The translations under genes and the position numbers were made by a program. A DNA stretch of 64,000 nt from contig CAWHSH010000001.1 in the NCBI GenBank assembly GCA_963831935.1, positions 672,378 through 736,377 of the forward strand. Reading direction: 5' to 3'. Below are positions 1-64,000 of the stretch, piece by piece. The notes beneath the pieces were generated by a model. That model saw only the letters and a list, made by a program, of their open reading frames with translations, was not told the origin of the DNA and searched no databases. The first letter of the stretch is position 1. Each line of letters starts with the position of its first letter. Source of the stretch: an uncultured Bacteroidales bacterium. GTDB lineage: Bacteria; Bacteroidota; Bacteroidia; Bacteroidales; VadinHA17.

Positions 1-32
1 TTTTCATCTTCAACGATCAGGATCTTTTTCAT
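1..32 (-). CDS. OmpR-family response regulator RR1, 5' end only (runs off window)
   Basis: Reverse complement of 1-32 reads ATG AAA AAG ATC CTG ATC GTT GAA GAT GAA = MKKILIVEDE, the same start as RR2/RR4/RR5, in the same position downstream of a kinase. Confidence 0.85.
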   Translation of the reverse strand, partial: MKKILIVEDE

Positions 33-60
33 TATTTTAATATGTACCGCTATTTAAAAA

Positions 61-172
61 AGTCTTCAGTCTTCAGTCCGAAGTCTTCAATTTGCCGACT
101 GTCCCGAAAAAGCTTGCGCTTTTTCGAGGACCTCGAATCGCAAGATTCGGGACCGACTGCGGACTGGAGACT
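61..172. repeat. HK-RR junction palindromic element, copy A (53-bp core 101-153)
   Basis: (AGTCNNN)n...(NNNGACT)n heptamer arms around GTCCCGA-AAAAGCTTGCGCTTTTT-CGAGGACCTCG-AATCGCAAGATT-CGGGAC; five copies in window. Confidence 0.9.
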
Positions 173-2283
173 AATTTCCATCCAGCGGAATCCTGACCAT
201 AAACCTGCTCCCTTTGCCCACTTCGCTTTCTACTTCAATTGTCTCCGCCATGTGCTTCAACAATATGCTTTGCCAGTGTTAACCCTAATCCGGTGCCCCG
301 GGTTTCCCTGGTCTTTGCAGTTGACACCCGGTAGAATTTATCAAAGATCTTTTTCAGCTCTTCTTTCGGTATCCCCACACCATGATCTGTAACCGAAATC
401 AAAGCTGAAGTTGAATCCTTGCAAACTTTTACCAGAATATATTTTCTCTCTTCTGAATACTTCACAGCATTGTTTAACAAATTCAATAGCACCTGTGAGA
501 TTGCATCCTTATCAATTTTAAGGGTTATTGATTCATCAGGCAGCTCACTTTCAATTTTAAAACCGTCATCACGTATGTGGAATTTATACGCTTCCAATGT
601 ACTCCTGACCACTTCAACAAGATCAGCTTCCTTGAAGTTGTATTCTTTGACGCCGGTATCCATCCTGGAAAAATCAAGCACATTGTTGATGAGGTGTGTC
701 AGGCGTTCACTTTCCTTCCTGATGATGCCGTAAAATTCCTGTCGCTTTTTCTCATCGTCAACTATTCCCGATTCAAGTGTTTCGCCAAAAAGCCTTATTA
801 GTGCAAGCGGAGTTTTGAGCTCGTGCGAGACATTTGAGACAAACTCCGATTTCATGCGTGAGATCTCTGCTTCGTGAATTACAGCACGCACCATAACGAC
901 AATCCCAATAAGCATTATGATAATTATTCCTGCAAAAAGCATCAGGTAGAGTAGTTTCTCTTTACCTACCAGCTGTTCTATCGATTTCCCTTCATTATCA
1001 AACAAGGCTACCTTCCAGTTGACAAATATTTTAGAAAAATTATCAGCTACAAGGTAATTTGATACTGGATTGTTATGCCGGATATATAACAAACTGTCTT
1101 TGTCACCGAGAATACCAACGAATACATCTTTTCCAAGTTCCACCGAAGTCAGAATTTCGGGAAACAGGGTCGACAGGATGTAGTCTTTGTTAAACTGATA
1201 ACCCAATGCGAATAATTCAGACTTTTGAAATGCTGAAGGAAGCTTAAAGAAACCGATTTGAAGTGTGGAATCATTTTCATTCCGGGAAATGTTAAACGAT
1301 TGTAATTCAGAAGGTGCTTCGTGGCTTAGCTCATACTCTATTTCGGGTAAAATATTCTGATTAATGAGCTCAATAAATCTTATTTGTTCAAGCAGCCTGT
1401 TTTCCACTATTTTCAAATTCTCAATATTCCTATCAGCAGAGTCATTATTGATATCCGAAAATTCATGTTTTCGTGTCTCTGCACTGGCAAACTTCAGATA
1501 GTAGAGATATTCTCCTCCAAGAAGATCCCAGGGATGGTTCAGCAGTTGCTGATAGAGTTCAAGTACAGCATTATATTCTTCTTTTTCAGCATGCAGGGAT
1601 TTATAACCATCGGTAATTTGAGAGAGAGCAATTATGGTGGCCGGAATTTCCCCTATGGTTACATCTTCCTTTTTCAATTCCAGAATTTTTTTGTACTCGT
1701 TGATTCCAGTTTTATATTGTCCTGTTTTAAAATAGCAGCGTCCAATCCGTGATAACAGTAAGGCAAGTTCCTCTGAAGATTTTATCTGGATCAAAGTCTT
1801 TTGATAATATCTTATGGCATCCACATAATCTTTCCTTATAAATTCAGCTTGCTCTGCCATAACAAAATTGGTGGCTGCCTGTGGATTTATTAAAGGACGG
1901 AGTTCCTGAATTTTATTCCATCCAAGTGAAACGGAAGAAGAGATCAGCCCTCCATCAGTATTTACCAGAAACAGATGTTTGAAAGCTGGATTTTCTGATT
2001 CTATATTCCTGAGCCATACTTTCAGATCAGCATCATTGTCAGATTTAGAAAATAATTCAGTGACACTGTTCCGCAGGTTTGCTTCATTCCTGAAAACTTC
2101 GCTCTCCAGTTTATCGCGCAGTAAACCAACTGTGCCTTTGTACTTTGCTCTGAGATTGTCTGCTTTTTGATTGATTGACTGTAAACTCAGATAGCTGAGG
2201 ATAGCACATGGTACCATAATTAGAATAAAAACAAAAAAAAGAATCTTCGTCTTTGGGTTGATATGTTTAAGAGGGCCGGTCAT
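171..2283 (-). CDS. Sensor histidine kinase HK1 (TM, periplasmic TPR-like domain, TM, HisKA, HATPase_c); 1-nt frameshift near 243
   Basis: H-box SHELKTPL, N-box LLNNAVKY, G1 DHGVGI, G2 GTGLGL; removing one base near 243 restores [26 protein letters not shown] ending at TAG 171-173. Confidence 0.9.
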
Positions 2284-2316
2284 ATTATAATATTACATCA
2301 ATATTACGACCCGGGG

Positions 2317-2354
2317 AGTAAAAAACAATAAAGAAATTGTAAAACTATGTAAAA
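2317..2354 (-). promoter_or_regulatory. Putative OmpR-type direct-repeat boxes upstream of HK1 (TGTAAAA on + strand)
   Basis: TGTAAAA at 2338 and 2348, AGTAAAA at 2317; resembles the module-4 boxes. Confidence 0.45.
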
Positions 2355-2418
2355 TTAAACTGAGTAATGTTGCTGCGAATTATTACCAGATACCTGTTCA
2401 GACAAATTCTGTTAAAAT

Positions 2419-2480
2419 TTCCCGCTGATCACGCTGATCTGCGCAGATTTTTCTGCGTGAATCTGCGAAATCTGCGGGAA
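2419..2480. repeat. Palindromic nonamer-repeat (ATCTGCG-type) REP-like element, possible terminator of propeller 2
   Basis: TTTCCCGC...GCGGGAA outer inverted repeat with repeated (A)TCTGCG units, 27 bp past the propeller-2 stop. Confidence 0.6.
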
Positions 2481-2506
2481 ATAAAAATACGGTTATTGAG
2501 AACCTT

Positions 2507-4509
2507 TTATTTCGGCAGGAAGTTCTCCATTACCCATACCTCCTGGTTTACCATGACAGCATCAATCGCTACCCGGTGACCGTCAGGATGCATCCGCAGT
2601 TCTCCAGTCAACTGACCAGTAATGTTCAATCCCAGAGATTGTGCTTCTCCGCCTTCAGCTGGGATACGCCATAATTGCCATTGTCTTTCCTTGCCTTTGA
2701 CACCTTTAAAATAGACGATATAGCGGCCATCTGGTGACCATGCAGCTGAACCCCAGAAGGGAATCTCTTTCTCTTTATCGATTCTCACCAATTCTCTGGC
2801 CTCACCCCCTGCAACCGGCATGATGAACAGAACCTGAGATTTATATCCCTCTGTGCCGGTGGCTATGAGCAATCGCTTCCCATCAGGCGACACCAAGCCT
2901 GCATAGAGCCCTTGTTTCTCGCTGACTACTGTCTCTTTGCCAGACCTCAAATCGTGGGCTACAAGGCCAGGCGATCTGACGTAGAAGATTGTATTACCGT
3001 CCGGTGAAAGTTCGAATCGCGTCCTAGACCGTAAGCGGCATCAGAGAAGTCACCTGCCCTGTTTGGACATCAATTCGTATCAGTTCCCTGCCTTTCCCGG
3101 CCTCCGATGCCGTAACCACAATGGCTTTCCCGTCCGGTGTCCAGCGGATACCACTCCATTCGATTTTCCTCTCACCAATACGAATCTCCCGCTCCTCATC
3201 TGTATCCATGGAACGGATTATCACAGCCTGATTTGATTCGTTGTTTAAAACGCCAGCGAGTAAGCTTCCATCGGGAGACCAGTCTGGAGTTCGAATGTTG
3301 CCTCTTTTGAATGCAGTTAGCGGCCGCGAAATTATGTTTCCACCGGTCGGATTATATTCCGCTATTTGAACACCCCAAACGTTGTTGTTGACCGCATAGT
3401 AGAAATCGCCCGAGTGCGTTAAACCCATCGGTAAGAAGCCCCAGTCCTTCTTGATGAACACTGGTTCGCCCTTTGCCTTTCCTCCGTCCACCGCGATCAG
3501 CCACGCATCGGACGATCCAGACCGCTCGCTTGAGAACATGACGTACTTTCCGTCTGGGAGTCCATCCAAGGACACTATGGTTCGATTGGTCCGGAATGAG
3601 CAGTGATTCAATTCCGGTCTGAAGCTCAAACAACGAAATACCTTCTCTGGTTGACCAGGCAATGTACCGTCCGTCGGGTGAGAAATCCCCATCCGATGGT
3701 AATCCTTTTCCTTTCTCCTTCAGCAGCTTTGCCGAACCGTCAGCAACGGTAAGCAGCATCATATCGCTATTTCCATCGGTTTTTACGAATTCCGCAAGCA
3801 GGTGCCTGCTGTCAGGCGACCATGCCACAGGAATGTGGTTAAGCACTCCATTTCCAGTAGTATTCAGAACCCGTGGCTTTGAGCCATCGATCCCTACAAC
3901 ATAAAGGTCGAACGAGCCATTAATTGTCACAGGTGTAGGCGATACTCTTGCTGTCGGGCGAAGGAACAGAGGGTTCAATGTACCTATACGGGTCGTGATT
4001 ATCGGTTATCAGCCGGTTCTGACCGGTAGTGAGATCGCGGATAGCTACATCGCCTGTCTCCCAGTTGGTGAAAGATAAGAAACGGCCATCGGGCGACACC
4101 TTGCCGGTTACATCAGCACCTGACCAGACTCTTTTTACAGCCAGCGTTGAACTGCCCGATCCACCGGTTGATGTTGTCAGCGATGCCAGCTTTGCTTTTG
4201 CCAGGGCTACCATCTCGGTTTGATCGGGATACGTGTTGACCAGGCGCGTGAAATATTCACTGGCTTTTTGTTTGCCCATTTTTTCATTGACCAGTCCCAG
4301 ATGGTACAGGGTTTTAGCGGCCACCGGGCGGTCATCGGGATATTTTTTCAGAATATCCAGGTAGAGCTCAACAGCTTTATCGAGGTTCCCTGTTACTTCT
4401 TCCTCATAAATTGCTGTCGTGAGCAATGACAGATGCCTTTTTGTCCTGGGCGGAAAGAGAATCCGGTCAGGAGTACAAAGGCAATAATTATAAACAGATG
4501 TGTTTTCAT
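2507..4509 (-). CDS. Secreted TPR + TolB-like/PD40 beta-propeller protein (propeller 2), split by several frameshifts
   Basis: ATG 4509 MKTHLFIIIAFVLL signal peptide; TPR AIYEEEVTGNLDKAVELY..YP; repeated WSPDG/SPDGR motifs across ORFs 3920-4540, 3352-3978, 3024-3692, 2507-2950; ends VWVMENFLPK*. Confidence 0.85.
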
Positions 4510-4567
4510 GATACGGATTATTTTTTGATAAAGGTACCACCTGTGTGCGTTAAGCGTATGAACATCC

Positions 4568-4597
4568 GGATAAGTTTGGTTAAGATCAGGTTAAGAT
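4568..4597 (-). promoter_or_regulatory. Direct-repeat boxes upstream of propeller 2 (GGTTAAGAT x2)
   Basis: GGTTAAGAT at 4578 and 4589 (11-bp period), degenerate GGATAAGTT at 4568; overlaps the RR2 stop codon. Confidence 0.6.
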
Positions 4598-5286
4598 TCA
4601 TGCGGATTGAATTTATATCCCGCACCACGTATACCGGTAATCCAGTGCGATTGTTCCATACCATCCTCAATTTTCCTCCGCAGGTTGGCAATATGGGTAT
4701 CCACGGTTCTGGGGGTGACATAAACCTTGTCACCCCAGATGCTGTGAAGAATATCATCACGTTTGATTACATGTCCGGCATGCTGCATCAGCATCTTCAT
4801 CAGTGCAAATTCAATTGTTGTAAGCTGAACCGGCTCATTGTTTTTCGTAACAGTGTATTTTGAAGGATCCAGTTCAAACGGACCAATCTGTATTGTTACT
4901 GTTGCAGTTTGGTGATTCCTTATCTCCGACCGGCGCAGAAGTGCTTTGACACGGGCATGGAGCTCGAATGGACTGAATGGCTTGGTTATATAATCGTCTG
5001 CTCCGAGCTCAAGTCCGAGCACCTTGTCGAATTCCTGGCTCCTGGCAGTCAGCATGATGATTGGTGTTCCGATATTGCGCCGCCGTAATTCCTTGCAGAT
5101 CTCCAGACCGTTCAGTTCCGGCAGCATCAGGTCGAGAATGATGATATCAAGGTTCAGATCCATCGCTTTTTCGAGCCCTTCCGGACCAGTGGCTGCAGTT
5201 TCGACCTGATAACCTTCAAATTTAAAATCATCCTCGAGGGCCATCCGGATGGTCCGGGCATCTTCGATTATTAGTATTTTTTTCAT
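4591..5286 (-). CDS. OmpR-family response regulator RR2
   Basis: Receiver (IIEDA, DLMLP, LTA, TKPF) plus winged helix (RTVDTHIANLRRKIE, IRGAGYKF). Confidence 0.95.
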   Translation of the reverse strand: MKKILIIEDARTIRMALEDDFKFEGYQVETAATGPEGLEKAMDLNLDIIILDLMLPELNGLEICKELRRRNIGTPIIMLTARSQEFDKVLGLELGADDYITKPFSPFELHARVKALLRRSEIRNHQTATVTIQIGPFELDPSKYTVTKNNEPVQLTTIEFALMKMLMQHAGHVIKRDDILHSIWGDKVYVTPRTVDTHIANLRRKIEDGMEQSHWITGIRGAGYKFNPHES

Positions 5287-5331
5287 GAGTGCTTGTTTGT
5301 ATCGTTGTTTTTATTTGTCTATTTGTATGTT

Positions 5332-5450
5332 AGTCCTGAGTCGGTCCCGAATCTTCGATTCGAGGATCCTCGAAAAAGCGAAAGCTTTTTCGGGACAGTC
5401 TTCAGTCGACAGTTGGCAATTTGCAGACTGTGGACTGTGGACTGGAGACT
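5332..5450. repeat. HK-RR junction element copy B (core 5344-5396), inverted relative to copy A
   Basis: GTCCCGAATCTTCGATTCGAGGATCCTCGAAAAAGCGAAAGCTTTTTCGGGAC with GACTGTG heptamer arm abutting the HK2 stop. Confidence 0.9.
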
Positions 5451-7471
5451 TAACACAACGGTATCCTGACAATAAACATGCTCCCTTTTCCCGGTTCACT
5501 TTCTACCCCGACTTCTCCACCATGGGCTTCAACTATTTTTTTCACGATTGTAAGACCGATCCCGCTTCCCCTGATTCCCAACCTCTGCGGTTCATCTCCG
5601 CGATAGAACCGGTCGAATATTTTTTCCTGATCTTTACCTGAAATGCCAATACCGTAATCCTTCACACAAAACAGTAATTCATCATCTTCTTGAGAAAGGA
5701 TAATGTCAATTTGCCTGGATGTCCCGGAAAATTTTATTGCATTGTCAACCAGATTATAGAAAACCTGAAGAATAGCATTCTTGTCAGCCTTGATGACAGG
5801 CACCTGATCAGGACGATCATACCTGATGTCAAAACCGGGTTCCGGAAGCCTTTCCCGGGTTGATTCGAGAAACTTCATGAGGAGTTCATCCAGATCCAGT
5901 TCAGTAAAATCGTATTTCTTGCGATCATCGTCCATTCTCGAAAAATCAAGAATATTATCTATCAGATGACTGAGGTGTTTGCTTTCCTCCAGCATTGCTG
6001 AGTAATATGCCGATTTGCGCTCTTCCGTCTGAACCCGGTTGTGATGCAGCATTTCAGTCATCATTCGGATGGAAGTAAGCGGACTTTTCAGTTCATGCGA
6101 TACATTGGAAATGAATTCCGATTTAAGTTTATTCAGCCTGAGTTCCACGTTAAGGGAATACATTATAAAAACAAGACCGAGTACCATGAGGAGTGCAATC
6201 AGAATAAAAATAAAAAGATATATACCGCTTCCTGCTTTCAATAATGTCGCAATGAATCCGGGTTTATTTTCACTTAAAAGTAATTTCCACTGGGGAAGAT
6301 ATTCCGGAAATGGGAATGAAAGATAACTCGTTTCTTCTTTCAGGACTTTTGAAAAAATAAGCTTCCCGTTCTCATCTTCAACTTTTACATTTATCGAAGA
6401 GCCCGGATCGAGTTCTTTGATCAGCTTTTCTGATATTGATTTCAGATAGATCGGGAAATCAATCACCATGGCTGTTTGAACATCATTGTTTTTAATCCTT
6501 GATAAATACACTGCTGCAAGCTCAGCTGAATTGATCGGAATACAGGATAACTCATTTTTGTCACTGTTAAAATGATTATTACTCCCGGCTGCGATCAGAT
6601 CCGGTCCACTGAGTATCCTGATCAGATAATCAGTGCGGGTTCTTTGAGTATCCAGTTCCCCAACCAGGGAATCAGTCACTCGATCTGTTTCCCGGATAAT
6701 ATCTTTGAAAGATTGGTAAAACATGTCAAACTGATTTTTGTCGTATTCACCCGGAGGGTGAAGCAAGAGCTCCAGATACTGGCGGGAATTGTTCATCATT
6801 TCATCCTTTTCTCCAAGCGATTTATTGATCTTCAGAATTTCCAGACTGGCTAGCAATCCAAGCGGTATTTGTCCGTTTAAAAAGCTTCCACGGTAATTAT
6901 TTCTAATCTCATCATAGAGAGCTTTAGCCCGTACAGGCTGGTTCATTTTGTTATACAACCGGGCGGAAGAAACCAGTGCCTGGATTTTTTCTGCCGGATT
7001 ATTAGTTTTGAGGACAATATTCTGGTAAAATCTGAGCGCATCTGAAAACCTTCGCTCAATATACTCCAGCCGGAGACCTTCTTTCAGGCTGGCGGGTTGT
7101 TTAAACTGCTCAGTTTGGTTGGTCAGTAAGTCTGCAGGTAGATACAAGAGCTGATGGGTTATGAGCTTTTGTAAACCGCCGGAATCTTTGACAATAAGTG
7201 CAAGCAAAGCCGGATCATACTGTCTGGCGCCATAAAGCATTGAATCAGTGGTCTGTTCATTCATGAATTTTACAAAACCTGAATCAATTGCAGTAAAAAA
7301 ATCCTGGCTGTACATTTCAAGCTTCCTGCGGTTTTCCTTTTCGCGCAGAGCCTGATCGTTACGTATGCCCCGGTAAGCCATGTATCCCAGGAGAATACCA
7401 GGCAGCACAACAGCAAGTGCATAATACAGGATTATCTTTTGCCTTCGTGATCCGGGATTAGCTGTTTTCAT
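5450..7471 (-). CDS. Sensor histidine kinase HK2 with periplasmic TPR-like domain
   Basis: Intact ORF; likely start ATG 7471 (MKTANP); H-box SHELKSPL, NLVDNAIKF, DYGIGI, GSGIGL. Confidence 0.92.
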   Translation of the reverse strand: MKTANPGSRRQKIILYYALAVVLPGILLGYMAYRGIRNDQALREKENRRKLEMYSQDFFTAIDSGFVKFMNEQTTDSMLYGARQYDPALLALIVKDSGGLQKLITHQLLYLPADLLTNQTEQFKQPASLKEGLRLEYIERRFSDALRFYQNIVLKTNNPAEKIQALVSSARLYNKMNQPVRAKALYDEIRNNYRGSFLNGQIPLGLLASLEILKINKSLGEKDEMMNNSRQYLELLLHPPGEYDKNQFDMFYQSFKDIIRETDRVTDSLVGELDTQRTRTDYLIRILSGPDLIAAGSNNHFNSDKNELSCIPINSAELAAVYLSRIKNNDVQTAMVIDFPIYLKSISEKLIKELDPGSSINVKVEDENGKLIFSKVLKEETSYLSFPFPEYLPQWKLLLSENKPGFIATLLKAGSGIYLFIFILIALLMVLGLVFIMYSLNVELRLNKLKSEFISNVSHELKSPLTSIRMMTEMLHHNRVQTEERKSAYYSAMLEESKHLSHLIDNILDFSRMDDDRKKYDFTELDLDELLMKFLESTRERLPEPGFDIRYDRPDQVPVIKADKNAILQVFYNLVDNAIKFSGTSRQIDIILSQEDDELLFCVKDYGIGISGKDQEKIFDRFYRGDEPQRLGIRGSGIGLTIVKKIVEAHGGEVGVESEPGKGSMFIVRIPLC

Positions 7472-7523
7472 CAGCGGTGCGTACCTAATTATAATCAAAT
7501 ATCAGAAAAATCAGGCAGTTACA

Positions 7524-7556
7524 TGTTAAGAATTTGAAGAAATTCTGTTAAGAATT
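7524..7556 (-). promoter_or_regulatory. Direct-repeat boxes upstream of HK2
   Basis: TGTTAAGAATT at 7524 and 7546 with degenerate TGAAGAAATTC at 7535 (11-bp period); same GTTAAGA core as at 4578-4597. Confidence 0.6.
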
Positions 7557-7642
7557 GAACAAGGTTGCTGAACCGGATAGAAAAAATAGTCTTAATAATC
7601 TTTTACCTGTTTTATCCGCCGGTATATTCAATTTGATACTGC

Positions 7643-7870
7643 TTCAATTGCCGTCGGTTTTAACCGACGGTTCGAGTCACAACCTCAATCTTCAGGATTT
7701 TAGTCCTTCATTTATTGGGCTAAAGCCCGGAATGTGGGAGGGTTCCAGATCCGTTGGCTGAAGCCAACAGTAATTGATTTATCATATCGATAGGTTGCTT
7801 ATTCCAATTTCTGTCGGAAATCCAATGGTAATAGATTCTTCAAATCGGTTGGTTTTCTGACAATTCGGTA
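7643..7870. repeat. 228-bp direct repeat 1 made of REP hairpins
   Basis: AATTG-CCGTCGGTTTTAACCGACGG, GGATTTTAGTCC, GGGCTAAAGCCC, CCGTTGGCTGAAGCCAACAG-TAATT; colinear copy at 8548-8775. Confidence 0.9.
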
Positions 7871-7958
7871 CGGCCGGACGCTAACAGTAATTGCTTCAAA
7901 AAGACTATGCAACTACAAATATTGTGAGAAATCTATTGTCCCTTCCTATATTACTGTT

Positions 7959-8020
7959 AATTACCGTCGGTTTTAACCGACGGAAGATGCAAATCCACAT
8001 CTATTTGGGACTTTAGTCCC
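7959..8020. repeat. REP hairpin plus GGGACTTTAGTCCC palindrome overlapping the transposase stop
   Basis: AATTACCGTCGGTTTTAACCGACGG 7959-7983; GGGACTTTAGTCCC 8007-8020. Confidence 0.8.
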
Positions 8021-8447
8021 TCATTCTTTCCAATTTGTATTCCTTAATTAGGTTATTTAATTCATCCTGAAAAGATACTTTCTGGTGATGCTGATCCTGA
8101 TTCCGTATATATTGTCTTAAATTTTCTATTTGTATCATCCCGATAGATACTGCATAATAATCATCCTGCCATTCAAGCTTTAATCTGGTTAATTTGTTTT
8201 TATTAATCCAGTAAGAACTCTCTCCTTTTATTTTTTGCATTATATCAGAAATATTTTGGTTGCCACCCAAGGATATAAGAGCATGCAGATGTTCATGATA
8301 ACCGTTAATGTGATCAATATAAATACCTTTTAATTTTGCATTTTCACGAATGTGTGAGATTACTGTATCTCTTATCTGATCCCTCAAATAAGGAATTCTG
8401 TCTTTTGTGGTCCACACACAGTGGACCCAAATTCTTATATATGACAT
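8013..8447 (-). mobile_element. tnpA: IS200/IS605-family Y1 (HUH) transposase, REP-associated (RAYT-like)
   Basis: N-terminal HCVWTTKDR, HUH motif EHLHAL, KGESS, WQDDYY, catalytic YIRNQ..HH; likely ATG 8447; flanked by REP hairpins; no tnpB. Confidence 0.88.
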
Positions 8448-8547
8448 ATTATTGGAAATAACAGCGTTTGACAAATATAAAGATAGGTAATTTAAACTTT
8501 ACTTGAAAGTTCTGTCGATAAAAATTGGATTCTTCTCAACCGACAAA

Positions 8548-8775
8548 TTCAATTGCCGTCGGTTTTAACCGACGGTTCGGGTCACAACCTCAATCTTCAG
8601 GACTTTAGTCCTTCACTTATTGGGCTAAAGCCCGGAATTTGTGGAGGGTGCCAGATCCGTTGGCTGAAGCCAACGGTAATTGATTTTTCATATCGATTGA
8701 CTGTTTGTCTGGCTTCTGACGAAAAGCCAAAGGTAATAGATTCTCCTAATCGAATGGTTTTCTGCCAATTCGGTA
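8548..8775. repeat. 228-bp direct repeat 2 of REP hairpins
   Basis: Same length and order of hairpins as 7643-7870. Confidence 0.9.
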
Positions 8776-8790
8776 AGCCGAGTTGCGAAG

Positions 8791-8824
8791 AAAGGGGCAC
8801 AATGATCTACCATTGTGCGCCTTT
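8791..8824 (-). terminator. Hairpin terminator after the propeller stub
   Basis: AAAGGGGCACAATG-ATCTAC-CATTGTGCGCCTTT; homologous to the hairpin after propeller 4 (14434-14466). Confidence 0.6.
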
Positions 8825-8841
8825 AATATGCTTTATTGTTT

Positions 8842-8946
8842 TTATTTCGGCAGGAAGTTTTCGAAAAGCCAGTACTCAAAACTGCTTTTAAGGCGCTTCC
8901 CAAAGACTATACTTTTGCCGTCGGGAGACCATCGTGGAAAACTTTC
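8842..8946 (-). pseudogene. 3' stub of a PD40 propeller gene (about 34 codons)
   Basis: Reverse complement reads ESFPRWSPDGKSIVFGKRLKSSFEYWLFENFLPK*, i.e. a WSPDGK blade plus the family C-terminal ENFLPK motif, with no 5' part. Confidence 0.8.
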
Positions 8947-8950
8947 AATC

Positions 8951-8970
8951 GTGTTAAGATTTGGTCAAGT
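8951..8970 (-). promoter_or_regulatory. Operator-like 20-mer at the RR3 stop
   Basis: GTGTTAAGATTTGGTCAAGT, identical to 14177-14196. Confidence 0.65.
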
Positions 8971-9654
8971 CTGATCAGTCTTAAATTTATATCCGATACT
9001 TCGTACACCGATTATAAATTTTGGATTTTCCGGATCGTCTTCAATTTTCTTTCTCAGATTCGCAATATGCGTGTCTATTGTGCGGGGGTAAACATAAACG
9101 CTGTCGCCCCATACATTATCAAGTATTGAATCACGACTGACCACCTGGTCTTTATGTTTAATGAGAAAATGAAGCAGAGTAAACTCGAGGGCCGTAAGGT
9201 TAATCGGCTTTCCATTCTTTTTCGCTTCGTACTTTCTGAAATCAATTTCCACGTCACCGAAATGATCAAGGCCGATTCCCTGTTGATTTTGCTTCATCCT
9301 TCTGATAATGGCATTCACACGGGCAATAAGCTCACGGGGACTGAAGGGTTTTGTAACGTAATCATCAGCTCCTATCTCCAGCCCGAGGACTTTATCGACT
9401 TCCTGACTTTTAGCTGTTAAAATAAGAATGGGAGTCGTAATTCCGGTTTGACGTAGTTGCTTACAGACTTCAAATCCATTCATCTTTGGCAGCATAATAT
9501 CAAGAATGATAAGGTCAAAGGATTGATCCCTGGCCATGGAAAATCCTTTTTGTCCGTCTGTTGCACTTGAAACCTGATATCCCTCAATTCTGAGGTTATC
9601 TTCCAGTCCCATCAGGATCCTCTCCTCATCTTCAATGATTAGTATTCTTTCCAT
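8965..9654 (-). CDS. OmpR-family response regulator RR3
   Basis: Receiver plus winged helix (RTIDTHIANLRKKIE, VRSIGYKF). Confidence 0.95.
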   Translation of the reverse strand: MERILIIEDEERILMGLEDNLRIEGYQVSSATDGQKGFSMARDQSFDLIILDIMLPKMNGFEVCKQLRQTGITTPILILTAKSQEVDKVLGLEIGADDYVTKPFSPRELIARVNAIIRRMKQNQQGIGLDHFGDVEIDFRKYEAKKNGKPINLTALEFTLLHFLIKHKDQVVSRDSILDNVWGDSVYVYPRTIDTHIANLRKKIEDDPENPKFIIGVRSIGYKFKTDQT

Positions 9655-9683
9655 TAGTAAAGGTTTGTGCAGTTATTGATTTT

Positions 9684-9827
9684 CAGTCTCCAGTCTACAG
9701 TCTTCAGTCGGCAGTCGGTCCCGAATCTTCGATTCGAGGATCCTCGAAAAAGCGCAAACTTTTTCGGGACAGTCTCCAGTCTTTGGTCGGCCGTCAATTG
9801 CAGACTGAGGACTGCAGACTGCGGACT
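9684..9827. repeat. HK-RR junction element copy C (core 9718-9770), same orientation as B
   Basis: CAGTC heptamer arm, 53-bp core, GACTG arm ending at the HK3 stop. Confidence 0.9.
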
Positions 9828-11964
9828 TTAGATTCCAGATAATGGAAGCCTTATTGAGAATGTACTGCCATGTCCCGGCTCGCTTTCAACACTGACATTA
9901 CCATGATGGGCTTCCACAATTTGTTTAACCAAAGTCAATCCAAGTCCGCTACCTTTGATCGTTCTCGTTAACTCATCACCTCCGCGGTAAAAACGCTCAA
10001 AAATTTTATCAATTTCTTCCTTTTTGATGCCAATACCGAAGTCTTTTACTGAAATATTCAGGTATTTCCCTTCCACAAACGCCCTGACGATTATATTTCT
10101 GGCCTCACCGGAATATTTGATGGCATTATCTATCAGATTAGTAATTGCCTGGGTAATAGATTCTCTATCTGCTTTAATTGCTGGCAATGGCTTTTCGGTT
10201 TCTAGCTGAATAACAAAATCTTTATGGCGCATCTGGTCCTGAATGACTGATACTATCTGATGCAACAATGAACCTGTATCCACTGCCTGAAAATCAAATT
10301 TTTTCCTGCCCTCCTCTATTTTTGCAAAATCCAATATGTTATCAATGAGTAAAGTAAGCCTTTCACTTTGTTCTACAAGAACATCGTAATATTCCTGCCT
10401 GCGATCTTCAGAAGGAACCCGGCCTGACTGAAGCATCTCTGCAAGCTGCCGAATCGAGGATAAAGGACTTTTAAACTCGTGGGAAATGGTGGAGACAAAA
10501 TCAGATTTCATCTTCGAAAGTTCAAGTTCATGAGCAATTGTCCGGTTGGTCAGGACCAATCCAAATAAGAGTATCCCTGCAAGCAGAATAAACGCTAAGA
10601 AATAAATCCCTCTTCTTGAAAACAAAAAGGTTTCAAAAAGATCCGAATCCTTTTGATACAGCTCAACAAACCATGGCGGAAATCCTCCTTCAAAATTTGT
10701 TCTGACAGTTACAGAACCTGAAGGGGAGTTTTCAGACTTCAAAATGGCTTTTTCATCCCTTCCTTTTACGATCCATGAGATGTTTCTTCTGAATTTACAT
10801 TACTTTGTCAATACCTGGAATAGAATGCTGTCTCTCAGATAATCGGCGTTAAGCAGAAGTCCCCTGATTTCATTTCCGCGGTTTTCATTTCTGGTATATT
10901 GCCCCAACAATGAAACAAGATACGTATGTTCTCCGACCTCCAGTATAAATCGCCTGGCTGAGCTTTGGGATTCTTTTATGTCAGGAGCAATTTTGGCCTT
11001 CAGATCTGCTCCTGAATTCTCCTGAAAGGCAAGTAATCGCTCAGTGTTTTTTCTTTGGTTTTGTTCTTCTGCTTTCAACACAGTAAAATCGTTCTGGTAT
11101 GATTTTATTGGTTCAGTTAATCGTGCCTGTGAAAAGATATTGTTAATCGATTCATTCAAATGCTGCAAAAAAAAGTCATACTGAGCTCGTTCCAGTATCC
11201 ATCTCCTGTTTATAAGATCTTTGTACAAATCAGAGATTGTTTTTACAGCGGATAAAGTATCACCGGTTGTCATTAATAAAGAAGCTGATTTCAGATTGTG
11301 CAGCCAATCCAAGTGGAATCCCGCCTGTGGTTCGGACGTTGTTGTAATCCCTGGCAATTACCTCGTATGTTTTTAATGCATCCTGAAAGAGGGCTGATTT
11401 TTTTTGAACTCTGGCAATAGAGCTCAGCAGTTCTCCTTTAAACTGAGGATCGGACGTTTGTTTAAAATCCTTCTGGTAGCTGGCCAGAGCCTTAGGGTAT
11501 TTTTTCAGTAGAAATTCCAGTTGTTGTCCGTCCGGGACTTTTCTGGCCGCCGCGGAAGTTCGTGACGGAGAAGATAATGATTGAATACTGCCATCAGGCA
11601 GAAATAAAAGTTTTGCTAAGGGGAAGAGGATTTTTTCATATTTATCCGCGATAAATACTTCCTCCACTAATGGATTTTGTTTTTTTAAGCTGTCAATGGA
11701 ACGGATCAATCCTGGCTGAAAGATATCCTGATTTTTGCTAAACATTAGTAAAAAAGTCTGTTCAACTTTAAGAATATTTTCTTCAACCGACCTGGTAATC
11801 AGTTCCAAAATTTTACGATGGTCATTCAGATTTTCTTTTTCCAGCAGTGCCTGATCATTCTGAATCCCCCGGAAGGCCAGGTAGCCCAATAGCAGGCAGG
11901 GAATCCCGATACCGGTAAGAAAGAGAAGCGGTATCCTTTTACTCTTATGGAATGATATTCCCAC
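9828..11964 (-). CDS. Sensor histidine kinase HK3 with TPR-like periplasmic domain, frameshifted
   Basis: ORFs 11260-11964 ([14 protein letters not shown]), 10800-11357, 9828-10742 ([23 protein letters not shown]). Confidence 0.85.
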
Positions 11965-12077
11965 GGTATGTTTTCAGAACGTTTTGAGGCAGTATAATAA
12001 TAGTTTAGTCATACTAATTTACGAAAACAAGATAAGATAAGGTATCAACATCAGTATGTGTTTGAGCTGTTTGATAA

Positions 12078-14083
12078 TTATTTTGGCAGGAAGTTCTCCA
12101 TTACCCACAGCTCACTTTTAGATTTCTCACTGACACTATATACAAAATTCTTATTATCAGGACTAAGCGCGAAGGAAATCATCTTCGGAACTGAAATATC
12201 GAGCTTTAATGGGTTTCCGTCCTGGACCGGGATCCGCCAGATTTTGCTGGGTTCATTATCATAGTCACTTATTGCCCTGGCTATTATATTACGTCCGTCA
12301 CCTGTCCACTTCAGTCTGTAATACTGAGCTAAACCATTGCAAAGGACCTTTGGCTCACCTCCGATGAGCGGGATAGTCATTATTACGTCCTTATTATGGA
12401 AAACTGCTTCTTTGCCATCTGGTGAGATATCGTACGAGAATGCAGATTTAATAATTTCTGATTCCTTGCCAGTCTCGAGATCAAGTTTTGATATTAACAT
12501 CACCCCTCCTTTCAGGAAAACCAGAGTTTTACCATCGGGACAAAGGTGTGGATTAAATTTGGCCTGGCCTGCCAGCTTTGTTATTGCACTGGTTTCAATA
12601 TCAATTCTGAAAATAGAGCTTTCTTTTTGTGTAATCCCGAGAGCAATAATTGAATGTCCGTCAGGTGCCCATGAGATCTGGTTAACAAACCTGAGATCAG
12701 GTGTCAGTACTTTTTCTGCTCCTGTTGAAACGGTACGGATCGTAAGTAAGTTGTTCCCCGGACCAATACCACCTCTTTGTGAAAGGTAAGCCAGGTATTT
12801 GCCATCGGGTGACCATAATAGATTAGCAGGTGGTCCGGTATGCCGTGTCGTGACCTTTGAAGGTGATGTCAATATTTTTCCGGTTTCAGGGTCGATCGTA
12901 CCATTGTAAAGACCGCCTGATGGAGTGCTGACTTTGTAATAGAAAGATCCGTCCGGAGTTATGCCACAATATTCAGGATAGTAACCAAAATCTTTTTTTA
13001 GCAGTTCCGGTTCACCCTGTTGTTTTCCATTCGTAATCCGGACGGTCCATATATCCCATGTCCCGGAACGGTCGCTCCGGAAGAGAAGATTCTTCCCGTC
13101 GGGTGTCCATCCAATCAATTGATCCTCTGAGGGGTGCCCGGCAACGACAATTTCGTTGCGCCCGTCAGACAGTTAACAGGAAGATATCCCCGTTCGGAGG
13201 GTCACTATTCCTTACAAAACTGAATGCAATAAGTTTCCCGTCAGGTGAAAAACTGGCTTTTTCAAACATGAATAATTCTGAAGGAATATCCCTCAGAACT
13301 CTGACTGACCCATCGGTGGTTGAGATCAGGGATAATTTATTCACATTATCTTTACCCAAAAGACCGACAATGAGTTTTAAGTTATAAGACCAGTCAAATG
13401 GGTAAAACACACTGTCCTTATCGCTGAAAAGTGTCCGGATTTCCGAACCATCCAGATTTCTGATCATCAGCTGAGGGTACCAATCCTTTGTATACGAATC
13501 ATATACAATTTGTTTTCCGTCGGGTGATAAGACCTGGTACATAGATTCCATGTCTGATTCGCTCCATGGTCCAGTATTCTTTATTACGCTTTTCTGGCCA
13601 CTTGTAATATCGAACTGGATATACATCTCCCTTTTCGAGGTTTAAACCAGTTATGCATCTGCCATCTGAGGTCAGACGACCTTCGACACCGGTTGCATCC
13701 TGGAGAATCCTGCGTGTAACAAATCCTTTTTTATCTTCGGGCCTGCCAAGACCTGACAGTCTAACTTTTGCCTGAGCCACAATGTCAGATTGATCGGCAT
13801 AATCGCGCACTACCCTTTCATAGGCTTTCTGAGCTTCTTTAATACCCAGTCTTTCTTTACATATTCCGGAATGCAGCAGTGATTTTGCCGCAGACGGACG
13901 GTTTTCAGGATACTGCTTAATAACCGCTTCATAGATCTTAATAGCAGCATCCAGCTCTCCTTCGATTTCTTCCTTGTATAAGGCTGACTGGTAAAGTTGT
14001 TCAGCGGTTTGCTGGGCGTATACGGATGACAACCCGATAAAGGTGAAAACAACGACAACAGCGATAAAGTGATGTGACTTCAT
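12078..14083 (-). CDS. Secreted TPR + PD40 beta-propeller protein (propeller 3'), frameshifted
   Basis: ATG 14083 behind GGAGG; signal peptide VYA-QQTAEQLYQSALYKEEIEGELDAAI; WSPDG repeats in ORFs 13165-13626 and 12078-13118; ends LWVMENFLPK*. Confidence 0.87.
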
Positions 14084-14127
14084 GTTCAATCCCTCCTTTT
14101 TTTAATGAACTTTTTATTTTACAGGAA

Positions 14128-14196
14128 CAAACATATTATTACTATGATTCTGATGCATGAAGCTTCTGTGTATATTGTGTTAAGATTTGGTCAAGT
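14128..14196 (-). promoter_or_regulatory. Promoter of propeller 3': Bacteroidetes -7 box plus operator 20-mer
   Basis: TATGTTTG (TAnnTTTG) on - strand at 14128-14135; GTGTTAAGATTTGGTCAAGT at 14177-14196. Confidence 0.6.
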
Positions 14197-14213
14197 TCGA
14201 TATCTAATATAGT

Positions 14214-14430
14214 AAATATTACGGTGCTCTGCACCTATGTTTACATTATTCAATTGCATTTCTACAAATATTTTGCAGCCCTGCTGCTTTGTATCAGGTC
14301 CAAATGATGCAGGCACAAAACTTATTGCAGATAAATTCTTGTGATTTGTAAAAGGTGCAGAGCACCATGATATTTGTAGCATATAAATGTTTGTAATGGA
14401 ATGTATAGGTGCAGCGCACCTAAATATTTA
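14214..14430. repeat. Cluster of four REP-like units (GGTGC-N3-GCACC hairpin with CTACAAATATT foot) in inverted arrangement
   Basis: GGTGCTCTGCACC 14223-14235, CTACAAATATTTTGCAGCCCTGCTGC about 14262-14287, AGGTGCAGAGCACC..ATATTTGTAG 14353-14379, AGGTGCAGCGCACCT 14407-14421. Confidence 0.7.
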
Positions 14431-14433
14431 TAT

Positions 14434-14466
14434 AAAAAAAGGGCACAATAATAAATCTTTGTGCCC
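14434..14466 (-). terminator. Rho-independent terminator of propeller 4
   Basis: GGGCACA...TGTGCCC stem with A7 at 14434-14440 (U-tract on - strand). Confidence 0.7.
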
Positions 14467-14493
14467 CCTGAAAATGTTTTTATTCTGAATTTT

Positions 14494-17400
14494 TTATTTC
14501 GGTAAAAAGTTTTTCATAACCCAGGCCTCTGTGTCACCGCGCCACGTATAATAAACAATCTGTTGACCGTCAGGGTGTATACGGAGGTGACGCAGCAAAC
14601 CGTCTATTTTTAAATCGAGCCGTTGAGGTTCACCTCCTTCTGCAGATACGCGCCACAATTGCCAACTGGTTTGTCCCAGATCCGTATTTTTCGTTTTCGT
14701 GAGCATTACAGCATAAATCAAATACCGGCCGTCAGGTGTCCAGGCGATTACTCTGGAGGCCCAACCCATGCCACCGACATTGACAAGTTGTTTTGATGGT
14801 CCGCCGGACACCGGCATGATGTAAATTCCTGTGGAGCCTGCTTTATCTCCGGCACCAATGAATGCCAGCTGCTTACCATCAGGAGAAAGGGCAATCGGAA
14901 CCAGTGGTGTGTTCCCCGGATGGGCTAACTCCTTTTCCTGACCAGTCTGTAAGTCAAAGGAATAATGCCTGACGTCATATGCAGCCTCACCATCAGGAAT
15001 GCCCGACCCTGCAACTGCAGAGTAGAAGATCATGTTCCCATCGGGTGATATTTCCAGGCCGGGCGCACCGACAAAGTGGCGCGCCACTATGAGCCTGGCT
15101 TCTCCAGTATTAGAATCTACACGGAAAAGACCTTCTTTTTTGGTTTTATCTGTTCCATTGACGAAAAGAGAACGTCCGTCGGGCGCCCAGCGCAAGCTGA
15201 AACCTATCTCAAGAGCTGGTTTGAGCAACTGCTCCTTTCCTGTTTCGAGTGAGCGTATCACTATAGTATTACCCTGCTCTTCCGCTGAACCCCGGTTCGA
15301 TATGTAAGCCATGAATTTGCCATCACGTGAGAAGTCCGGACGCCAGTTGGAGCCCAGGTAACTTCCGGCAGTTTCTACTGGTTGGGAGAGTAGTTTGCCG
15401 GAATCGAAATCCAATTTTGCTGTAAAAATGTTGTGACCTCCTACTGATTCATGAAAGTAGAAGTCACCTGATTGGGTGAATCCAATGCCTTCAATCTCTC
15501 CCATATTCTTGCGTACCAATGCCGGTTCTCCCTGAATCTTTCCGCCAGATACAGTAACCAGCCATGCATCACGGGTGCCACTGCGGTCACTGGTGAAAAG
15601 CAAATGTTTTCCATCAGGCGTCCAACCGAGCAGGCCGTCATCTGAAGGGTGTTTGACCACAGGGGAAGTGTGTTTCGTAGCGATCTCATAAAGGTACACA
15701 TCACGTTGTTGGACATCTTTGATTTGTGGGGTGTCGTATGCGATGTATTTGCCGTCAGGAGAGAAGCACATCGCACCTGAAATCTGAAATGCCAGATCCC
15801 GGACTGAACTATCGGCCATTGTGATTATTGCAGGTCGCCAGGTCTGGTCTTTATTCATGAGCTTGACCAGAATGTATTTTCCATTTGAGGACCAACTAAC
15901 AGGCCATGAATCATCGCCTTTATAAATGACTCTTGTTGAGAGCCGTCTGTACTTATGATCCGCAAGTTCAGTCTGGTTTTTCGACCAGATTCGCCAGGTA
16001 TAGGCAACCTGTTTACTGTCGGGTGAGAACAATGAGTATCCTGCATAATCGTTCGATTCCGCCCATGAACCTTTATTTGTGAGCCATCGGTTATCGCCGG
16101 TAACCACATTGTGAATAGCTAAGTCCCCTGTATTCCAATCAGAGTAGGAGATGTAGCGTCCGTCCGGTGAAAGGCGGGCATATGGGGTATTGAGAACATC
16201 ATTTTCAAGCTTTCTCAATGTCAATTGGTTACTTGTTTCGGCTTTTTCCTTTGGTAAAAAGTTTTCCATCACCCAGATTTCGGATTTGGGCTTGCCTGCA
16301 GTGAAAGCTATATGCCTCCCGTCCGGATGGACGGATAGATCGTGCATATTCTCCGCCACGAGCTCCAGTTTCCTGGGTTCACCGCTCTGAAGAGGTATCT
16401 GCCACAGCTCGGTTTTAGAGCCACCTGGGGTGGTCGATCTGACGAAGAGTAAGCTCCGTCCATCAGAAGCCCATACTATTGTGCCAAACGCGATGGGAAT
16501 CAGCGATTTATCCTCATCCTCAAGCAGTAGCTCACGTGCTTCTCCTCCCGTAGATGGTATGACCTTGATGATCCTTGAATCCGATTCAGAAACTGAAAAT
16601 GCCAATTGCTCCCCATCACGCGATAGAGTAAGACCTGTCGTATAATAGGAGGAATTTGAAAAGGTGAGATTATAAATTTCCTTCCACTGGCCAGTCTCAA
16701 GATCCTGCACCACTATAGGATACTTTCCTGTGTCGGAAACAGTCCGAAAGGAGAAAATCGTCTTACTATCACGCGCCCAGGCTGCCGGCCAACCGAGGTG
16801 AGGTGTCATAAGATACTTGTATTCGCCGGTTTGAATGTTGATTCGGAACGTTCCAATCTCACCGGTGGGATCTTGTGCGGAAGCAAGCAAGGAGCGGCCA
16901 TCAGGGGACCAACGAACCCAGGCTAATTTGTTGAGCTTGGAGAAGAGTTCATGTACATCTCCGCTTTCGGTGGAACGGACACAAATAGCCCTGGTTCCCC
17001 ACGGATTGGGAGAGCGTTGTGAAAGATAAAGCAATTGCTGTCCATCTGCCGACCAGTTGGGACAGAAATTGGACCCCGCAAAACGTTGGGTAGCCAGACT
17101 CGGTGCGGAAATAAGTTTGCCTGTCACAAGATCAAGCTCGGCGATATACACATCCTTAATCTCCTTCAGGATGCCGGAGTAGTATAAACCGTTTCTGGTA
17201 AAACCCATAGGTATGAAGTCCGGTCCCAGGTCAGGTTTGAGCAGCTCTGGAGTTCCCTGGGACTGCCCCTCAATAACCTTAACCCACCAGAGGCCAGCAG
17301 TCCCGGTACGATCGCTGCGGAACAGGATTCCTTTGCCATCTGGTGTCCAGTCTAAAACAATATCATCAGCAGGGTCCTGAATCAGCTGAGTTTCACTCCC

Positions 17401-18333
17401 CCCGTTAAGATTATGGACAAAGATGTCCTTCTCCCTTGATTCTCGGCTCTGCTGCAAGGTGTAAGCAATGTAGTGGCCATCGCGAGAGAACCGGGAGGGA
17501 CCGGGTGTAAGCTTATCGAAGTCCTTCAGCACTTGCACGGAACCGTCCTGCACGGAAACCAGGACCATCTGACATGTCTTGTCCTCAAGTGAAAGAATGA
17601 TCAGAATGCTTTTTCCGTCCGGGGACCAATCCTCGAGATCTATCCAAGTAACCCTGGCATCGCTGTAAAGAACTCTTGGCTCAGTCCCATCCAATCCAAT
17701 AATACGCAAGTCAATTTGTCCATTATCATTATGGTACAAGGTGTAGGCCAAAAGCTTGCCGTCAGGCGACCATCTGGAGTCATAGGCACCATGCTCGATA
17801 TCCTCCTTAGTGAGAAAGCGCTTTTTTTCGGTGCCGATTTCATAAATGGTGAGTACGAGAGAACCATCCTCCGCATATGAGAGATATCTGCCGTCCGGCG
17901 AAACCGTTCCCAGCACACCCATACCTGACAATTCTTTTACCCTTCTGATACTTAATTCTTTATCCTCTCTTGCTGCAACGGCTTCGGCTTTCAGGAGAAG
18001 ACTCAGTTTTTCATTTGCCAGTTTAACTGATTCAGTTTGCTCAGGATAACTGCTAACCACTTTCTGGTAAGCTTTTTGTGCTTCTTTTACACCTAATTTT
18101 TCATAGCAGAGCCCAATATACAGTTGAGATTTCGCAGCATATTCCCTCTCCTTCGGATATTTTTTAATAATATCGTTAAAGAGAGCAATAGCTCCATTCA
18201 GGTCTCCTTTTGTTTCCATTGTAAACTTTGCCTTTTCGAAGAGGATCTTGTACTCAGGCGAAGTCTGAAATCCAATTGCTGTCATTAAGACAGCAATAAA
18301 GGCGACTAAAATAATAGTTTTTTTATGATTCAT
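14494..18333 (-). CDS. Secreted TPR + tandem-duplicated PD40 beta-propeller protein (propeller 4, 1279 aa)
   Basis: Intact ORF behind AGGAGG; signal peptide, TPR (YIGLCYEKLG), many WSPDG/WTPDG motifs; WVMENFLPK internally and WVMKNFLPK* at the end. Confidence 0.92.
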   Translation of the reverse strand: MNHKKTIILVAFIAVLMTAIGFQTSPEYKILFEKAKFTMETKGDLNGAIALFNDIIKKYPKEREYAAKSQLYIGLCYEKLGVKEAQKAYQKVVSSYPEQTESVKLANEKLSLLLKAEAVAAREDKELSIRRVKELSGMGVLGTVSPDGRYLSYAEDGSLVLTIYEIGTEKKRFLTKEDIEHGAYDSRWSPDGKLLAYTLYHNDNGQIDLRIIGLDGTEPRVLYSDARVTWIDLEDWSPDGKSILIILSLEDKTCQMVLVSVQDGSVQVLKDFDKLTPGPSRFSRDGHYIAYTLQQSRESREKDIFVHNLNGGSETQLIQDPADDIVLDWTPDGKGILFRSDRTGTAGLWWVKVIEGQSQGTPELLKPDLGPDFIPMGFTRNGLYYSGILKEIKDVYIAELDLVTGKLISAPSLATQRFAGSNFCPNWSADGQQLLYLSQRSPNPWGTRAICVRSTESGDVHELFSKLNKLAWVRWSPDGRSLLASAQDPTGEIGTFRINIQTGEYKYLMTPHLGWPAAWARDSKTIFSFRTVSDTGKYPIVVQDLETGQWKEIYNLTFSNSSYYTTGLTLSRDGEQLAFSVSESDSRIIKVIPSTGGEARELLLEDEDKSLIPIAFGTIVWASDGRSLLFVRSTTPGGSKTELWQIPLQSGEPRKLELVAENMHDLSVHPDGRHIAFTAGKPKSEIWVMENFLPKEKAETSNQLTLRKLENDVLNTPYARLSPDGRYISYSDWNTGDLAIHNVVTGDNRWLTNKGSWAESNDYAGYSLFSPDSKQVAYTWRIWSKNQTELADHKYRRLSTRVIYKGDDSWPVSWSSNGKYILVKLMNKDQTWRPAIITMADSSVRDLAFQISGAMCFSPDGKYIAYDTPQIKDVQQRDVYLYEIATKHTSPVVKHPSDDGLLGWTPDGKHLLFTSDRSGTRDAWLVTVSGGKIQGEPALVRKNMGEIEGIGFTQSGDFYFHESVGGHNIFTAKLDFDSGKLLSQPVETAGSYLGSNWRPDFSRDGKFMAYISNRGSAEEQGNTIVIRSLETGKEQLLKPALEIGFSLRWAPDGRSLFVNGTDKTKKEGLFRVDSNTGEARLIVARHFVGAPGLEISPDGNMIFYSAVAGSGIPDGEAAYDVRHYSFDLQTGQEKELAHPGNTPLVPIALSPDGKQLAFIGAGDKAGSTGIYIMPVSGGPSKQLVNVGGMGWASRVIAWTPDGRYLIYAVMLTKTKNTDLGQTSWQLWRVSAEGGEPQRLDLKIDGLLRHLRIHPDGQQIVYYTWRGDTEAWVMKNFLPK

Positions 18334-18348
18334 GATTTTGCCTCCTGT

Positions 18349-18376
18349 TTGTTAGTGAAATTTAATTCACTAACAA
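18349..18376. promoter_or_regulatory. Perfect 11-bp inverted repeat immediately upstream of the propeller-4 RBS
   Basis: TTGTTAGTGAA-ATTTAA-TTCACTAACAA. Confidence 0.55.
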
Positions 18377-18393
18377 TGTTGCCACTTTTATAT

Positions 18394-18440
18394 TGTCAAC
18401 GTTGTCAAAAAAAAGTAACCAATTGTAAAAGATTGTCGTT
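18394..18440 (-). promoter_or_regulatory. Direct-repeat boxes upstream of propeller 4 (TGTCAA/TGTAAA)
   Basis: TGTCAAC 18394, TGTCAAA 18403, AGTAACC 18414, TGTAAAA 18424, TGTCGTT 18434. Confidence 0.6.
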
Positions 18441-19125
18441 ACCCTGATAAACCGGTAACCTCCTCCATAAACTGAAAGGATATACCGGGGATGAGACGGA
18501 TCTTCCTCAATTTTTTTCCTCAGTTTAAGAATATGATTGTCAATGGTCCGGGTAGTGGGATAACTTTCATATCCCCAGATTTTGTCAAGCAGATCATTTC
18601 TTGATACAACTTCTCCCCTGTGGACGACGAAATATTTTAAAATATCCGTTTCAAGAGAAGTGAGTTCCTGTTCTTTCCCTTTCCGTCTGATTTTAAATCG
18701 GGCAAAATCAATTTCAATATCACCAAAGGAATATATTTCAGGAACTGGTTTCACCCTCTCTTTCAGCATGTCTTAGCCTTGCTTTTATCCGGGCTAAAAG
18801 TTCCCTGATGCTGAAGGGCTTTGGTCATATAATCGTCAGCTCCGATTTCAAGTCCCACCACCTTGTCAATTTCTCCTCCTTTGGCTGTGAGCATGATAAT
18901 CGGTATATTTATATTTTTTTGCCGTAGATTCCGGCAGACCTCAAGACCATCCATCTCAGGCAGCATAATATCAAGAATTATGAGGTCCGGTGCTTCTTCG
19001 ACAGCTTTGCGAAGACCTTCCGTTCCATTAACAGCCCAGTCAACATCGAATCCTTCGTCAGACAGGTTGAGTTTTAATCCTTTAACCAGGTCTGGTTCAT
19101 CTTCTATTATCAGAATCTTCTTCAT
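18439..19125 (-). CDS. OmpR-family response regulator RR4, frameshifted
   Basis: Receiver in 18763-19125, winged helix (RTIDNHILKLRKKIE) in 18362-18769; removing one base gives the normal GYRFIG* end at 18439-18441. Confidence 0.85.
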
Positions 19126-19156
19126 TTGACTGTTTATTTTATTTAATATTATTATC

Positions 19157-19274
19157 CTCAGTCCTCAGTCCTCAGTCTTCAGTCGTCAAGCGACTGTCCC
19201 GAAAAAGCTTGAGCTTTTTCGAGGATACTCGAATCGAAGATTCGGGACCGACTGGAGACTGTGGACTGCAGACT
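19157..19274. repeat. HK-RR junction element copy D (core 19196-19248)
   Basis: (CAGTCCT)3 arm, 53-bp core, GACTG arm ending at the HK4 stop. Confidence 0.9.
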
Positions 19275-21403
19275 TTATGTACTATCCAACGGGAGCCTGA
19301 CAATGAACCTGCTGCCTTTACCGACTTCGCTTTCAACCTCTATTGTACCTCCATGAGCTTCAATAATATGTTTAACCAGGGTAAGACCTAATCCGCTTCC
19401 CCTGGCTTCGGAGGCAATTTTATTCTCCGACTGATAAAATCTCTGGAAGATTTTTGGGATCTCTTTTTGTGAAATGCCAATACCTTTATCTGCGACCTGA
19501 AGAACAGCATTCCCGTTATCCCTGAATAATTTAACGGTCACTTCCTTTTCCTTCGGAGAAAATTTCATGGCATTGCTCAATAAATTAATAAGAACGCTGG
19601 CAATTGCTTCTCCGTCAAAATTCATTTCCGGAAGGTCACGGGCAATATCGCTATGGATGACAAATCCTTTTTTCTCCAGATGATAACGATATGATTCCAG
19701 AGTATCCAGGATAACATCCTGTAAATATCCTTTTTTAAAGTCAAATTCCTTTCTGCCCATTTCAATCCTTGAAAAATCAAGAACGTTGTTGATCAGATGT
19801 GACAGACGTTCACTTTCCTTCGTGATTATTTCATAGCATTCTTTCTTCTCTTTGTTTGTGAGATTTTCTTTACGCTGGAGTGTCTCCCCATAAAGACGAA
19901 TAAGTGTCAGCGGGGTCTTTAGTTCGTGGGAAATATTATTGACAAATTCTGTTTTTAAGCGGGTGGTTTCAGATTCGCGGGAAATGTCACGTGCAATCAG
20001 AACAGCGCCCAAAAGCATTAAAGCCACAATAATAGTCAGAAGGATTCCGTAGAAAAAAATCTCACGGTGTGCAGTCTTCTCAAGTGCTTTTATTTCAGGG
20101 TGAGAAACAAGAAGTTTCCATGGAAGAGGAAACATCACGAAAATTTAAAACCAGAGATTCCTCTGATGTTAATACATCTTTTCCTGATATTATATTTTGA
20201 TCTTTTTCATCAACGATTTTAAAATCCAGTCCGGAATCTTTTGTAATTTCTTCAAGAATTTTTGGTATTATTTGGTTTCTTAAAAGATTGAGATCCCAGC
20301 AGAAGCCTCCATAAAATGTTTGTCCCGATTGAAAATCAGGCAAGATCGTATAAGAAACCAGAAGAAAGATTATTTTCAAAGTCATCAAGAAATCGTTCCG
20401 GCAACATCTTGTCTTTTGCCTGGTACAGTGATAATTTTTCCTTTATTTCCGGAATAGCATTTCTCTTTAATAAATCTATAAAAAGCAGGGTTTGTCTGTA
20501 GGGAGACTGTTGTTTTTGTATATCAGTAAAAGATTTTTGAATTTCAGGAAATTTTCCTTCAATGAGTTTACTGTTTAGAATTGATTCAATTTCTGATACA
20601 TAGAAATCATAAACAGGCTGGTTAATAGGCCAGGTCCCGTTCCGTAATTTTTTCGTAAAGATTAAGTAAGATTTCAAGGGAATTTTCTTCCTCCTTCTTT
20701 TCCCGGGCAATTTCGTATAATTGAAACATAGCCATAATACCATATGGGTGCCCTGCTTTGTTTTGGAATTGTCCGTAGTTTTCGGACAAGTTCATGTATA
20801 TACTTTCTCAGCTTCATCATATTTCTCGGATGATAAAAGGCAGCGTCCCAAACCTTCAAAAGCAAGCGCACGGTATTGTTCTGAATGAGTGTATGAAATA
20901 CACTTCTTATATAATTCAGCAGCCCGTGTATAACTCTTTTTGAGAGAATTCAAAAAATTCGGCTCGTCGGAAGAATTGTGTAAACCTGTCTGTTTTGTAT
21001 TTCCTTTTCCCATTGAATCCCAAATGCATTTTCACTTCCTGTTTCAGGGATAACTATTTTAAATTCAGCATCAAGTAAAAAAAGTTGTCCTGCGAAATCT
21101 TCTGAATATATAGGGTAGTCCGAGGTCAGACTGGTCATCCTTTTTTGATTGCACCAGACTTATAAAATTTTCTGAACTTAGAACTTTTTGTTCCTGCTCA
21201 AGAAGTGCTCCTTCGACGGTTTTAAGGGCAGCTTCTCCTGAAATCCAGAGATTTGATTCAAGAAGTTTTTTAATAGCTTCGCGTCTTTTGGGGAAGGTAC
21301 TTAAACTTAAATATGCCGCAATCAATGAAGGAATAAAAATTGCGAGAAGGAAAATGACGATGATTTTCCTGTGGGTAAATATCCGGTGGGTAAATAGTTT
21401 CAT
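19275..21403 (-). CDS. Sensor histidine kinase HK4 with TPR-like periplasmic domain, multiply frameshifted
   Basis: ORF pieces 21071-21403 (TM), 20792-21013 (TPR, EGLGRCLL), 20336-20743, 20095-20388, 19275-20138 (SHELKTPL, NLLSNAMKF, GSGLGL). Confidence 0.83.
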
Positions 21404-21431
21404 TTCCGGCTAAGGATTGTGATATATAATA

Positions 21432-21519
21432 CCAGTTGCTGATTCCTGGTTCCTGGTTTGTTTGGTACTTATTATTAAACAATTACTTAGCAACAAGCAA
21501 CTAGCGACCAGCAACCTGG
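21432..21519. repeat. Heptamer-repeat palindrome ((CCTGGTT)n ... (AGCAACN)n) in the HK4 leader
   Basis: CCAGTTGCT...CCTGGTTCCTGGTT and AGCAACAAGCAACTAGCGACCAGCAACCTGG. Confidence 0.6.
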
Positions 21520-21571
21520 ATTAAAAACAATATCTTCATAAATTAAAATATGCAAAACTTAACCATCGGAA

Positions 21572-21609
21572 TGTCAAAGAAATGTAAAAAATTGTCAATG
21601 AATGTCAAT
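21572..21609 (-). promoter_or_regulatory. Direct-repeat boxes upstream of HK4
   Basis: TGTCAAA 21572, TGTAAAA 21583, TGTCAAT 21593, TGTCAAT 21603 (11/10/10 spacing); same motif as at 18394-18440. Confidence 0.65.
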
Positions 21610-21769
21610 TGAGAATGGTTGTATTTTATGTCCGCGACTCACAGTAATCCGGTAACTAATTTCATGGGTATAAATCACTACTAAAATACCAATTTAACCG
21701 CTGAATGTCAAGTAAATAAAAATTAAAATTCTTTTTCCACATAAAATTGACTTCAACTTAAACAAGCCG

Positions 21770-21777
21770 TAACTTTG
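21770..21777 (+). promoter_or_regulatory. Bacteroidetes -7 promoter box of HK5
   Basis: TAACTTTG matches TAnnTTTG, 19 bp before ATG 21796. Confidence 0.6.
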
Positions 21778-21795
21778 GCAACAAGATCAGGGAAA

Positions 21796-24027
21796 ATGTT
21801 AGAAAGTCTGAAAATAGCAATCGGGAGGCAAAAAAAGCTGATATTGCTATTCCTGCTTACCATCTTCCTGCCTTCAGTAACACTTAGTATATTCGGGATT
21901 ATCGCCCTGCGGAACGAGAGGTTCAGACTTGAAAAACAATTTCGCGAAAAACAGTTGGATATCGTCAATACGGTTAAATCAAAGGTCAACGAGAAAATCA
22001 CTGAGCTGGAAGATGAACTTCACTACCTTGTTCAGATGCCTTCATTTATCAATAATGATTATCCGGAAATTATCACGCTGGTTGAAAATCAGCTTGAACA
22101 AAACCGGTTGTCAGGTCAATTCTTCGTGGTATATAACGGAACTGAACCATCCTTCCCTCCTTTTTGGGCGGAAGATAGATTATACTCACCTGATCCGGAT
22201 CAGAGATTTACAGGTGCTGAAAAGAAGAAATCAGATCAGGCAGAAAATTATGAATTTTTACAAAATAATTATCGGGAAGCAGTTACTCTTCTTGAAGATC
22301 TTCTGAAAATCACTGTTGACAAAAATCTTCGTGGCGAAATACTGAACCGCATAGCCCGTAATTATATGAAGCAGCATAATTTTGAGTCGGCGATTACTGC
22401 TTACAACAAAATAATCCGTGATTTTCCGGAAAGCAGGACTTTTTCCGGTACACTGTTGTCTGTCACAGTGCGGCTCCAACTGTCGGAATGCTACCTGAGA
22501 TCAGGAAACAAGGAAGAAGCTTTGAAAGAAACGTTATGGGCTTTTGAAGATGTGTTACGTAATTATCATAACCTTAGCGAAAATCAGTTCTCAGCATACA
22601 CTTCATTAGTGGGACAGAAATTCAGTGACATCCGGAACGAAAATCCTGAGATTATCTCCCGGGACACAAGCTATGTTAATGATTTTAAAAGCCTTGATAC
22701 TCTATATCGGAATAAAATCAGGGAATGGCAGGTAATCAATAATCTGAAGAATGAATGTATTGCAGACATTTCAAGGGAACTCATTAAGGGCAGTGAATAT
22801 ACAGATAAGACACTCCGGTATTCAAAGAAAATTGGACCTGAAGATTATCTAATATTATCATTACTGATCCCAGATCACTCCAAAATACGGTATAGAGGTA
22901 TCGCGGGTATCACGATCAACAAATCATTTCTGGAAGACAATTTATTGCCTGATATCATGGTAAAATCAGGACTGAAAAAAGAAGCAGATTTCGCTTTATC
23001 TGATCCCGGCGGACGTATAATAGCAGGAGATTCAGCCTTATATAATAAATCTACAAATCTTACCTCTTACTTTGATAGTAATTTCCCTCCCTGGAGAATT
23101 GAGGTAACCGGGGAAATAATCAGGCCATTGCTGTTAACGGGGTTTTATAAAAGTTTCTATTTCTGGACTATTCTAACCATGATGGTTGTCCTGGCTTTTG
23201 GAATCGTAATCATTAACAGGACTATTGCTCATGAAAAGGAAATATTGAAACTAAAATCGGACTTTGTTTCATCGGTATCGCATGAATTCAAAACGCCTAT
23301 TACCTCCATAAAAGCCCTTACAGAACGGCTGCTTGATGGCACAGTGAAAGATTCCAAACGGATGAGGGAATATTACTCGGTGATCTCACAGGACGCTGAA
23401 AATCTAAGTCATCTGGTTGGGAATTTCCTGGATTTTTCGAAGCTGGAAGAGGGCAGGAAACAATACAATATTGAAGAAACAGATTTCGAAAACTGGCTCG
23501 AACAAACAATTACAGATTTTTTCAGCATGATTCCCCGCAGAAAATGTAAAATCGATAGAAATATCATTGAACCTTTGTCTCCCATGAAAATCGATAAAAA
23601 CTCCATGAAGCTGGCAGTCAATAACCTGCTGGATAATGCCGTCAAGTTCTCATCAGAAAATTCAGAAATAAAGCTGATCCTTGAAAAGGAGGATAAACAA
23701 CTTCTGCTGAAAATTCAAGATGAAGGCATTGGAATACCTAAGAATGAACAGATCCGGATTTTTGAAAAATTCTACCGTGGAAAAGAGGCTTCACATTTTT
23801 CAACCACAGGTACAGGACTGGGCCTTACCATCGTAAAGCAGATTGTCGAAGCTCATGGTGGAACAATAGAGGTTGAAAGCGAAATTGGCAAAGGCAGCAG
23901 ATTCGTTGTCAGACTCCCGTTGTGTGAAGTCTCCAGTCCACAGTCCACAGTCGGTCCCGAATCTTCGATTCGAGGATCCTCGAAAAAGCTCAAGCTTTTT
24001 CGGGACAGTCGCTTGACGACGGAGTGA
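21796..24027 (+). CDS. Sensor histidine kinase HK5 with TPR-like periplasmic domain; reads through junction element E
   Basis: TM, TPR ([16 protein letters not shown]), [23 protein letters not shown]; likely ATG 21796; 33-aa tail encoded by the repeat. Confidence 0.92.
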
Positions 24028-24045
24028 AGACTGCTGACTGAAGAC
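23928..24045. repeat. HK-RR junction element copy E (core 23954-24006)
   Basis: 72/73 nt identical (manual alignment) to copy D in inverted orientation. Confidence 0.9.
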
Positions 24046-24064
24046 AATAAAATCAAATTCCAAA

Positions 24065-24763
24065 ATGAAACATCAAATGAAAAAGATCCTGATCGTTGAA
24101 GATAATCCCGGCATTCAAATGAGCCTTATGGATGAATTTGAAGCCGAAGGATTTAAGATTTTCACTACCGGAAATGGAAACGATGGACTAAAGATGGTAA
24201 AAGATCATACTCCTGATCTCATCATCCTTGATATTATGCTGCCAGGATTGGATGGTTATGAGGTGTGCAAGAAATTAAGGATAGATGGGAATACCACTCC
24301 AATAATAATGTTGACTGTTAAAGATAAAGAAATCGATAAAGTTCTGGGGCTGGAACTCGGAGCCGATGATTACGTAACCAAGCCATTCAGTGTCCGCGAA
24401 TTATCAGCCAGGGTAAAAACAATCTTCCGCAGAATTGGTGAGTATTCTGGTGAATCAAACTCAATCAATATCGGCGAAACATCCCTGGATTTCAGGAAAT
24501 ATGAAGCAACAAGAAGAGGAGTTAAAATAGATTTTACTCCATTGGAATATCAAATACTGCAATTTTTTGTCAAAAACAGAGGTAAGGTAATTTCAAGGAC
24601 TGAATTATTGGAGAATGTCTGGGGAGGACAAAATACAATAGTCTCTTTACGAACAATCGACACCCATATTGCCAGTATAAGGAAGAAATTGGAGGATGAT
24701 GTTTCGAAACAGGAATTTATAATCAATATCAGGGGTGTGGGTTATAAACTTAAAGTTCAATGA
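24065..24763 (+). CDS. OmpR-family response regulator RR5
   Basis: Receiver plus winged helix (RTIDTHIASIRKKLE, IRGVGYKL); alternative start 24077. Confidence 0.95.
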   Translation: MKHQMKKILIVEDNPGIQMSLMDEFEAEGFKIFTTGNGNDGLKMVKDHTPDLIILDIMLPGLDGYEVCKKLRIDGNTTPIIMLTVKDKEIDKVLGLELGADDYVTKPFSVRELSARVKTIFRRIGEYSGESNSINIGETSLDFRKYEATRRGVKIDFTPLEYQILQFFVKNRGKVISRTELLENVWGGQNTIVSLRTIDTHIASIRKKLEDDVSKQEFIINIRGVGYKLKVQ

Positions 24764-24771
24764 CAGTTTTT

Positions 24772-24881
24772 GAAGATCCTCGTGCAAGCTACGAGGAATC
24801 TTCGATCCCAATTTGGTATTTTTTATTTTAATGCTCGCTAACCCCCCAGTAAGCAGCGGGGAATGCGCTCGCTGGGATTCA
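24772..24881. repeat. Solo REP/MITE-like hairpin element
   Basis: GAAGATCCTCGT-GCAAGCT-ACGAGGAATCTTC hairpin and degenerate CCCC..AAGCAGCGGGGAATGCGCTCGCT unit. Confidence 0.5.
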
Positions 24882-24913
24882 ATGAAATGGATTTAACGGA
24901 ACGATGTATAAAT

Positions 24914-24969
24914 TCCACACTTTCTCCACACTTCCTGAACACTCAGGCGTATAGTTCCGGGTAACTTTG
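24914..24969 (+). promoter_or_regulatory. Promoter of propeller 5: three 11-bp-phased boxes plus -7 box
   Basis: TCCACACTT 24914 and 24925, TGAACACTC 24936; TAACTTTG 24962-24969. Confidence 0.65.
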
Positions 24970-25021
24970 CATAAAAAGATCCATTGGCTGAAACAGGTTA
25001 ATGGGAAAAAGGGAGGTCATT

Positions 25022-27509
25022 ATGAAAAACTTTGAAAAAACTTCGTCCATTCTGCTTTTATCCGCTACATTTTTATTGTTTACAGCAGGAACATCATTTG
25101 CACAGAAGACTTCAGAACAGTTGTTTGAAAAAGCATTATACGCTGAAGAAATGAAAGGAGATCTTGGAGAAGCTGTAAAAATTTACCAGCAGGTTCTGAA
25201 AGAAAATCCAGGCAACCGGCAAGAATCTGCAAGAGCTTTGTTACACATTGGTATGTGCTATGAAAAACTGGGATCAGGGCAGGCAAGTCAGGCTTATCAG
25301 GATGTCATAGGTAAGTATTCGGACCAGGCAAAGGAAGTATCGATGGCAAAAGAACGGATCACCCGCCTTGAGGCCTTTACTGCTGAACTTTCCAGAGAGG
25401 CTGAAAAACACATGAAAAATGGGAATGAATTATTTAAAAGATGGGAATATGAGTCAGCTGTTAATGAGTATGAAAATGCAATTAAGCTTGGGCCAAATAA
25501 TCAGTTGGCGCTCAATGCAAGGTATTGCATTGGTCAATCGTGGTTCAGGGCAGGAAAATATGATGCAGCCCTGGCAACCTTTACCAAGCTGATCGAGGAT
25601 AATCCAAAAAGCAATATAGCACCGGTTACTGAACTTATGGTGGCACAGGTAAAACAGGCGATTGAGAAGAATAATAATACTTCAAGAATAAAGGATTATT
25701 CTGATGAAAATACTATTGTTGACCCCGAGACAGGAATCAAATACGCCAAAATCAGATCTTTCGTCGGGAAAAATGATCAAATAAGCTCATACATCAGGCG
25801 GTTTTAATATGTCCCCGGATGGCCGGTTTATGGTGTTGGAAAATAAAGTTGTCCCGGTTGATGGCAGTGATGCATTTGACCTTGTTGAAATGAATGCGTT
25901 ACGGGCTGTTTATGCTCCAGGTATGAAAAGAGCCGCATTTTATGCCGACAGCGCTATCTGGACTGTACCCGTTTCTCCTGAGACCGGGCATTCAATTGGG
26001 CAACCCCAAAAGCTGATTACCGGAACTTACAGATATCAAAGTTTCCGGTTAGCTGGTCACCCGATGGGGAAAAGACTGGCTTTGGGAAAGGGTTGATAAA
26101 ACAATAGCGGGAGATATCTGGACAATTAATGTTACAAACGGCGACCTGATGCCTATTACAACTTCTACTGATTTTGAGGGTAGTCCTGCCTGGTCACCTG
26201 ATGGTAAATTAATAGTTTATTTAATCCGGAAAAGAAAGGAATCTCTGACTGACCTCTGTTGAGGCAAAAAAACAAGGATGATTGTTAAAAGTGGCGGATA
26301 TCCAATCTGGTCGCCTGACAGCAAAATGGTTGTTCCATTCAAACCGGGAAGAACAACTATTTTTATTCATTTGATAGGACAAAAACCTTAGATTAACTAC
26401 CCGAAAGCAGGTAGGTATCTTTGTTTCTTTCTCACCCGATGGTAAGAAAGTTCTTTTTTACCGTTCTTCGAGTGATACGAAATGGCCGTTAAAAATAGTT
26501 TCAGTCCCAGGAGGTCCTCCATTTTCTCCATTTTAAATCTGTTGTTTACATGATTCTTAGTGGTTACTGACAGCAAACAAATGATGGCACAGAGTGAAAA
26601 TGAAAATGGAGATATGCTTTTTAAAATTCTCCGTAACAGGAGGACATCCGGGAGAAGTAAAAATAGAAGTTAATGTTAATGGTAAACCATTCCCATTCAT
26701 GTTTTCGGATGATCTGACAAAGGTTGCATTTTCGGTCAGGAGGGATGATGGAAGAAGGATTTATATACGTAGTCCCATTTTCGACGACTGAAGCCAGGAC
26801 CACTGGACCTGCGCGTCTGGTTTTTAAGGGATGGTCAGGAGGTGCCTATAATGTTTAATCTCCTGGTCTCATGATGGTAAAAAGATGGCTATTGTTCATG
26901 AGGGAGATATCTGGGTTGTTCACGCTGGAAGACGGGAAACCGGTAAAAATTACTAATACTCCTGAAAACGAGATATGGATTGAGCTTTTCACCCGACGGA
27001 AATATGATCTCGTATTTCATCCCTTCTGTTCAAACCGCGATTCTTTATATTATACCGGCCTCAGGGAGGTACTTCAAAAGTGCTAAATAACGATTGCAAG
27101 GGAGCCACCTGGTCAAAAGACAGCAAAAGCATTGTACTCTTGTCAAATAATGATCTAACGGTAATTTCATTAGACGGACAAAATACCAAGACACCTCCTC
27201 AACATTAAGGATATCGGACTAGCCAATGACGGAATTGAAGCCCGGTTCAGTCCGGATGGCAAATATCTTGCATTTATTGGTTATATTGGTGACAATGATC
27301 ACAGCCTCATTGTAACACTATTCAATGGAAACAGGAAAAGTTACCAGGTTAGCAGATGAAAACCTTAATGACTTTAAGTATGGACTGGTCTGGTCACCTG
27401 ATGGGAAATGGCTGTCTTATCTGAGTACGAGAATGTAAAGGTCCGTCCAGAGGGTTCTTTATGGGAAGCTGATTTTGATGAAATAAAGGAAAAACTGACT
27501 AAAGAATGA
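25022..27509 (+). CDS. Secreted double-TPR + PD40 propeller protein (propeller 5); 3' two-thirds heavily frameshifted (possible pseudogene)
   Basis: ATG 25022 behind GGAGG; signal SFA-QKTSEQLFEKALYAEEMKGDL; second TPR (ARYCIGQSWF); WSPDGK/FSPDGK motifs recur in changing frames to 27410; ends LWEADFDEIKEKLTKE* at 27509. Confidence 0.75.
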
Positions 27510-27544
27510 GTTGAATCCCTCATTCAGTTCTGATGGTTCTGTCA

Positions 27545-27765
27545 AAGAATTTTATTCAGCATTACTCCCGTAATAAGCCCCGGTTTCCTCAGATTTCCAC
27601 ACGACACTGGAGTTCGCTTATCAGGCCATCCTGACCTGCTTTGATTGCAAAGAACGCTGGCTTGATTTCCCTGCCACCGGGATTGCCAAGATACAGGTAT
27701 TCCTGATTCCCCACAGGTGACGGTATTACCTGTTCTCCTCCGACCGTAAGTTCTCATGGTTACTT
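27545..27765 (-). pseudogene. Possible fragment of a PQQ-like beta-propeller gene
   Basis: One frame reads TVGGEQVIPSPVGNQEYLYLGNPGGREIKPAFFAIKAGQDG, reminiscent of PQQ-repeat proteins; no start or full ORF. Confidence 0.3.
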
Positions 27766-27851
27766 ACCCGTCATGATTAGTCAGGATAGTTACTGGTTGT
27801 TGGCTGCTGGCTGGTTAAGATTAACAACGTGCAATCTGAAACATGCAATTT

Positions 27852-28442
27852 CTATTTATTTGTACCCAGCACCTCTCTGCCGAACGCCATGCATTCAGGC
27901 CGTTTCAGGTTGTCATATTCGGGCATTTTATATTCCTGCATCTGCTTGCGTACATCAGGTTCCATCAGACCAAAGGTTATCCTCCCCAGAAAAACTTTGG
28001 AGGGTAGATTGCTTACTCCGCAGATACTGACAAGGTGGTTATCAATAAAATCAACTGTTTGTTTCGTGCTTACAGGTTGCATCATATTGCCGCACACTGC
28101 AAAATATCCCCTGATCCTGGTTTTAAGGATATCTTTGTTCTTTTCAAGATACTCCTGCATAAGAGGCGAGGTTTTTCCTCCACGAATTGCTCCGCCCAAT
28201 AAGACATGGTCATATTGCGACAGATCAGGATTCTCACGGACGTCGAACACATTAGCTATTCCGTCCATTCCCTCGGAGATCCAAATTGCAGCATCTCTTG
28301 CTGATCCACACCATGTCGAATACAGAATTACCCATTTTTTATCTGAAGGATTGGGGTAATACTCAAGGGGGAATGCTTTTTTTGCAAGAAATAGAGTGCC
28401 AACAGTCAGCAGGCCTGCCTTAATGAAATTTCTTTTATTCAT
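27852..28442 (-). CDS. Flavodoxin-domain (HemG/Flavodoxin_5-like) protein with twin-arginine-like leader
   Basis: MNKRNFIK leader, YSTWCGSARDAA FMN loop, LGGAIRGG. Confidence 0.7.
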   Translation of the reverse strand: MNKRNFIKAGLLTVGTLFLAKKAFPLEYYPNPSDKKWVILYSTWCGSARDAAIWISEGMDGIANVFDVRENPDLSQYDHVLLGGAIRGGKTSPLMQEYLEKNKDILKTRIRGYFAVCGNMMQPVSTKQTVDFIDNHLVSICGVSNLPSKVFLGRITFGLMEPDVRKQMQEYKMPEYDNLKRPECMAFGREVLGTNK

Positions 28443-28539
28443 ACCGGAATTAATAAATAGTTTATAATGTAAATATAATCAGGGAAATCCAGAATTTCAT
28501 AAATTTGGATTGCCTTTATTAACTGATATAAGCTATAAA

Positions 28540-29658
28540 ATGAACTCAGACACCCAAGCACCCAGCCTTTCTGCACCCGGAAGGGTAACCTCGGTAGATT
28601 TCTTCCGTGGATTTACGATGTTCCTGCTTGCAGGCGAAGCCTCTGAACTGTACTCTCATCTGGTCGAGTCCAATAGCAGTATTATACACTTAATCGGAAC
28701 ACAGTTCCATCACCACGAATGGCACGGTCTCCATTTCTGGGACCTTATCCAGCCCTTCTTCATGTTTATTGTCGGGGTAGCGATCCCTTTTGCGGTAGCC
28801 AACAGGATAAAGAAGGGAGAAAGCAACAGGACCATTACTCTGCATGCGTTTAAGCGATCGGCTTTATTGTTGTTCTTTGGCTGGGCGTTGTACTTTACAG
28901 ATGCAGGGCATCTTGTATTCAGGTTCCAGAATGTTCTGGCCCAACTGTCAGTCACCTATATTATCGCTTTCCTGATAAGAAACAAGAGCTTTAAGTTCCA
29001 AATGATCTTTACCCTGGCAATTTTGCTATTAATCGACCTTGCTTACAGGTTTTTCCCGGTAGAAGGCTTTAATCATCCCTGGGTGAACTTTGAAAATCTC
29101 GGAGCATGGTTTAACAATAAGATTGAGGGCGTTGACAAAGCAAGTGAATGGGCTACATTGAACTTTGTTTCCACAACAGCTCATACTGTCTGGGGAGTAC
29201 TTTGCGGGAAGCTTCTGATGAGCGATAAACCTGCAAATAAGAAAATCCGGATTCTCCTGACAGCAGCCGTTTCCGGACTTATTATCGGATATGCCCTTGA
29301 TCTTTTAAATATAACCCCGATCATAAAAAAAATTGCTACTTCGTCGTTTGTATTTGTCAGCGGAGGCTGGACAATACTTGCTTTAACCTTCTCTTACTGG
29401 CTGATTGATGTAAAGAAATTATTCAAAAAAGGATCCTGGTTCTTTATTGTCGTCGGAATGAACAGCATCTTTATTTACCTGTTTTTTTCAATAGGTGGTG
29501 CCGGCTTTTTAAGCAGGATCGTCGAGCCTTTCAGTAAGCTTTTGTTTTCATGGGGAGGAGAGATGACTGTGGCAATTATTACCAGTTTGAGCGTATGGGC
29601 CATGATGTGGTACCTGTGTTACTGGCTTTATAAAAACAAATTGTTTATTAAGATTTAG
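28540..29658 (+). CDS. Heparan-alpha-glucosaminide N-acetyltransferase-like membrane acyltransferase (DUF5009 family)
   Basis: RVTSVDFFRG, WDLIQPFFMFIVG, PIIKKIATSSF; multi-TM. Confidence 0.8.
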   Translation: MNSDTQAPSLSAPGRVTSVDFFRGFTMFLLAGEASELYSHLVESNSSIIHLIGTQFHHHEWHGLHFWDLIQPFFMFIVGVAIPFAVANRIKKGESNRTITLHAFKRSALLLFFGWALYFTDAGHLVFRFQNVLAQLSVTYIIAFLIRNKSFKFQMIFTLAILLLIDLAYRFFPVEGFNHPWVNFENLGAWFNNKIEGVDKASEWATLNFVSTTAHTVWGVLCGKLLMSDKPANKKIRILLTAAVSGLIIGYALDLLNITPIIKKIATSSFVFVSGGWTILALTFSYWLIDVKKLFKKGSWFFIVVGMNSIFIYLFFSIGGAGFLSRIVEPFSKLLFSWGGEMTVAIITSLSVWAMMWYLCYWLYKNKLFIKI

Positions 29659-29683
29659 TTCATTCCAGTCTGGTTTGCGCTTT

Positions 29684-30781
29684 ATGGGACAGGAAAAAGT
29701 TATTGCCGGTTTTATTGGTGCGGGAGGTATTGCACGGTCACATGCATTTTCGCTCAATTCTGTAAAATACTATTACAGTGATGCCCCTGAAATTGAACTG
29801 GCTGCAGTATGTTCAGCTTCAGAGATGAGCCGGAAATCATTTGCAGGCCAATACGGATTCATGAAATCATGTGATCTTAAGGAGTTTATTGAAAACGACA
29901 GGATCAACACTGTATTCATTCTTGGGCCGAACAAGGTTCATTATGAACACCTCCAGGCAGTACTTGGGATGAAAGCCGTAAAACGTGTCTATCTCGAAAA
30001 ACCTGTATGTTCGACAATTGATGAAGAGATAGCAATCATGCGTCTGGTTGATCTTTATCCCTCCGTGAAAATACAGGTTGGCTTCCAGTATCTTTTTACA
30101 ACTGCAGCAAGGGATGCACTGGCATTATGGAAATCAGGTATTTTGGGAAAACCGGTCCATTTTGACCTGACATACTACCACGGCGATTATCTGAAAAAGG
30201 AATATCGTTTGAAGAGAGTTTCGAGGCTTACCCCTGCTCCTGACGGAGGTGCCATGGCTGATCTCGGTTGCCATGCAATAAGCCTTCTCATCGCTTTCCT
30301 GGGTAAAAGGCTTCACGTAACAGGAGCCCTGCAGGCCGGGCACTTTGAAGATGTGACTGAGGAATCAGATCTCTTTAGCCAGATATCAATTTACGATGAA
30401 ATCAGCCGTGCAGCCGGAACGATTTCTGCGAGCCGGATCAGCTCAGGAAGCGGGGATAATTTGTCGGTTGAACTATATGCAGTAGACGGGGCCCTCCGGT
30501 ACTCATCAACAACACCGGATTTTTTTGAATATTTTACCGAGGAATCAGGTATTTGGTCGAAAAGGTTAACCGGAAGCAATTACCATCCGGTCACAACCTT
30601 CCCGTCGGGACATGTTCCCGGGGGATGGCACCGGTCGATGATACACGCTCATTATGTTTTTCTGACCGGAGGTTCTTCCGAAACAGTCATCCCGGATATT
30701 GAACACGGGCTGCAGGTCCAGAGACTTGTAAGGGAAACGGCAGAACATCTTGCCAGGTTCCGGGAGATGAGGAATCAGTGA
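29684..30781 (+). CDS. Gfo/Idh/MocA-family oxidoreductase
   Basis: GAGGIA Rossmann motif, LEKP, GGAMADLGCH. Confidence 0.85.
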   Translation: MGQEKVIAGFIGAGGIARSHAFSLNSVKYYYSDAPEIELAAVCSASEMSRKSFAGQYGFMKSCDLKEFIENDRINTVFILGPNKVHYEHLQAVLGMKAVKRVYLEKPVCSTIDEEIAIMRLVDLYPSVKIQVGFQYLFTTAARDALALWKSGILGKPVHFDLTYYHGDYLKKEYRLKRVSRLTPAPDGGAMADLGCHAISLLIAFLGKRLHVTGALQAGHFEDVTEESDLFSQISIYDEISRAAGTISASRISSGSGDNLSVELYAVDGALRYSSTTPDFFEYFTEESGIWSKRLTGSNYHPVTTFPSGHVPGGWHRSMIHAHYVFLTGGSSETVIPDIEHGLQVQRLVRETAEHLARFREMRNQ

Positions 30782-30869
30782 AATAGAATATTTTTCACCC
30801 TTACCTGGTTTTTTATTTTGCCATTGTGTCATTGTGCCTTTGAGCCTTTAACTGACTAACAACCACAAT

Positions 30870-32405
30870 ATGGAAAAGAACAATAAGGACAATTCGATAA
30901 TCATCATCGGAGCCGGATTCGCCGGTCTTGCTTCCGGCATTTACGCCCAGATGAACGGGTACAGGTCACAGATATTTGAAATGCATGACCTGCCCGGGGG
31001 CCTGTGCACATCATGGAAAAGAAAAGGATATACAATCGACTGCTGTATCCACTGGCTGGTTGGATCTTCACCGGACAGCCAGATGCATGACCTCTGGGAA
31101 GAAGTTGGACTGACGCAGGGAAGGAAATTCGTCAGTATGGATGAATACATGCATTTTGAAAGCCACGACGGCCGGGTACTGACCTTTTATACTGATGTAG
31201 ACCGTCTTGAAAAACATCTCCTGGAATTTTCCCCTGTTGATGCAGAGCCCATAAAAGATCTCATCAACGGAATAAGGATGTGCCTGTCGTTCGACCAGCC
31301 CTCCAGACAGACTCCCTGGGGAAAGCGCACGATGAAGCAAATCCGTCTTGGCTTAAGTTTCATCCGGAACGGGAAGATTATGAAGCGTTGGATGAAGACA
31401 ACCTGCAGCGATTTTGCACGCCGGTTTAAAAATCCAATGCTCAGAAAAGCCATTGAGGAGATCTGGCTTCCTGAATTTTCAATGCTTTTCCTGCTGTTTA
31501 CCTTTGCCTACCTGCATACGAAAAACGCCGGTTACCCTTTAGGTGGTTCAATGCCTATGTCGCGCGCACTGGAAAAAAAGTATACTGAGCTCGGAGGAGT
31601 GATAAATTATGGTAAACGCGTTGAAAAGATAATCATTGAAAATGACAGTGCCGCAGGAATACGACTGACCGACGGAACTGAATTCCGCTCCAGGGTGGTT
31701 ATCTCAGCTGCCGACGGCTACAACACAATCTTTAAAATGCTCGATGGCAGATACTCCGATGAAAAAATCAGGTACCAGTACGATAAATGGCCTTTATTCC
31801 CACCACTAATATTTGTTGGCATGGGCATCAACCGGAAGTTTGATGATGTTCCGGCTTCTGTTTCCGGCTTCAGCTTCCCGCTTAAGAAACCTGTTGAAAT
31901 CGGTGACAGAATGCGTGAAAGAATCACAGTTCATCTCTATAACCACGATCCGTCAATGGCACCGGAAGGGCGTTCGGCTCTTACACTTATGTTTGAAACC
32001 GATTACGTTTATTGGAAAAAACTTTATGAAGACAGGAAGGTTTACGAAGAAAAAAAAGATGAAATAGCCAATATCGTGGTCGACCTTCTCGAACAGCGCT
32101 TTCCCGGAATTTCGTCGCAGGTGGAAATGATTAATGTGGCCACCCCGCTGACTTTCGAGAGATATACCGGCAACTGGAAGGGAAGCTTTGAGGGCTGGCT
32201 TATCACCCCTGATAATGCAAACGTCATGATGAAACCGATGTCACAATCATTACCGGGCCTTCAAAATTTCTATCTGTGCGGTCAATGGGTCGAACCTGGG
32301 GGAGGACTTCCTACAGGAGTTATGTCTGGCAGAAGACTCATAAAAAGGATGTGTAAAGAGGACGGGAAGAAGTTCAAAACAGACTTCGGGAAAGGTGGCA
32401 GTTAG
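30870..32405 (+). CDS. Phytoene-desaturase-like FAD-dependent oxidoreductase
   Basis: IIGAGFAGL, PGGLCTSW, C-terminal CGQWVEPGGGLP. Confidence 0.82.
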   Translation: MEKNNKDNSIIIIGAGFAGLASGIYAQMNGYRSQIFEMHDLPGGLCTSWKRKGYTIDCCIHWLVGSSPDSQMHDLWEEVGLTQGRKFVSMDEYMHFESHDGRVLTFYTDVDRLEKHLLEFSPVDAEPIKDLINGIRMCLSFDQPSRQTPWGKRTMKQIRLGLSFIRNGKIMKRWMKTTCSDFARRFKNPMLRKAIEEIWLPEFSMLFLLFTFAYLHTKNAGYPLGGSMPMSRALEKKYTELGGVINYGKRVEKIIIENDSAAGIRLTDGTEFRSRVVISAADGYNTIFKMLDGRYSDEKIRYQYDKWPLFPPLIFVGMGINRKFDDVPASVSGFSFPLKKPVEIGDRMRERITVHLYNHDPSMAPEGRSALTLMFETDYVYWKKLYEDRKVYEEKKDEIANIVVDLLEQRFPGISSQVEMINVATPLTFERYTGNWKGSFEGWLITPDNANVMMKPMSQSLPGLQNFYLCGQWVEPGGGLPTGVMSGRRLIKRMCKEDGKKFKTDFGKGGS

Positions 32406-32460
32406 CCTTTCTTTCTCTGTGTCCTTCTGAGGTTCTTCTGTGTTTTCTGCATAAATCCTT

Positions 32461-34143
32461 CTAGGCCAATTTTTTGTACTTTATCCTCGCCGGAGTGGTA
32501 TCTGATACACGTTTTTTATAGTTTTCCTCGTAGTCGGAATAGTTACCTTCGAACCAGACTACTTTTGAATTGCCTTCAAAAGCGAGCATATGCGTTGTAA
32601 TCCTGTCGAGGAACCATCTGTCGTGCGAAATTATAACCGCGCATCCGGCGAAGTTTTCAAGGCCCTCTTCCAGCGCTCTGAGGGTATTGACATCTATATC
32701 GTTTGTGGGTTCGTCAAGAAGCAGGACATTGGCTCCCGATTTGAGTGTCAGTGCAAGGTGAAGCCTGTTTCTCTCGCCGCCCGAGAGGACGCCGCACTTT
32801 TTTTCCTGGTCAGCGCCGGTAAAATTAAAGCGTGAAACATAAGCCCGGGCATTCACAAGCCTGTTACCTACAAGAATGTCGTTTTGTCCTCCAGAAATGA
32901 CTTCATAGACGCTTTTTGCAGGATCGATTGCTGTATGTGCCTGGTCGACATATCCGGTCATCACGGTTTCACCTATCTCAAAAACTCCCCTGGTCGGTAC
33001 TTCCTGACCCATGATCATCCTGAATAGTGTTGTTTTGCCGGCTCCGTTGGGGCCAATAACGCCCACGATACCGTTTGGAGGCAGGCTGAATTCGAGATCT
33101 TCAAAAAGGAGCTTGTCGCCAAATGACTTTGCCACATGGGATGCATTAATAACCTTGTCTCCAAGCCTTGGCCCGTTGGGAATAAATATCTCTAGCCTTT
33201 CCTCTTTTGCTTTTGTATCCTGGTTCAGAAGGTTTTCATAGGCTCCAAGTCTTGCTTTTGACTTGGCATGGCGCGCTTTCGGAGACATTCTCACCCATTC
33301 AAGCTCTCTTTCAAGCATCTTTCTTCTCCTGACATTCCCCTTTTCCTCAACCTCAAGACGTTTTGCCTTCTGTTCAAGCCATGATGAATAATTGCCTTTC
33401 CAGGGAATACCTTCACCCCTGTCAAGCTCGAGTATCCAGCCTGCAACATTATCGAGAAAATATCTGTCGTGTGTTATGCAGATAACAGTCCCGTGGTACT
33501 GCCTGAGCGTAGTCTCAAGCCATTGCACCGATTCGGCATCGAGGTGGTTTGTAGGCTCGTCGAGCAAAAGAATATCAGGTTGCTGAAGCAACAGTCTGCA
33601 GAGTGCAACTCTCCTCCTTTCGCCTCCGGAAAGGATATTGACCTTTGCATCGCCTTCGGGACATCTTAGGGCATCCATTGCTCTTTCGAGCTTATGGTCG
33701 ATATTCCAGCCATCGTGATAATCGATCTTCTCCTGGAGAACAGCCTGCTTGTCCATAAGTTGCTGCATCCTGTCAGGATTTTCATACACCTCCGGATCGC
33801 CAAAACTCGTGTTTATCGCCTCATACTGCTTTATCAGGTCCATAATTTCCTTTACGCCCTCCCCGGCAATCTCCCGGACGGTCCGGGAATCGTCCAGGAG
33901 AGGATCCTGAGGAAGGTGTCCCACTGAATATCCGGGGAGAAAAGTCACTTCTCCCTGGTATTCTTTTTCAAGTCCTGCAATGATCCTGAGAAGTGTTGAT
34001 TTCCCGGATCCGTTGAGACCTATTATTCCGATCTTTGCACCAAGAAAGAATGATAGGGAGATATCCTTGAGTACCTGGCGGTGAGGCGGGAAGGTTTTAC
34101 CCACCCGGTACATTGAAAAGATGATTTTGTTGTCGTCGCCCAT
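32461..34143 (-). CDS. ettA: Energy-dependent translational throttle protein EttA (ABC-F)
   Basis: Two ABC cassettes (GLNGSGKST, LSGGERRR; GPNGAGKTT, LSGGERNR), WKGNYSSWLEQK; start ATG 34143. Confidence 0.92.
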   Translation of the reverse strand: MGDDNKIIFSMYRVGKTFPPHRQVLKDISLSFFLGAKIGIIGLNGSGKSTLLRIIAGLEKEYQGEVTFLPGYSVGHLPQDPLLDDSRTVREIAGEGVKEIMDLIKQYEAINTSFGDPEVYENPDRMQQLMDKQAVLQEKIDYHDGWNIDHKLERAMDALRCPEGDAKVNILSGGERRRVALCRLLLQQPDILLLDEPTNHLDAESVQWLETTLRQYHGTVICITHDRYFLDNVAGWILELDRGEGIPWKGNYSSWLEQKAKRLEVEEKGNVRRRKMLERELEWVRMSPKARHAKSKARLGAYENLLNQDTKAKEERLEIFIPNGPRLGDKVINASHVAKSFGDKLLFEDLEFSLPPNGIVGVIGPNGAGKTTLFRMIMGQEVPTRGVFEIGETVMTGYVDQAHTAIDPAKSVYEVISGGQNDILVGNRLVNARAYVSRFNFTGADQEKKCGVLSGGERNRLHLALTLKSGANVLLLDEPTNDIDVNTLRALEEGLENFAGCAVIISHDRWFLDRITTHMLAFEGNSKVVWFEGNYSDYEENYKKRVSDTTPARIKYKKLA

Positions 34144-34219
34144 AAAAATGATTTTGCGACAATTTAGAAAAAAAATAAGGACCAAGGTCCTTTTGAAACA
34201 GAGCAATTTATTTTTTGAC

Positions 34220-34289
34220 CACGGTGTAACCCTCGGCCGCCAAAGGCTTGCCGACATCGCGGCATGAAGTTTTCAAAGAGTTACACTGT
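34220..34289. repeat. REP-like palindrome with inserted mini-hairpin
   Basis: ACGGTGTAAC...GAGTTACACTGT arms with CGGCCGCCAAAGGCTTGCCG inside. Confidence 0.45.
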
Positions 34290-34376
34290 TATTTATTTTG
34301 ACGAAATCATTATGCGCAACTCTGCATCTCTGTGGTTTGTGGATTTTCATGAACAGCTTATCCCCTGCCTGGGGTC

Positions 34377-34760
34377 TTATATTTTTGGCTGCTGGAACAA
34401 TTTGATCGTTTCATCCTGCAGGAGCACCCAAAGTGAATAGACACCTTTCAGGGTACCAATTGGAATATTCAGGCACCCGAGGGCAGCAACCACAATTATC
34501 AGGTATCTTGCCCATGGCTGCAAGGACAAAAGCCCGATCCCCCCTACCAGTCCGAGTGTTGACATAAAACCAATAAGCAGGGGGATACTGACTGAGAGAA
34601 AACCCAGTACCATCGTAGGTACTTCATCACCGCCCACAACACCTTTGGCAAAATTAAGGGCAAAAAATGCTCCGAGAGCCAAAATCAAACCGAGTATGCC
34701 AAAGCCGATATGTATCGCTCCGACCACGGTCACATGTTTTTTCATTCTTGGATCTTCCAT
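34377..34760 (-). CDS. Hypothetical membrane protein (about 3 TM)
   Basis: Hydrophobic segments, IPIGT motif. Confidence 0.7.
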   Translation of the reverse strand: MEDPRMKKHVTVVGAIHIGFGILGLILALGAFFALNFAKGVVGGDEVPTMVLGFLSVSIPLLIGFMSTLGLVGGIGLLSLQPWARYLIIVVAALGCLNIPIGTLKGVYSLWVLLQDETIKLFQQPKI

Positions 34761-34929
34761 GACAATAATTTGTTTGTTCAGTAGTTTATGTTTTCATTCC
34801 GGATTAATGACTTGGGTTTAGAAAAATTGTTGCATCAAAATACCTAATAAATTTAAAAAAATAACGTTTTTCAAAGAAAACAATAGCGGCAGGGACCAGT
34901 TTTATTAATTTGACTTCAAATAACTTCAT

Positions 34930-35160
34930 ATGAAACGGATACTTATACTTGCTATTTCGTTTATCATCATATCCTGGGCTTTCACTTCATGCGAGTCATT
35001 AGGTACATGCAAGATCTGCAGGCAGGTAACTTCCGAGATTGGCGGTGGTGTTATCTCAGAAGGCACTGAAACTGAGTATTGTGATGCGGCACTGATCGCA
35101 ATAGAAGCCAAGGACGACGTGATTGTCGGAAATACAAAAATATCCTGGGAATGCAGATAG
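34930..35160 (+). CDS. Small cysteine-rich lipoprotein
   Basis: Signal peptide with lipobox FTS-C; CKIC plus two further Cys; AT-rich leader. Confidence 0.7.
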   Translation: MKRILILAISFIIISWAFTSCESLGTCKICRQVTSEIGGGVISEGTETEYCDAALIAIEAKDDVIVGNTKISWECR

Positions 35161-35396
35161 ACCCATCTTCTGGCAACTGATTTTCATTTCCTGAAGGCGG
35201 GATGCTCCACTTCTGTTTTACTTTTTTCCTATCCATCCGGTACTTTTTAAAGATCTGCTTTTTATCTTGAATAAAACCTTGGAAATCTCAATTTCCGGTG
35301 TTAAATTTGTTGATAAGTTGTTAATAATTGCGATTTTTAATTAACCTCACGTCAATATCTTGTCGTACTTTTATACAGGTCATAATCAATTTTGCA

Positions 35397-35819
35397 ATGT
35401 CTCTGAATTTCAGCAGTTTAGAATTAAAAGATAAAACTATAGCCATTGTTGAGGACGATGTTCCGTCGACGAGGTACTACGAAACTCTTCTTCAAAGTTC
35501 AGGGGCAGAAGTAATAAAATTCCGTACGGGCAGGGATTTTGTTGAATTTATAAAGAATAAGGAAGCCAAAATTGACCTTGTTATAATGGATTTTCTAATA
35601 CCTCTTATCAATGGCATTGATTGCACAAGGATGTTCAGAAAAGACAGGAAAAATGTTCCTGTACTTATGATAACTGCCTATTCTTCCGAACAATCAAAAT
35701 CGGATGCGTACATTGCCGGATGCAATGAATATATTCTGAAACCTGTGTACCCTGAAAAAGTATATGCCCTGCTGGAGAAATACCTGAAGCAGGAAGTTCA
35801 CAGTTCTGCCATTTACTGA
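35397..35819 (+). CDS. Single-domain (CheY-like) response regulator
   Basis: VEDD, IMDFLIP, ITAY, LKPV; start ATG 35397. Confidence 0.85.
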   Translation: MSLNFSSLELKDKTIAIVEDDVPSTRYYETLLQSSGAEVIKFRTGRDFVEFIKNKEAKIDLVIMDFLIPLINGIDCTRMFRKDRKNVPVLMITAYSSEQSKSDAYIAGCNEYILKPVYPEKVYALLEKYLKQEVHSSAIY

Positions 35820-38800
35820 TCCTGCTTTTCCGTTAAAGTCTTCTGCCTGCTCAGGTAATCAGCATAGTATGCTTCAAGCTTTTTATTAATTTCATCAGCC
35901 AGTTCCTTCTTTCCGTTTGCCTCACAATAAGCAGCCGCTTTTGATGTGTTCTGAATCGCTGACTGGATTTCATATTCAGCAGAACTGACATAGGAATTAT
36001 CCTGTTTCAGGAAATAATCAAGCCTTTCGTAATTATAGTCACCAGCTCCCTGGTCATTTCAACTGCTTTGTCAGCCTCTCCTGCTGCAAAATAAGCATCA
36101 ATAAGGTCTGTAATAGGGATCAATCGGGAATCTGTCGGCAGGAAGCACTTCAAGACATCGGTTCAGTACTTCAACGGCTTTCTCATTTTTGCCTTCGGAA
36201 GCAAGTGCTTTGGCAAGGCGTGCATAGTTTAACCTGGCTTTTACAACAATCAGGGTTCTGATATGATTATAATCAAGGTTTACTTTAGGATTATTTGCAC
36301 CTCCCCACACAAATTTATTCATTATGTTATTATACAGAATATCAGTGTCTATTCTTCCGTAATCCACCCAGCTCTTATTTTGTGATTTTATTGGTACTAA
36401 CCTGTAAGCTAGGCCTTCCAGCTGAAAATATTCTTCAAGACCAAGAGCATCATTATGATAACCGGTCACGAAGTAAATGGGACGTTCCCAGTTGTTATGA
36501 GCGAGGATATCAAGTACTATCAGCTGGCTTTTAAGTATTGAATTGCCTTTAAGCTTAATATCTATATATGGTACTATCTTTGAAGCATCCTCAGGCTTAA
36601 CGGTTCCTGACGCAATTACCTTTGCCGAATCGACAGGTATCCTGATGGTCCTGGAAGGTATTATATCGAGTATTTCAGTTGGCGATATCTGAACTTTTGT
36701 GGCCTTATTATCGCTATTAACATAATCTATAATGGTTGATATATTGACTGGTTCCTTTGTCTTTTCGACAATAAAGACCTGGTTGTTAACGCCGTCATAA
36801 TATTTCTGCACCGGAAGCGTGACCGGCAGAGGATCCGATTCGTAAGTTTTTCTTTTCATCTGGTTTATGTACCAATCAGTGTTAAGCAGCATAAGGTTGC
36901 ATACTCTGACGTCGGTTCTCATGCCTTCAACTTCCTGGGCATACCACAAGGGGAATGTATCATTATCGCCATTGGTAAAGAGGATGGCATCAGTGGCACA
37001 GGAATTAAGGTAGTCAAAAGCTACATCCCTTGCCAGGTAGCGGCCCGATCGGTCATGATCATCCCAGTCTTCGGATCCCATGATTACAGGAACAGCAAGT
37101 AGACACAAAACGCCTGCAAGCGGTGCGGCAATTTTCTCGCTCGTTAATTTTGAAAAGGCCTCAAACAAAGCCAGGACTCCCAGGCCGATCCATACCGCGA
37201 AAAAGTAAAATGAACCTGCGTAGGCATAGTCCCTTTCCCGCGGCTGGTTTGGATACTGGTTCAGGTAAAAGACGATCGCGATCCCCGTCATTATGAACAG
37301 GAGCAGGATCACCCACCAATTCTTGTAATCACGGTTGATCTGGTAAAATAAACCTGCAATTCCCAGAAGTAGAGGGAGCAGATAATATTTGTTCCTTGAG
37401 GTATCTTTATTCATGACCGGAGGCAGGTCAGAAGTTCCTACCCTGGGATCATCCAGAAATTTAATTCCTGATATCCAGTTCCCGTTGACGGCCCTCCAGT
37501 TCCCTGTGTATCATTCTGTTTACCTGCAAAATTCCACATGAAATACCTGAAATACATATATCCGAACTGGTATGTGAACATGAATCTTAGGTTCTCGCTG
37601 AACTTTGGTTTGCGGATTATTTCCTTTTCGCCTGACTGAGTAGTGACACTTATGGGTATTCCCTTGATCTTGCCCCACTCCTGGTAAACCGGTTCAGCAT
37701 CACTCTGGTCGTCCACATACGGGGGAAAAGAGTCATGAACCGGGGATCATACACTCTTTCAAGATTATATGAGCTTATAATATATTTACCGTTTTCGAGG
37801 ACATACCTGGGTTTTCCGTCCTTGTATTCAGTTACGGGAGCATTAAAATAGGGCCCACGGAAAAGTGGTCTTTCCCCGTATTGCTCCCTGTTAAGGAAGT
37901 AGAGCAGGCTGAAGGGATTTTCCGGTTGATTTTCATTTAGCGGAGTATCTGCCGACGCCCGTATAACGATAATAGCATTCGCTGAGTAACCGATCATAAT
38001 TACCATGATCGCAGTAAGCGCAGTATTTAAAACCGGAAGATTTTTCCCTGCCAGATACCATGTAAATCCTGCAACACCTGCAAGAACGATCAGGTTAAGG
38101 ATTGCTGATCCGGATATAACCCAGATGCCTGTCAGCACCAATGCCCCGAAAGCAAATCCTGCATTCCTGATCTTATGCGATGATGTAAGGGTTGATCTTA
38201 CTGCAAGAATGAACAGGACTGCCATAAGTATGAAATGGAAGATCATGCCGATGTTAACTGGTAATCCTAAGGTGTTTACGAAAAACAGGTCGAGCCTGGA
38301 CGATATGGTTACCACTCCGGGCATAATACCATATAACAGAAGTCCCAACAGAACTATTGATATACCGATAGAGATCGCCAGACCTTTCCATGTAAACTCA
38401 TGTTTCTTGAAATAGTAAACCAGAACAATTGCCGGAAGGGTAAGCAGGTTCAGAAGATGCACTCCTATCGAAAGTCCCATCAGGAAGGCGATTAAAATGA
38501 TCCACCTGTTTGCATATTCCTCATCAGCTGCATCTTCCCATTTTAGTATTGCCCAAAAGACCACGGCGGTGAAAAATGATGATGAGGCATAGACTTCCCC
38601 CTCAACAGCAGAAAACCAGAAGGAATCAGAAAATGTAAAAGCAAGTGCCCCGACGGCACCTGCAGCCATAACAGCAGTGATCCTGCCAAAGGTAATATCA
38701 TTATCTTTCCTTATGATGATCTTCCTGGCCAGATGAGTAATTGTCCAGAAGAGAAAAAGTATTGTGAACGCACTTGCAAGAGCTGACATCGAGTTTACCA

Positions 38801-39032
38801 TCGCTGCAACATGCGAAGTATTGCCTCCTGCAAAAAGGGTAAAGAACCTTGCCATTACCATAAATACCGGGTTTCCGGGAGGATGTCCAACTTCGAGTTT
38901 ATACCCGGTGGCGATGTATTCTCCGCAGTCCCACAGGCTTGCAGTAGGCTCAATAGTCATAAGATATGTGAATGCTGCAATTGTGAAAATGATCCAGCCT
39001 GTTATATTGTTAATTAACCTGTATCGTTTCAT
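35813..39032 (-). CDS. DUF2723-domain membrane glycosyltransferase-like protein, frameshifted
   Basis: SLWDCGEYI, GHPPG, AVEGEVY, REQYG, YMWNFAG-type segment, RERDYAY, GDNDTFPLWY; pieces 37650-39032, 37438-37716, 36098-37414 and tail to TAA 35813. Confidence 0.85.
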
Positions 39033-39156
39033 CAGTTAAATATGTTATTCTGAAAATGAATTACATGATTGCCCGGTGAAATTAGTAAATTTTTCAGATT
39101 TTGGTTTCGGGTAGTGACACTCACTTATTTTACTACTTTTGGGTAAATGATCCTGC

Positions 39157-42054
39157 ATGAAACATCTGCTGATTTTATCCTGTTTCCTTTTTTTTCAGGC
39201 AATATCTCATGCCCAGTATTATAATACAGGACAGGATCCGGCCTCGCTGAAGTGGATGCAGATTAAAACAAACAGATTCACAGTAATTTATCCCCAAAAC
39301 TACGGATCATCCGGTAAGGACCTGGCCCGATCGCTTGAGGAAGCCTGTTCGAGGCTCGCCTATCTGTACCCGCAGTTAAAATTCAGAATACCCGTTATCA
39401 TTCATAATTATACAACCAGTTCGAATGGCTATGTTGCCTGGGCTCCCAGCAGGATGGAACTCTATCCTACTCCTGAGATGAATGCCATACCTCTCGACCC
39501 TGACCGGCAGCTCGCCATTCATGAGCTAACCCATGTACTTCAGATGGAATCGCTTAATAAAGGTTTCACAAAAGTGATGTCAATCCTGGCCGGGCAACAG
39601 TTCACAGGTGTGGTTTCATCACTTTTACCGCTCTGGTTCCTCGAAGGTGATGCAGTTTTTTCCGAATCCGTCCTGACTCCATCAGGCCGGGGAAGGACCG
39701 CTTCCTTTCAAAAACAGCTTAAAGCAATAATGATTGAAAAAGGGAAAATGTATAAATACGATAAAATCGTCAACGGATCATTCCGGGATTTTGTACCCGA
39801 TCATTATCATACAGGTTTTGAGATAATGGCATGGTCTTATACCAAATATGATTCAAGCCTGTGGAAAAAAGCCCTTAGTCTGACAGCCAATGAACCCTTT
39901 ACAATAAATCCTGTAAATCTTAGTCTCAGAAGAACTGCTTCACTTACCAAGAAGAGGTTGTTCAATGAGACTTTTGATACGCTCAGGAATCTGTGGGGCC
40001 AGGATGATGCAGGATCAAAAAATGAATCCTATGAAATACTCAATCCTCCAAAAGGCAAGGAATATATTAATTATTATTCCCCGGTTCTTGCCGGACCGGA
40101 TAGCCTGATTGCCGTTAAAACCTCATTATCCGATTCTCCTGCTTTCGTTCTTATAAATCCATCACAAAAAAAAGAAAAGAAAATTCATATTCCGGGATAC
40201 AGTTATCCATGGTTCCTTTCTTATGCAAAAGGGAAATTAGTCTGGGTTGAAACGCATTCTGATCCAAGATGGGAAAACAGGACCTGGTCGGTCATAAAGA
40301 TTTTGGATTTAAAGCAGAAGGTAACCAAGCAGCTTTCAGCCAGAACAAGGTACCTCTCGGCATCAATATCCACTGACGGCAAGTATATTGCCGCAACCGA
40401 AAATACAGTCGCAAATCAGAATAATCTGGTAATAATTGATGTTTTTAACGGAACCGTTCTGGAAAGCATTCCCGCCCCCGGCAATACCTTCCTCCAGAGA
40501 CCTCAATGGTCGGCTTCAGGGGTTGAGATTACTCTTATTTCATTAACAGAAAATGGGGAAGGAATAATATCATTTGATACGACGACAAAATCCTGGAAAA
40601 CGTTGATTGATGAGAGCAACAACGATCTTCAGGCCACATACATGAGGAACGATTCGTTGTTCTTTGTCAGCTCGGTTTCCGGAACAGATAATGTATTTTT
40701 ACTTGGACCTGACAGGACAGTCAAACAGCTTACAAGATCAAGATTTGGAGTCAGCGATCTCAGCATAAGTAACAAAACATTATTATTCTCAGATTATTCA
40801 TATCTGGGGAATAACATATGTTACACAACACTTGCTGACAATGAGTCCGGAACAGAGAGTTTCAACAGCTCTGCTTCGTATCTCATAAACAGGTTCAAGA
40901 CTTACCCGGAGCTTTCAGTTGCCTCTGCTGATAATGTTTATACACCTGTACCTTACAGAAAATGGCAGCATCTTTTCAGGTTCCACAGCTGGATGCCTTT
41001 CTATGCGGATATTGAAGCAATCAAAAGCGACCCGGCCACTGTAAGACCCGGTCTGACCCTGCTGACACAAAACAACCTCAGCACCCTTATTTCATCGTTT
41101 GGCTATGAATATTCTGACAATATGCATAAGTTTCATTCGAGCATAAGATGGCTTGGATGGTACCTGGTCCTTGAGACACGGATGGATTACGGGAATCCCC
41201 CCTACATAGAAAAATTCCGGGAGGCAGTAAATGATCCTGCCGACATCCTCAAAGGATTTGAATTGACAAATACCCTTTCGCTCCCTCTTGCATTTCAAGG
41301 AGGTCGTTTTACTCAGAATATTTACCTGTCGGCTTCTTCGACATTCAAAAATGATTATATCTATCTGAAAGAAAAAGGAGTTTATGATTCTGGCCAAAAC
41401 GAGTTTACAGGTAGGTTCTATATTACAAACTATCACCGGCAGGCGGTTCGTGATATATTTCCCAGATGGGCACAGATTCTTGATCTGAGCTATTCATTCT
41501 ATCCTTTTGACAAGGATATTTACGGAGATATCCTGACAGCCAAAACTGCCTTTTACTTCCCGGGGATTTTAAAAAACAATGGTTTCAGGCTCCGCGTTGA
41601 AGCTGAAAATCAGAATCCAAAAAAATTCATTCTTGGGAACAGGGCATCATTTTCAAGGAGCTTTGATAATGTTGTGTCAAGGAAGTATGAGTTCTATTCA
41701 GCCGATTACTTTTTGCCTCTTGCATATCCTGATTTCAATTTATCAAGCATTTTATATCTGACCGTATACGCACCGATTTCTTTTACGATCTATACGTGTG
41801 GCACCGGGAATTATGTATTCACAACTGGAACAGAGGGAAGCACAAGGGAATATCACGATTACCGGGAAACATTTAGATCATTCGGTATGCAGCTGATGTC
41901 AGACTTTTATATCTTCCGCATTCCGTTTATGATCTCTGCCGGACTGGAGGCATCCTGGCGTAGCCTCGGGGAAACACCGTTTCTGAAAATGCTTTTCAAT
42001 ATTGATCTGTTTGGGATGAACATCGGCAAACGAGGAATTGAACACCGGAGGTGA
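39157..42054 (+). CDS. Secreted/outer-membrane protein: zincin-like HExxH domain + TolB-like propeller + probable C-terminal beta-barrel
   Basis: Signal peptide; HELTH and WFLEG; ISTDGK/PQWS blades; amphipathic beta-rich C-terminus. Confidence 0.65.
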   Translation: MKHLLILSCFLFFQAISHAQYYNTGQDPASLKWMQIKTNRFTVIYPQNYGSSGKDLARSLEEACSRLAYLYPQLKFRIPVIIHNYTTSSNGYVAWAPSRMELYPTPEMNAIPLDPDRQLAIHELTHVLQMESLNKGFTKVMSILAGQQFTGVVSSLLPLWFLEGDAVFSESVLTPSGRGRTASFQKQLKAIMIEKGKMYKYDKIVNGSFRDFVPDHYHTGFEIMAWSYTKYDSSLWKKALSLTANEPFTINPVNLSLRRTASLTKKRLFNETFDTLRNLWGQDDAGSKNESYEILNPPKGKEYINYYSPVLAGPDSLIAVKTSLSDSPAFVLINPSQKKEKKIHIPGYSYPWFLSYAKGKLVWVETHSDPRWENRTWSVIKILDLKQKVTKQLSARTRYLSASISTDGKYIAATENTVANQNNLVIIDVFNGTVLESIPAPGNTFLQRPQWSASGVEITLISLTENGEGIISFDTTTKSWKTLIDESNNDLQATYMRNDSLFFVSSVSGTDNVFLLGPDRTVKQLTRSRFGVSDLSISNKTLLFSDYSYLGNNICYTTLADNESGTESFNSSASYLINRFKTYPELSVASADNVYTPVPYRKWQHLFRFHSWMPFYADIEAIKSDPATVRPGLTLLTQNNLSTLISSFGYEYSDNMHKFHSSIRWLGWYLVLETRMDYGNPPYIEKFREAVNDPADILKGFELTNTLSLPLAFQGGRFTQNIYLSASSTFKNDYIYLKEKGVYDSGQNEFTGRFYITNYHRQAVRDIFPRWAQILDLSYSFYPFDKDIYGDILTAKTAFYFPGILKNNGFRLRVEAENQNPKKFILGNRASFSRSFDNVVSRKYEFYSADYFLPLAYPDFNLSSILYLTVYAPISFTIYTCGTGNYVFTTGTEGSTREYHDYRETFRSFGMQLMSDFYIFRIPFMISAGLEASWRSLGETPFLKMLFNIDLFGMNIGKRGIEHRR

Positions 42055-43469
42055 TCAAAGGGTTCTGGCGGTCTTTTTGATAAGTTCCCATGCCTTTTCG
42101 ACATGTTCGATTCTGACATTTGTCTGACCTGTAACCATACGCAGTGTGTAAATACCGTTGATGACTGTATGGGTCAGGTACATTTTGCCGGTGTCATTGA
42201 GCCGGTGGTTAAGGCTTCGTTTATCCCGTTAAGCTGATCATCAGGCATTCCTTCGGGTTTGAAACGGAAGCATACAACGTTTATGACCACCGGTGCAAGA
42301 ATTTCAAAATCGGGTTCCTTTGAATATCATTTCAGCAAGGGTTGCGGCCAGTTTAATGTGATAGCTGAATTTTTTCCTGCAAGTCCCTCAACACCGTACA
42401 TTCTCATTACGCTCCAGAGCTTCAGCGCCCTGAATCTTCTGCCAAGGGGGACACCCCAGTCGCGGTAATCATTGACTTTGCCCCTGGTCCTGGTCTTGAG
42501 ATATTCAGGGAGGATCTCAAATGTTCTTATAAGCTGCTCCGGATACCTTACAAAAAATGCAGAACAGTCAAAATTTGTGAACATCCATTTATGCGGATTG
42601 AAAACAAAAGAATCGATATATTCCCTGCCGTCGATCATCCATTGAAATTCGGGCAGAATAAGGGCCGTTCCTCCCATTGCGGCATCAACGTGGAGCCAGA
42701 TATCGTTTCTGGCACAGATCTCTCCTATGGCTCTTAAAGGGTCGACAGCAGTGGTTCCTGTTGTACATATTGTTGCAACAACGCAACAGGGCAGAAAACC
42801 TTTTCTAATGTCGTATTCCACAGCTTCCTTAAGTTTTCCGGCATCCATTGAGAAGTCGTCCTTTACCGGAATTCTGACAATATTCTTTCTTCCAATACCG
42901 CTGATCTTCACTGCTTTTTCAACTGACGAGTGGGTCTGACCGGTGCAGTAGATCCTGAGAGTCCGGGCCGACTGGCCACCATCGTCGTTTATCCTGAATC
43001 CGGTTGCTTTTTCCCTGGCGGTAAGGATCGCAGCAAGTGTTGAGGTAGATGCAGTATCCTGAATAACCCCTTCGAAACTAGCCGGGAGTCCAATAAGGTC
43101 CCTCAGCCAGATCATCATTTTTTCTTCAAGCTCTGTTGCAGCGGGAGATGTTTCCCAGATCATGCACTGCGCACTCAGGGTAGCTATTATCATTTCCGCA
43201 AGGATCGAAGGAGGACTTGTGTTGGCCGGGAAATACGCAAAGAAATTGGGGCTTTGCCAGTGGGTAATGCCAGGCATAATGATCTCCTCGAAATCCTTCA
43301 TCATTGAATCAAATGATTCGGGATGAAGCGGCGGTTTATCCGGTATTCTTTTAAAGATTTCACCCGGTTTTACCTGTGATTTGACAGGATAATTTTCGAT
43401 ACTTTCCATATAACCGGCCATCCAGTCAACCAGTCGGTGGGCATGTTTCCGGAACTCTTCGGGGGTCAT
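42055..43469 (-). CDS. ddc: PLP-dependent aromatic-L-amino-acid decarboxylase family protein, frameshift near 42330
   Basis: PGITHWQSP, SPAATELE, HVDAA, FNPHKW, RRFRALKLW; tail AWELIKKTARTL* ends 42055. Confidence 0.85.
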
Positions 43470-43479
43470 TGACTATGTC

Positions 43480-43725
43480 CTATTTTACTGATTCGGCAAG
43501 AAGAATAATCCTGTTGGTTTTTACCTCGATTACCCCGCTGTCGATTATGAAGTTGACAGGTTTATTGTCGTTGTCAATAATTCTGACAGGTCCGTATTCG
43601 AGTGTGGAAATTATTGGAGCATGGTCTTTCAATACCTGAAAAGATCCTTTTTTCCCGGGTACTCTTACTGACTTTATTTCACCCTCATAAATTTTCCGGT
43701 CGGGAGTAATGATTTCTATCTTCAT
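43480..43725 (-). CDS. atpC: ATP synthase F1 epsilon subunit
   Basis: IITPD, PGKKGSFQVLKDHAPIIS. Confidence 0.9.
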   Translation of the reverse strand: MKIEIITPDRKIYEGEIKSVRVPGKKGSFQVLKDHAPIISTLEYGPVRIIDNDNKPVNFIIDSGVIEVKTNRIILLAESVK

Positions 43726-43794
43726 GAACAATCTTTAATTCTGGTTGCTGATTACTGGTTACTGGTTGCTGGTTAGGTAAACCAGAAACTTTGA

Positions 43795-45304
<1,510 letters not shown>

Positions 45305-45380
45305 AAATGCGAATTAGTTATGTAATTTGAATAAATGAATCTTAATTTCCAAAATTTATACTAATGTCTAGAGTCCTTAA

Positions 45381-46355
45381 TTAATAGTCGCGTCCGACCA
45401 GAGATCCGGTCATCAGGATCAGTTCTTCCTTTCTCTCCTGAGGCACTCCGACCTTTTCCAGCAGGCTTACAGCGGTTTTAAAATAGTCACCGGCCAGATT
45501 TTCAGCAATGTATTTAATGTTCAGCTGGTCGTATATATCTGTAACTCTTTTAACTTTAGTTTCAGGGTCAGGGATTTCTGCCATATATTCTTCCTGAAGC
45601 TTCTTTTTCTGCTCTGAATTAGCTATTTCCAGTGCTTTTACATATAGAAAGGTTTTTTTACTGGCAACAATGTCCCCGCCCGAGATCTTACCAAAGACCT
45701 TTGAATCGCCATACGTATCAAGAAGGTCATCCTGGATCTGAAAGGCAAGTCCGAGGCTCCTGCCATATTCATAAATAAGCTCACATTCCCTGTCATCTGC
45801 CCCGCCGAAAATTGCACCTATTCTGACTGAAGCGGCGATCAGCGCTGCTGTTTTAAGTTCGATCATCCTCAGATATTCATCGTGCGACACGATTGCTGCC
45901 TTTTCATAATCCATATCCAGCTGCTGCCCCGTACACACATCGATTGCAGCTTTGTTAAAAACCCGGAATACTTTCTGCATAATGTGGGAGGGAGACTGGA
46001 GGAAACATTCATTCGTAATAAATGCCATTACGTCACCCGAGAGAATTGCCTGATTAACGTTCCACTTGCTGTGAACGGTTGAAAATCCTCTTCTGACCAG
46101 GGCCTTATCCATTATATCGTCGTGTATGAGGGTAAAATTGTGAAAGATTTCCAGTCCTGTTACCGGTATCACTGCTTCATCGATCTTATCGCTGAAAAGA
46201 TTGCAGGTCATCAGGGCAAGAACGGGCCGCAATCTTTTTCCACCTATCGAAAGGATATATCTCACAGGATCGATAAGTCTCTCAGATTCCGTATTATACG
46301 AAAGATTGACTAACGCCTTATTAACAATTTTCTTTAACCCCGATTGATTGTACAT
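45381..46355 (-). CDS. Polyprenyl diphosphate synthase
   Basis: GGKRLRP, HDDIMD and QDDLLD aspartate-rich motifs, LKTA. Confidence 0.92.
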   Translation of the reverse strand: MYNQSGLKKIVNKALVNLSYNTESERLIDPVRYILSIGGKRLRPVLALMTCNLFSDKIDEAVIPVTGLEIFHNFTLIHDDIMDKALVRRGFSTVHSKWNVNQAILSGDVMAFITNECFLQSPSHIMQKVFRVFNKAAIDVCTGQQLDMDYEKAAIVSHDEYLRMIELKTAALIAASVRIGAIFGGADDRECELIYEYGRSLGLAFQIQDDLLDTYGDSKVFGKISGGDIVASKKTFLYVKALEIANSEQKKKLQEEYMAEIPDPETKVKRVTDIYDQLNIKYIAENLAGDYFKTAVSLLEKVGVPQERKEELILMTGSLVGRDY

Positions 46356-46388
46356 AGTTCTTTTGACAATACAAATTGTAATTCAATT

Positions 46389-47273
46389 TCATCCCTTCAA
46401 CGCTTCAGCTCCGCTGACGACCTCAAGTATCTGATTTGTGATTGCAGCCTGCCTTGCCTTGTTATACTGCAACGTCAGTTCACGGATCATCGTTGTTGCA
46501 TTATCAGTGGCTTTATGCATAGCTGTCATCCTCGCGCCGTTCTCGGCAACAAATGAATCAAGCACAGCTTTATAAAACTGAATTTTAAGCGATTTCGGGA
46601 TAAGTTCCTTCACTATTGATTCCTTATCCGGTTCATAGATATAATCCACCGGAGTCTGGACTTTTCCGGTGTCCGGTACAGTATTAACAGGCAGAAACAC
46701 TTCATTTGTCAGGATCTGTACGGCGGCATTCTTGAAGTGGTTATATATAATGTCGACCCTGTCAAAATCACCTTTTACGAAATTATTCATTATGTTTTCA
46801 GCAATAGTAACAGCCTTTTCAAAAGTAACCTCATTGAGAAGTTCGTTTTTTTCTCCTGCAATTTTAAGTTTCAGTTTCCTGATATTATCATAGCCCTTTT
46901 TCCCTATCAGAAGGAAATTGACATTACCTTTTTTGTATTGCTCGTAATAGTTGTCGGAGATAACTCTTTTTGCCTCTTTTATAACATTTGAATTAAATGC
47001 TCCGCACAGACCCCTGTTTGACGTTATTAAAATGATGAGGATTTTTTCGGGGGCAGATTTCCTGGCATAGACGTTTTCAATTTCTGAATCTGCGAGACTT
47101 TGTGAAAGGTTAACAAGGATCTCATAGAGTTTATTTGCATAAGGCCTCAGCCTGACAATCTTGTCCTGGGCTTTCCTGAGTTTTGCTGCAGAGACCATCT
47201 TCATTGCAGAGGTGATCTGCCTTGTTGATTTAACCGAAGTTATCCTGATTCTTATAGCTTTTAAGTTCGGCAT
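46389..47273 (-). CDS. atpG: ATP synthase F1 gamma subunit
   Basis: QITSAMKMV, RGLCGAFN, RQAAITNQILE. Confidence 0.95.
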   Translation of the reverse strand: MPNLKAIRIRITSVKSTRQITSAMKMVSAAKLRKAQDKIVRLRPYANKLYEILVNLSQSLADSEIENVYARKSAPEKILIILITSNRGLCGAFNSNVIKEAKRVISDNYYEQYKKGNVNFLLIGKKGYDNIRKLKLKIAGEKNELLNEVTFEKAVTIAENIMNNFVKGDFDRVDIIYNHFKNAAVQILTNEVFLPVNTVPDTGKVQTPVDYIYEPDKESIVKELIPKSLKIQFYKAVLDSFVAENGARMTAMHKATDNATTMIRELTLQYNKARQAAITNQILEVVSGAEALKG

Positions 47274-47306
47274 TCAATGTTTATTAATTCAGTTCTCAGT
47301 TCCGGT

Positions 47307-48887
47307 TCAGGGTTTGTATTTGCTGACCAGATCCAAAGCAACTTTTTCAAGAGTATTTGTTATATCATTGTTCAATGTTCCTTCAGCCAGAAGGTCGAGA
47401 ATATTCCTGTGTTTAAGGTCGAGGTATTCCAGGAATTCATTTTCAAACTCCCTCACTTTATTTACGGGTACATCTTTAAGTAAGCCCATAGTTCCGCAAT
47501 AGATGATCGCTATCTGGTTTTCAACAGGAACAGGAGAATACTGACCTTGCTTAAGGATCTCAACGTTTTTGGCGCCTTTGTTAAGGATTGCCAGAGTTGA
47601 TGCATCGAGATCGGAACCGAATTTTGAGAAAGCTTCCAACTCGCGGTATTGTGCCTGGTCAACTTTCAGGGTTCCGGCAATTTTCTTCATTGCCTTGACC
47701 TGGGCATTGCCGCCAACCCTTGAAACTGAGATCCCAACATTGATTGCCGGACGTACGCCCGAGTTGAAAAGACTTGACTCAAGGAATATCTGCCCGTCAG
47801 TTATTGAAATAACATTCGTCGGGATATAGGCTGAAACGTCGCCGGCCTGGGTTTCAATTATCGGCAAGGCTGTAAGTGAGCCGCCTCCTTTTACCATATG
47901 ACGGATAGATTCCGGCAGGTCGTTCATCTTCCTGGCGATGTCGTCCGATTCAATAATCTTGGCAGCTCTTTCAAGAAGCCGGGAGTGAAGGTAAAAAACA
48001 TCACCCGGATATGCTTCGCGTCCGGGCGGACGGCGCAGAAGAAGTGAAACTTCCCTGTATGAGACAGCCTGTTTTGACAGGTCGTCATAAATGATCAGGG
48101 CATCACGTCCGGTATCGCGGAAGAATTCTCCGATTGCAGCGCCGGAAAAGGGGGCATAGAATTGTGAAGCAGCGGGATCTGATGCTGTTGCCAGCACTAT
48201 AACCGTGTAATCCAGAGCGCCATGCTCCTCAAGTGTCTTTGCGATATTGGCAACTGTCGAACCCTTCTGACCGACTGCAACATAGATGCAGTAAACCGGC
48301 TTCCCCTTTTCGAAGTTGCTGCGCTGGTTTATTATAGTATCAATTGCGATAGCTGTTTTGCCTGTCTGACGGTCACCGATAATAAGTTCACGCTGGCCTC
48401 TTCCTATTGGTATCATTGCATCAATTGCTTTCACACCTGTTTGCAGCGGCTGTTTTACCTGCTGGCGGAAGATGACACCCGGGGCTTTTCTTTCAAAGGG
48501 CATTTCAAAGATCTCGCCCTCAATGGGTCCCTTTCCGTCAAGTGGCTGGCCGGTCGGGGTAATAACCCTTCCAAGCAATCCCTCACCAACTCCTATTGAA
48601 GCAATCCTTCCAGTGCGTTTTACTATGTCTCCCTCATTTATCTCCTCGGTTGGTCCCAGCAACACTGCACCAATATTGTCTTCCTCAAGGTTAAGGACTA
48701 TGGCTTCGATGCCATTTTCAAATTCAATCAGCTCGTTTGATTCCGCATTTGAAAGGCCGTAGATTCTCGCTATTCCGTCCCCAACCTCCAGAACAGTACC
48801 GACCTCTTCAAGTTCAGCGCCGGTCTGAATGCCCTCGAGCTGTTGTCTTAGTATTTTTGAGACTTCTGCTGGTTTAATATTTGCCAT
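47307..48887 (-). CDS. atpA: ATP synthase F1 alpha subunit
   Basis: [29 protein letters not shown]. Confidence 0.97.
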
Positions 48888-48926
48888 GTTGTAAATGCTT
48901 AAAAACTTTATTTATTAAAATTAAAG

Positions 48927-49475
48927 TTATATTCCTATTGAACTGGTTTTAAGTTCTTTCTGTATTTTTCTGAGTTTGTTCCTGATGCTCGCATCGATAA
49001 AGTTGTCTCCAATTCTCAGAACGAAACCGCCGATTATACTTTCATCAACCGACTCTTTCAGGACAACCTTCGTTTTGAACAGATCTGCTATAAGGTCAGA
49101 AACCTGTTTTTTAATTTTTGTGTCAACTTTTACTGCAGTTGTCAGGAACGATTCTGTTATACCTTCGTGTATAAGTGTATTATGAACGAAAACCCTGGCT
49201 ATTGCAGGTAAATATCTTTCCCTCCCGTTTTTCACTACCAGGTTGACCAACGATAATGTTAATTTATGCACGTTGTTAACCAGTAATTTGTGAAACACCT
49301 CTGTTTTCTTCGAAGGGATAATAATAGGGCTGTTCAGAAATTCTTTTATATCCGGTAGATTACACATCTCTTTAATCAGGATCATATCCTGATTTACCCG
49401 GCTCAGGAGATTTTTTTCGAGGGCGGACTGGAATAATGCTTTTGAGTACCTTACGGAAATTCTGCTTTCGTTCAT
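48927..49475 (-). CDS. atpH: ATP synthase F1 delta subunit
   Basis: RYSKAL, IIGGFVLRIG..IDAS. Confidence 0.92.
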   Translation of the reverse strand: MNESRISVRYSKALFQSALEKNLLSRVNQDMILIKEMCNLPDIKEFLNSPIIIPSKKTEVFHKLLVNNVHKLTLSLVNLVVKNGRERYLPAIARVFVHNTLIHEGITESFLTTAVKVDTKIKKQVSDLIADLFKTKVVLKESVDESIIGGFVLRIGDNFIDASIRNKLRKIQKELKTSSIGI

Positions 49476-49489
49476 TAATGAAAAACTTA

Positions 49490-50005
49490 TTAGTTTTTGG
49501 TTAAATTTATCTCCTTCAGGTAGTTATTTATAAGTTTTTCCTGCTCGCCGGTGTGTTTTAGTTTTTCACCGAGAAGTTTTGAGGCTATTTCAACTGAAAG
49601 CGTTGTTACCTGTTCCCGTATTTCCGCGAGAGCCATTGCCTTCTCCTTTTCTATCCCGGTTCTGGCTTTCTCAACAAGCTTAGCCGCTTCTTCACATGCT
49701 TTGCCTTTGGCCTCTGCGATCAGTTTATCACGTACATCGCGGGCTTCTTTCAGGATCCCTTCCCGTTCCTCTCTTGCTTTTTTCAAAATTGCTTCGTTAT
49801 CGCTCTGAAGCTTTGCCATTTCTTTTCTTGCTTTTTCAGCGGAGGCAAGCGATCCCCTGATCATTTCATCCCTTGCTTTTACTGCACCAAGTATTGGTTT
49901 CCAGGCAAATTTCTTAAGTATAAGAAAAAACATGAGAAAAATAATTGTTGTCCAGAAAACCAGGCCTATTGCCGGAGATGTAAGACTGTTTGCTAATAAG
50001 ACCAT
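49490..50005 (-). CDS. atpF: ATP synthase F0 b subunit
   Basis: N-terminal TM, KFAWKPIL, coiled coil. Confidence 0.93.
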   Translation of the reverse strand: MVLLANSLTSPAIGLVFWTTIIFLMFFLILKKFAWKPILGAVKARDEMIRGSLASAEKARKEMAKLQSDNEAILKKAREEREGILKEARDVRDKLIAEAKGKACEEAAKLVEKARTGIEKEKAMALAEIREQVTTLSVEIASKLLGEKLKHTGEQEKLINNYLKEINLTKN

Positions 50006-50033
50006 ATTTTAAAATTTTGCTGTTTAAAATTAT

Positions 50034-50066
50034 AAAAGGAGCTGCAACCAACCGTTGCAGCTCCTT
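50034..50066 (-). terminator. Strong hairpin between atpE and atpF (partial terminator or stabiliser)
   Basis: AAGGAGCTGCAAC-CAACC-GTTGCAGCTCCTT followed by T-run on - strand. Confidence 0.65.
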
Positions 50067-50070
50067 AATG

Positions 50071-50298
<228 letters not shown>

Positions 50299-50312
50299 TT
50301 AAACAATAAAAA

Positions 50313-51377
50313 TTAATGATGTTCTTCCTTTACTGCCAGACTGATAAATAAGGCTGACAACAATGTGAAAACATATGCCTGCAGGAATGCAACAAAAAGT
50401 TCGATGCAATCCATAAAAATTACCATTAAAATAGAAGCCGGGGCTACCGCAAGTGAATTAAAAATGAAAATAAGTGAAACAAGGCTTATTACTATAATAT
50501 GCCCTGAAGTTATGTTGGCAAAAAGTCGGATCATCAGTGCGAAAGGCTTTGAAAAAATCCCTATTATCTCGACCGGGATCATTATTGGCAAGAGCCAGAA
50601 CGGGACACCGGGGGCGGCAAAAATTTCACGCCAGTAATGTTTGTTTCCGCTAAACTGTGTAATAATAAAAGTAAAGATTGCCAGAACGAATGTAACAGCA
50701 ATATTTCCGGTTACATTAGCGCCAAAAGGAGGTGGAAAAGGGATCATTCCCATCAGGTTATTTATAAGTATGAAAAAGAAAACCGTAAGCAGATACGGCA
50801 TGTACTTTTCGTACTTTTGTTCTCCTATGTTGGCAAGTGCTATATCATCGCGGACAAAAAGGATGACCGGTTCAAGGAAGCTCTGAATTCCTTTCGGATG
50901 GCTTATTCCAGTCTTTTTGTATGAGCGTGATAATGCCAGAAATAGCCAGAGGCCGATTAGTGCAGCAAAAAATAATCCAACAACAGATTTAGTTATCGAA
51001 AAATCGAGGGGAAGCTTAGTTTCATTCGGAGTGCCATCCGGATTTAAGCTGACAATTTTTCCTTTAAGGTCGCCTTCTTCATCAAGTTTGTATCCTTTAA
51101 ATTCATTTCCATGTGCAAGTTTTTTTGAGGAGAAAATATCCAGTCCCTTTTCTTTTGAATAGACAATTACCGGAAGGTAAATTGCCACACTTTCTCCATT
51201 TTGCTTTGTCAGTATGTGCCATTCATGCGAGTCGGCAATATGATCAAGGATAAAACTGCTTGCTTCGAATTCTTCCCTTGCCTTCGGTGTTCCATTTTCT
51301 TCCTGTGCATGGATACGGACAGAGAATAGCAAAAGCAGGATAATTAACGAAAACCCTCGTAAAAATCGCATTTTCAA
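50313..51377 (-). CDS. atpB: ATP synthase F0 a subunit
   Basis: HIADSHEWH, IRLFANITSGH, AFLQAYVFTLL. Confidence 0.93.
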   Translation of the reverse strand: MKMRFLRGFSLIILLLLFSVRIHAQEENGTPKAREEFEASSFILDHIADSHEWHILTKQNGESVAIYLPVIVYSKEKGLDIFSSKKLAHGNEFKGYKLDEEGDLKGKIVSLNPDGTPNETKLPLDFSITKSVVGLFFAALIGLWLFLALSRSYKKTGISHPKGIQSFLEPVILFVRDDIALANIGEQKYEKYMPYLLTVFFFILINNLMGMIPFPPPFGANVTGNIAVTFVLAIFTFIITQFSGNKHYWREIFAAPGVPFWLLPIMIPVEIIGIFSKPFALMIRLFANITSGHIIVISLVSLIFIFNSLAVAPASILMVIFMDCIELFVAFLQAYVFTLLSALFISLAVKEEHH

Positions 51378-51389
51378 ATCATCATTGTT

Positions 51390-51773
51390 TTATAAAGATT
51401 TGTTTTTCAATGTGTTCAACATCAGGTATATTGAAAACATAGAGAAAGCTAAATATAGTACAAAAAATAATAAAAGAGAGCCGGTACCGGTTTTTTTAGC
51501 AATAAAAAACCATGCCAGGACGAGGATGAGTTCCAGAAGCATTTTAAGGCTTAATGCAAAAAGAATATGCATCGTCTGGCTTTCGTTTCCCTTTTTTTCC
51601 CCCCTGTGGAAAATGTAAACGGTTATAAGTGAAATTGCAAAAAAGCAGAATGTTAATGTTGAAACATCGCTGAACATAAGGTTTATATCAATCAGGAGAA
51701 TCAATGCCAAACCAGCGATAAGTGCCAGTGACGTTAATAAGAGCAGACCGATGAAGTATTTTTTAAAAGTCAA
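51390..51773 (-). CDS. Membrane protein upstream of atpB (ATP synthase protein I-like)
   Basis: 4 TM, position in atp operon. Confidence 0.65.
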   Translation of the reverse strand: MTFKKYFIGLLLLTSLALIAGLALILLIDINLMFSDVSTLTFCFFAISLITVYIFHRGEKKGNESQTMHILFALSLKMLLELILVLAWFFIAKKTGTGSLLLFFVLYLAFSMFSIYLMLNTLKNKSL

Positions 51774-51785
51774 CTGTGAAAGTGA

Positions 51786-52040
51786 TCACCTGATAAAATC
51801 CTTGAGAGCAGTATAAATTCCAGCAAACACACCAAGAAGGGAAAGAATAATCGTAAAAACGGGAGTTGATAATCCAAGGACTTTATCGAGCTTGATGCCG
51901 CACCATGTCATTACCAGTATTATGACTATCATCTGGAATGCCAGGCCAGAGTATTTTCCAAAATCCCTTAATCCTTTATTTTCCTGGTCTTTCGGTGATT
52001 TTTTCTGGTTCTTTTGTTTTTGTGAAAGCTGTTCCTTCAT
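51786..52040 (-). CDS. AtpZ/AtpI-family protein
   Basis: KYSGLAFQM..G..LD..P.F motif. Confidence 0.8.
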   Translation of the reverse strand: MKEQLSQKQKNQKKSPKDQENKGLRDFGKYSGLAFQMIVIILVMTWCGIKLDKVLGLSTPVFTIILSLLGVFAGIYTALKDFIR

Positions 52041-52389
52041 TGTTTTCACCCTCACTCATTTTGCAATTCCCTGTAAATTTTGCTCCCGGCTCAATTGAAA
52101 GTTTGAAAGTAATTATATCACCAATTATTTTCGAATCAGCCTTGAGGGTAAGAAGCTGGCTCACACAGATCTTTCCTTCAATTGTACCTGAAACTTCCGA
52201 GTTCTTACAAAAAACTTCACCTTTGGCTTTTCCGGTTGGTCCGATGACTACTTTGCCCTTGGTTGTAAGGTTACCGGAAAGTACACCGTCGATCCGGATA
52301 TCACCGTTGGATTTGACATCTCCTGTAATTTCGGTTCCATTACTGATAAGGTTGATGGTAGTATTGTCAGTTTCATTAAATTTTCCCAT
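51976..52389 (-). CDS. Bactofilin (polymer-forming cytoskeletal protein)
   Basis: GTEITGDV..GDIRIDG, IEPGAKFTGNC. Confidence 0.88.
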   Translation of the reverse strand: MGKFNETDNTTINLISNGTEITGDVKSNGDIRIDGVLSGNLTTKGKVVIGPTGKAKGEVFCKNSEVSGTIEGKICVSQLLTLKADSKIIGDIITFKLSIEPGAKFTGNCKMSEGENNEGTAFTKTKEPEKITERPGK

Positions 52390-52483
52390 TTTTTATCAGA
52401 ATTATATGTACAAACATAATAACTCACAAATATAAAAACTATTGCAAGGAAAAATGAAATGTTAGCCTTTCATTTGATGAAAT

Positions 52484-52598
52484 ACTCCTCTCCCGATAAA
52501 CCGGGATCTCCCCTGAAAAGGAGAAAATTAGTAATTTCTATTTGAATGACAATTATTTATAGAGAGTTTTTCCCCTTTCAGGGGGAATTAGAAGGGGT
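52484..52598. repeat. REP-like CCCC/GGGG palindrome with inserted CCCGATAAACCGGGA mini-hairpin
   Basis: CTCCCCTGAAAAGGAG ... TCCCCTTTCAGGGGGAATTAGAAGGGG. Confidence 0.55.
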
Positions 52599-52618
52599 GC
52601 TTATTACAGGACAAGAGG

Positions 52619-53617
52619 CTATACCGGGTCATACGCCCACTTTACGTAGACTGAACCCCATGTAAATCCGCCGCCGAAAGCTGCCAGGATAAGTTTGTCG
52701 CCTTTTTTGAGTTTTTTTTCATATTCCCACAAACAAAGTGGAATAGTGGCAGTTGTGGTATTCCCGAAATGCTCGATGTTTATCATCACCTTTTCAGGAG
52801 GAAGTCCCATTCTTCTTCCGGTGGCATCGATGATCCTCAGGTTTGCCTGATGCGGTACAAGCCAGGCTATATCTTCAGACTTAAGGTTATTGTGTTCCAT
52901 TATCTCAGCTGCAACATCAGCCATATTTACCACAGCAAATTTAAAAACGCTCTGTCCCTCCTGGTAAATAAAGTGCTCATGCGCATCAACTGTCTCATGA
53001 GAGGCTGGTTTAACTGATCCGCCAGCCTTCAGGTGCAGAAATTTCCTTCCGGCACCGTCGGTATGAAAAATGTAATCCATCACACCATAATCTTCAGTGG
53101 TTGGTTCAAGGAGCACTGCTCCGGCCGCATCCCCGAAAAGAGGACAGGTAGTCCGGTCGGTATAATCGGTTATTGAAGACATTTTGTCAGCACCTACGAT
53201 TATCACTTTTTTATATTTTCCGGTTTCGATATATGCGGAACCCGTCTGTAAAGCAAACAGGAAGCCAGAACAGGCGGCGTTAAGATCAAAACTGAAAGCG
53301 TTTTTAATCCCAACTTTGTCGGAAATTATGTTTGCAGTAGCAGGAAAGGCCATATCGGGTGTGACGGTGGCACAGATCAGAAGGTCGATATCGTCAGGGG
53401 AGGTATTTGTCTTTTCAAGTAGTCCTTTTACGGCTTTCTCTCCGAGATCTGAACTTCCAAGACCCTCTTCTTTAAGAATTCTTCTCTCCCTGATTCCGAC
53501 TCTTTGCATGATCCACTCATCGGATGTATCAACCATTCTTGAAAGTTCCTGGTTGGTGAGCCTGTATTCCGGGACCCAGGCATGGATCCCTGTAATTGCA
53601 GCTCTTACTTTTCCCAT
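52619..53617 (-). CDS. fabH: 3-oxoacyl-ACP synthase III
   Basis: [26 protein letters not shown]. Confidence 0.95.
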
Positions 53618-53619
53618 AG

Positions 53620-54558
53620 TTAAATAGCTTCAATAATCCTCTGTGCCAGGTTGGCATGAACCACTGCCCTGGTCTGAAGGATCATATTCATTATTGCTTT
53701 TCTTTTTGAAATGCCATGTCCGATAACTACGTTGGCATTAATTCCTACTATTGGGGTTCCGCCAATATTTTCAAAATTAAAACGGTCAAAAAAGGAATCA
53801 GATATATTTCTTTTCTTAAGAAGAAAATACAATGCTTCAGCTTGTTTTAAAACCACATTACCGACGAAACCATCGCAGACGACCACATCAGTCATATTCT
53901 CGTGGAACAGAGCATGCCCTTCAATATTTCCAATAAAATTAAGGCCAGGGTGCTCCTTCATTAATTCAAATGCAGCTTTAACGGCAGGAGTTCCCTTTGT
54001 TTCTTCTTCTCCAATATTCAATAATCCAACAGTAGGATTTTCTCTCATGAGAACGAACTTTGCAAAAAGGCTCCCCAGTATCCCATACTGCATCAGAACA
54101 TCAGGTTTACAATCAGGATTCAGTCCCACATCAAGGATCACAGAATCGCGACCATCGATACAAGGCAGGATTGTTGCAAGAGCAGGTCTGAAAACTCCCG
54201 GAATAACATTTACGGTATAACTGGCACCAACGAGCATGGCTCCTGTATTGCCTGCACTGCAGAATCCATCCAGGGTGCATTTTTTAAGCATCTCGTAACC
54301 AACAGCAATGCTTGAGTCTTTCTTCTGAGGATAGGCTTTGGCAGGATGATCGGCCATGTCAATTACCTGTGAGGTAGGAATAATCTCAAATGATGAGGGG
54401 CTGGTTTTCATTTCTTCCAGCTTCCGCAGAATTGATGCTTTATCTCCCAGCAGGCAAAGAGATTCATCAGCAGATAAATGCTTCAGGGAATCAACGGCAC
54501 CTTCGATAATCGCGTCAGGTGCAAAATCACCACCCATAACATCAATGCCAATTTTCAT
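53620..54558 (-). CDS. plsX: Phosphate acyltransferase
   Basis: [31 protein letters not shown]. Confidence 0.95.
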
Positions 54559-54674
54559 CTGTTTATAATTCGTTTTTTAATGGTCAGATGGAATATCCAT
54601 GAATAATCATGTCGGTTTGTGATTTTACTTTTTAATCATGGATATTTCATTGTATTACAATTAGTTTAAGAAAA

Positions 54675-54860
54675 TCAGGCAGTTGCCTTCTTCTCAACGG
54701 CAAGCTTGCCTCTGTAATACCCGCATTCGGGACATACCCTGTGGTACTGGACTGAAGATCCGCAGTTTGAGCAGGTTCCCAGAGTGGGTGCTGTGGCTTT
54801 ATAATGAGTTCTGCGCTTATCTCTTCTCGTCTTAGAATGTTTGTGCTTGGGATGTGCCAT
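54675..54860 (-). CDS. rpmF: 50S ribosomal protein L32
   Basis: MAHPKHK.SKTRRDKRR, CxxC..CxxC, GYYRG. Confidence 0.95.
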   Translation of the reverse strand: MAHPKHKHSKTRRDKRRTHYKATAPTLGTCSNCGSSVQYHRVCPECGYYRGKLAVEKKATA

Positions 54861-54871
54861 TTTATTTCAAT

Positions 54872-55393
54872 TTAATTGTCGTTAATAAGCTTTTTCAATT
54901 CGTCCCATCTTGGATCACTTTTAACTTCCTCCTCAACCAGGAATTCCTTCAGTTTCCGCAGCATTGACGGTTCACATGTGCTTTCACCTTTTGCATCATC
55001 GGGATGTATTCTCTGAATTGGCAGGGCAAGATAAATATATTCATAAAAATACTGCTTCAGATCCAGCTCATATTCGTCATACGGAAGCGTTATTATTTCA
55101 GGATCGCTTTCATCTTTTTCAGAGCCGAAATTCACCAGAAGCTTGTTTTCACATTCTACCGGATGATCAAACATCTCAAGGCATCTGTCGCAGCATACTC
55201 TGACTTTACCGGAGATCTTCACTTCAAGGTCAATGTGAGAAGGTCTCCTTTCAATCTCTGTAACTGCAAAAAGTTCACCCTCCTTTAATTCCGACTCTTC
55301 AAACAGGTCAAAAAACGTTTTGCTAATCTCAAATTCAAAGGTATAATGTCCTTCTTTCAAACCACCGATCGGTATGGAAAATAATCCGGACAT
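54872..55393 (-). CDS. yceD: DUF177/YceD-family protein
   Basis: CDRCL, DPRWDELKK; upstream of rpmF; start ATG 55393. Confidence 0.88.
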   Translation of the reverse strand: MSGLFSIPIGGLKEGHYTFEFEISKTFFDLFEESELKEGELFAVTEIERRPSHIDLEVKISGKVRVCCDRCLEMFDHPVECENKLLVNFGSEKDESDPEIITLPYDEYELDLKQYFYEYIYLALPIQRIHPDDAKGESTCEPSMLRKLKEFLVEEEVKSDPRWDELKKLINDN

Positions 55394-55572
55394 CTCTTTA
55401 AATTTTGGTTTGCAAAAATATGAATCCTTCTCCAATTAAAAAAATTATCAACAAAAAAGTAACACGACTTACCGAAAAAGTCTGTCTGCCGGTCTATTAC
55501 TGCAGTTTACCGATTTGCTTTGCCTTGATACTAAACAGAGGTGTATTTTTGAATCAGAATAAAAAAGCAATT

Positions 55573-55944
55573 ATGATGAAAAACAGGGATCAAATATTGC
55601 ACAAGCACAGGGAGCATCACCCACAGGTTAGCATAGGGTTATTCTTTATCGTTCTCGGACTTGCACTTCTTGTTGCAACAAATGACATGCTGAATCTTGG
55701 CAATGTAAAGGATTACTTTACCTGGGAAACAGCCATGATTTTTATAGGAGTGCTGCTGCTTTTAAATCTTCATTTTACCGGAGGTTTACTGATGATCGCA
55801 CTTGGTGCATGGTTTCTCATTGACCACATGGATTATGAATTGCCTCAAATCATAAAAACCATCTACTGGCCTTCCGTTATAATTCTGGTTGGTCTCGGTT
55901 TTATAATTTCATCGCTATTCAAGCGGAAAAGAACAGACAATTAA
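55573..55944 (+). CDS. LiaF-like (DUF5668) 4-TM membrane protein
   Basis: GLFFIVLG, YFTWE, YWPSVIILVG. Confidence 0.7.
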   Translation: MMKNRDQILHKHREHHPQVSIGLFFIVLGLALLVATNDMLNLGNVKDYFTWETAMIFIGVLLLLNLHFTGGLLMIALGAWFLIDHMDYELPQIIKTIYWPSVIILVGLGFIISSLFKRKRTDN

Positions 55945-55968
55945 TTTAAAACTAATAAATTTACAGCA

Positions 55969-56739
55969 ATGGAAACGAAAGAAGAATACAGAGATGAGCG
56001 GCAACGTCTGAGAGAAGAACGCCGTCAGATAAGGCAGGATCACCCGCATCTTACAAACAACAGGGTTCTGATCGGTGTTATACTTGTCATCGCAGGATTA
56101 TTCCTTGTGATAAGGAATACCGGATTTTTCCCGGAATTTATTGATAATGTGATTTTCAGCTGGCCAATGCTCCTGGTGGGAATCGGACTGATTATGACAA
56201 TAGGAGCTTCTGAAAAGACCGCCGGAGTCATTATTATGGCAGTGGGGGGATTTTTTATGATCCCGCTGATTTTCCGTGAAACATTCCATATGTACAACAT
56301 GTTCTGGCCTTCAATATTCATTATTGTAGGAATAATTTTCATACTGACAAAACGCCGTGGATGGAATGCAGGGGTTTCCAAAGGGATAGCCGGGGATGAT
56401 TATATTGATTATGTGAATGTGTTTAGCGGAGGTGAACGCCAGATAGTATCGCAGAATTTTCAGGGCGGCAAAATTTCAGCTGTGTTTGGCGGCATTGAAC
56501 TTGACCTCACAAAGGCAAAACTTGCTACAGGGGTTTCCGTACTCGAAATTGCCTGCGTTTTCGGAGGAGCTACCTTAATTGTACCCGACGAATGGTATAT
56601 CACAATTGAAGTGACTCCTGTGCTGGGCGGATTTACTGATTCACGCAAGCTTACCCCCGGAAGGACGGTTGATTCAACAAAACATCTGATCATTAAGGGA
56701 GCTGTAGTCTTCGGGGGAGGGGAAGTAAAAAGCTATTGA
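55969..56739 (+). CDS. LiaF-type TM domain + DUF2154-like C-terminal domain protein
   Basis: SWPMLL, FWPSI; VFSG, AVFGGIELDL, FGGA, FGGGEVKSY. Confidence 0.8.
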   Translation: METKEEYRDERQRLREERRQIRQDHPHLTNNRVLIGVILVIAGLFLVIRNTGFFPEFIDNVIFSWPMLLVGIGLIMTIGASEKTAGVIIMAVGGFFMIPLIFRETFHMYNMFWPSIFIIVGIIFILTKRRGWNAGVSKGIAGDDYIDYVNVFSGGERQIVSQNFQGGKISAVFGGIELDLTKAKLATGVSVLEIACVFGGATLIVPDEWYITIEVTPVLGGFTDSRKLTPGRTVDSTKHLIIKGAVVFGGGEVKSY

Positions 56740-56749
56740 TCACCTCTGA

Positions 56750-57802
56750 ATGAAACATCCCGTACTTTCAAACAATGCAAGACTGATAGTTTGGTGGCTG
56801 GTCTGGCTCTTTATAACGCTGGGCCAGCAGTTGTTGTATTTCTATGCATACGGAAGCTTTACAACATCAGCCATTCCTGACGGAATAGTTTCCCTTGCAA
56901 TATATTCCGGGATTGGCCTTTCACTATGGTATCCTTTTAAATATATCAACTCGGGGGAAACCAAAATCACTGCTGTCATTGCCGATCTGGTTATAAGCGG
57001 TGCATTCTCGGTCACACTCTGGATCCTGATTAACAAATATCTGGCTCTGGCTATCCTTCCCAAGGGAAATGACTATCTGGCTTACTGGGAAGCCACTTTT
57101 CCATACAGGGTTGGTACCGGAGTTTTTATCTATGGGCTTATTGTCCTTGCCTACTATCTCTTTGTAAGCCTTCACAACCTCTCAGAAAAAAATACAAAGG
57201 AGGCTCGTCTCGAGAGCCTTGTAAAGGAGACAGAGCTCAAAATGCTCAGATCACAGATCAATCCGCATTTTCTTTTCAACAGTCTGAATTCAATAAGTTC
57301 ACTTACAATAACTGATCCGGAAAAAGCAAGGGAAATGGTAATAAAGCTGTCGGAATTCATGAGATATGCGCTATCGAAAAAAGATGAACAACCTGTATCT
57401 TTAAGGAGTGAACTTGAGAACCTCCGGCTCTATCTCGAAATTGAAAAAGTGAGGTTTGGCGATCGATTATCCACAGAGGAGCAAATCGAAGAAAACTGCC
57501 TTGAAATAAAGATGCCTGTAATGATCTTGCAGCCGCTTTACGAAAATGCAATTAAACACGGCGTTTACCAAAGCACTGAAGTAGTAAACATAAAAACAAA
57601 GATTTCCTGCAAGGACGGGTTCCTCGAAATATCAATAAGTAACAACTACGATCTGACACCTTCATCAGCAAAAGGAACAGGTACCGGTGTGCTGAATGTT
57701 TCCAGAAGGCTTAATCTGGTCTATGGTAATAAAGCTTCAATAAAAACTATTAAAGAAAACGGTATATATTCCGTATCACTTTTTATCCCCGCTGAAGTAT
57801 AA
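56750..57802 (+). CDS. LytS-type (His_kinase) sensor kinase
   Basis: QINPHFLFNSLN, LQPLYENAIKHG, TGTGVLN. Confidence 0.92.
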   Translation: MKHPVLSNNARLIVWWLVWLFITLGQQLLYFYAYGSFTTSAIPDGIVSLAIYSGIGLSLWYPFKYINSGETKITAVIADLVISGAFSVTLWILINKYLALAILPKGNDYLAYWEATFPYRVGTGVFIYGLIVLAYYLFVSLHNLSEKNTKEARLESLVKETELKMLRSQINPHFLFNSLNSISSLTITDPEKAREMVIKLSEFMRYALSKKDEQPVSLRSELENLRLYLEIEKVRFGDRLSTEEQIEENCLEIKMPVMILQPLYENAIKHGVYQSTEVVNIKTKISCKDGFLEISISNNYDLTPSSAKGTGTGVLNVSRRLNLVYGNKASIKTIKENGIYSVSLFIPAEV

Positions 57803-57848
57803 AAACCGGAGAAATAAAATAAATTTGTTTATGATTTTTATTTTAATT

Positions 57849-57941
57849 CCCCGCAGATTTTGCAGACCTGTTTGCCAATAGGCAGGGTAGACAGGTCATC
57901 CCGGAATAAAATCCGGGCAAATCAGCGGGATCGAGGGAAAT
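57849..57941. repeat. CCGCAGATT-type REP-like palindrome with nested mini-hairpins
   Basis: CCCGCAGATTTTGCAGA arm; CCTGTTTGCCAATAGGCAGG and CCCGGAATAAAATCCGGG inserts; AATCAGCGGG arm. Confidence 0.5.
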
Positions 57942-57950
57942 AGTGCAAAA

Positions 57951-58703
57951 ATGGAAAAGATCAGAACTGTTATAATTGAAGATGAGGCCCCGGCAAGGGA
58001 AATAATAAAATATTATTTAAAGGAACTTGATTCCGTTGAAGTGATTGCAGAGTGCGGGGACGGCTTCTCAGGGCTGAAGACAATTTCACAGATGAAGCCC
58101 GACCTGGTATTCCTTGATATCCAGATGCCAAGACTGACAGGAATTGAGATGCTGGAGGTTCTTACCGAAAAACCTGAGATAATCTTTACAACCGCATATG
58201 ATCAGTTTGCTTTAAGAGCGTTTGAGCTTAATGCTGTTGACTATCTGCTAAAACCTTTTCCAAAGAGACGGTTCCTGGAGGCAGTTAAAAAAGCTATCGA
58301 TAAGATCGAGTCAGGGACCGGAAATCAGATCCCGGCAAATCAGATCCTGGCAAATAAGCCTGAACCCGTTTCCCCGGTCAACAGGGTTGTTGTACGCAAA
58401 GGAAATGCCATCAATCTGATTCCTGTTGATCAGATAAGGTACGTTGAAGCCCAGGATGATTATGTTATGATCTACCATGCAGGAGGAAAAGCACTAAAAC
58501 AACAAACAATGAAGTTTTATGAAGATAATCTGTCAAAAACGGATTTTGTTAGAATACACAGATCCTATATTGTCAGGATCGAGGAAATAAAGCGGATCGA
58601 GCCATACGGAAAAGATAATCATGTAGCCATTCTTCAAACCGGTGATAAGCTTCCTGTAAGCCGTGCCGGATACAAGAATCTTAAGGAGGAGCTTGATTTC
58701 TGA
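57951..58703 (+). CDS. LytTR-family response regulator
   Basis: FLDIQMP, TAYDQFA, DYLLKP, FVRIHRSYIV, PVSR. Confidence 0.93.
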   Translation: MEKIRTVIIEDEAPAREIIKYYLKELDSVEVIAECGDGFSGLKTISQMKPDLVFLDIQMPRLTGIEMLEVLTEKPEIIFTTAYDQFALRAFELNAVDYLLKPFPKRRFLEAVKKAIDKIESGTGNQIPANQILANKPEPVSPVNRVVVRKGNAINLIPVDQIRYVEAQDDYVMIYHAGGKALKQQTMKFYEDNLSKTDFVRIHRSYIVRIEEIKRIEPYGKDNHVAILQTGDKLPVSRAGYKNLKEELDF

Positions 58704-58712
58704 AACCTTTAC

Positions 58713-58784
58713 GCCCCTAAATCCCTTAAAGGGGACAGATTTTGTATCAGTTTGTTTTTAAGCCCCCTTTAGGGGATTGGGGGC
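58713..58784. repeat. REP-like CCCC/GGGG palindrome between convergent genes
   Basis: GCCCCTAAATCCCTTAAAGGGG ... CCCCCTTTAGGGGATTGGGGGC. Confidence 0.6.
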
Positions 58785-58793
58785 AGACCTAAG

Positions 58794-59102
58794 TTAACTC
58801 TTCAGTCGGCTTTCTCTCTTATTCCTCTGAAACAAAGTTGAAAGCCGACAGTAACGTTTAATCCAAAAAAGCGGAACCGGATCATATCCATGTGTGCCAC
58901 CCGGACGGCATCGTAAAATTCTGTTAACTGCAATCAGGGATCCTCTGAAAGGGCCATGGATTTTAAGTGCATCAAGTGCATATTGGGAACATGATGGCAC
59001 ATGACGGCATGATGGCCTAAGAAAGGGTGAAATGGCATACCTGTAGAACTGTACAGGTATTGAAAAAAGAGTAATCAGTATGTTCCTGAATGGATTGGCC
59101 AT
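58794..59102 (-). CDS. yidD: Membrane protein insertion efficiency factor
   Basis: CRHVPSCSQY..ALKIHG, RILRCRP, GYDPVP. Confidence 0.9.
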   Translation of the reverse strand: MANPFRNILITLFSIPVQFYRYAISPFLRPSCRHVPSCSQYALDALKIHGPFRGSLIAVNRILRCRPGGTHGYDPVPLFWIKRYCRLSTLFQRNKRESRLKS

Positions 59103-59254
59103 TCGACAAAGATAACAAATGACCTGTTTCGACTGTTTGATTAGGTTTTAAATGATTAATTTTGTATTCTGTGACAAAATGACCTGTTCAGCAAAAGAAA
59201 TTGCATCTGGCAGATATTTTGCAGAGTCTTTAAAAATTAAAATTTAGGATAAAA

Positions 59255-59956
59255 ATGAATATTCAACATGCAAACCTTAATATCTGGCTGATCTTCATTG
59301 TATTCATGATACTTAGCTGGATTGTAAGCTCAATTTTAAAATCAAAATTCACCAAATACTCAAAGATCCCTGTCGATAATGGTATGTCGGGAAAGGATAT
59401 TGCCGAAAAAATGCTCAGGGATAATGGTATTTACGATGTGAAAGTCCAGAGTGTCCAGGGACAGCTGACCGACCATTATAATCCCGGGAATAAAACAATA
59501 AATCTCAGCCAGGAAGTATATAACAGCAGGAGCATTGCTGCTGCCGCTGTTGCGGCGCATGAGACAGGACATGCTGTTCAGCATGCCACTGCCTATGCCT
59601 GGCTCGGATTCAGGTCAAAACTTGTACCTCCCGTAAGCTTTGCTTCCAAATGGGTGCAATGGATCCTTCTTATTGGCATACTTGTGGTAAATACATTTCC
59701 GGCCCTCCTGCTGGCAGGTATCGTCCTGTTCGGACTTACAACCCTTTTCAGCTTCATCACGCTTCCGGTTGAAATCAACGCCAGCCAGAGAGCCCTTGCA
59801 TGGCTGTCAAATTCCGGCATTACCTCGTCAATGACTCAGGACAAAGCACAGGATGCACTGAAATGGGCTGCATACACTTATGTTGTGGCTGCGCTCGGAT
59901 CGCTTGCAACATTGCTGTACTATATCATGATCTTTACCGGAGGAAGAAGGAACTGA
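59255..59956 (+). CDS. YugP-like zinc metallopeptidase
   Basis: LTDHYNP, AAHETGHAVQ, TLPVEINAS.RA, AAYTY. Confidence 0.92.
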   Translation: MNIQHANLNIWLIFIVFMILSWIVSSILKSKFTKYSKIPVDNGMSGKDIAEKMLRDNGIYDVKVQSVQGQLTDHYNPGNKTINLSQEVYNSRSIAAAAVAAHETGHAVQHATAYAWLGFRSKLVPPVSFASKWVQWILLIGILVVNTFPALLLAGIVLFGLTTLFSFITLPVEINASQRALAWLSNSGITSSMTQDKAQDALKWAAYTYVVAALGSLATLLYYIMIFTGGRRN

Positions 59957-59964
59957 GATAACTA

Positions 59965-60702
59965 TTATCTGCCTGAGACCTCAAGCCAGTTGGTCTTTTT
60001 GTAGATGATTCTGATGACCAGCCAGATGACACCGGCAGGAATGGAAATATAGATCCACATCGGAGTAAGGAATATTCTTTCCGACAGGTAATAATTCCTG
60101 AACAGATCGAGAATCGTAAAAATCAGGAAAACATTGATAAAACTGTTGTACTCCCTGTTCAGTACATTTTTAAAGGAAAAGGGAAGTGATGGTTTGATAT
60201 ATCCTTTGAACCGGGGAATGAAAGCTTTTACATTTTCTGACCATTTGTCATATATATCCCCGAACTTATTTCGCAGATACTGCTCTTCAGCAAACATTAT
60301 CCTTTCATAATAGAGCCAGTAAACCAGAATAAAGAAAATAACAAAAACAACGGATCTGAGGAACAGCACAGGTCCGAGCCACATAAGGAAATTACCGGCA
60401 TAGAGAGGATGCCTTACAAGTGAATAAGGGCCTGTCATGTTCAGTTCATCCGCTATCTGCCCTGCCGATGTATTTCTTCCGGATGTGTTCCCCGGAGCAT
60501 AACCGACTGTATAAATCCTTATAGCTTCGCCTGCCAGGCTTACTCCGAGAAAAATAAGTTCCTTACTTAGATCAAAAAGAATTGCCTGTCTGTTGGTAAG
60601 ATACATAACTATAATGCCTGCAATGATTAAAATTACAGGAAGCCAGCTTCTTCTTTTAAACAGCCAGTTACCACTTTTTTCAAATTCATGAACCAGAGCC
60701 AT
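59965..60702 (-). CDS. Isoprenylcysteine carboxylmethyltransferase-family protein (lipid A phosphate methyltransferase LmtA-like)
   Basis: TSGRNT, GPYSLVRHPLYAGN, EEQYL. Confidence 0.75.
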   Translation of the reverse strand: MALVHEFEKSGNWLFKRRSWLPVILIIAGIIVMYLTNRQAILFDLSKELIFLGVSLAGEAIRIYTVGYAPGNTSGRNTSAGQIADELNMTGPYSLVRHPLYAGNFLMWLGPVLFLRSVVFVIFFILVYWLYYERIMFAEEQYLRNKFGDIYDKWSENVKAFIPRFKGYIKPSLPFSFKNVLNREYNSFINVFLIFTILDLFRNYYLSERIFLTPMWIYISIPAGVIWLVIRIIYKKTNWLEVSGR

Positions 60703-60745
60703 CAGACTGAGTTTTGGGTTTTGAAGGCGTAAAAGTATGAAAATT

Positions 60746-61895
60746 TCAGAAACTGTATTTCAACCTTAAGAAACCCAGGTTAATCCTTGTTCTTTCTCCG
60801 CTCATGACTGCGTCGAAATGCTGCCATATAATTGAGAAATCAAGATTCTCAGACAAGGGAGTAATCAAGCGATGGACCAGCAAAATAACCTTTAAGATCG
60901 GGGAACCACATTGAAGAGAGAGTCAGATTCAGAAGGGGAGTGACGGCCCATGTGAATTGTCCGAAAGCCGAAAATCTTGAAAAAGCGAGGTTTTTGGCTG
61001 AAAGATTTCCCGAATAAAAGCTGTTGAAATTATTCAAATCAAGCGGATTGTTGCAATACATAACCTGAATCTGGGCAATTGAATTATCTTTAAAGATCCT
61101 GTCAAAGCCAGTTGTGATGAGCACAGTACTTTCAGATCCCGGAAAATCCTCATATTGATCAAACCAGGAAGCTTCACCCCTGAATGACACACTTCCTATG
61201 GCTCCCGACCAGCCGGCTCCGATCACAATATCCTCGCTGTTCACAAGTCCGGCAAGAAACTGAATGTCATAACCCCATTTGTTAAACCTGTAAAGCCCTG
61301 CAGCGGTAACATCATTATCACTATTCACTTTAACGGCAAGCTCTGCGGCAGAGGATGAGGACGGGAAATACTGCAGTCTCACCCCATCGCTTCCCGGACG
61401 TTCAACATAATCAAAGTCAAAGAATGAATATGTATTAAAAATATCATTGGGGTTCCACACAAAGGTCTGTCCCCAGTTTATACGCTGCCTGCCCAGCGTT
61501 ATCTGGAACTTATTGTAGTGAAGATCAAGCCATAGCCGGTCGACGGTAGTATTAAAGAGAAAAGATTGCTTTTCAATGACATTCCATGACATATCCACAA
61601 TCCCTTCATCCTGCCCTATCAACCCGGTATACGATTTGCCAAGCCTTACCAGGTCACCTGTAAAAAGCCGGTTCCTTAATTCAGCGGCGAAAGTTATATT
61701 ATCGCTCAGATATCCTTTGAAATTGAGCCGGTTATGCAAAAGGTTTTCATTAAGGAAGGGCCCTGAAAGAGAATCGAACATTACGCTTTGCATCGTTGTA
61801 AGATAGCCGGTCAGGCTAACTGATTTCCTATCCTGGGGAAACAACGTTTCAGGGGATAAAAGCAAAATAATAACAACCACTAAATATTTTTTCAT
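60746..61895 (-). CDS. Outer-membrane beta-barrel-like protein, frameshift near 60850
   Basis: Signal peptide, GRQRINWG, WNPNDIF; shifted tail ends LRLKYSF* at 60746 (beta-signal). Confidence 0.7.
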
Positions 61896-61908
61896 CAGGA
61901 ATCAAATG

Positions 61909-62604
61909 TTATGAAGGAAGTTCCCTGATATCATCAGAAATTACTTTTCCGTCTTCAAGGGTGATTACGCGATGTGCCATTTTAACGACACGTGGATCGT
62001 GCGTAGAAAATATAAAAGTGATCTTCGATTCATGATTCAGCTTTTCCATTATCTCGAGAAGTGTTGTGGCGGCTTTTGAATCAAGGTTGGCAGTAGGTTC
62101 GTCGGCCAGGACGAATTTCGGTCTTGAAGCAAGTGCCCTTGCCACAGCTACTCTCTGTTGCTGTCCTCCCGAAAGTTTTGTCGGCCTGCTGTTTATCCTG
62201 TCGCCAAGGCCCACAGCCCTCAGCAACTCAAGTGTTCTTTCATCCCTCTCTTTCTCCGGCCATTTCTGAAGTGTCATTATAAACTCAACATTTTCCTTTG
62301 CTGTCAGTACAGGAATCAGGTTATATGACTGGAACACAAATCCAATATTGTTCAGTCTGAAATCAATAAGTTGCGATGATTTAAGCTTTGACAGGTTGGT
62401 GCCGGCAATAATAATCTCACCTGACGTGGGCATGTCGAGCCCGCCTATAAGGTTAAGCAGGGTGGTTTTGCCTGACCCTGACGGCCCGACTATTGCGGCG
62501 AATTCAGCCTCGACAAAGTCGAGGGTCACATCATTGACTGCATGGACCTTTACCTCGGAGGAGTTGTATATTTTATTTACATTCTTTAATTCAAGTACCT
62601 TCAT
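61909..62604 (-). CDS. ABC transporter ATP-binding protein (LolD/MacB-like)
   Basis: GPSGSGKT, LSGGQQQR, ADEPTANLD. Confidence 0.93.
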   Translation of the reverse strand: MKVLELKNVNKIYNSSEVKVHAVNDVTLDFVEAEFAAIVGPSGSGKTTLLNLIGGLDMPTSGEIIIAGTNLSKLKSSQLIDFRLNNIGFVFQSYNLIPVLTAKENVEFIMTLQKWPEKERDERTLELLRAVGLGDRINSRPTKLSGGQQQRVAVARALASRPKFVLADEPTANLDSKAATTLLEIMEKLNHESKITFIFSTHDPRVVKMAHRVITLEDGKVISDDIRELPS

Positions 62605-62627
62605 GACTTCCCAGTTTAAATATTATT

Positions 62628-64000
62628 TTATTCTGTTCTGAGTGCTTCAACCGGATTCAGCTTCAGGGCCTTGCGTGCCGGCCAGATTGAAGAAATTATC
62701 GCGGTAACAATTACCATGATTGAAATAAAAATGAAGAATTCAGGAGTTATTACCGGGTAAACTCTTGCTGCAAAACCGATGGCCTCAAATCCTTCTCCCC
62801 AACCGGCAAAGTATATTCCCGTTTTACCCAGAGCCTCGGTTATAATCCATCCCGATAGCATTCCAGCGACCGCGCCTACCATTGTAAGGAAAATGGTTTC
62901 AAGCATAATCATCCTGAAGATTCTCTTACGGTTCATGCCAATGGCCATAAGCATGCCCAGCTCTTTTGTTCTTTCAAGTATTGACATCAGCATTGTATTA
63001 ATTATGCCGAATGCAAGTGCCAGCATTATTATTCCAATGAAAATGAAATAATACATAACCATGAAATCATTCATCATTGCTGCATCCGGGGCCAGTTCCT
63101 TCCATGTACTCACTGTATCATCACCTGAAATACGGCTCAGTTTTTCCTTTACACGATCTGAGTCATTAATATTATTGAGCAATATGGCAATCTCATGTGT
63201 GAGGACTTCCTGGCTCCCGTACAGTTTTGCGAGAGCCTCTCCGTTCACAAAAACAGAGACCTGGTCATAACCGGTGTTTGTTGTCCTGTAAATACCGCAC
63301 ACCCTGAATATGCCCTGGATCGGTGTTCCTTCAAGGTCCGAAATTGTGATCTGTATCTTATTCCTGATCCTGTAATCCAGTGCTTTGTCAGTTATCGCGG
63401 GGCCATATCTTTTCAGGTCCCTTTTGCTTAATTCCTTTTTCAGTGCATCGCGGAAATCAGCGGGAGACCTGAACCGTACATCCTTAAGATTCGCAAGACC
63501 GGACAGGACATTTTCCGGAATTTTTCCTTTCCTCAGCTCATTAATTATACTATCCGTAACAATGTATTGCTTCAGCTTGAGTATTTCGGCTGTCTTGTCG
63601 CTGATAAGTATATCCCCGGGGCGTTCTTTGCTAAGGTATTCTCCGCCGGATGGTAAAATTTTCCTGTAAATCTCGGTTACCTGTTTTTCTTTTTCCGGAT
63701 CCACGCCGTAGATTATCACGCCCGTATTTGCCCATGGGGTATTTGCCATGGCAATTATCTTTGTCCTTTTAACCCAGCCTGAAAGTTCCGGCAGGGAATC
63801 GATGCTTCGGGCGATCTCATCCAGATTTGTTACAGTAAGATTTATTTCCTCATTTTTTATGTACTCTTTGTTATGTATCTGAATATGCGAAACTTCATTA
63901 TATATGGCGTCATTGAGTCGTTGTTTCACCCAGCCTTCCATAATACCAACAAGAAGAACCCCGCATATGATGCCAAGGGTCACAGCCACTATTACTACCA
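62628..64000 (-). CDS. FtsX/LolE-like ABC permease (5' end outside window)
   Basis: GIINTMLMSILERTKELG, PARKA; ORF open to window edge. Confidence 0.88.
   Translation of the reverse strand, partial: VVIVAVTLGIICGVLLVGIMEGWVKQRLNDAIYNEVSHIQIHNKEYIKNEEINLTVTNLDEIARSIDSLPELSGWVKRTKIIAMANTPWANTGVIIYGVDPEKEKQVTEIYRKILPSGGEYLSKERPGDILISDKTAEILKLKQYIVTDSIINELRKGKIPENVLSGLANLKDVRFRSPADFRDALKKELSKRDLKRYGPAITDKALDYRIRNKIQITISDLEGTPIQGIFRVCGIYRTTNTGYDQVSVFVNGEALAKLYGSQEVLTHEIAILLNNINDSDRVKEKLSRISGDDTVSTWKELAPDAAMMNDFMVMYYFIFIGIIMLALAFGIINTMLMSILERTKELGMLMAIGMNRKRIFRMIMLETIFLTMVGAVAGMLSGWIITEALGKTGIYFAGWGEGFEAIGFAARVYPVITPEFFIFISIMVIVTAIISSIWPARKALKLNPVEALRTE

Follow-up and report, generated by a model that had tools for sequence, protein, structure and literature searches.

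In LuxP-LuxQ, TorT-TorS and ChvE-VirA, the kinase has a separate periplasmic partner that binds the ligand and reports to the kinase's periplasmic domain. In the ExoR-ExoS/ChvI system of Rhizobiales the exported partner, ExoR, is a TPR/Sel1-repeat protein, and both ExoR and CpxP are feedback-controlled. Swapping of a variable C-terminal module at a fixed joint is a feature of Rhs/CDI toxin tips with orphan modules. Operon-encoded periplasmic kinase partners are established for CpxP-CpxA (PMC4160245), GltB-GtrS (PMC7927077), QseG-QseE (PMC6075780) and DbfQ-DbfS (PMC12714742).

The locus analyzed here lies in a 64,000-nucleotide stretch of DNA (hereafter, the window) and is built of triads composed of a sensor histidine kinase, an OmpR-type regulator and an exported protein with a TPR domain and a double beta-propeller. 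The exported protein invites comparison with ExoR-ExoS/ChvI and, in Enterobacteria, CpxP-CpxA/CpxR, where such a protein likewise probably acts on the kinase from the periplasm. However, these systems have no sequence relationship to the triad, whose partner, a double beta-propeller protein of 690-1290 aa, is in every case encoded immediately after the regulator and is made of a kinase-matched tag and an exchangeable body; triads also occur in tandem arrays across phyla, and their binding and feedback are putative. A ligand-binding protein separate from the kinase and reporting to its periplasmic domain would be shared with GltB-GtrS and the LuxP-LuxQ type, yet the partners in LuxP-LuxQ, TorT-TorS, ChvE-VirA and GltB-GtrS are Venus-flytrap proteins without an adaptor domain, whereas the putative ligand binder of the triad is a double propeller on a TPR tag with a homologous counterpart inside the kinase sensor.

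Taken by its domains, the exported protein resembles TolB in its PD40 blades, CpoB/YbgF of Tol-Pal (C-terminal TPR) in its own TPR, and the beta6/beta7 propellers of tricorn protease in its tandem-propeller fold (best match 1k32, TolB next). Nevertheless, every score is far below its family cut-off (98 bits against 343 for TolB, 29 against 90 bits for YbgF), the protein has neither the TolB N-terminal domain nor the PDZ and catalytic domains of tricorn protease, and no tol genes were found near the triads. As in Rhs/CDI polymorphic loci, a constant N-terminal part is combined with a C-terminal module that is replaced at a fixed joint, with further modules stacked after it; in contrast to those loci, there is no toxin/immunity pair, and the exchanged module is a propeller within a signalling unit. 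Neither NCBIfam nor the literature searched yielded a name or description for the triad, in line with the original prediction, which had not recognised it as a named system.

Results

The window had been described as carrying five repeats of a kinase-regulator-propeller module. The five kinases were borne out, at the positions given, by HisKA and HATPase_c matches (four on the minus strand, the fifth on the plus strand), and the H-box strings quoted for them proved exact. In each kinase, two hydrophobic segments flank approximately 370-410 aa outside the cytoplasm, where TPR matches were located, as in the proposed periplasmic TPR-like domain of approximately 400 aa; in the partner proteins, PD40 blades do follow a TPR_6/CpoB-like TPR and a signal peptide, with no peptidase catalytic domain, and their regulators are OmpR-type (REC and Trans_reg_C). 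The fivefold repetition, however, stood for the kinases only: the window contains four regulators and four propeller genes, one of them coding for a 1279-aa two-body protein, while the propeller of unit 3 is a stub. This loss, the frame breaks and the full extent of the array had all been overlooked. The window covers only part of the array, which comprises eight units over approximately 64 kb, reaches C1:635600 and holds 8 kinases, 8 regulators, at least 8 propeller genes and an internal 14-kb interruption. In the order of transcription, each unit consists of the kinase, a palindromic junction element of approximately 110 nt, the OmpR-type regulator and, after a short spacer, the gene of the exported protein. 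The regulator (C1:671732-672409) and propeller (C1:669552-671618) of unit 1 are both intact, the latter lying entirely left of the window. The host is a sediment-type Bacteroidales genome. The features are, in window coordinates:

From base 32 off the left window end, minus: unit 1 regulator
60..180, minus: junction element after HK1, palindromic and structured, lying between kinase stop and regulator start; RNA fold -51.6 kcal/mol, z = -4.8
171..2283, minus: HK1, unit 1 sensor histidine kinase (HisKA 69.5 bits, HATPase_c 84.2 bits); hydrophobic segments at residues 10-39 and 438-475; one C-terminal frame break near base 241
2507..4540, minus: prop1, unit 2 exported TPR and double-propeller protein, four frame pieces in the assembly; propeller-profile pieces at columns 30-200, 204-326, 322-503 and 518-685
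4591..5286, minus: RR1, unit 2 OmpR-type regulator (Response_reg 104.9 bits, Trans_reg_C 84.8 bits)
5325..5445, minus: junction element after HK2, fold z = -6.2; centre in the opposite orientation to that of the HK1, HK4 and HK5 copies
5450..7471, minus: HK2, unit 2 kinase, intact (Pfam; AlphaFold model, pLDDT 79.8)
8013-8474, minus: Y1/IS200-like transposase gene (Y1_Tnp 89.8 bits), within region 7643..8775
7643-7870 and 8548-8775: direct repeats of approximately 230 nt flanking the transposase (repeat families D5, D7, D8)
8842..8964, minus: unit 3 propeller stub, last 30-40 codons or so, ending ...FENFLPK (profile columns 659-685; repeat family D4)
8965..9654, minus: RR2, unit 3 regulator (regulator profile 389 bits)
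9680..9825, minus: junction element after HK3, centre inverted; fold z = -6.8
9828..11964, minus: HK3, unit 3 kinase, breaks at about 10780-10808 and about 11280
12078..14089, minus: prop3, second TPR and propeller gene behind unit 4, two frame breaks
14494..18333, minus: 1279-aa unit 4 protein, intact; signal peptide, TPR, bodies 1 and 2 (PD40 154 bits); profile columns 1-685, then 119-685, the second body beginning at column 119
18362..19125, minus: RR4, unit 4 regulator, frame breaks in the assembly
19150..19275, minus: junction element after HK4, fold z = -6.9
19275..21403, minus: HK4, unit 4 kinase, several frame pieces
21796..24027, plus: HK5, unit 5 kinase, intact, divergent from HK4 (HisKA 62.3, HATPase_c 108.7, TPR_2 34 bits); reading frame continuing into the junction element
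23925..24045, plus: junction element after HK5, fold z = -5.1
24065..24763, plus: RR5, unit 5 regulator (regulator profile 374 bits)
25001..27509, plus: prop5, unit 5 TPR and propeller gene (TPR matches; tblastn pieces in frames 2, 3, 1, 2; many frame changes); body of a different type, resembling the N-terminal half of a 1293-aa protein left of the window

The arrangement of the triad is far beyond chance, because the same triad was found again in other genomes. Loci that extend 3.5 kb or more upstream of the propeller gene were informative; in 19-20 of these 22, which come from Bacteroidota, Acidobacteriota and further phyla, a kinase with this sensor type and an OmpR regulator immediately precede the propeller gene on the same strand, and nine shorter contigs agreed with the kinase-regulator-propeller order as far as they extended. 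The neighbourhood whose conservation the original prediction had proposed to check, with the propeller family tightly linked to this kinase class, was recovered in several phyla. Tandem arrays were present at loci L001, L003, L015, L017, L024 and L044 and in genome G442 (five units). TPR-propellers with no kinase nearby occurred at L051 and L053, and the propeller was absent from some units: in L001 from the opening kinase-regulator pair, and in the source genome from unit 3. Within Bacteroidota the family is rare, with a patchy distribution (3 of 25 genomes of the genus, 3 of 401 of the phylum), and its prevalence in Acidobacteriota is approximately 9%. Orthologues with 65-93% identity to the HK2 sensor occur in more than 100 clusters; propeller bodies under different phylum labels share 55-60% identity, and such labels may be unreliable for metagenome-assembled genomes. 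In the source genome, the array is probably a horizontally acquired accessory island.

The extracytoplasmic part of the kinases comprises a TPR-like helical array and an alpha/beta domain, and TM2 leads directly into the DHp helix, a HAMP domain being absent. The model of the exported protein consists of a TPR (residues 27-116), a low-confidence linker (117-126) and two propellers. Residues 125-198 of HK2 aligned with residues 27-103 of propD (hhalign probability 94.7%, E = 6e-8), indicating homology between the TPR unit of the kinase periplasmic domain and the N-terminal TPR of the propeller protein; between kinase classes, no other part of the sensor varies as little as this shared segment.

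Each propeller had been proposed to be cognate to its own kinase, and a comparison of kinase and propeller divergence had been suggested. Across 21 units, the Mantel correlation with the kinase sensor was 0.96 for the regulator and 0.80 for the TPR (columns 26-116), yet 0.16-0.18 for the propeller body, the switch falling at columns 100-130, approximately. The proposal is therefore narrowed: only the first 110 or so residues co-diverge with kinase and regulator, and the propellers are not cognate partners as whole proteins. HK2-type kinases were always accompanied by a prop1-type tag (81-92% identity), regardless of the body, and HK1-type kinases were paired with a propD-type tag; the tag was better conserved than the kinase sensor (81-92% vs. 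71-87%). Between G000 and a same-genus genome, DNA identity was approximately 0.9 over kinase, regulator and the first 250-350 nt or so of the propeller gene, dropping beyond that point to 0.62 in unit 1 and 0.41-0.50 in unit 2. The double-propeller body is thus exchanged like a cassette at the linker, between units and even between genomes of the same genus.

In Planctomycetota the body was found alone, from residue 112-121 or thereabouts, fused to a Peptidase_M56 (BlaR1) membrane domain and adjoining a BlaI repressor (97.5 bits); the fused body has approximately 31% identity over residues 112-687 and the same ...ELWVMENFLP end. It takes the place that the penicillin-binding sensor domain has in BlaR1/MecR1-BlaI, whereas M56 and BlaI genes are absent from the window, where the bodies are free, TPR-tagged and linked to histidine kinases. 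The second bodies of the double proteins begin at profile column 119-121, the same joint as in these fusions. The TPR thus occurs precisely in those cases in which no covalent bond joins the body to a transducer.

Discussion

Gene order, domain content, linkage, tag co-divergence, body exchange and the use of the body as a sensor in BlaR1-type proteins, all directly seen, are consistent with a unit formed by a two-component system and a two-part periplasmic co-receptor, an address tag (TPR) plus an exchangeable ligand-binding cassette, a reading to which we give an even chance. The ligand captured by the propeller body would be extracytoplasmic and probably a glycan or a stretch of peptide or protein, and the kinase-matched TPR tag of approximately 90 residues, connected by a flexible linker to the tricorn/TolB-like double propeller, would dock the body, whether loaded or not, onto the kinase of its unit. 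Docking would shift the kinase/phosphatase balance, and the kinase would signal to its own OmpR-type regulator, which would then alter the expression of genes, its own operon probably among them; docking, ligand binding, the nature of the ligand and autoregulation are what we infer here. The co-sensor role suggested in the original prediction has indirect support in the linkage of propeller and kinase class, in the shared TPR and in the sensor position of the body in BlaR1-type transducers. Co-inheritance of the tag could also reflect nothing more than physical linkage, the linker being a recombination hot spot, a kinase with a large sensor domain of its own could sense alone, and both propeller-less units and kinase-less TPR-propellers do exist.

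In a possible, though doubtful, alternative, the propeller protein is only a regulated product (exported to bind, to scavenge or to serve in a chaperone-like way), the kinase senses alone through its own domain of approximately 370 aa, and the TPR is retained merely as the 5' end of the adjoining gene, with recombination at the linker. The body does behave like exchangeable cargo, not co-diverging with the kinase, the short regulator-propeller spacers suggest a single operon, and control of a conserved periplasmic protein by a two-component system has a precedent (PMC5636140). However, the same body occupies the sensor, not the output, position of BlaR1-type transducers, the TPR is missing exactly in those covalent fusions, and the tag is homologous to the TPR within the kinase sensor, whose conservation it exceeds.

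It is rather unlikely that the array of the source genome is a cluster of pseudogenes in decay that no longer functions, its breaks, stub and transposase all being real decay. At least 20 frame disruptions affect HK1 (C-terminus), HK3, HK4, RR4, prop1, prop3, prop5 and units left of the window, while the remaining window genes are tidy and intact; the propeller of unit 3 was lost beside the Y1 transposase, and split copies also occur in G023, a second genome of the genus. Nonetheless, public contigs cover 13 break sites, and at every one of them the assembly carries extra bases absent from near-identical relatives (some 98-99% identical), whereas decay would produce mostly deletions mixed with insertions, and so most apparent frameshifts are probably assembly errors. 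Relatives lack one base each at 3554/5 and 3924/5 in prop1, three bases at 10780-10808 and one at 11279/82 in HK3, one each at 13168/70 and 13619 in prop3 (relatives at most 99% identical), one each at 18381, 18445/6, 18753 and 18819/20 in RR4, and one each at 20787 and 20796 in HK4. The assembly reads CT at 3554/3555, where relatives have C or T, resembling a mixed-strain consensus; three single-base insertions within 30 nt (10780-10808) would be improbable in nature, and units are intact in the relatives L001 and L086.

Finally, a speculative conflict or defence device, with TolB-like propellers as inducible periplasmic decoys or receptors for invaders exploiting Tol-type propellers (bacteriocins, phage proteins) and an arms race driving cassette exchange, arrays and horizontal spread, would suit the patchy distribution, the similarity of bodies across phylum labels and the replaced and stacked bodies, but is quite improbable, given that the propeller matches no PADLOC defence family, that kinase classes are well conserved, and that no toxin, nuclease or immunity-like genes were found among unit neighbours in the window and the compared loci.

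For the organism, the putative co-receptor units of this array would be non-functional in the source genome if the breaks were real.

Organization of the array

Within each unit, or triad, the genes are transcribed in the order sensor kinase (HK), OmpR-type regulator (RR) and propeller protein, and therefore the regulator of HK1, from base 32, runs beyond the window. The five kinases of the original prediction were all present according to the ORF listing and Pfam, yet the fivefold repetition of the complete triad held only in part, as unit 3 has lost its propeller gene and the regulator and propeller genes of unit 1 lie off the window. To the left, the array reaches C1:635600 (C1, contig coordinates), comprising 8 kinases, 8 regulators and at least 8 propeller genes over ~64 kb. 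A 14-kb block of unrelated genes (C1:650463-664110), including those for an AAA-type ATPase, a TonB-dependent-receptor-like protein, a DUF4249-like protein and glycoside hydrolases, interrupts it.

Genes of the array (kinases from the ORF listing and Pfam; a body is a double beta-propeller)
~171-2283, minus strand, HK1, HisKA/HATPase_c
~5450-7471, minus strand, HK2, HisKA/HATPase_c
~9828-11964, minus strand, HK3, HisKA/HATPase_c
~19275-21403, minus strand, HK4, HisKA/HATPase_c
~21796-24027, plus strand, HK5, HisKA/HATPase_c
4591-5286, RR1, OmpR-type regulator
8965-9654, RR2, OmpR-type regulator
18362-19125, RR4, OmpR-type regulator
24065-24763, RR5, OmpR-type regulator
8013-8474, Y1/IS200-like transposase gene (89.8 bits), beyond the unit 3 stub
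14494-18333, single-frame protein with two complete bodies
C1:646044-649925, single-frame protein with two complete bodies
C1:638680-642725, single-frame protein with two complete bodies

The last ~30-40 codons of the unit 3 propeller gene remain behind RR2 (8842-8964), ending FENFLPK. The transposase gene beyond this stub is flanked by direct repeats of ~230 nt, 85-96% identical and rich in short hairpins (7643-8775), which together with the transposase may represent a REP/RAYT-like arrangement at the site of the missing propeller gene; both the stub and the transposase insertion look real. Unit 4 carries two propeller genes, one of them encoding an intact protein of 1279 aa composed of a TPR and two complete bodies. 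Second bodies begin at column ~119-121 of the propeller-protein profile built from the array, right behind the ...MENFLP motif, as if spare cassettes had been stacked, which makes the body a discrete module whose joints are fixed. Location on the same strand and short spacers suggest co-transcription of regulator and propeller genes; among the RNA runs searched, none was found to hold an intact unit.

Kinases and regulators

Kinases and regulators form classical two-component pairs, in which a HisKA kinase with an H-box and a HATPase_c domain is adjacent to a protein with receiver and Trans_reg_C domains. HK1, HK2 and HK5 scored 62-70 bits for HisKA and 84-109 bits for HATPase_c in Pfam, the motif SHE(L/F)K(T/S)P was found in all five window kinases, and the H-box strings quoted in the original prediction agreed with the translated kinases. 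RR1 gave 104.9 bits for Response_reg and 84.8 bits for Trans_reg_C, and all regulators reached 367-389 bits against the array-derived regulator profile. The extracytoplasmic region, predicted to span roughly 400 aa, measured ~370-410 residues between the two hydrophobic segments of each kinase.

In the predicted model of HK2 (pLDDT 79.8), TM1 is prolonged as a long helix, and two strands lead into a TPR-like helical array predicted with confidence (127-295) and an alpha/beta domain (308-401), while the DHp helix is directly continuous with TM2, with no HAMP domain. Profile-profile comparison revealed homology between residues 125-198 of HK2 and the TPR of the propeller protein (27-103; probability 94.7%, E=6e-8), and scans with array profiles gave cross-hits between the two TPRs in both directions. 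Across kinase classes, the TPR segment was the least variable part of the sensor. The kinase periplasmic domain had no match in a sequence search of the PDB, and when the model of the whole kinase was used for a fold search, the catalytic core dominated the matches, leaving the sensor fold unclassified.

Propeller proteins

The intact propeller protein of unit 1 (propD, 688 aa), encoded just left of the window, was modelled (pLDDT 86.5) as a signal peptide, a five-helix TPR (27-116, the tag) and, beyond a low-confidence linker (117-126), two beta-propellers (129-688, the body), with no catalytic domain. Its best PDB fold match was tricorn protease 1k32, followed by eukaryotic double-propeller proteins and TolB. 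Propeller proteins of the array lack a lipobox cysteine, have one hydrophobic segment at the N-terminus and a mature part beginning after ...AQ, and are predicted from sequence to be exported to the periplasm, as expected of a periplasmic partner. The third protein had been described as a signal-peptide TPR plus propeller devoid of a peptidase domain, and a TPR with PD40 repeats and no catalytic domain is indeed what was found. It ends at the last blade (...ELWVLENFLPK); the 3' ends of the genes share a conserved stretch of 36 nt (repeat family D4) encoding ...WVMENFLPK, the best conserved part of the protein.

Several assignments to known families were rejected. A tricorn or S9 prolyl-oligopeptidase-type peptidase was discarded because only propeller models matched (Peptidase_S9_N, DPPIV_N, Tricorn_N/2nd), TolB of the Tol-Pal system because the score was 98 bits against a TIGR02800 cut-off of 343 and the N-terminus is a TPR instead of the TolB alpha/beta domain, and CpoB/YbgF because of a score of 29 bits against a TIGR02795 cut-off of 90. 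A BlaR1/BlaI system was rejected for the window, where Peptidase_M56 and Penicillinase_R are both absent, as was a known anti-phage defence system, given that neither propeller protein matched any PADLOC family; kinase and regulator gave generic domain matches only. In NCBIfam, neither the sensor domain nor the propeller protein scored above the cut-off of any model, and no description of the triad was found in the literature, in line with the candidate undescribed system of the original prediction.

The G+C content of propeller genes (0.45-0.49) exceeded that of kinases (0.35-0.40) and of the genome (0.415) when window positions 14001-18000 were compared with the rest, as would fit an import of bodies from donors of higher G+C.

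Conservation and distribution of the triad

Sequence search with propD recovered at least 2,372 homologues, many at 55-60% identity, whose bin labels included Bacteroidales, Acidobacteria, Aminicenantes, Phycisphaerae, Spirochaetes and Anaerolineales. Gene contexts showed tandem kinase-regulator-propeller repeats in other loci (e.g. L001 and L003). Gene-neighbourhood conservation, proposed as a check on the triad, was evaluated in 80 loci from species-representative genomes searched with array-derived profiles; 22 of these loci were informative, having 3.5 kb or more of sequence upstream of a full-length TPR-propeller. In 19-20 of the 22, the genes directly upstream of the TPR-propeller encoded an OmpR regulator and a kinase whose sensor was of the same type, and the arrangement in nine shorter contigs agreed over their available length. 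The loci without a linked kinase were two near-identical ones from Solibacteraceae (L051 and L053).

Carriers of the family amounted to 3 of 25 genomes of the window's genus, none in the 16 other families of the order, and 3 of 401 genomes of the phylum, the window's own included; in the phylum of an Acidobacteria genome with five tandem units, 27 of 301 genomes were carriers. In view of this patchy distribution, the array is regarded here as an accessory island, probably acquired horizontally.

A kinase-matched tag on an exchangeable body

Co-divergence was analyzed by Mantel correlations over 21 units from different genomes. Kinase sensor and regulator co-diverged almost perfectly (r=0.96), whereas the whole propeller protein, expected from the original prediction to follow its kinase, did so weakly (r=0.29). 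Region-by-region analysis located a change in correlation at columns ~100-130, corresponding to the linker: the TPR (columns 26-116) correlated with both kinase (r=0.80) and regulator (r=0.81), while the body showed no co-divergence (r=0.16-0.18). The view of each whole propeller as a cognate, insulated partner was thus not supported, the tag alone being cognate.

The same partition was observed in individual proteins. Tags of the type of prop1, the propeller protein of unit 2, occurred with all HK2-type kinases in three genomes (81-92% identity) on bodies from unrelated clades, tags of the propD type accompanied HK1-type kinases, and three tag types of the window were found elsewhere on propD-like bodies. 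At the DNA level, the window's genome and a same-genus genome shared ~0.9 identity from the kinase gene through the regulator gene and ~250-350 nt into the propeller gene, beyond which identity fell abruptly to 0.62 in unit 1 and 0.41-0.50 in unit 2, returning to 0.81 at the 3' end of the unit 1 propeller gene.

Bodies were also found joined to other transducers. In four Planctomycetota loci (L038, L047, L055 and L062), a BlaR1-type Peptidase_M56 protein carries the body as its extracytoplasmic C-terminal domain, and the fusion gene lies directly behind a gene for a BlaI-type repressor (97 bits for M56 and 97.5 bits for BlaI in L038). These fusions contain the body alone, from residue ~112, ending ...ELWVMENFLP as in propeller proteins, and appear to represent an uncharacterised class of sensors in the BlaR1 family. 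In Bryobacterales, the body is preceded by one membrane helix and, before that, by a short HTH-like segment on the cytoplasmic side, tentatively an HTH-TM-propeller fusion (HTH_17 18.7 bits, below the cut-off of 27). The TPR is missing exactly where the body is covalently joined to a transducer, which fits a role of the TPR as non-covalent adaptor. It seems unlikely that the propeller is a mere regulated product of the kinase-regulator pair, its tag being co-inherited through linkage alone.

Interrupted reading frames

In the assembly, HK1 (at its C-terminus), HK3, HK4, RR4, prop1, the propeller genes prop3 (unit 4) and prop5 (unit 5), and several genes left of the window are interrupted, while the other 36 kb of the window consist of tidy, intact genes. 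Eight public metagenomes from sediment, soil and wetland supplied contigs, some of them 98-99% identical to the window, which were aligned to three stretches. At all 13 covered break sites, the assembly had extra bases that were found in none of the relatives.

Sites of extra bases in the assembly
3554/5 and 3924/5, prop1
10780-10808 (three bases) and 11279/82, HK3
13168/70 and 13619, prop3
18381, 18445/6, 18753 and 18819/20, RR4
20787 and 20796, HK4

At 3554/3555, the assembly reads CT where relatives have either C or T. Such an insertion-only, one-base excess at polymorphic sites is expected of a mixed-strain consensus and is not the pattern of mutational decay, which makes it improbable that the array of the window's genome is a cluster of decaying pseudogenes; this alternative concerns the state of the genes and not their mechanism, and is compatible with the other readings. 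The frame breaks are, with good confidence, an assembly artefact, and consensus error in a strain-variable region is their likely cause. Intact units occur in close relatives, namely a same-genus Bacteroidales metagenome-assembled genome (L001/L006) and a metagenome contig (L086). Long-ORF coverage was dropped as a frameshift detector because gene fragments are still long and the measure was undiscriminating. In a second genome of the genus (G023:C25:92602-104642), propeller genes were also split into adjoining pieces. Annotation pipelines would label the interrupted genes of the array as pseudogenes; these are probably assembly artefacts.

Junction element between kinase and regulator genes

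A palindromic element of ~110-140 nt was detected between kinase stop and regulator start in seven of eight units, and its core had no further occurrence in the genome.

Copies of the junction element
60-180, 5325-5445, 9680-9825, 19150-19275 and 23925-24045, in the window
C1:637779 and C1:668639, left of the window

It consists of two hairpins within arms of 7-nt repeats (AGTCNNC.../...GACTGNN), with predicted folds far stabler than those of shuffled sequence (z -4.8 to -6.9). No Rfam family matched bases 1-28000, junction elements included. The copies after HK2 and HK3 have the centre of the element in inverted orientation with respect to the remaining ones. The element is missing from the same-genus relative L001, and occupies the equivalent position between two intact genes in L086. 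Its role may be to uncouple the expression of kinase and regulator, or it may be a small mobile element. The HK5 frame and that of the leftmost kinase extend ~30 codons into it (window 23922-24027; C1:637720-637819), and the codon that reads TAA in HK2 is GAA in HK5.

Discussion

Bacteria sense mainly through two-component systems, only a minority of which have a known signal and mode of perception. The reading proposed here, to which we give roughly an even chance, is that the propeller protein acts as a two-part periplasmic co-receptor, made of a kinase-matched TPR address tag and an exchangeable, ligand-binding double propeller. For the TPR-to-TPR docking envisaged in the original prediction, the homology of the two TPRs and the co-divergence of tag and kinase provide indirect evidence. 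The logic of such a co-receptor would be analogous to that of CpxP-CpxA, ExoR-ExoS, LuxP-LuxQ and GltB-GtrS, from which the triad differs in its fold, its modularity and its arrayed, mobile genomic behaviour. A conflict or decoy function of the units is considered very improbable.

More speculatively, the TPR-tagged double propeller could constitute a general plug-and-play extracytoplasmic receptor platform with an address tag and a mobile cassette, a proposal put forward tentatively. The short tag would pair with the homologous TPR of the kinase and set which transducer the receptor reports to; the double-propeller cassette, exchanged at the fixed joints provided by the linker and the conserved ...WVMENFLP end, would set what is sensed. 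Units, genomes and phyla would exchange cassettes, which can also be hard-wired to BlaR1-type and possibly HTH-TM transducers. If true, sensory input would be rewired by recombination, leaving the insulated kinase-regulator pair untouched. The family is widespread in bacteria from sediment, peat and soil, with carriers in ~9% of the Acidobacteriota species sampled, and offers a testable architecture of insulated kinase-regulator pair, matched adaptor tag and swappable ligand-binding body. Should the docking model hold, it would show sensory input evolving by cassette exchange, account for the extensive arrays of similar signalling genes seen in uncultured bacteria, and provide a natural scaffold to engineer new inputs into existing signalling circuits.

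Follow-up and report, generated by a model that had tools for sequence, protein, structure and literature searches.

Predicted direct-repeat operators beside OmpR/PhoB-type regulators in an amplified kinase/regulator/propeller island of a Bacteroidales genome

Direct-repeat operators combined with autoregulation are textbook features of OmpR/PhoB-type response regulators. In the PhoB-PhoR system of E. coli the Pho box consists of 7-bp direct repeats with 4-bp spacers, repeated with an 11-bp period and located at -35, and phoBR is autoregulated. The PmrA/BasR box reads YTTAAK-N5-YTTAAK, and the F and C sites of OmpR contain TTTAC.. and GTTACA half-sites.

Here we analysed a window of 64,000 nucleotides (the whole stretch of DNA, to which all positions refer) from an uncultured Bacteroidales bacterium whose genome carries an island of eight paralogous kinase/regulator/propeller modules. 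The island resembles PhoB-PhoR in the fold family of its regulators, in its arrays, which are likewise head-to-tail with 2-5 repeats at 10-11 bp just upstream of a -10/-7-like element, and in having one array before the kinase-regulator genes and another before a dedicated target gene. It differs in that its regulators fall below the PhoB equivalog cut-offs and its box sequences are not those of the Pho box, in that the kinase gene precedes the regulator gene in most cassettes, in the large TPR-like extracytoplasmic domain that forms the kinase sensor, and in the target, which is a secreted TPR/PD40 propeller and not a set of phosphate genes. Modules 2, 3 and B have half-sites (CTTAAC, CTTAAT and CTTGAT at 11 bp) that look similar to the PmrA box, and those of modules 1, 4 and C (TTTTACA, GGTTAC and TTGACA) to the OmpR half-sites, but the island regulators are not orthologues of either protein, all NCBIfam scores lying below cut-off, and the gene context is unrelated. 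We give a probability of about three in four to the reading that these boxes are Pho-box-like activator arrays of the module's own regulator, which would provide both autoregulation and a regulator-driven propeller promoter.

Proteins of the cassette

The island regulators are OmpR/PhoB-family response regulators with receiver and winged-helix domains. Both PF00072 (Response_reg, the receiver) and PF00486 (the Trans_reg_C winged helix) score above the gathering thresholds in RR2 (4591-5286, minus strand), RR3 (8965-9654, minus strand) and RR5 (24065-24763, plus strand), the aspartate of LDxMLP, the conserved T/A-K and the KPF motif are kept in all 8 of the 8 aligned island regulators, and the best PDB matches are RegX3, MtrA, BaeR, PhoP and KdpE. 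The PhoB equivalog level is missed, with RR2 reaching 216 of the 296 bits that TIGR02154 requires and 192 of the 270 required by the Bacteroidetes PhoB model. The gene of RR4 (18362-19125, minus strand) is split by a frame change and has lost its stop codon relative to the related genome G022, and comparison with the same genome places the true start of the HK2 sensor kinase (5450-7471, minus strand) at the ATG at 7471. Frame changes in this assembly affect propeller 2, HK3, RR4, HK4 and propeller 5 and, if they are genuine and not assembly errors, could leave part of the modules non-functional.

In the target proteins a signal peptide precedes the PD40 repeats, which are accompanied by a YbgF-like TPR stretch, and the proteins end in a conserved C-terminal ..WVMENFLPK; propeller 4 (14494-18333, minus strand) comprises a signal peptide, a TPR region and two double PD40 propeller units. 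TolB and other PD40 propellers of the periplasm share the signal peptide and the PD40 repeats, and the cassette propellers differ from them in their score, far below the TolB equivalog level (98 bits vs a cut-off of 343), in having two propellers per unit, in their C-terminus and in being paired with a kinase and a regulator. The cassette of histidine kinase, OmpR-type regulator and TPR-PD40 propeller was found at about 60 of 80 propeller loci, in Aminicenantes, Gemmatimonadota, Planctomycetota, Bacteroidota and others, and a search of the literature on this cassette returned nothing relevant. No Rfam family matched in window positions 1-27000.

Position and phasing of the repeats

The boxes that the initial annotation had read before HK2 and propeller 2 (GTTAAGA type), before HK4, propeller 4 and HK1 (TGT(C/A)AA type) and before propeller 5 all lie where they were described. 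Between the RR2 stop and propeller 2 the module 2 operator (4548-4597, minus strand) holds four boxes, namely ATCTTAACC at 4589-4597 and again at 4578-4586, 11 bp apart, ACTTATCC at 4568-4575, which keeps the period of 11 with that pair, and GCTTAACG at 4548-4555. It is followed on the same strand by TACCTTTA (4529-4536), a candidate Bacteroidota-type -7 element (TAnnTTTG-like) with a presumed promoter role, which is invariant in G000, G003 and G022; TACCTTT occupies the matching place in modules 1 and B and at five loci elsewhere (L042, L062, L039, L050 and L082). Before HK2 the operator (7524-7554, minus strand) shows two copies of TTCTTAACA, at 7546-7554 and 7524-7532, with a spacing of 22 bp, and between them a weak box, TTCTTCAA, at 7534-7541 on the same strand. 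HK2 itself is 85% identical in the related genome G003 and 57% in G022, and its operator is conserved in both genomes. In the propeller 2 operator 28 of 32 box columns are invariant among G000, G003 and G022 vs 19 of 32 other columns (36 of 40 when the -7 element is counted with the boxes), boxes and -7 element being kept in G003 and G022 while the spacers drift.

In module 3 a two-box stub, CTTGACC-aaat-CTTAACA, directly follows the RR3 stop (8951-8969, minus strand), with only a C-terminal propeller remnant downstream of it. The identical 19-mer upstream of propeller 3' (14177-14195, minus strand), which reads CTTAACG-aaat-CTTAACA in G003, lies at the likely start of a propeller3'-HK3-RR3 unit, and a -7-like TATGTTTG lies at 14128-14135. 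Before HK1 two TTTTACA boxes, 10 bp apart (2338-2354, minus strand), are identical in G003, and the TTTTACATA-TTTTACAAT motif of this operator also precedes the kinase gene in L062 and L050. These boxes had been grouped with module 4; they belong instead to module 1's own class, which recurs beyond the window as four TTTTACA-type boxes at 11 bp in front of propeller 1. Module B likewise extends the pattern beyond the window, with CTTGAT arrays at both its promoters. What the sequence within the window had led one to predict was in this way confirmed outside it.

The operator before propeller 4 (18393-18437, minus strand) consists of GACAATC, TTTTACAA, GGTTACTT and two copies of TTGACAA, and aligns to GACAATCTTTTACAxTxxTTTACTTTTxTTTGACAAC, a core shared by 11 loci from several phyla with regulators of 62-67% identity; G022 does not keep the two TTGACAA copies. 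Downstream, before the propeller 4 Shine-Dalgarno, a conserved -10-like region, GCAACATTGTTAGTG, and a leader hairpin, TTAGTGAA..TTCACTAA, both of putative function, occupy 18352-18382 (minus strand), and GCAACATTGT at 18373-18382 is a candidate promoter element. Before HK4 (21571-21608, minus strand) TTGACAT, TTGACAA, TTTTACAT and TTGACAT are spaced by 10-11 bp; the array is kept in G022 and fits, in HK4 orientation, the class consensus TTTGACATTC-xTTxACAATT-TTTTACATTTx-TTTGACATTT. As this array lies in a divergent spacer (21572-21609), its assignment to HK5 was considered and rejected because both orientation and sequence match the kinase-upstream consensus of the HK4 class.

The module 5 operator before propeller 5 (24914-24944, plus strand) has TCCACACTT twice and TGAACACTC at a period of 11 and agrees with the consensus xTTTCAx..TxTxCAxAxTTCCTxAACACAT that 20 loci give for its class. 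The octamer TAACTTTG at 24962-24969 (plus strand) is a candidate -7 promoter element, and it also stands before HK5 (21770-21777) and before propeller A. The initial annotation, which gave each module its own boxes, is overstated here, as no clear own-type array was found upstream of HK3, HK5 or HK_A; the candidates before HK5 (TTCCACA, ATTGACT and CTTAAAC at 11 bp; 21735-21763, plus strand) are weak, carry low confidence and do not fit the class kinase-upstream consensus CTTGACAGAATCTTCACACTTCCTTAACG.

Single-heptamer counts in the window show no enrichment: GTTAAGA occurs 9 times vs 8.7 expected, and 6 of these 9 copies fall in the regulatory spots of modules 2 and 3. The spaced pair TGTMAA-N4-TGTMAA occurs 3 times vs 0.06 expected. 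A strict chain statistic (7-mers with at most 1 mismatch and at least 3 copies at 10-11 bp) returned 191 loci genome-wide with only 6 in the island, and caught 2 operator sites, which shows that the individual boxes are degenerate; being underpowered for such boxes, this statistic was replaced by spacing spectra. Near-repeat 6-mers were counted in 15 island regulatory regions, the control being 279 kb taken from elsewhere in the intergenic DNA of this genome, and spacings of 11 bp (27 vs 6.8 expected), 10 bp (15 vs 7.5) and 21 bp (16 vs 7.8) stood out, the peaks at 11, 10 and 21-22 bp being 2- to 4-fold over other intergenic DNA. The regulator-to-propeller spacers across loci gave 88 vs 21.5 at 11 bp and 51 vs 20 at 10 bp, with harmonics, this phasing being present in 17 of 19 helix classes, and the kinase upstream regions across loci also peak at 10-11 bp (26 and 31 vs 11). 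Direct repeats at 10-11 bp, as in a Pho-box-type operator, were thus found in this genome and at 57 other loci. In a motif scan of the 4.36 Mb genome, as the initial annotation had proposed, the propeller 2 operator alone gave an exact CTTAAC tandem with a spacing of 10-11 bp, and the HK4 operator alone a 4-copy TTNACA chain.

The repeat signal therefore resides in position and phasing and not in heptamer counts, and the repeats are real and not due to chance. Had they arisen by chance or from low complexity in AT-rich intergenic DNA, or as functionless duplications by recent slippage, the genome-wide abundance of strict chains and the lack of heptamer enrichment would be in keeping, but the 10-11 bp peak and its harmonics are specific, being absent from the control intergenic DNA and from shuffles, and the boxes are conserved across genomes and phyla. 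We regard this explanation as highly improbable, and sequence evidence, within its reach, has already refuted it.

Boxes and recognition-helix classes

Alignment of the regulators returned the recognition helices as originally quoted, DTHIANLR in RR2 (near-identical in RR3), DNHILKLR in RR4 and DTHIASIR in RR5; RR1 has DTHIAKLR. Across loci the box types sort by helix key: a Lys-bearing helix (Lys at helix position +5) goes with TT(T/G)AC boxes, DTHxA(N/H)LR with CTTAAC, DNHxAL with ATGACA and DSHIANIR with T(T/C)CA(T/C), and modules 1, 2, 4 and 5 of the window fit the consensus of their class. Box sequence co-varies with the specificity positions of the helix, loci alike in three specificity residues having a 6-mer Jaccard index of 0.092 vs 0.023, a value of 0.092 that none of 2000 permutations reached. 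A matrix of 7-mers shared between regulatory regions shows sharing by class rather than by module, with TTxACA boxes common to modules 1, 4 and C and CTTAAC/CTTGAT boxes to modules 2, 3 and B. The sequence of the predicted boxes follows the recognition-helix class of the regulator, not the individual module.

The initial annotation had given each module its own boxes, tracking the helix as a readable code, with crosstalk between modules 2 and 3. What stands is that boxes follow the regulator class and that modules 2 and 3 share their box types. Because the boxes are class-specific, possible crosstalk is wider, extending over 2/3/B and 1/4/C, and since RR1 and RR2, whose boxes differ, are only one residue apart in the 8-residue helix core, the code amounts to date to a correlation at the level of classes and not to a residue-to-base rule.

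Some co-variation between a regulator and its adjacent DNA is expected from common descent alone. Depth of divergence is the sole argument for selection over mere co-descent: within classes the regulators are 55-67% identical, and an array of about 40 nt stays nearly invariant amid flanking DNA that cannot be aligned, which argues for selection on the array.

Joint inheritance also bears on the alternative that another factor (for instance a different transcription factor, or else a sigma factor or nucleoid protein) reads the repeats, in which case linked DNA and gene would co-vary simply by being inherited together; the last box of several classes does resemble the -35 hexamer TTGACA. Against this, the TTGACA stands some 20 nt away from the -10-like element, a distance too great for a normal -35; heptamers arrayed head-to-tail every 10-11 bp are characteristic of OmpR/PhoB-family sites; both promoters of a module carry one box type; and box type sorts by helix residues across phyla that differ in sigma factors and promoter types. 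We therefore think it quite improbable that a factor other than the module's regulator is the reader.

Predicted regulation and its meaning

Under the preferred reading, in which the arrays are activator sites of the module's own regulator, each array, in which 2 to 5 heptamers follow one another head-to-tail at every turn of the helix (10-11 bp), would be bound by the cognate OmpR/PhoB-type regulator encoded in the same module. The phosphorylated regulator would bind as tandem dimers and recruit RNA polymerase; the array before the kinase gene would thereby place the kinase-regulator operon under positive autoregulation, and the array within the 80-190 bp that separate regulator stop and propeller would give the propeller its own regulator-dependent promoter, besides any read-through. 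Arrays end about 12-30 bp upstream of conserved -7/-10-like elements and so would cover the -35 region, as the Pho box does. Through boxes that differ by class, most of the eight paralogous modules would be insulated from one another at the DNA level, with residual overlap possible inside the classes 1/4/C and 2/3/B. We infer binding, activation rather than repression, and the transcription start positions. A sigma-70 promoter scan gave 9 matches vs 10.5 expected and is uninformative for a Bacteroidota genome.

The module regulator could instead bind these boxes to repress, to act as a roadblock or to fine-tune read-through, the propeller being transcribed only from the kinase promoter. The regulator-propeller spacers are indeed short, and the stretch from RR2 to propeller 2 was found to have no terminator-like site on the gene strand, a result that agrees with the preferred reading too. 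Against this, a conserved -7/-10-like element (TACCTTT, TAACTTTG or GCTACATTGT) lies at a fixed distance after each array, the arrays stand upstream of that element and not over or after it, which is the geometry of PhoB-type activators, and the array of modules 3 and C stands before a propeller gene that opens the unit. We consider such a role unlikely. The initial proposal of OmpR/PhoB-type operators, autoregulation and a propeller promoter has strong comparative support as a prediction.

Built on textbook elements, direct-repeat operators and autoregulation, the mechanism itself would hold no surprise for a specialist; it is known in kind, and it is the cassette family that is undescribed. 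It is possible, although we put this forward only tentatively, that the cassette represents an undescribed envelope-signalling family of at least 6 phyla, in which the secreted propeller would be the sole dedicated output and may feed back on the TPR-like sensor of the kinase, and in which about 20 regulator classes would each have their cognate operator twice in adjacent DNA. Such classes would be a natural data set for residue-to-base rules of OmpR/PhoB winged helices, with Lys at +5 and TT(T/G)AC, Thr..Ala-Asn/His and CTTAAC, and Asn..Ala-Leu and ATGACA as examples, and the same data would show how paralogues are insulated within one cell. In one Bacteroidales genome amplification of this compact three-gene cassette has produced eight paralogues, and many uncultured phyla carry it. 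With a probable operator beside each regulator, often twice, the cassette may offer testable pairs for dozens of regulators without their signals being known, and with them a way into the determinants of specificity and the insulation of paralogues within the largest family of response regulators. It would also give a first clue to the logic of the cassette, in which the propeller would be the regulated output.

Modules and accessory elements of the island

The minus strand of the window carries a row of paralogous modules, each made up of a sensor histidine kinase (HK), an OmpR/PhoB-type response regulator (RR) and a secreted TPR/PD40 double-propeller protein, and a fifth module lies on the plus strand. 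A tblastn search over the genome (4.36 Mb in 20 contigs, the window being C1:672378-736377) extended this island upstream beyond the window to eight modules in total (A, B, C and 1 to 5), from C1:635600 to about 700000. Identification of the propellers as TolB was ruled out (98 bits against a cut-off of 343). In many propellers of this genome, of its relatives G003 and G022 and of some of the 80 distant loci described below, a conserved ELWVMENFLPK closes the chain or ends next to its final residue (for example at 14494-14520, 12078-12104 and 2507-2533). The motif also occurs where the two halves of a double propeller meet, and it may serve in sorting or docking.

The order of module 3 seems to be array-propeller 3'-HK3-RR3, with the same layout in G003; the RR3 stop is followed by the 19-mer CTTGACCAAATCTTAACAC (8951-8969), a second copy of which stands before propeller 3' (14177-14195). 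At 8842-8970 RR3 is followed only by a propeller C-terminal stub (ending in FENFLPK), beyond which lies an IS200-like Y1 transposase (8013-8474) with CCGTCGGTTAAAACCGACGG hairpins on its flanks, and four REP-like hairpins, GGTGC(N)CTGCACC, stand upstream of propeller 3' (about 14250-14470, minus strand), also in G003. Frame changes break up many island genes here and in G022 but not in G003; in the window they affect propeller 2 (2507-4540), HK3 (9828-11964), propeller 3' (12078-14089), RR4 (18362-19125), HK4 (19275-21403) and propeller 5 (25001-26100). Propeller 2, HK3 and propeller 3' have unbroken orthologues in G003, and RR4 no longer has the stop codon that G022 keeps. The frame changes stem either from errors in long-read assembly or from decay of the genes.

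All kinase-regulator spacers of the genome contain a palindromic element of 7-mer runs (CAGTCNG ... GACTGAA) around the hairpin CCCGAAAAAGC..GCTTTTTCGGG, at 5287-5449, 9655-9827, 19126-19274 and 24028-24064 of the window and at 637715-637934, 645118-645270, 668589-668755 and 672410-672611 of contig C1. The element is missing from G003, where the stop codon of HK2 and the start codon of RR2 overlap; it therefore has the look of an insertion, mobile or converted, at one shared joint of all eight paralogues. A related element of 7-mer runs (GTTGCTGGTCGCTAGTTGC ... CCAGGAACCAGGAATCAGCAAC), at about 21425-21520, separates the HK4 array from the start codon of HK4; G022 has no such element, and its array is about 100 nt nearer the gene.

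Phasing and conservation of the arrays

The boxes and RR helix sequences listed in the initial annotation were all found in place. On the coding strand the arrays read ATCTTAACC / ATCTTAACC / ACTTATCC / GCTTAACG before propeller 2, a pair of TTCTTAACA boxes with 22 bp spacing and a weak copy in between before HK2, four TT(G/T)ACA before HK4, GACAATC-TTTTACAA-GGTTACTT-TTGACAA-TTGACAA before propeller 4, TTTTACA twice before HK1, and TCCACACTT / TCCACACTT / TGAACACTC before propeller 5. Single heptamers were not enriched in the window, and a strict tandem-chain test had little power. Near-identical 6-mer pairs were counted in 15 regulatory regions set by gene position only (the 120 nt preceding every kinase gene, and all RR-to-propeller spacers). 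They yielded 27 pairs for a spacing of 11 bp (6.8 expected), 15 for 10 bp (7.5) and 16 for 21 bp (7.8), the expectations being taken from the genome's remaining intergenic DNA (279 kb); the other spacings were close to background. Exact box tandems are hardly found elsewhere in the genome: one exact CTTAAC tandem at 10-11 bp exists, in the island, and TTNACA chains of at least three copies are confined to it.

Among 40 related genomes the island was found only in G003 (HK2 85% identical) and G022 (57% identical). Across the three genomes, 28 of 32 box columns of the RR2-propeller 2 spacer and all eight columns of its TACCTTTA element are invariant, compared with 19/32 of the remaining columns, and the HK2, HK1 and HK4 arrays are likewise conserved. 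Before propeller 4, G022 retains TTTTACAA and (G/T)TTACTT and lacks the two TTGACAA copies.

A propeller-alignment scan of one genome per species returned 80 loci from Aminicenantes, Gemmatimonadota, Planctomycetota, Bacteroidota, Glassbacteria and others, with an OmpR-type RR and a same-family kinase directly before the propeller in about 60 of them, which makes the cassette an old and widespread unit. Several copies per genome are common in Aminicenantes and other MAGs (two or three modules at L045, L057, L076 and L069), so that paralogue expansion, seen among loci L038-L117, is a trait of the family. After removal of close relatives, the RR-to-propeller spacers of 57 loci contained 88 near-repeat pairs with 11 bp spacing (about 21 in shuffles) and 51 with 10 bp spacing (about 20), with harmonics at 21-22 and 31-33 bp. 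The 10-11 bp phasing is present in 17 of 19 helix classes, no single clade carrying the signal, and recurs upstream of the kinase in 28 loci (26 and 31 against 11).

Box type and regulator class

We grouped the loci by three positions of the recognition helix, one directly following the conserved Asp and two preceding (L/I)R. The 6-mer Jaccard similarity of spacers was 0.092 within helix groups and 0.023 between them, a difference that none of 2000 label permutations reached, and the box types separated cleanly: TT(T/G)AC with Lys-ending helices (NLK, TAK, AAK, VGK), CTTAAC/CTTGAT with T..A(N/H), (A/C)TGACA with N..A(L/S) and N..VT, TGGAYA with T..LN, and T(T/C)CA(T/C) with S..A(N/H), K..SL and T..GH. 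In the RR4 class, whose regulators are only 62-67% identical to RR4 of the window, the array GACAATCTTTTACAxTxxTTTACTTTTxTTTGACAAC is near-invariant over about 40 nt amid unalignable adjoining DNA, and each box of the kinase-upstream array has its match at window positions 21571-21608, oriented as for HK4. Co-inheritance alone would suffice for the linkage of a gene with its adjoining DNA, but heptamer conservation in non-coding DNA at such a depth of divergence requires selection. Several RR4-class loci of other phyla also share (as GTTAGTG..CACTAAC) the leader hairpin TTAGTGAA..TTCACTAA found just 5' of the propeller 4 Shine-Dalgarno site (18352-18373, minus strand), which may affect translation or stability.

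The boxes of module 5 fit their class consensus (20 loci), as do those of module 1 their class. The proposal of one private box code per module goes too far, the boxes being class-specific, with TTxACA shared by modules 1, 4 and C. Crosstalk had been proposed between modules 2 and 3, which do share boxes; module B has CTTAAC/CTTGAT as well, and because box types are common to several modules crosstalk at the DNA level is possible more widely. Within the 8-residue helix core a single position separates RR1 (Lys) from RR2 (Asn), yet their boxes are unlike, which fits the association of Lys with TTxAC and equally allows determinants outside the helix, since the preceding loop also differs (FPNT versus YVTP).

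Modules 1 and B, wholly or partly beyond the window, served as a test that the pattern could have failed. TTTTACA of HK1 reappears as four boxes with 11 bp period between RR1 and propeller 1, and CTTGAT-type boxes with the same period occur at both promoters of module B, so that one box type marks both promoters in modules 1, 2, 4 and B. Module A breaks the pattern (TCATCAT/TCCTTGACA before the propeller versus TGTTAAA before the kinase), which is also weak for HK3 and HK5; three kinase promoters have no clear array.

Predicted promoter architecture

The regulators are standard OmpR/PhoB-family proteins, all below NCBIfam cut-offs and orthologous to no named regulator. Members of this family bind head-to-tail repeats one helical turn apart, typically at -35, and are frequently autoregulated. 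Read from sequence, the arrays would work like Pho boxes, and their half-sites presumably recall PmrA and OmpR sites. The mechanism is of a known kind; our literature search found no published description of the kinase-regulator-propeller cassette, and the family and its class-specific operator set appear undescribed so far.

Downstream of each array, at a roughly constant distance, lies a conserved element, TACCTTT or TAACTTTG in Bacteroidota loci, matching the phylum's -7 consensus TAnnTTTG, and a -10-like TACATT or TATATT in other phyla. Transcription would presumably start a short way downstream of this element. No terminator was found between RR2 and propeller 2. Given this element, the missing terminator and the habit of the family, we read the arrays as putative activator sites bound by the RRs, an interpretation whose core the comparative evidence supports well. 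Kinase-side arrays would then confer positive autoregulation on the kinase-regulator operon, and spacer arrays would provide an RR-dependent promoter for the propeller besides read-through.
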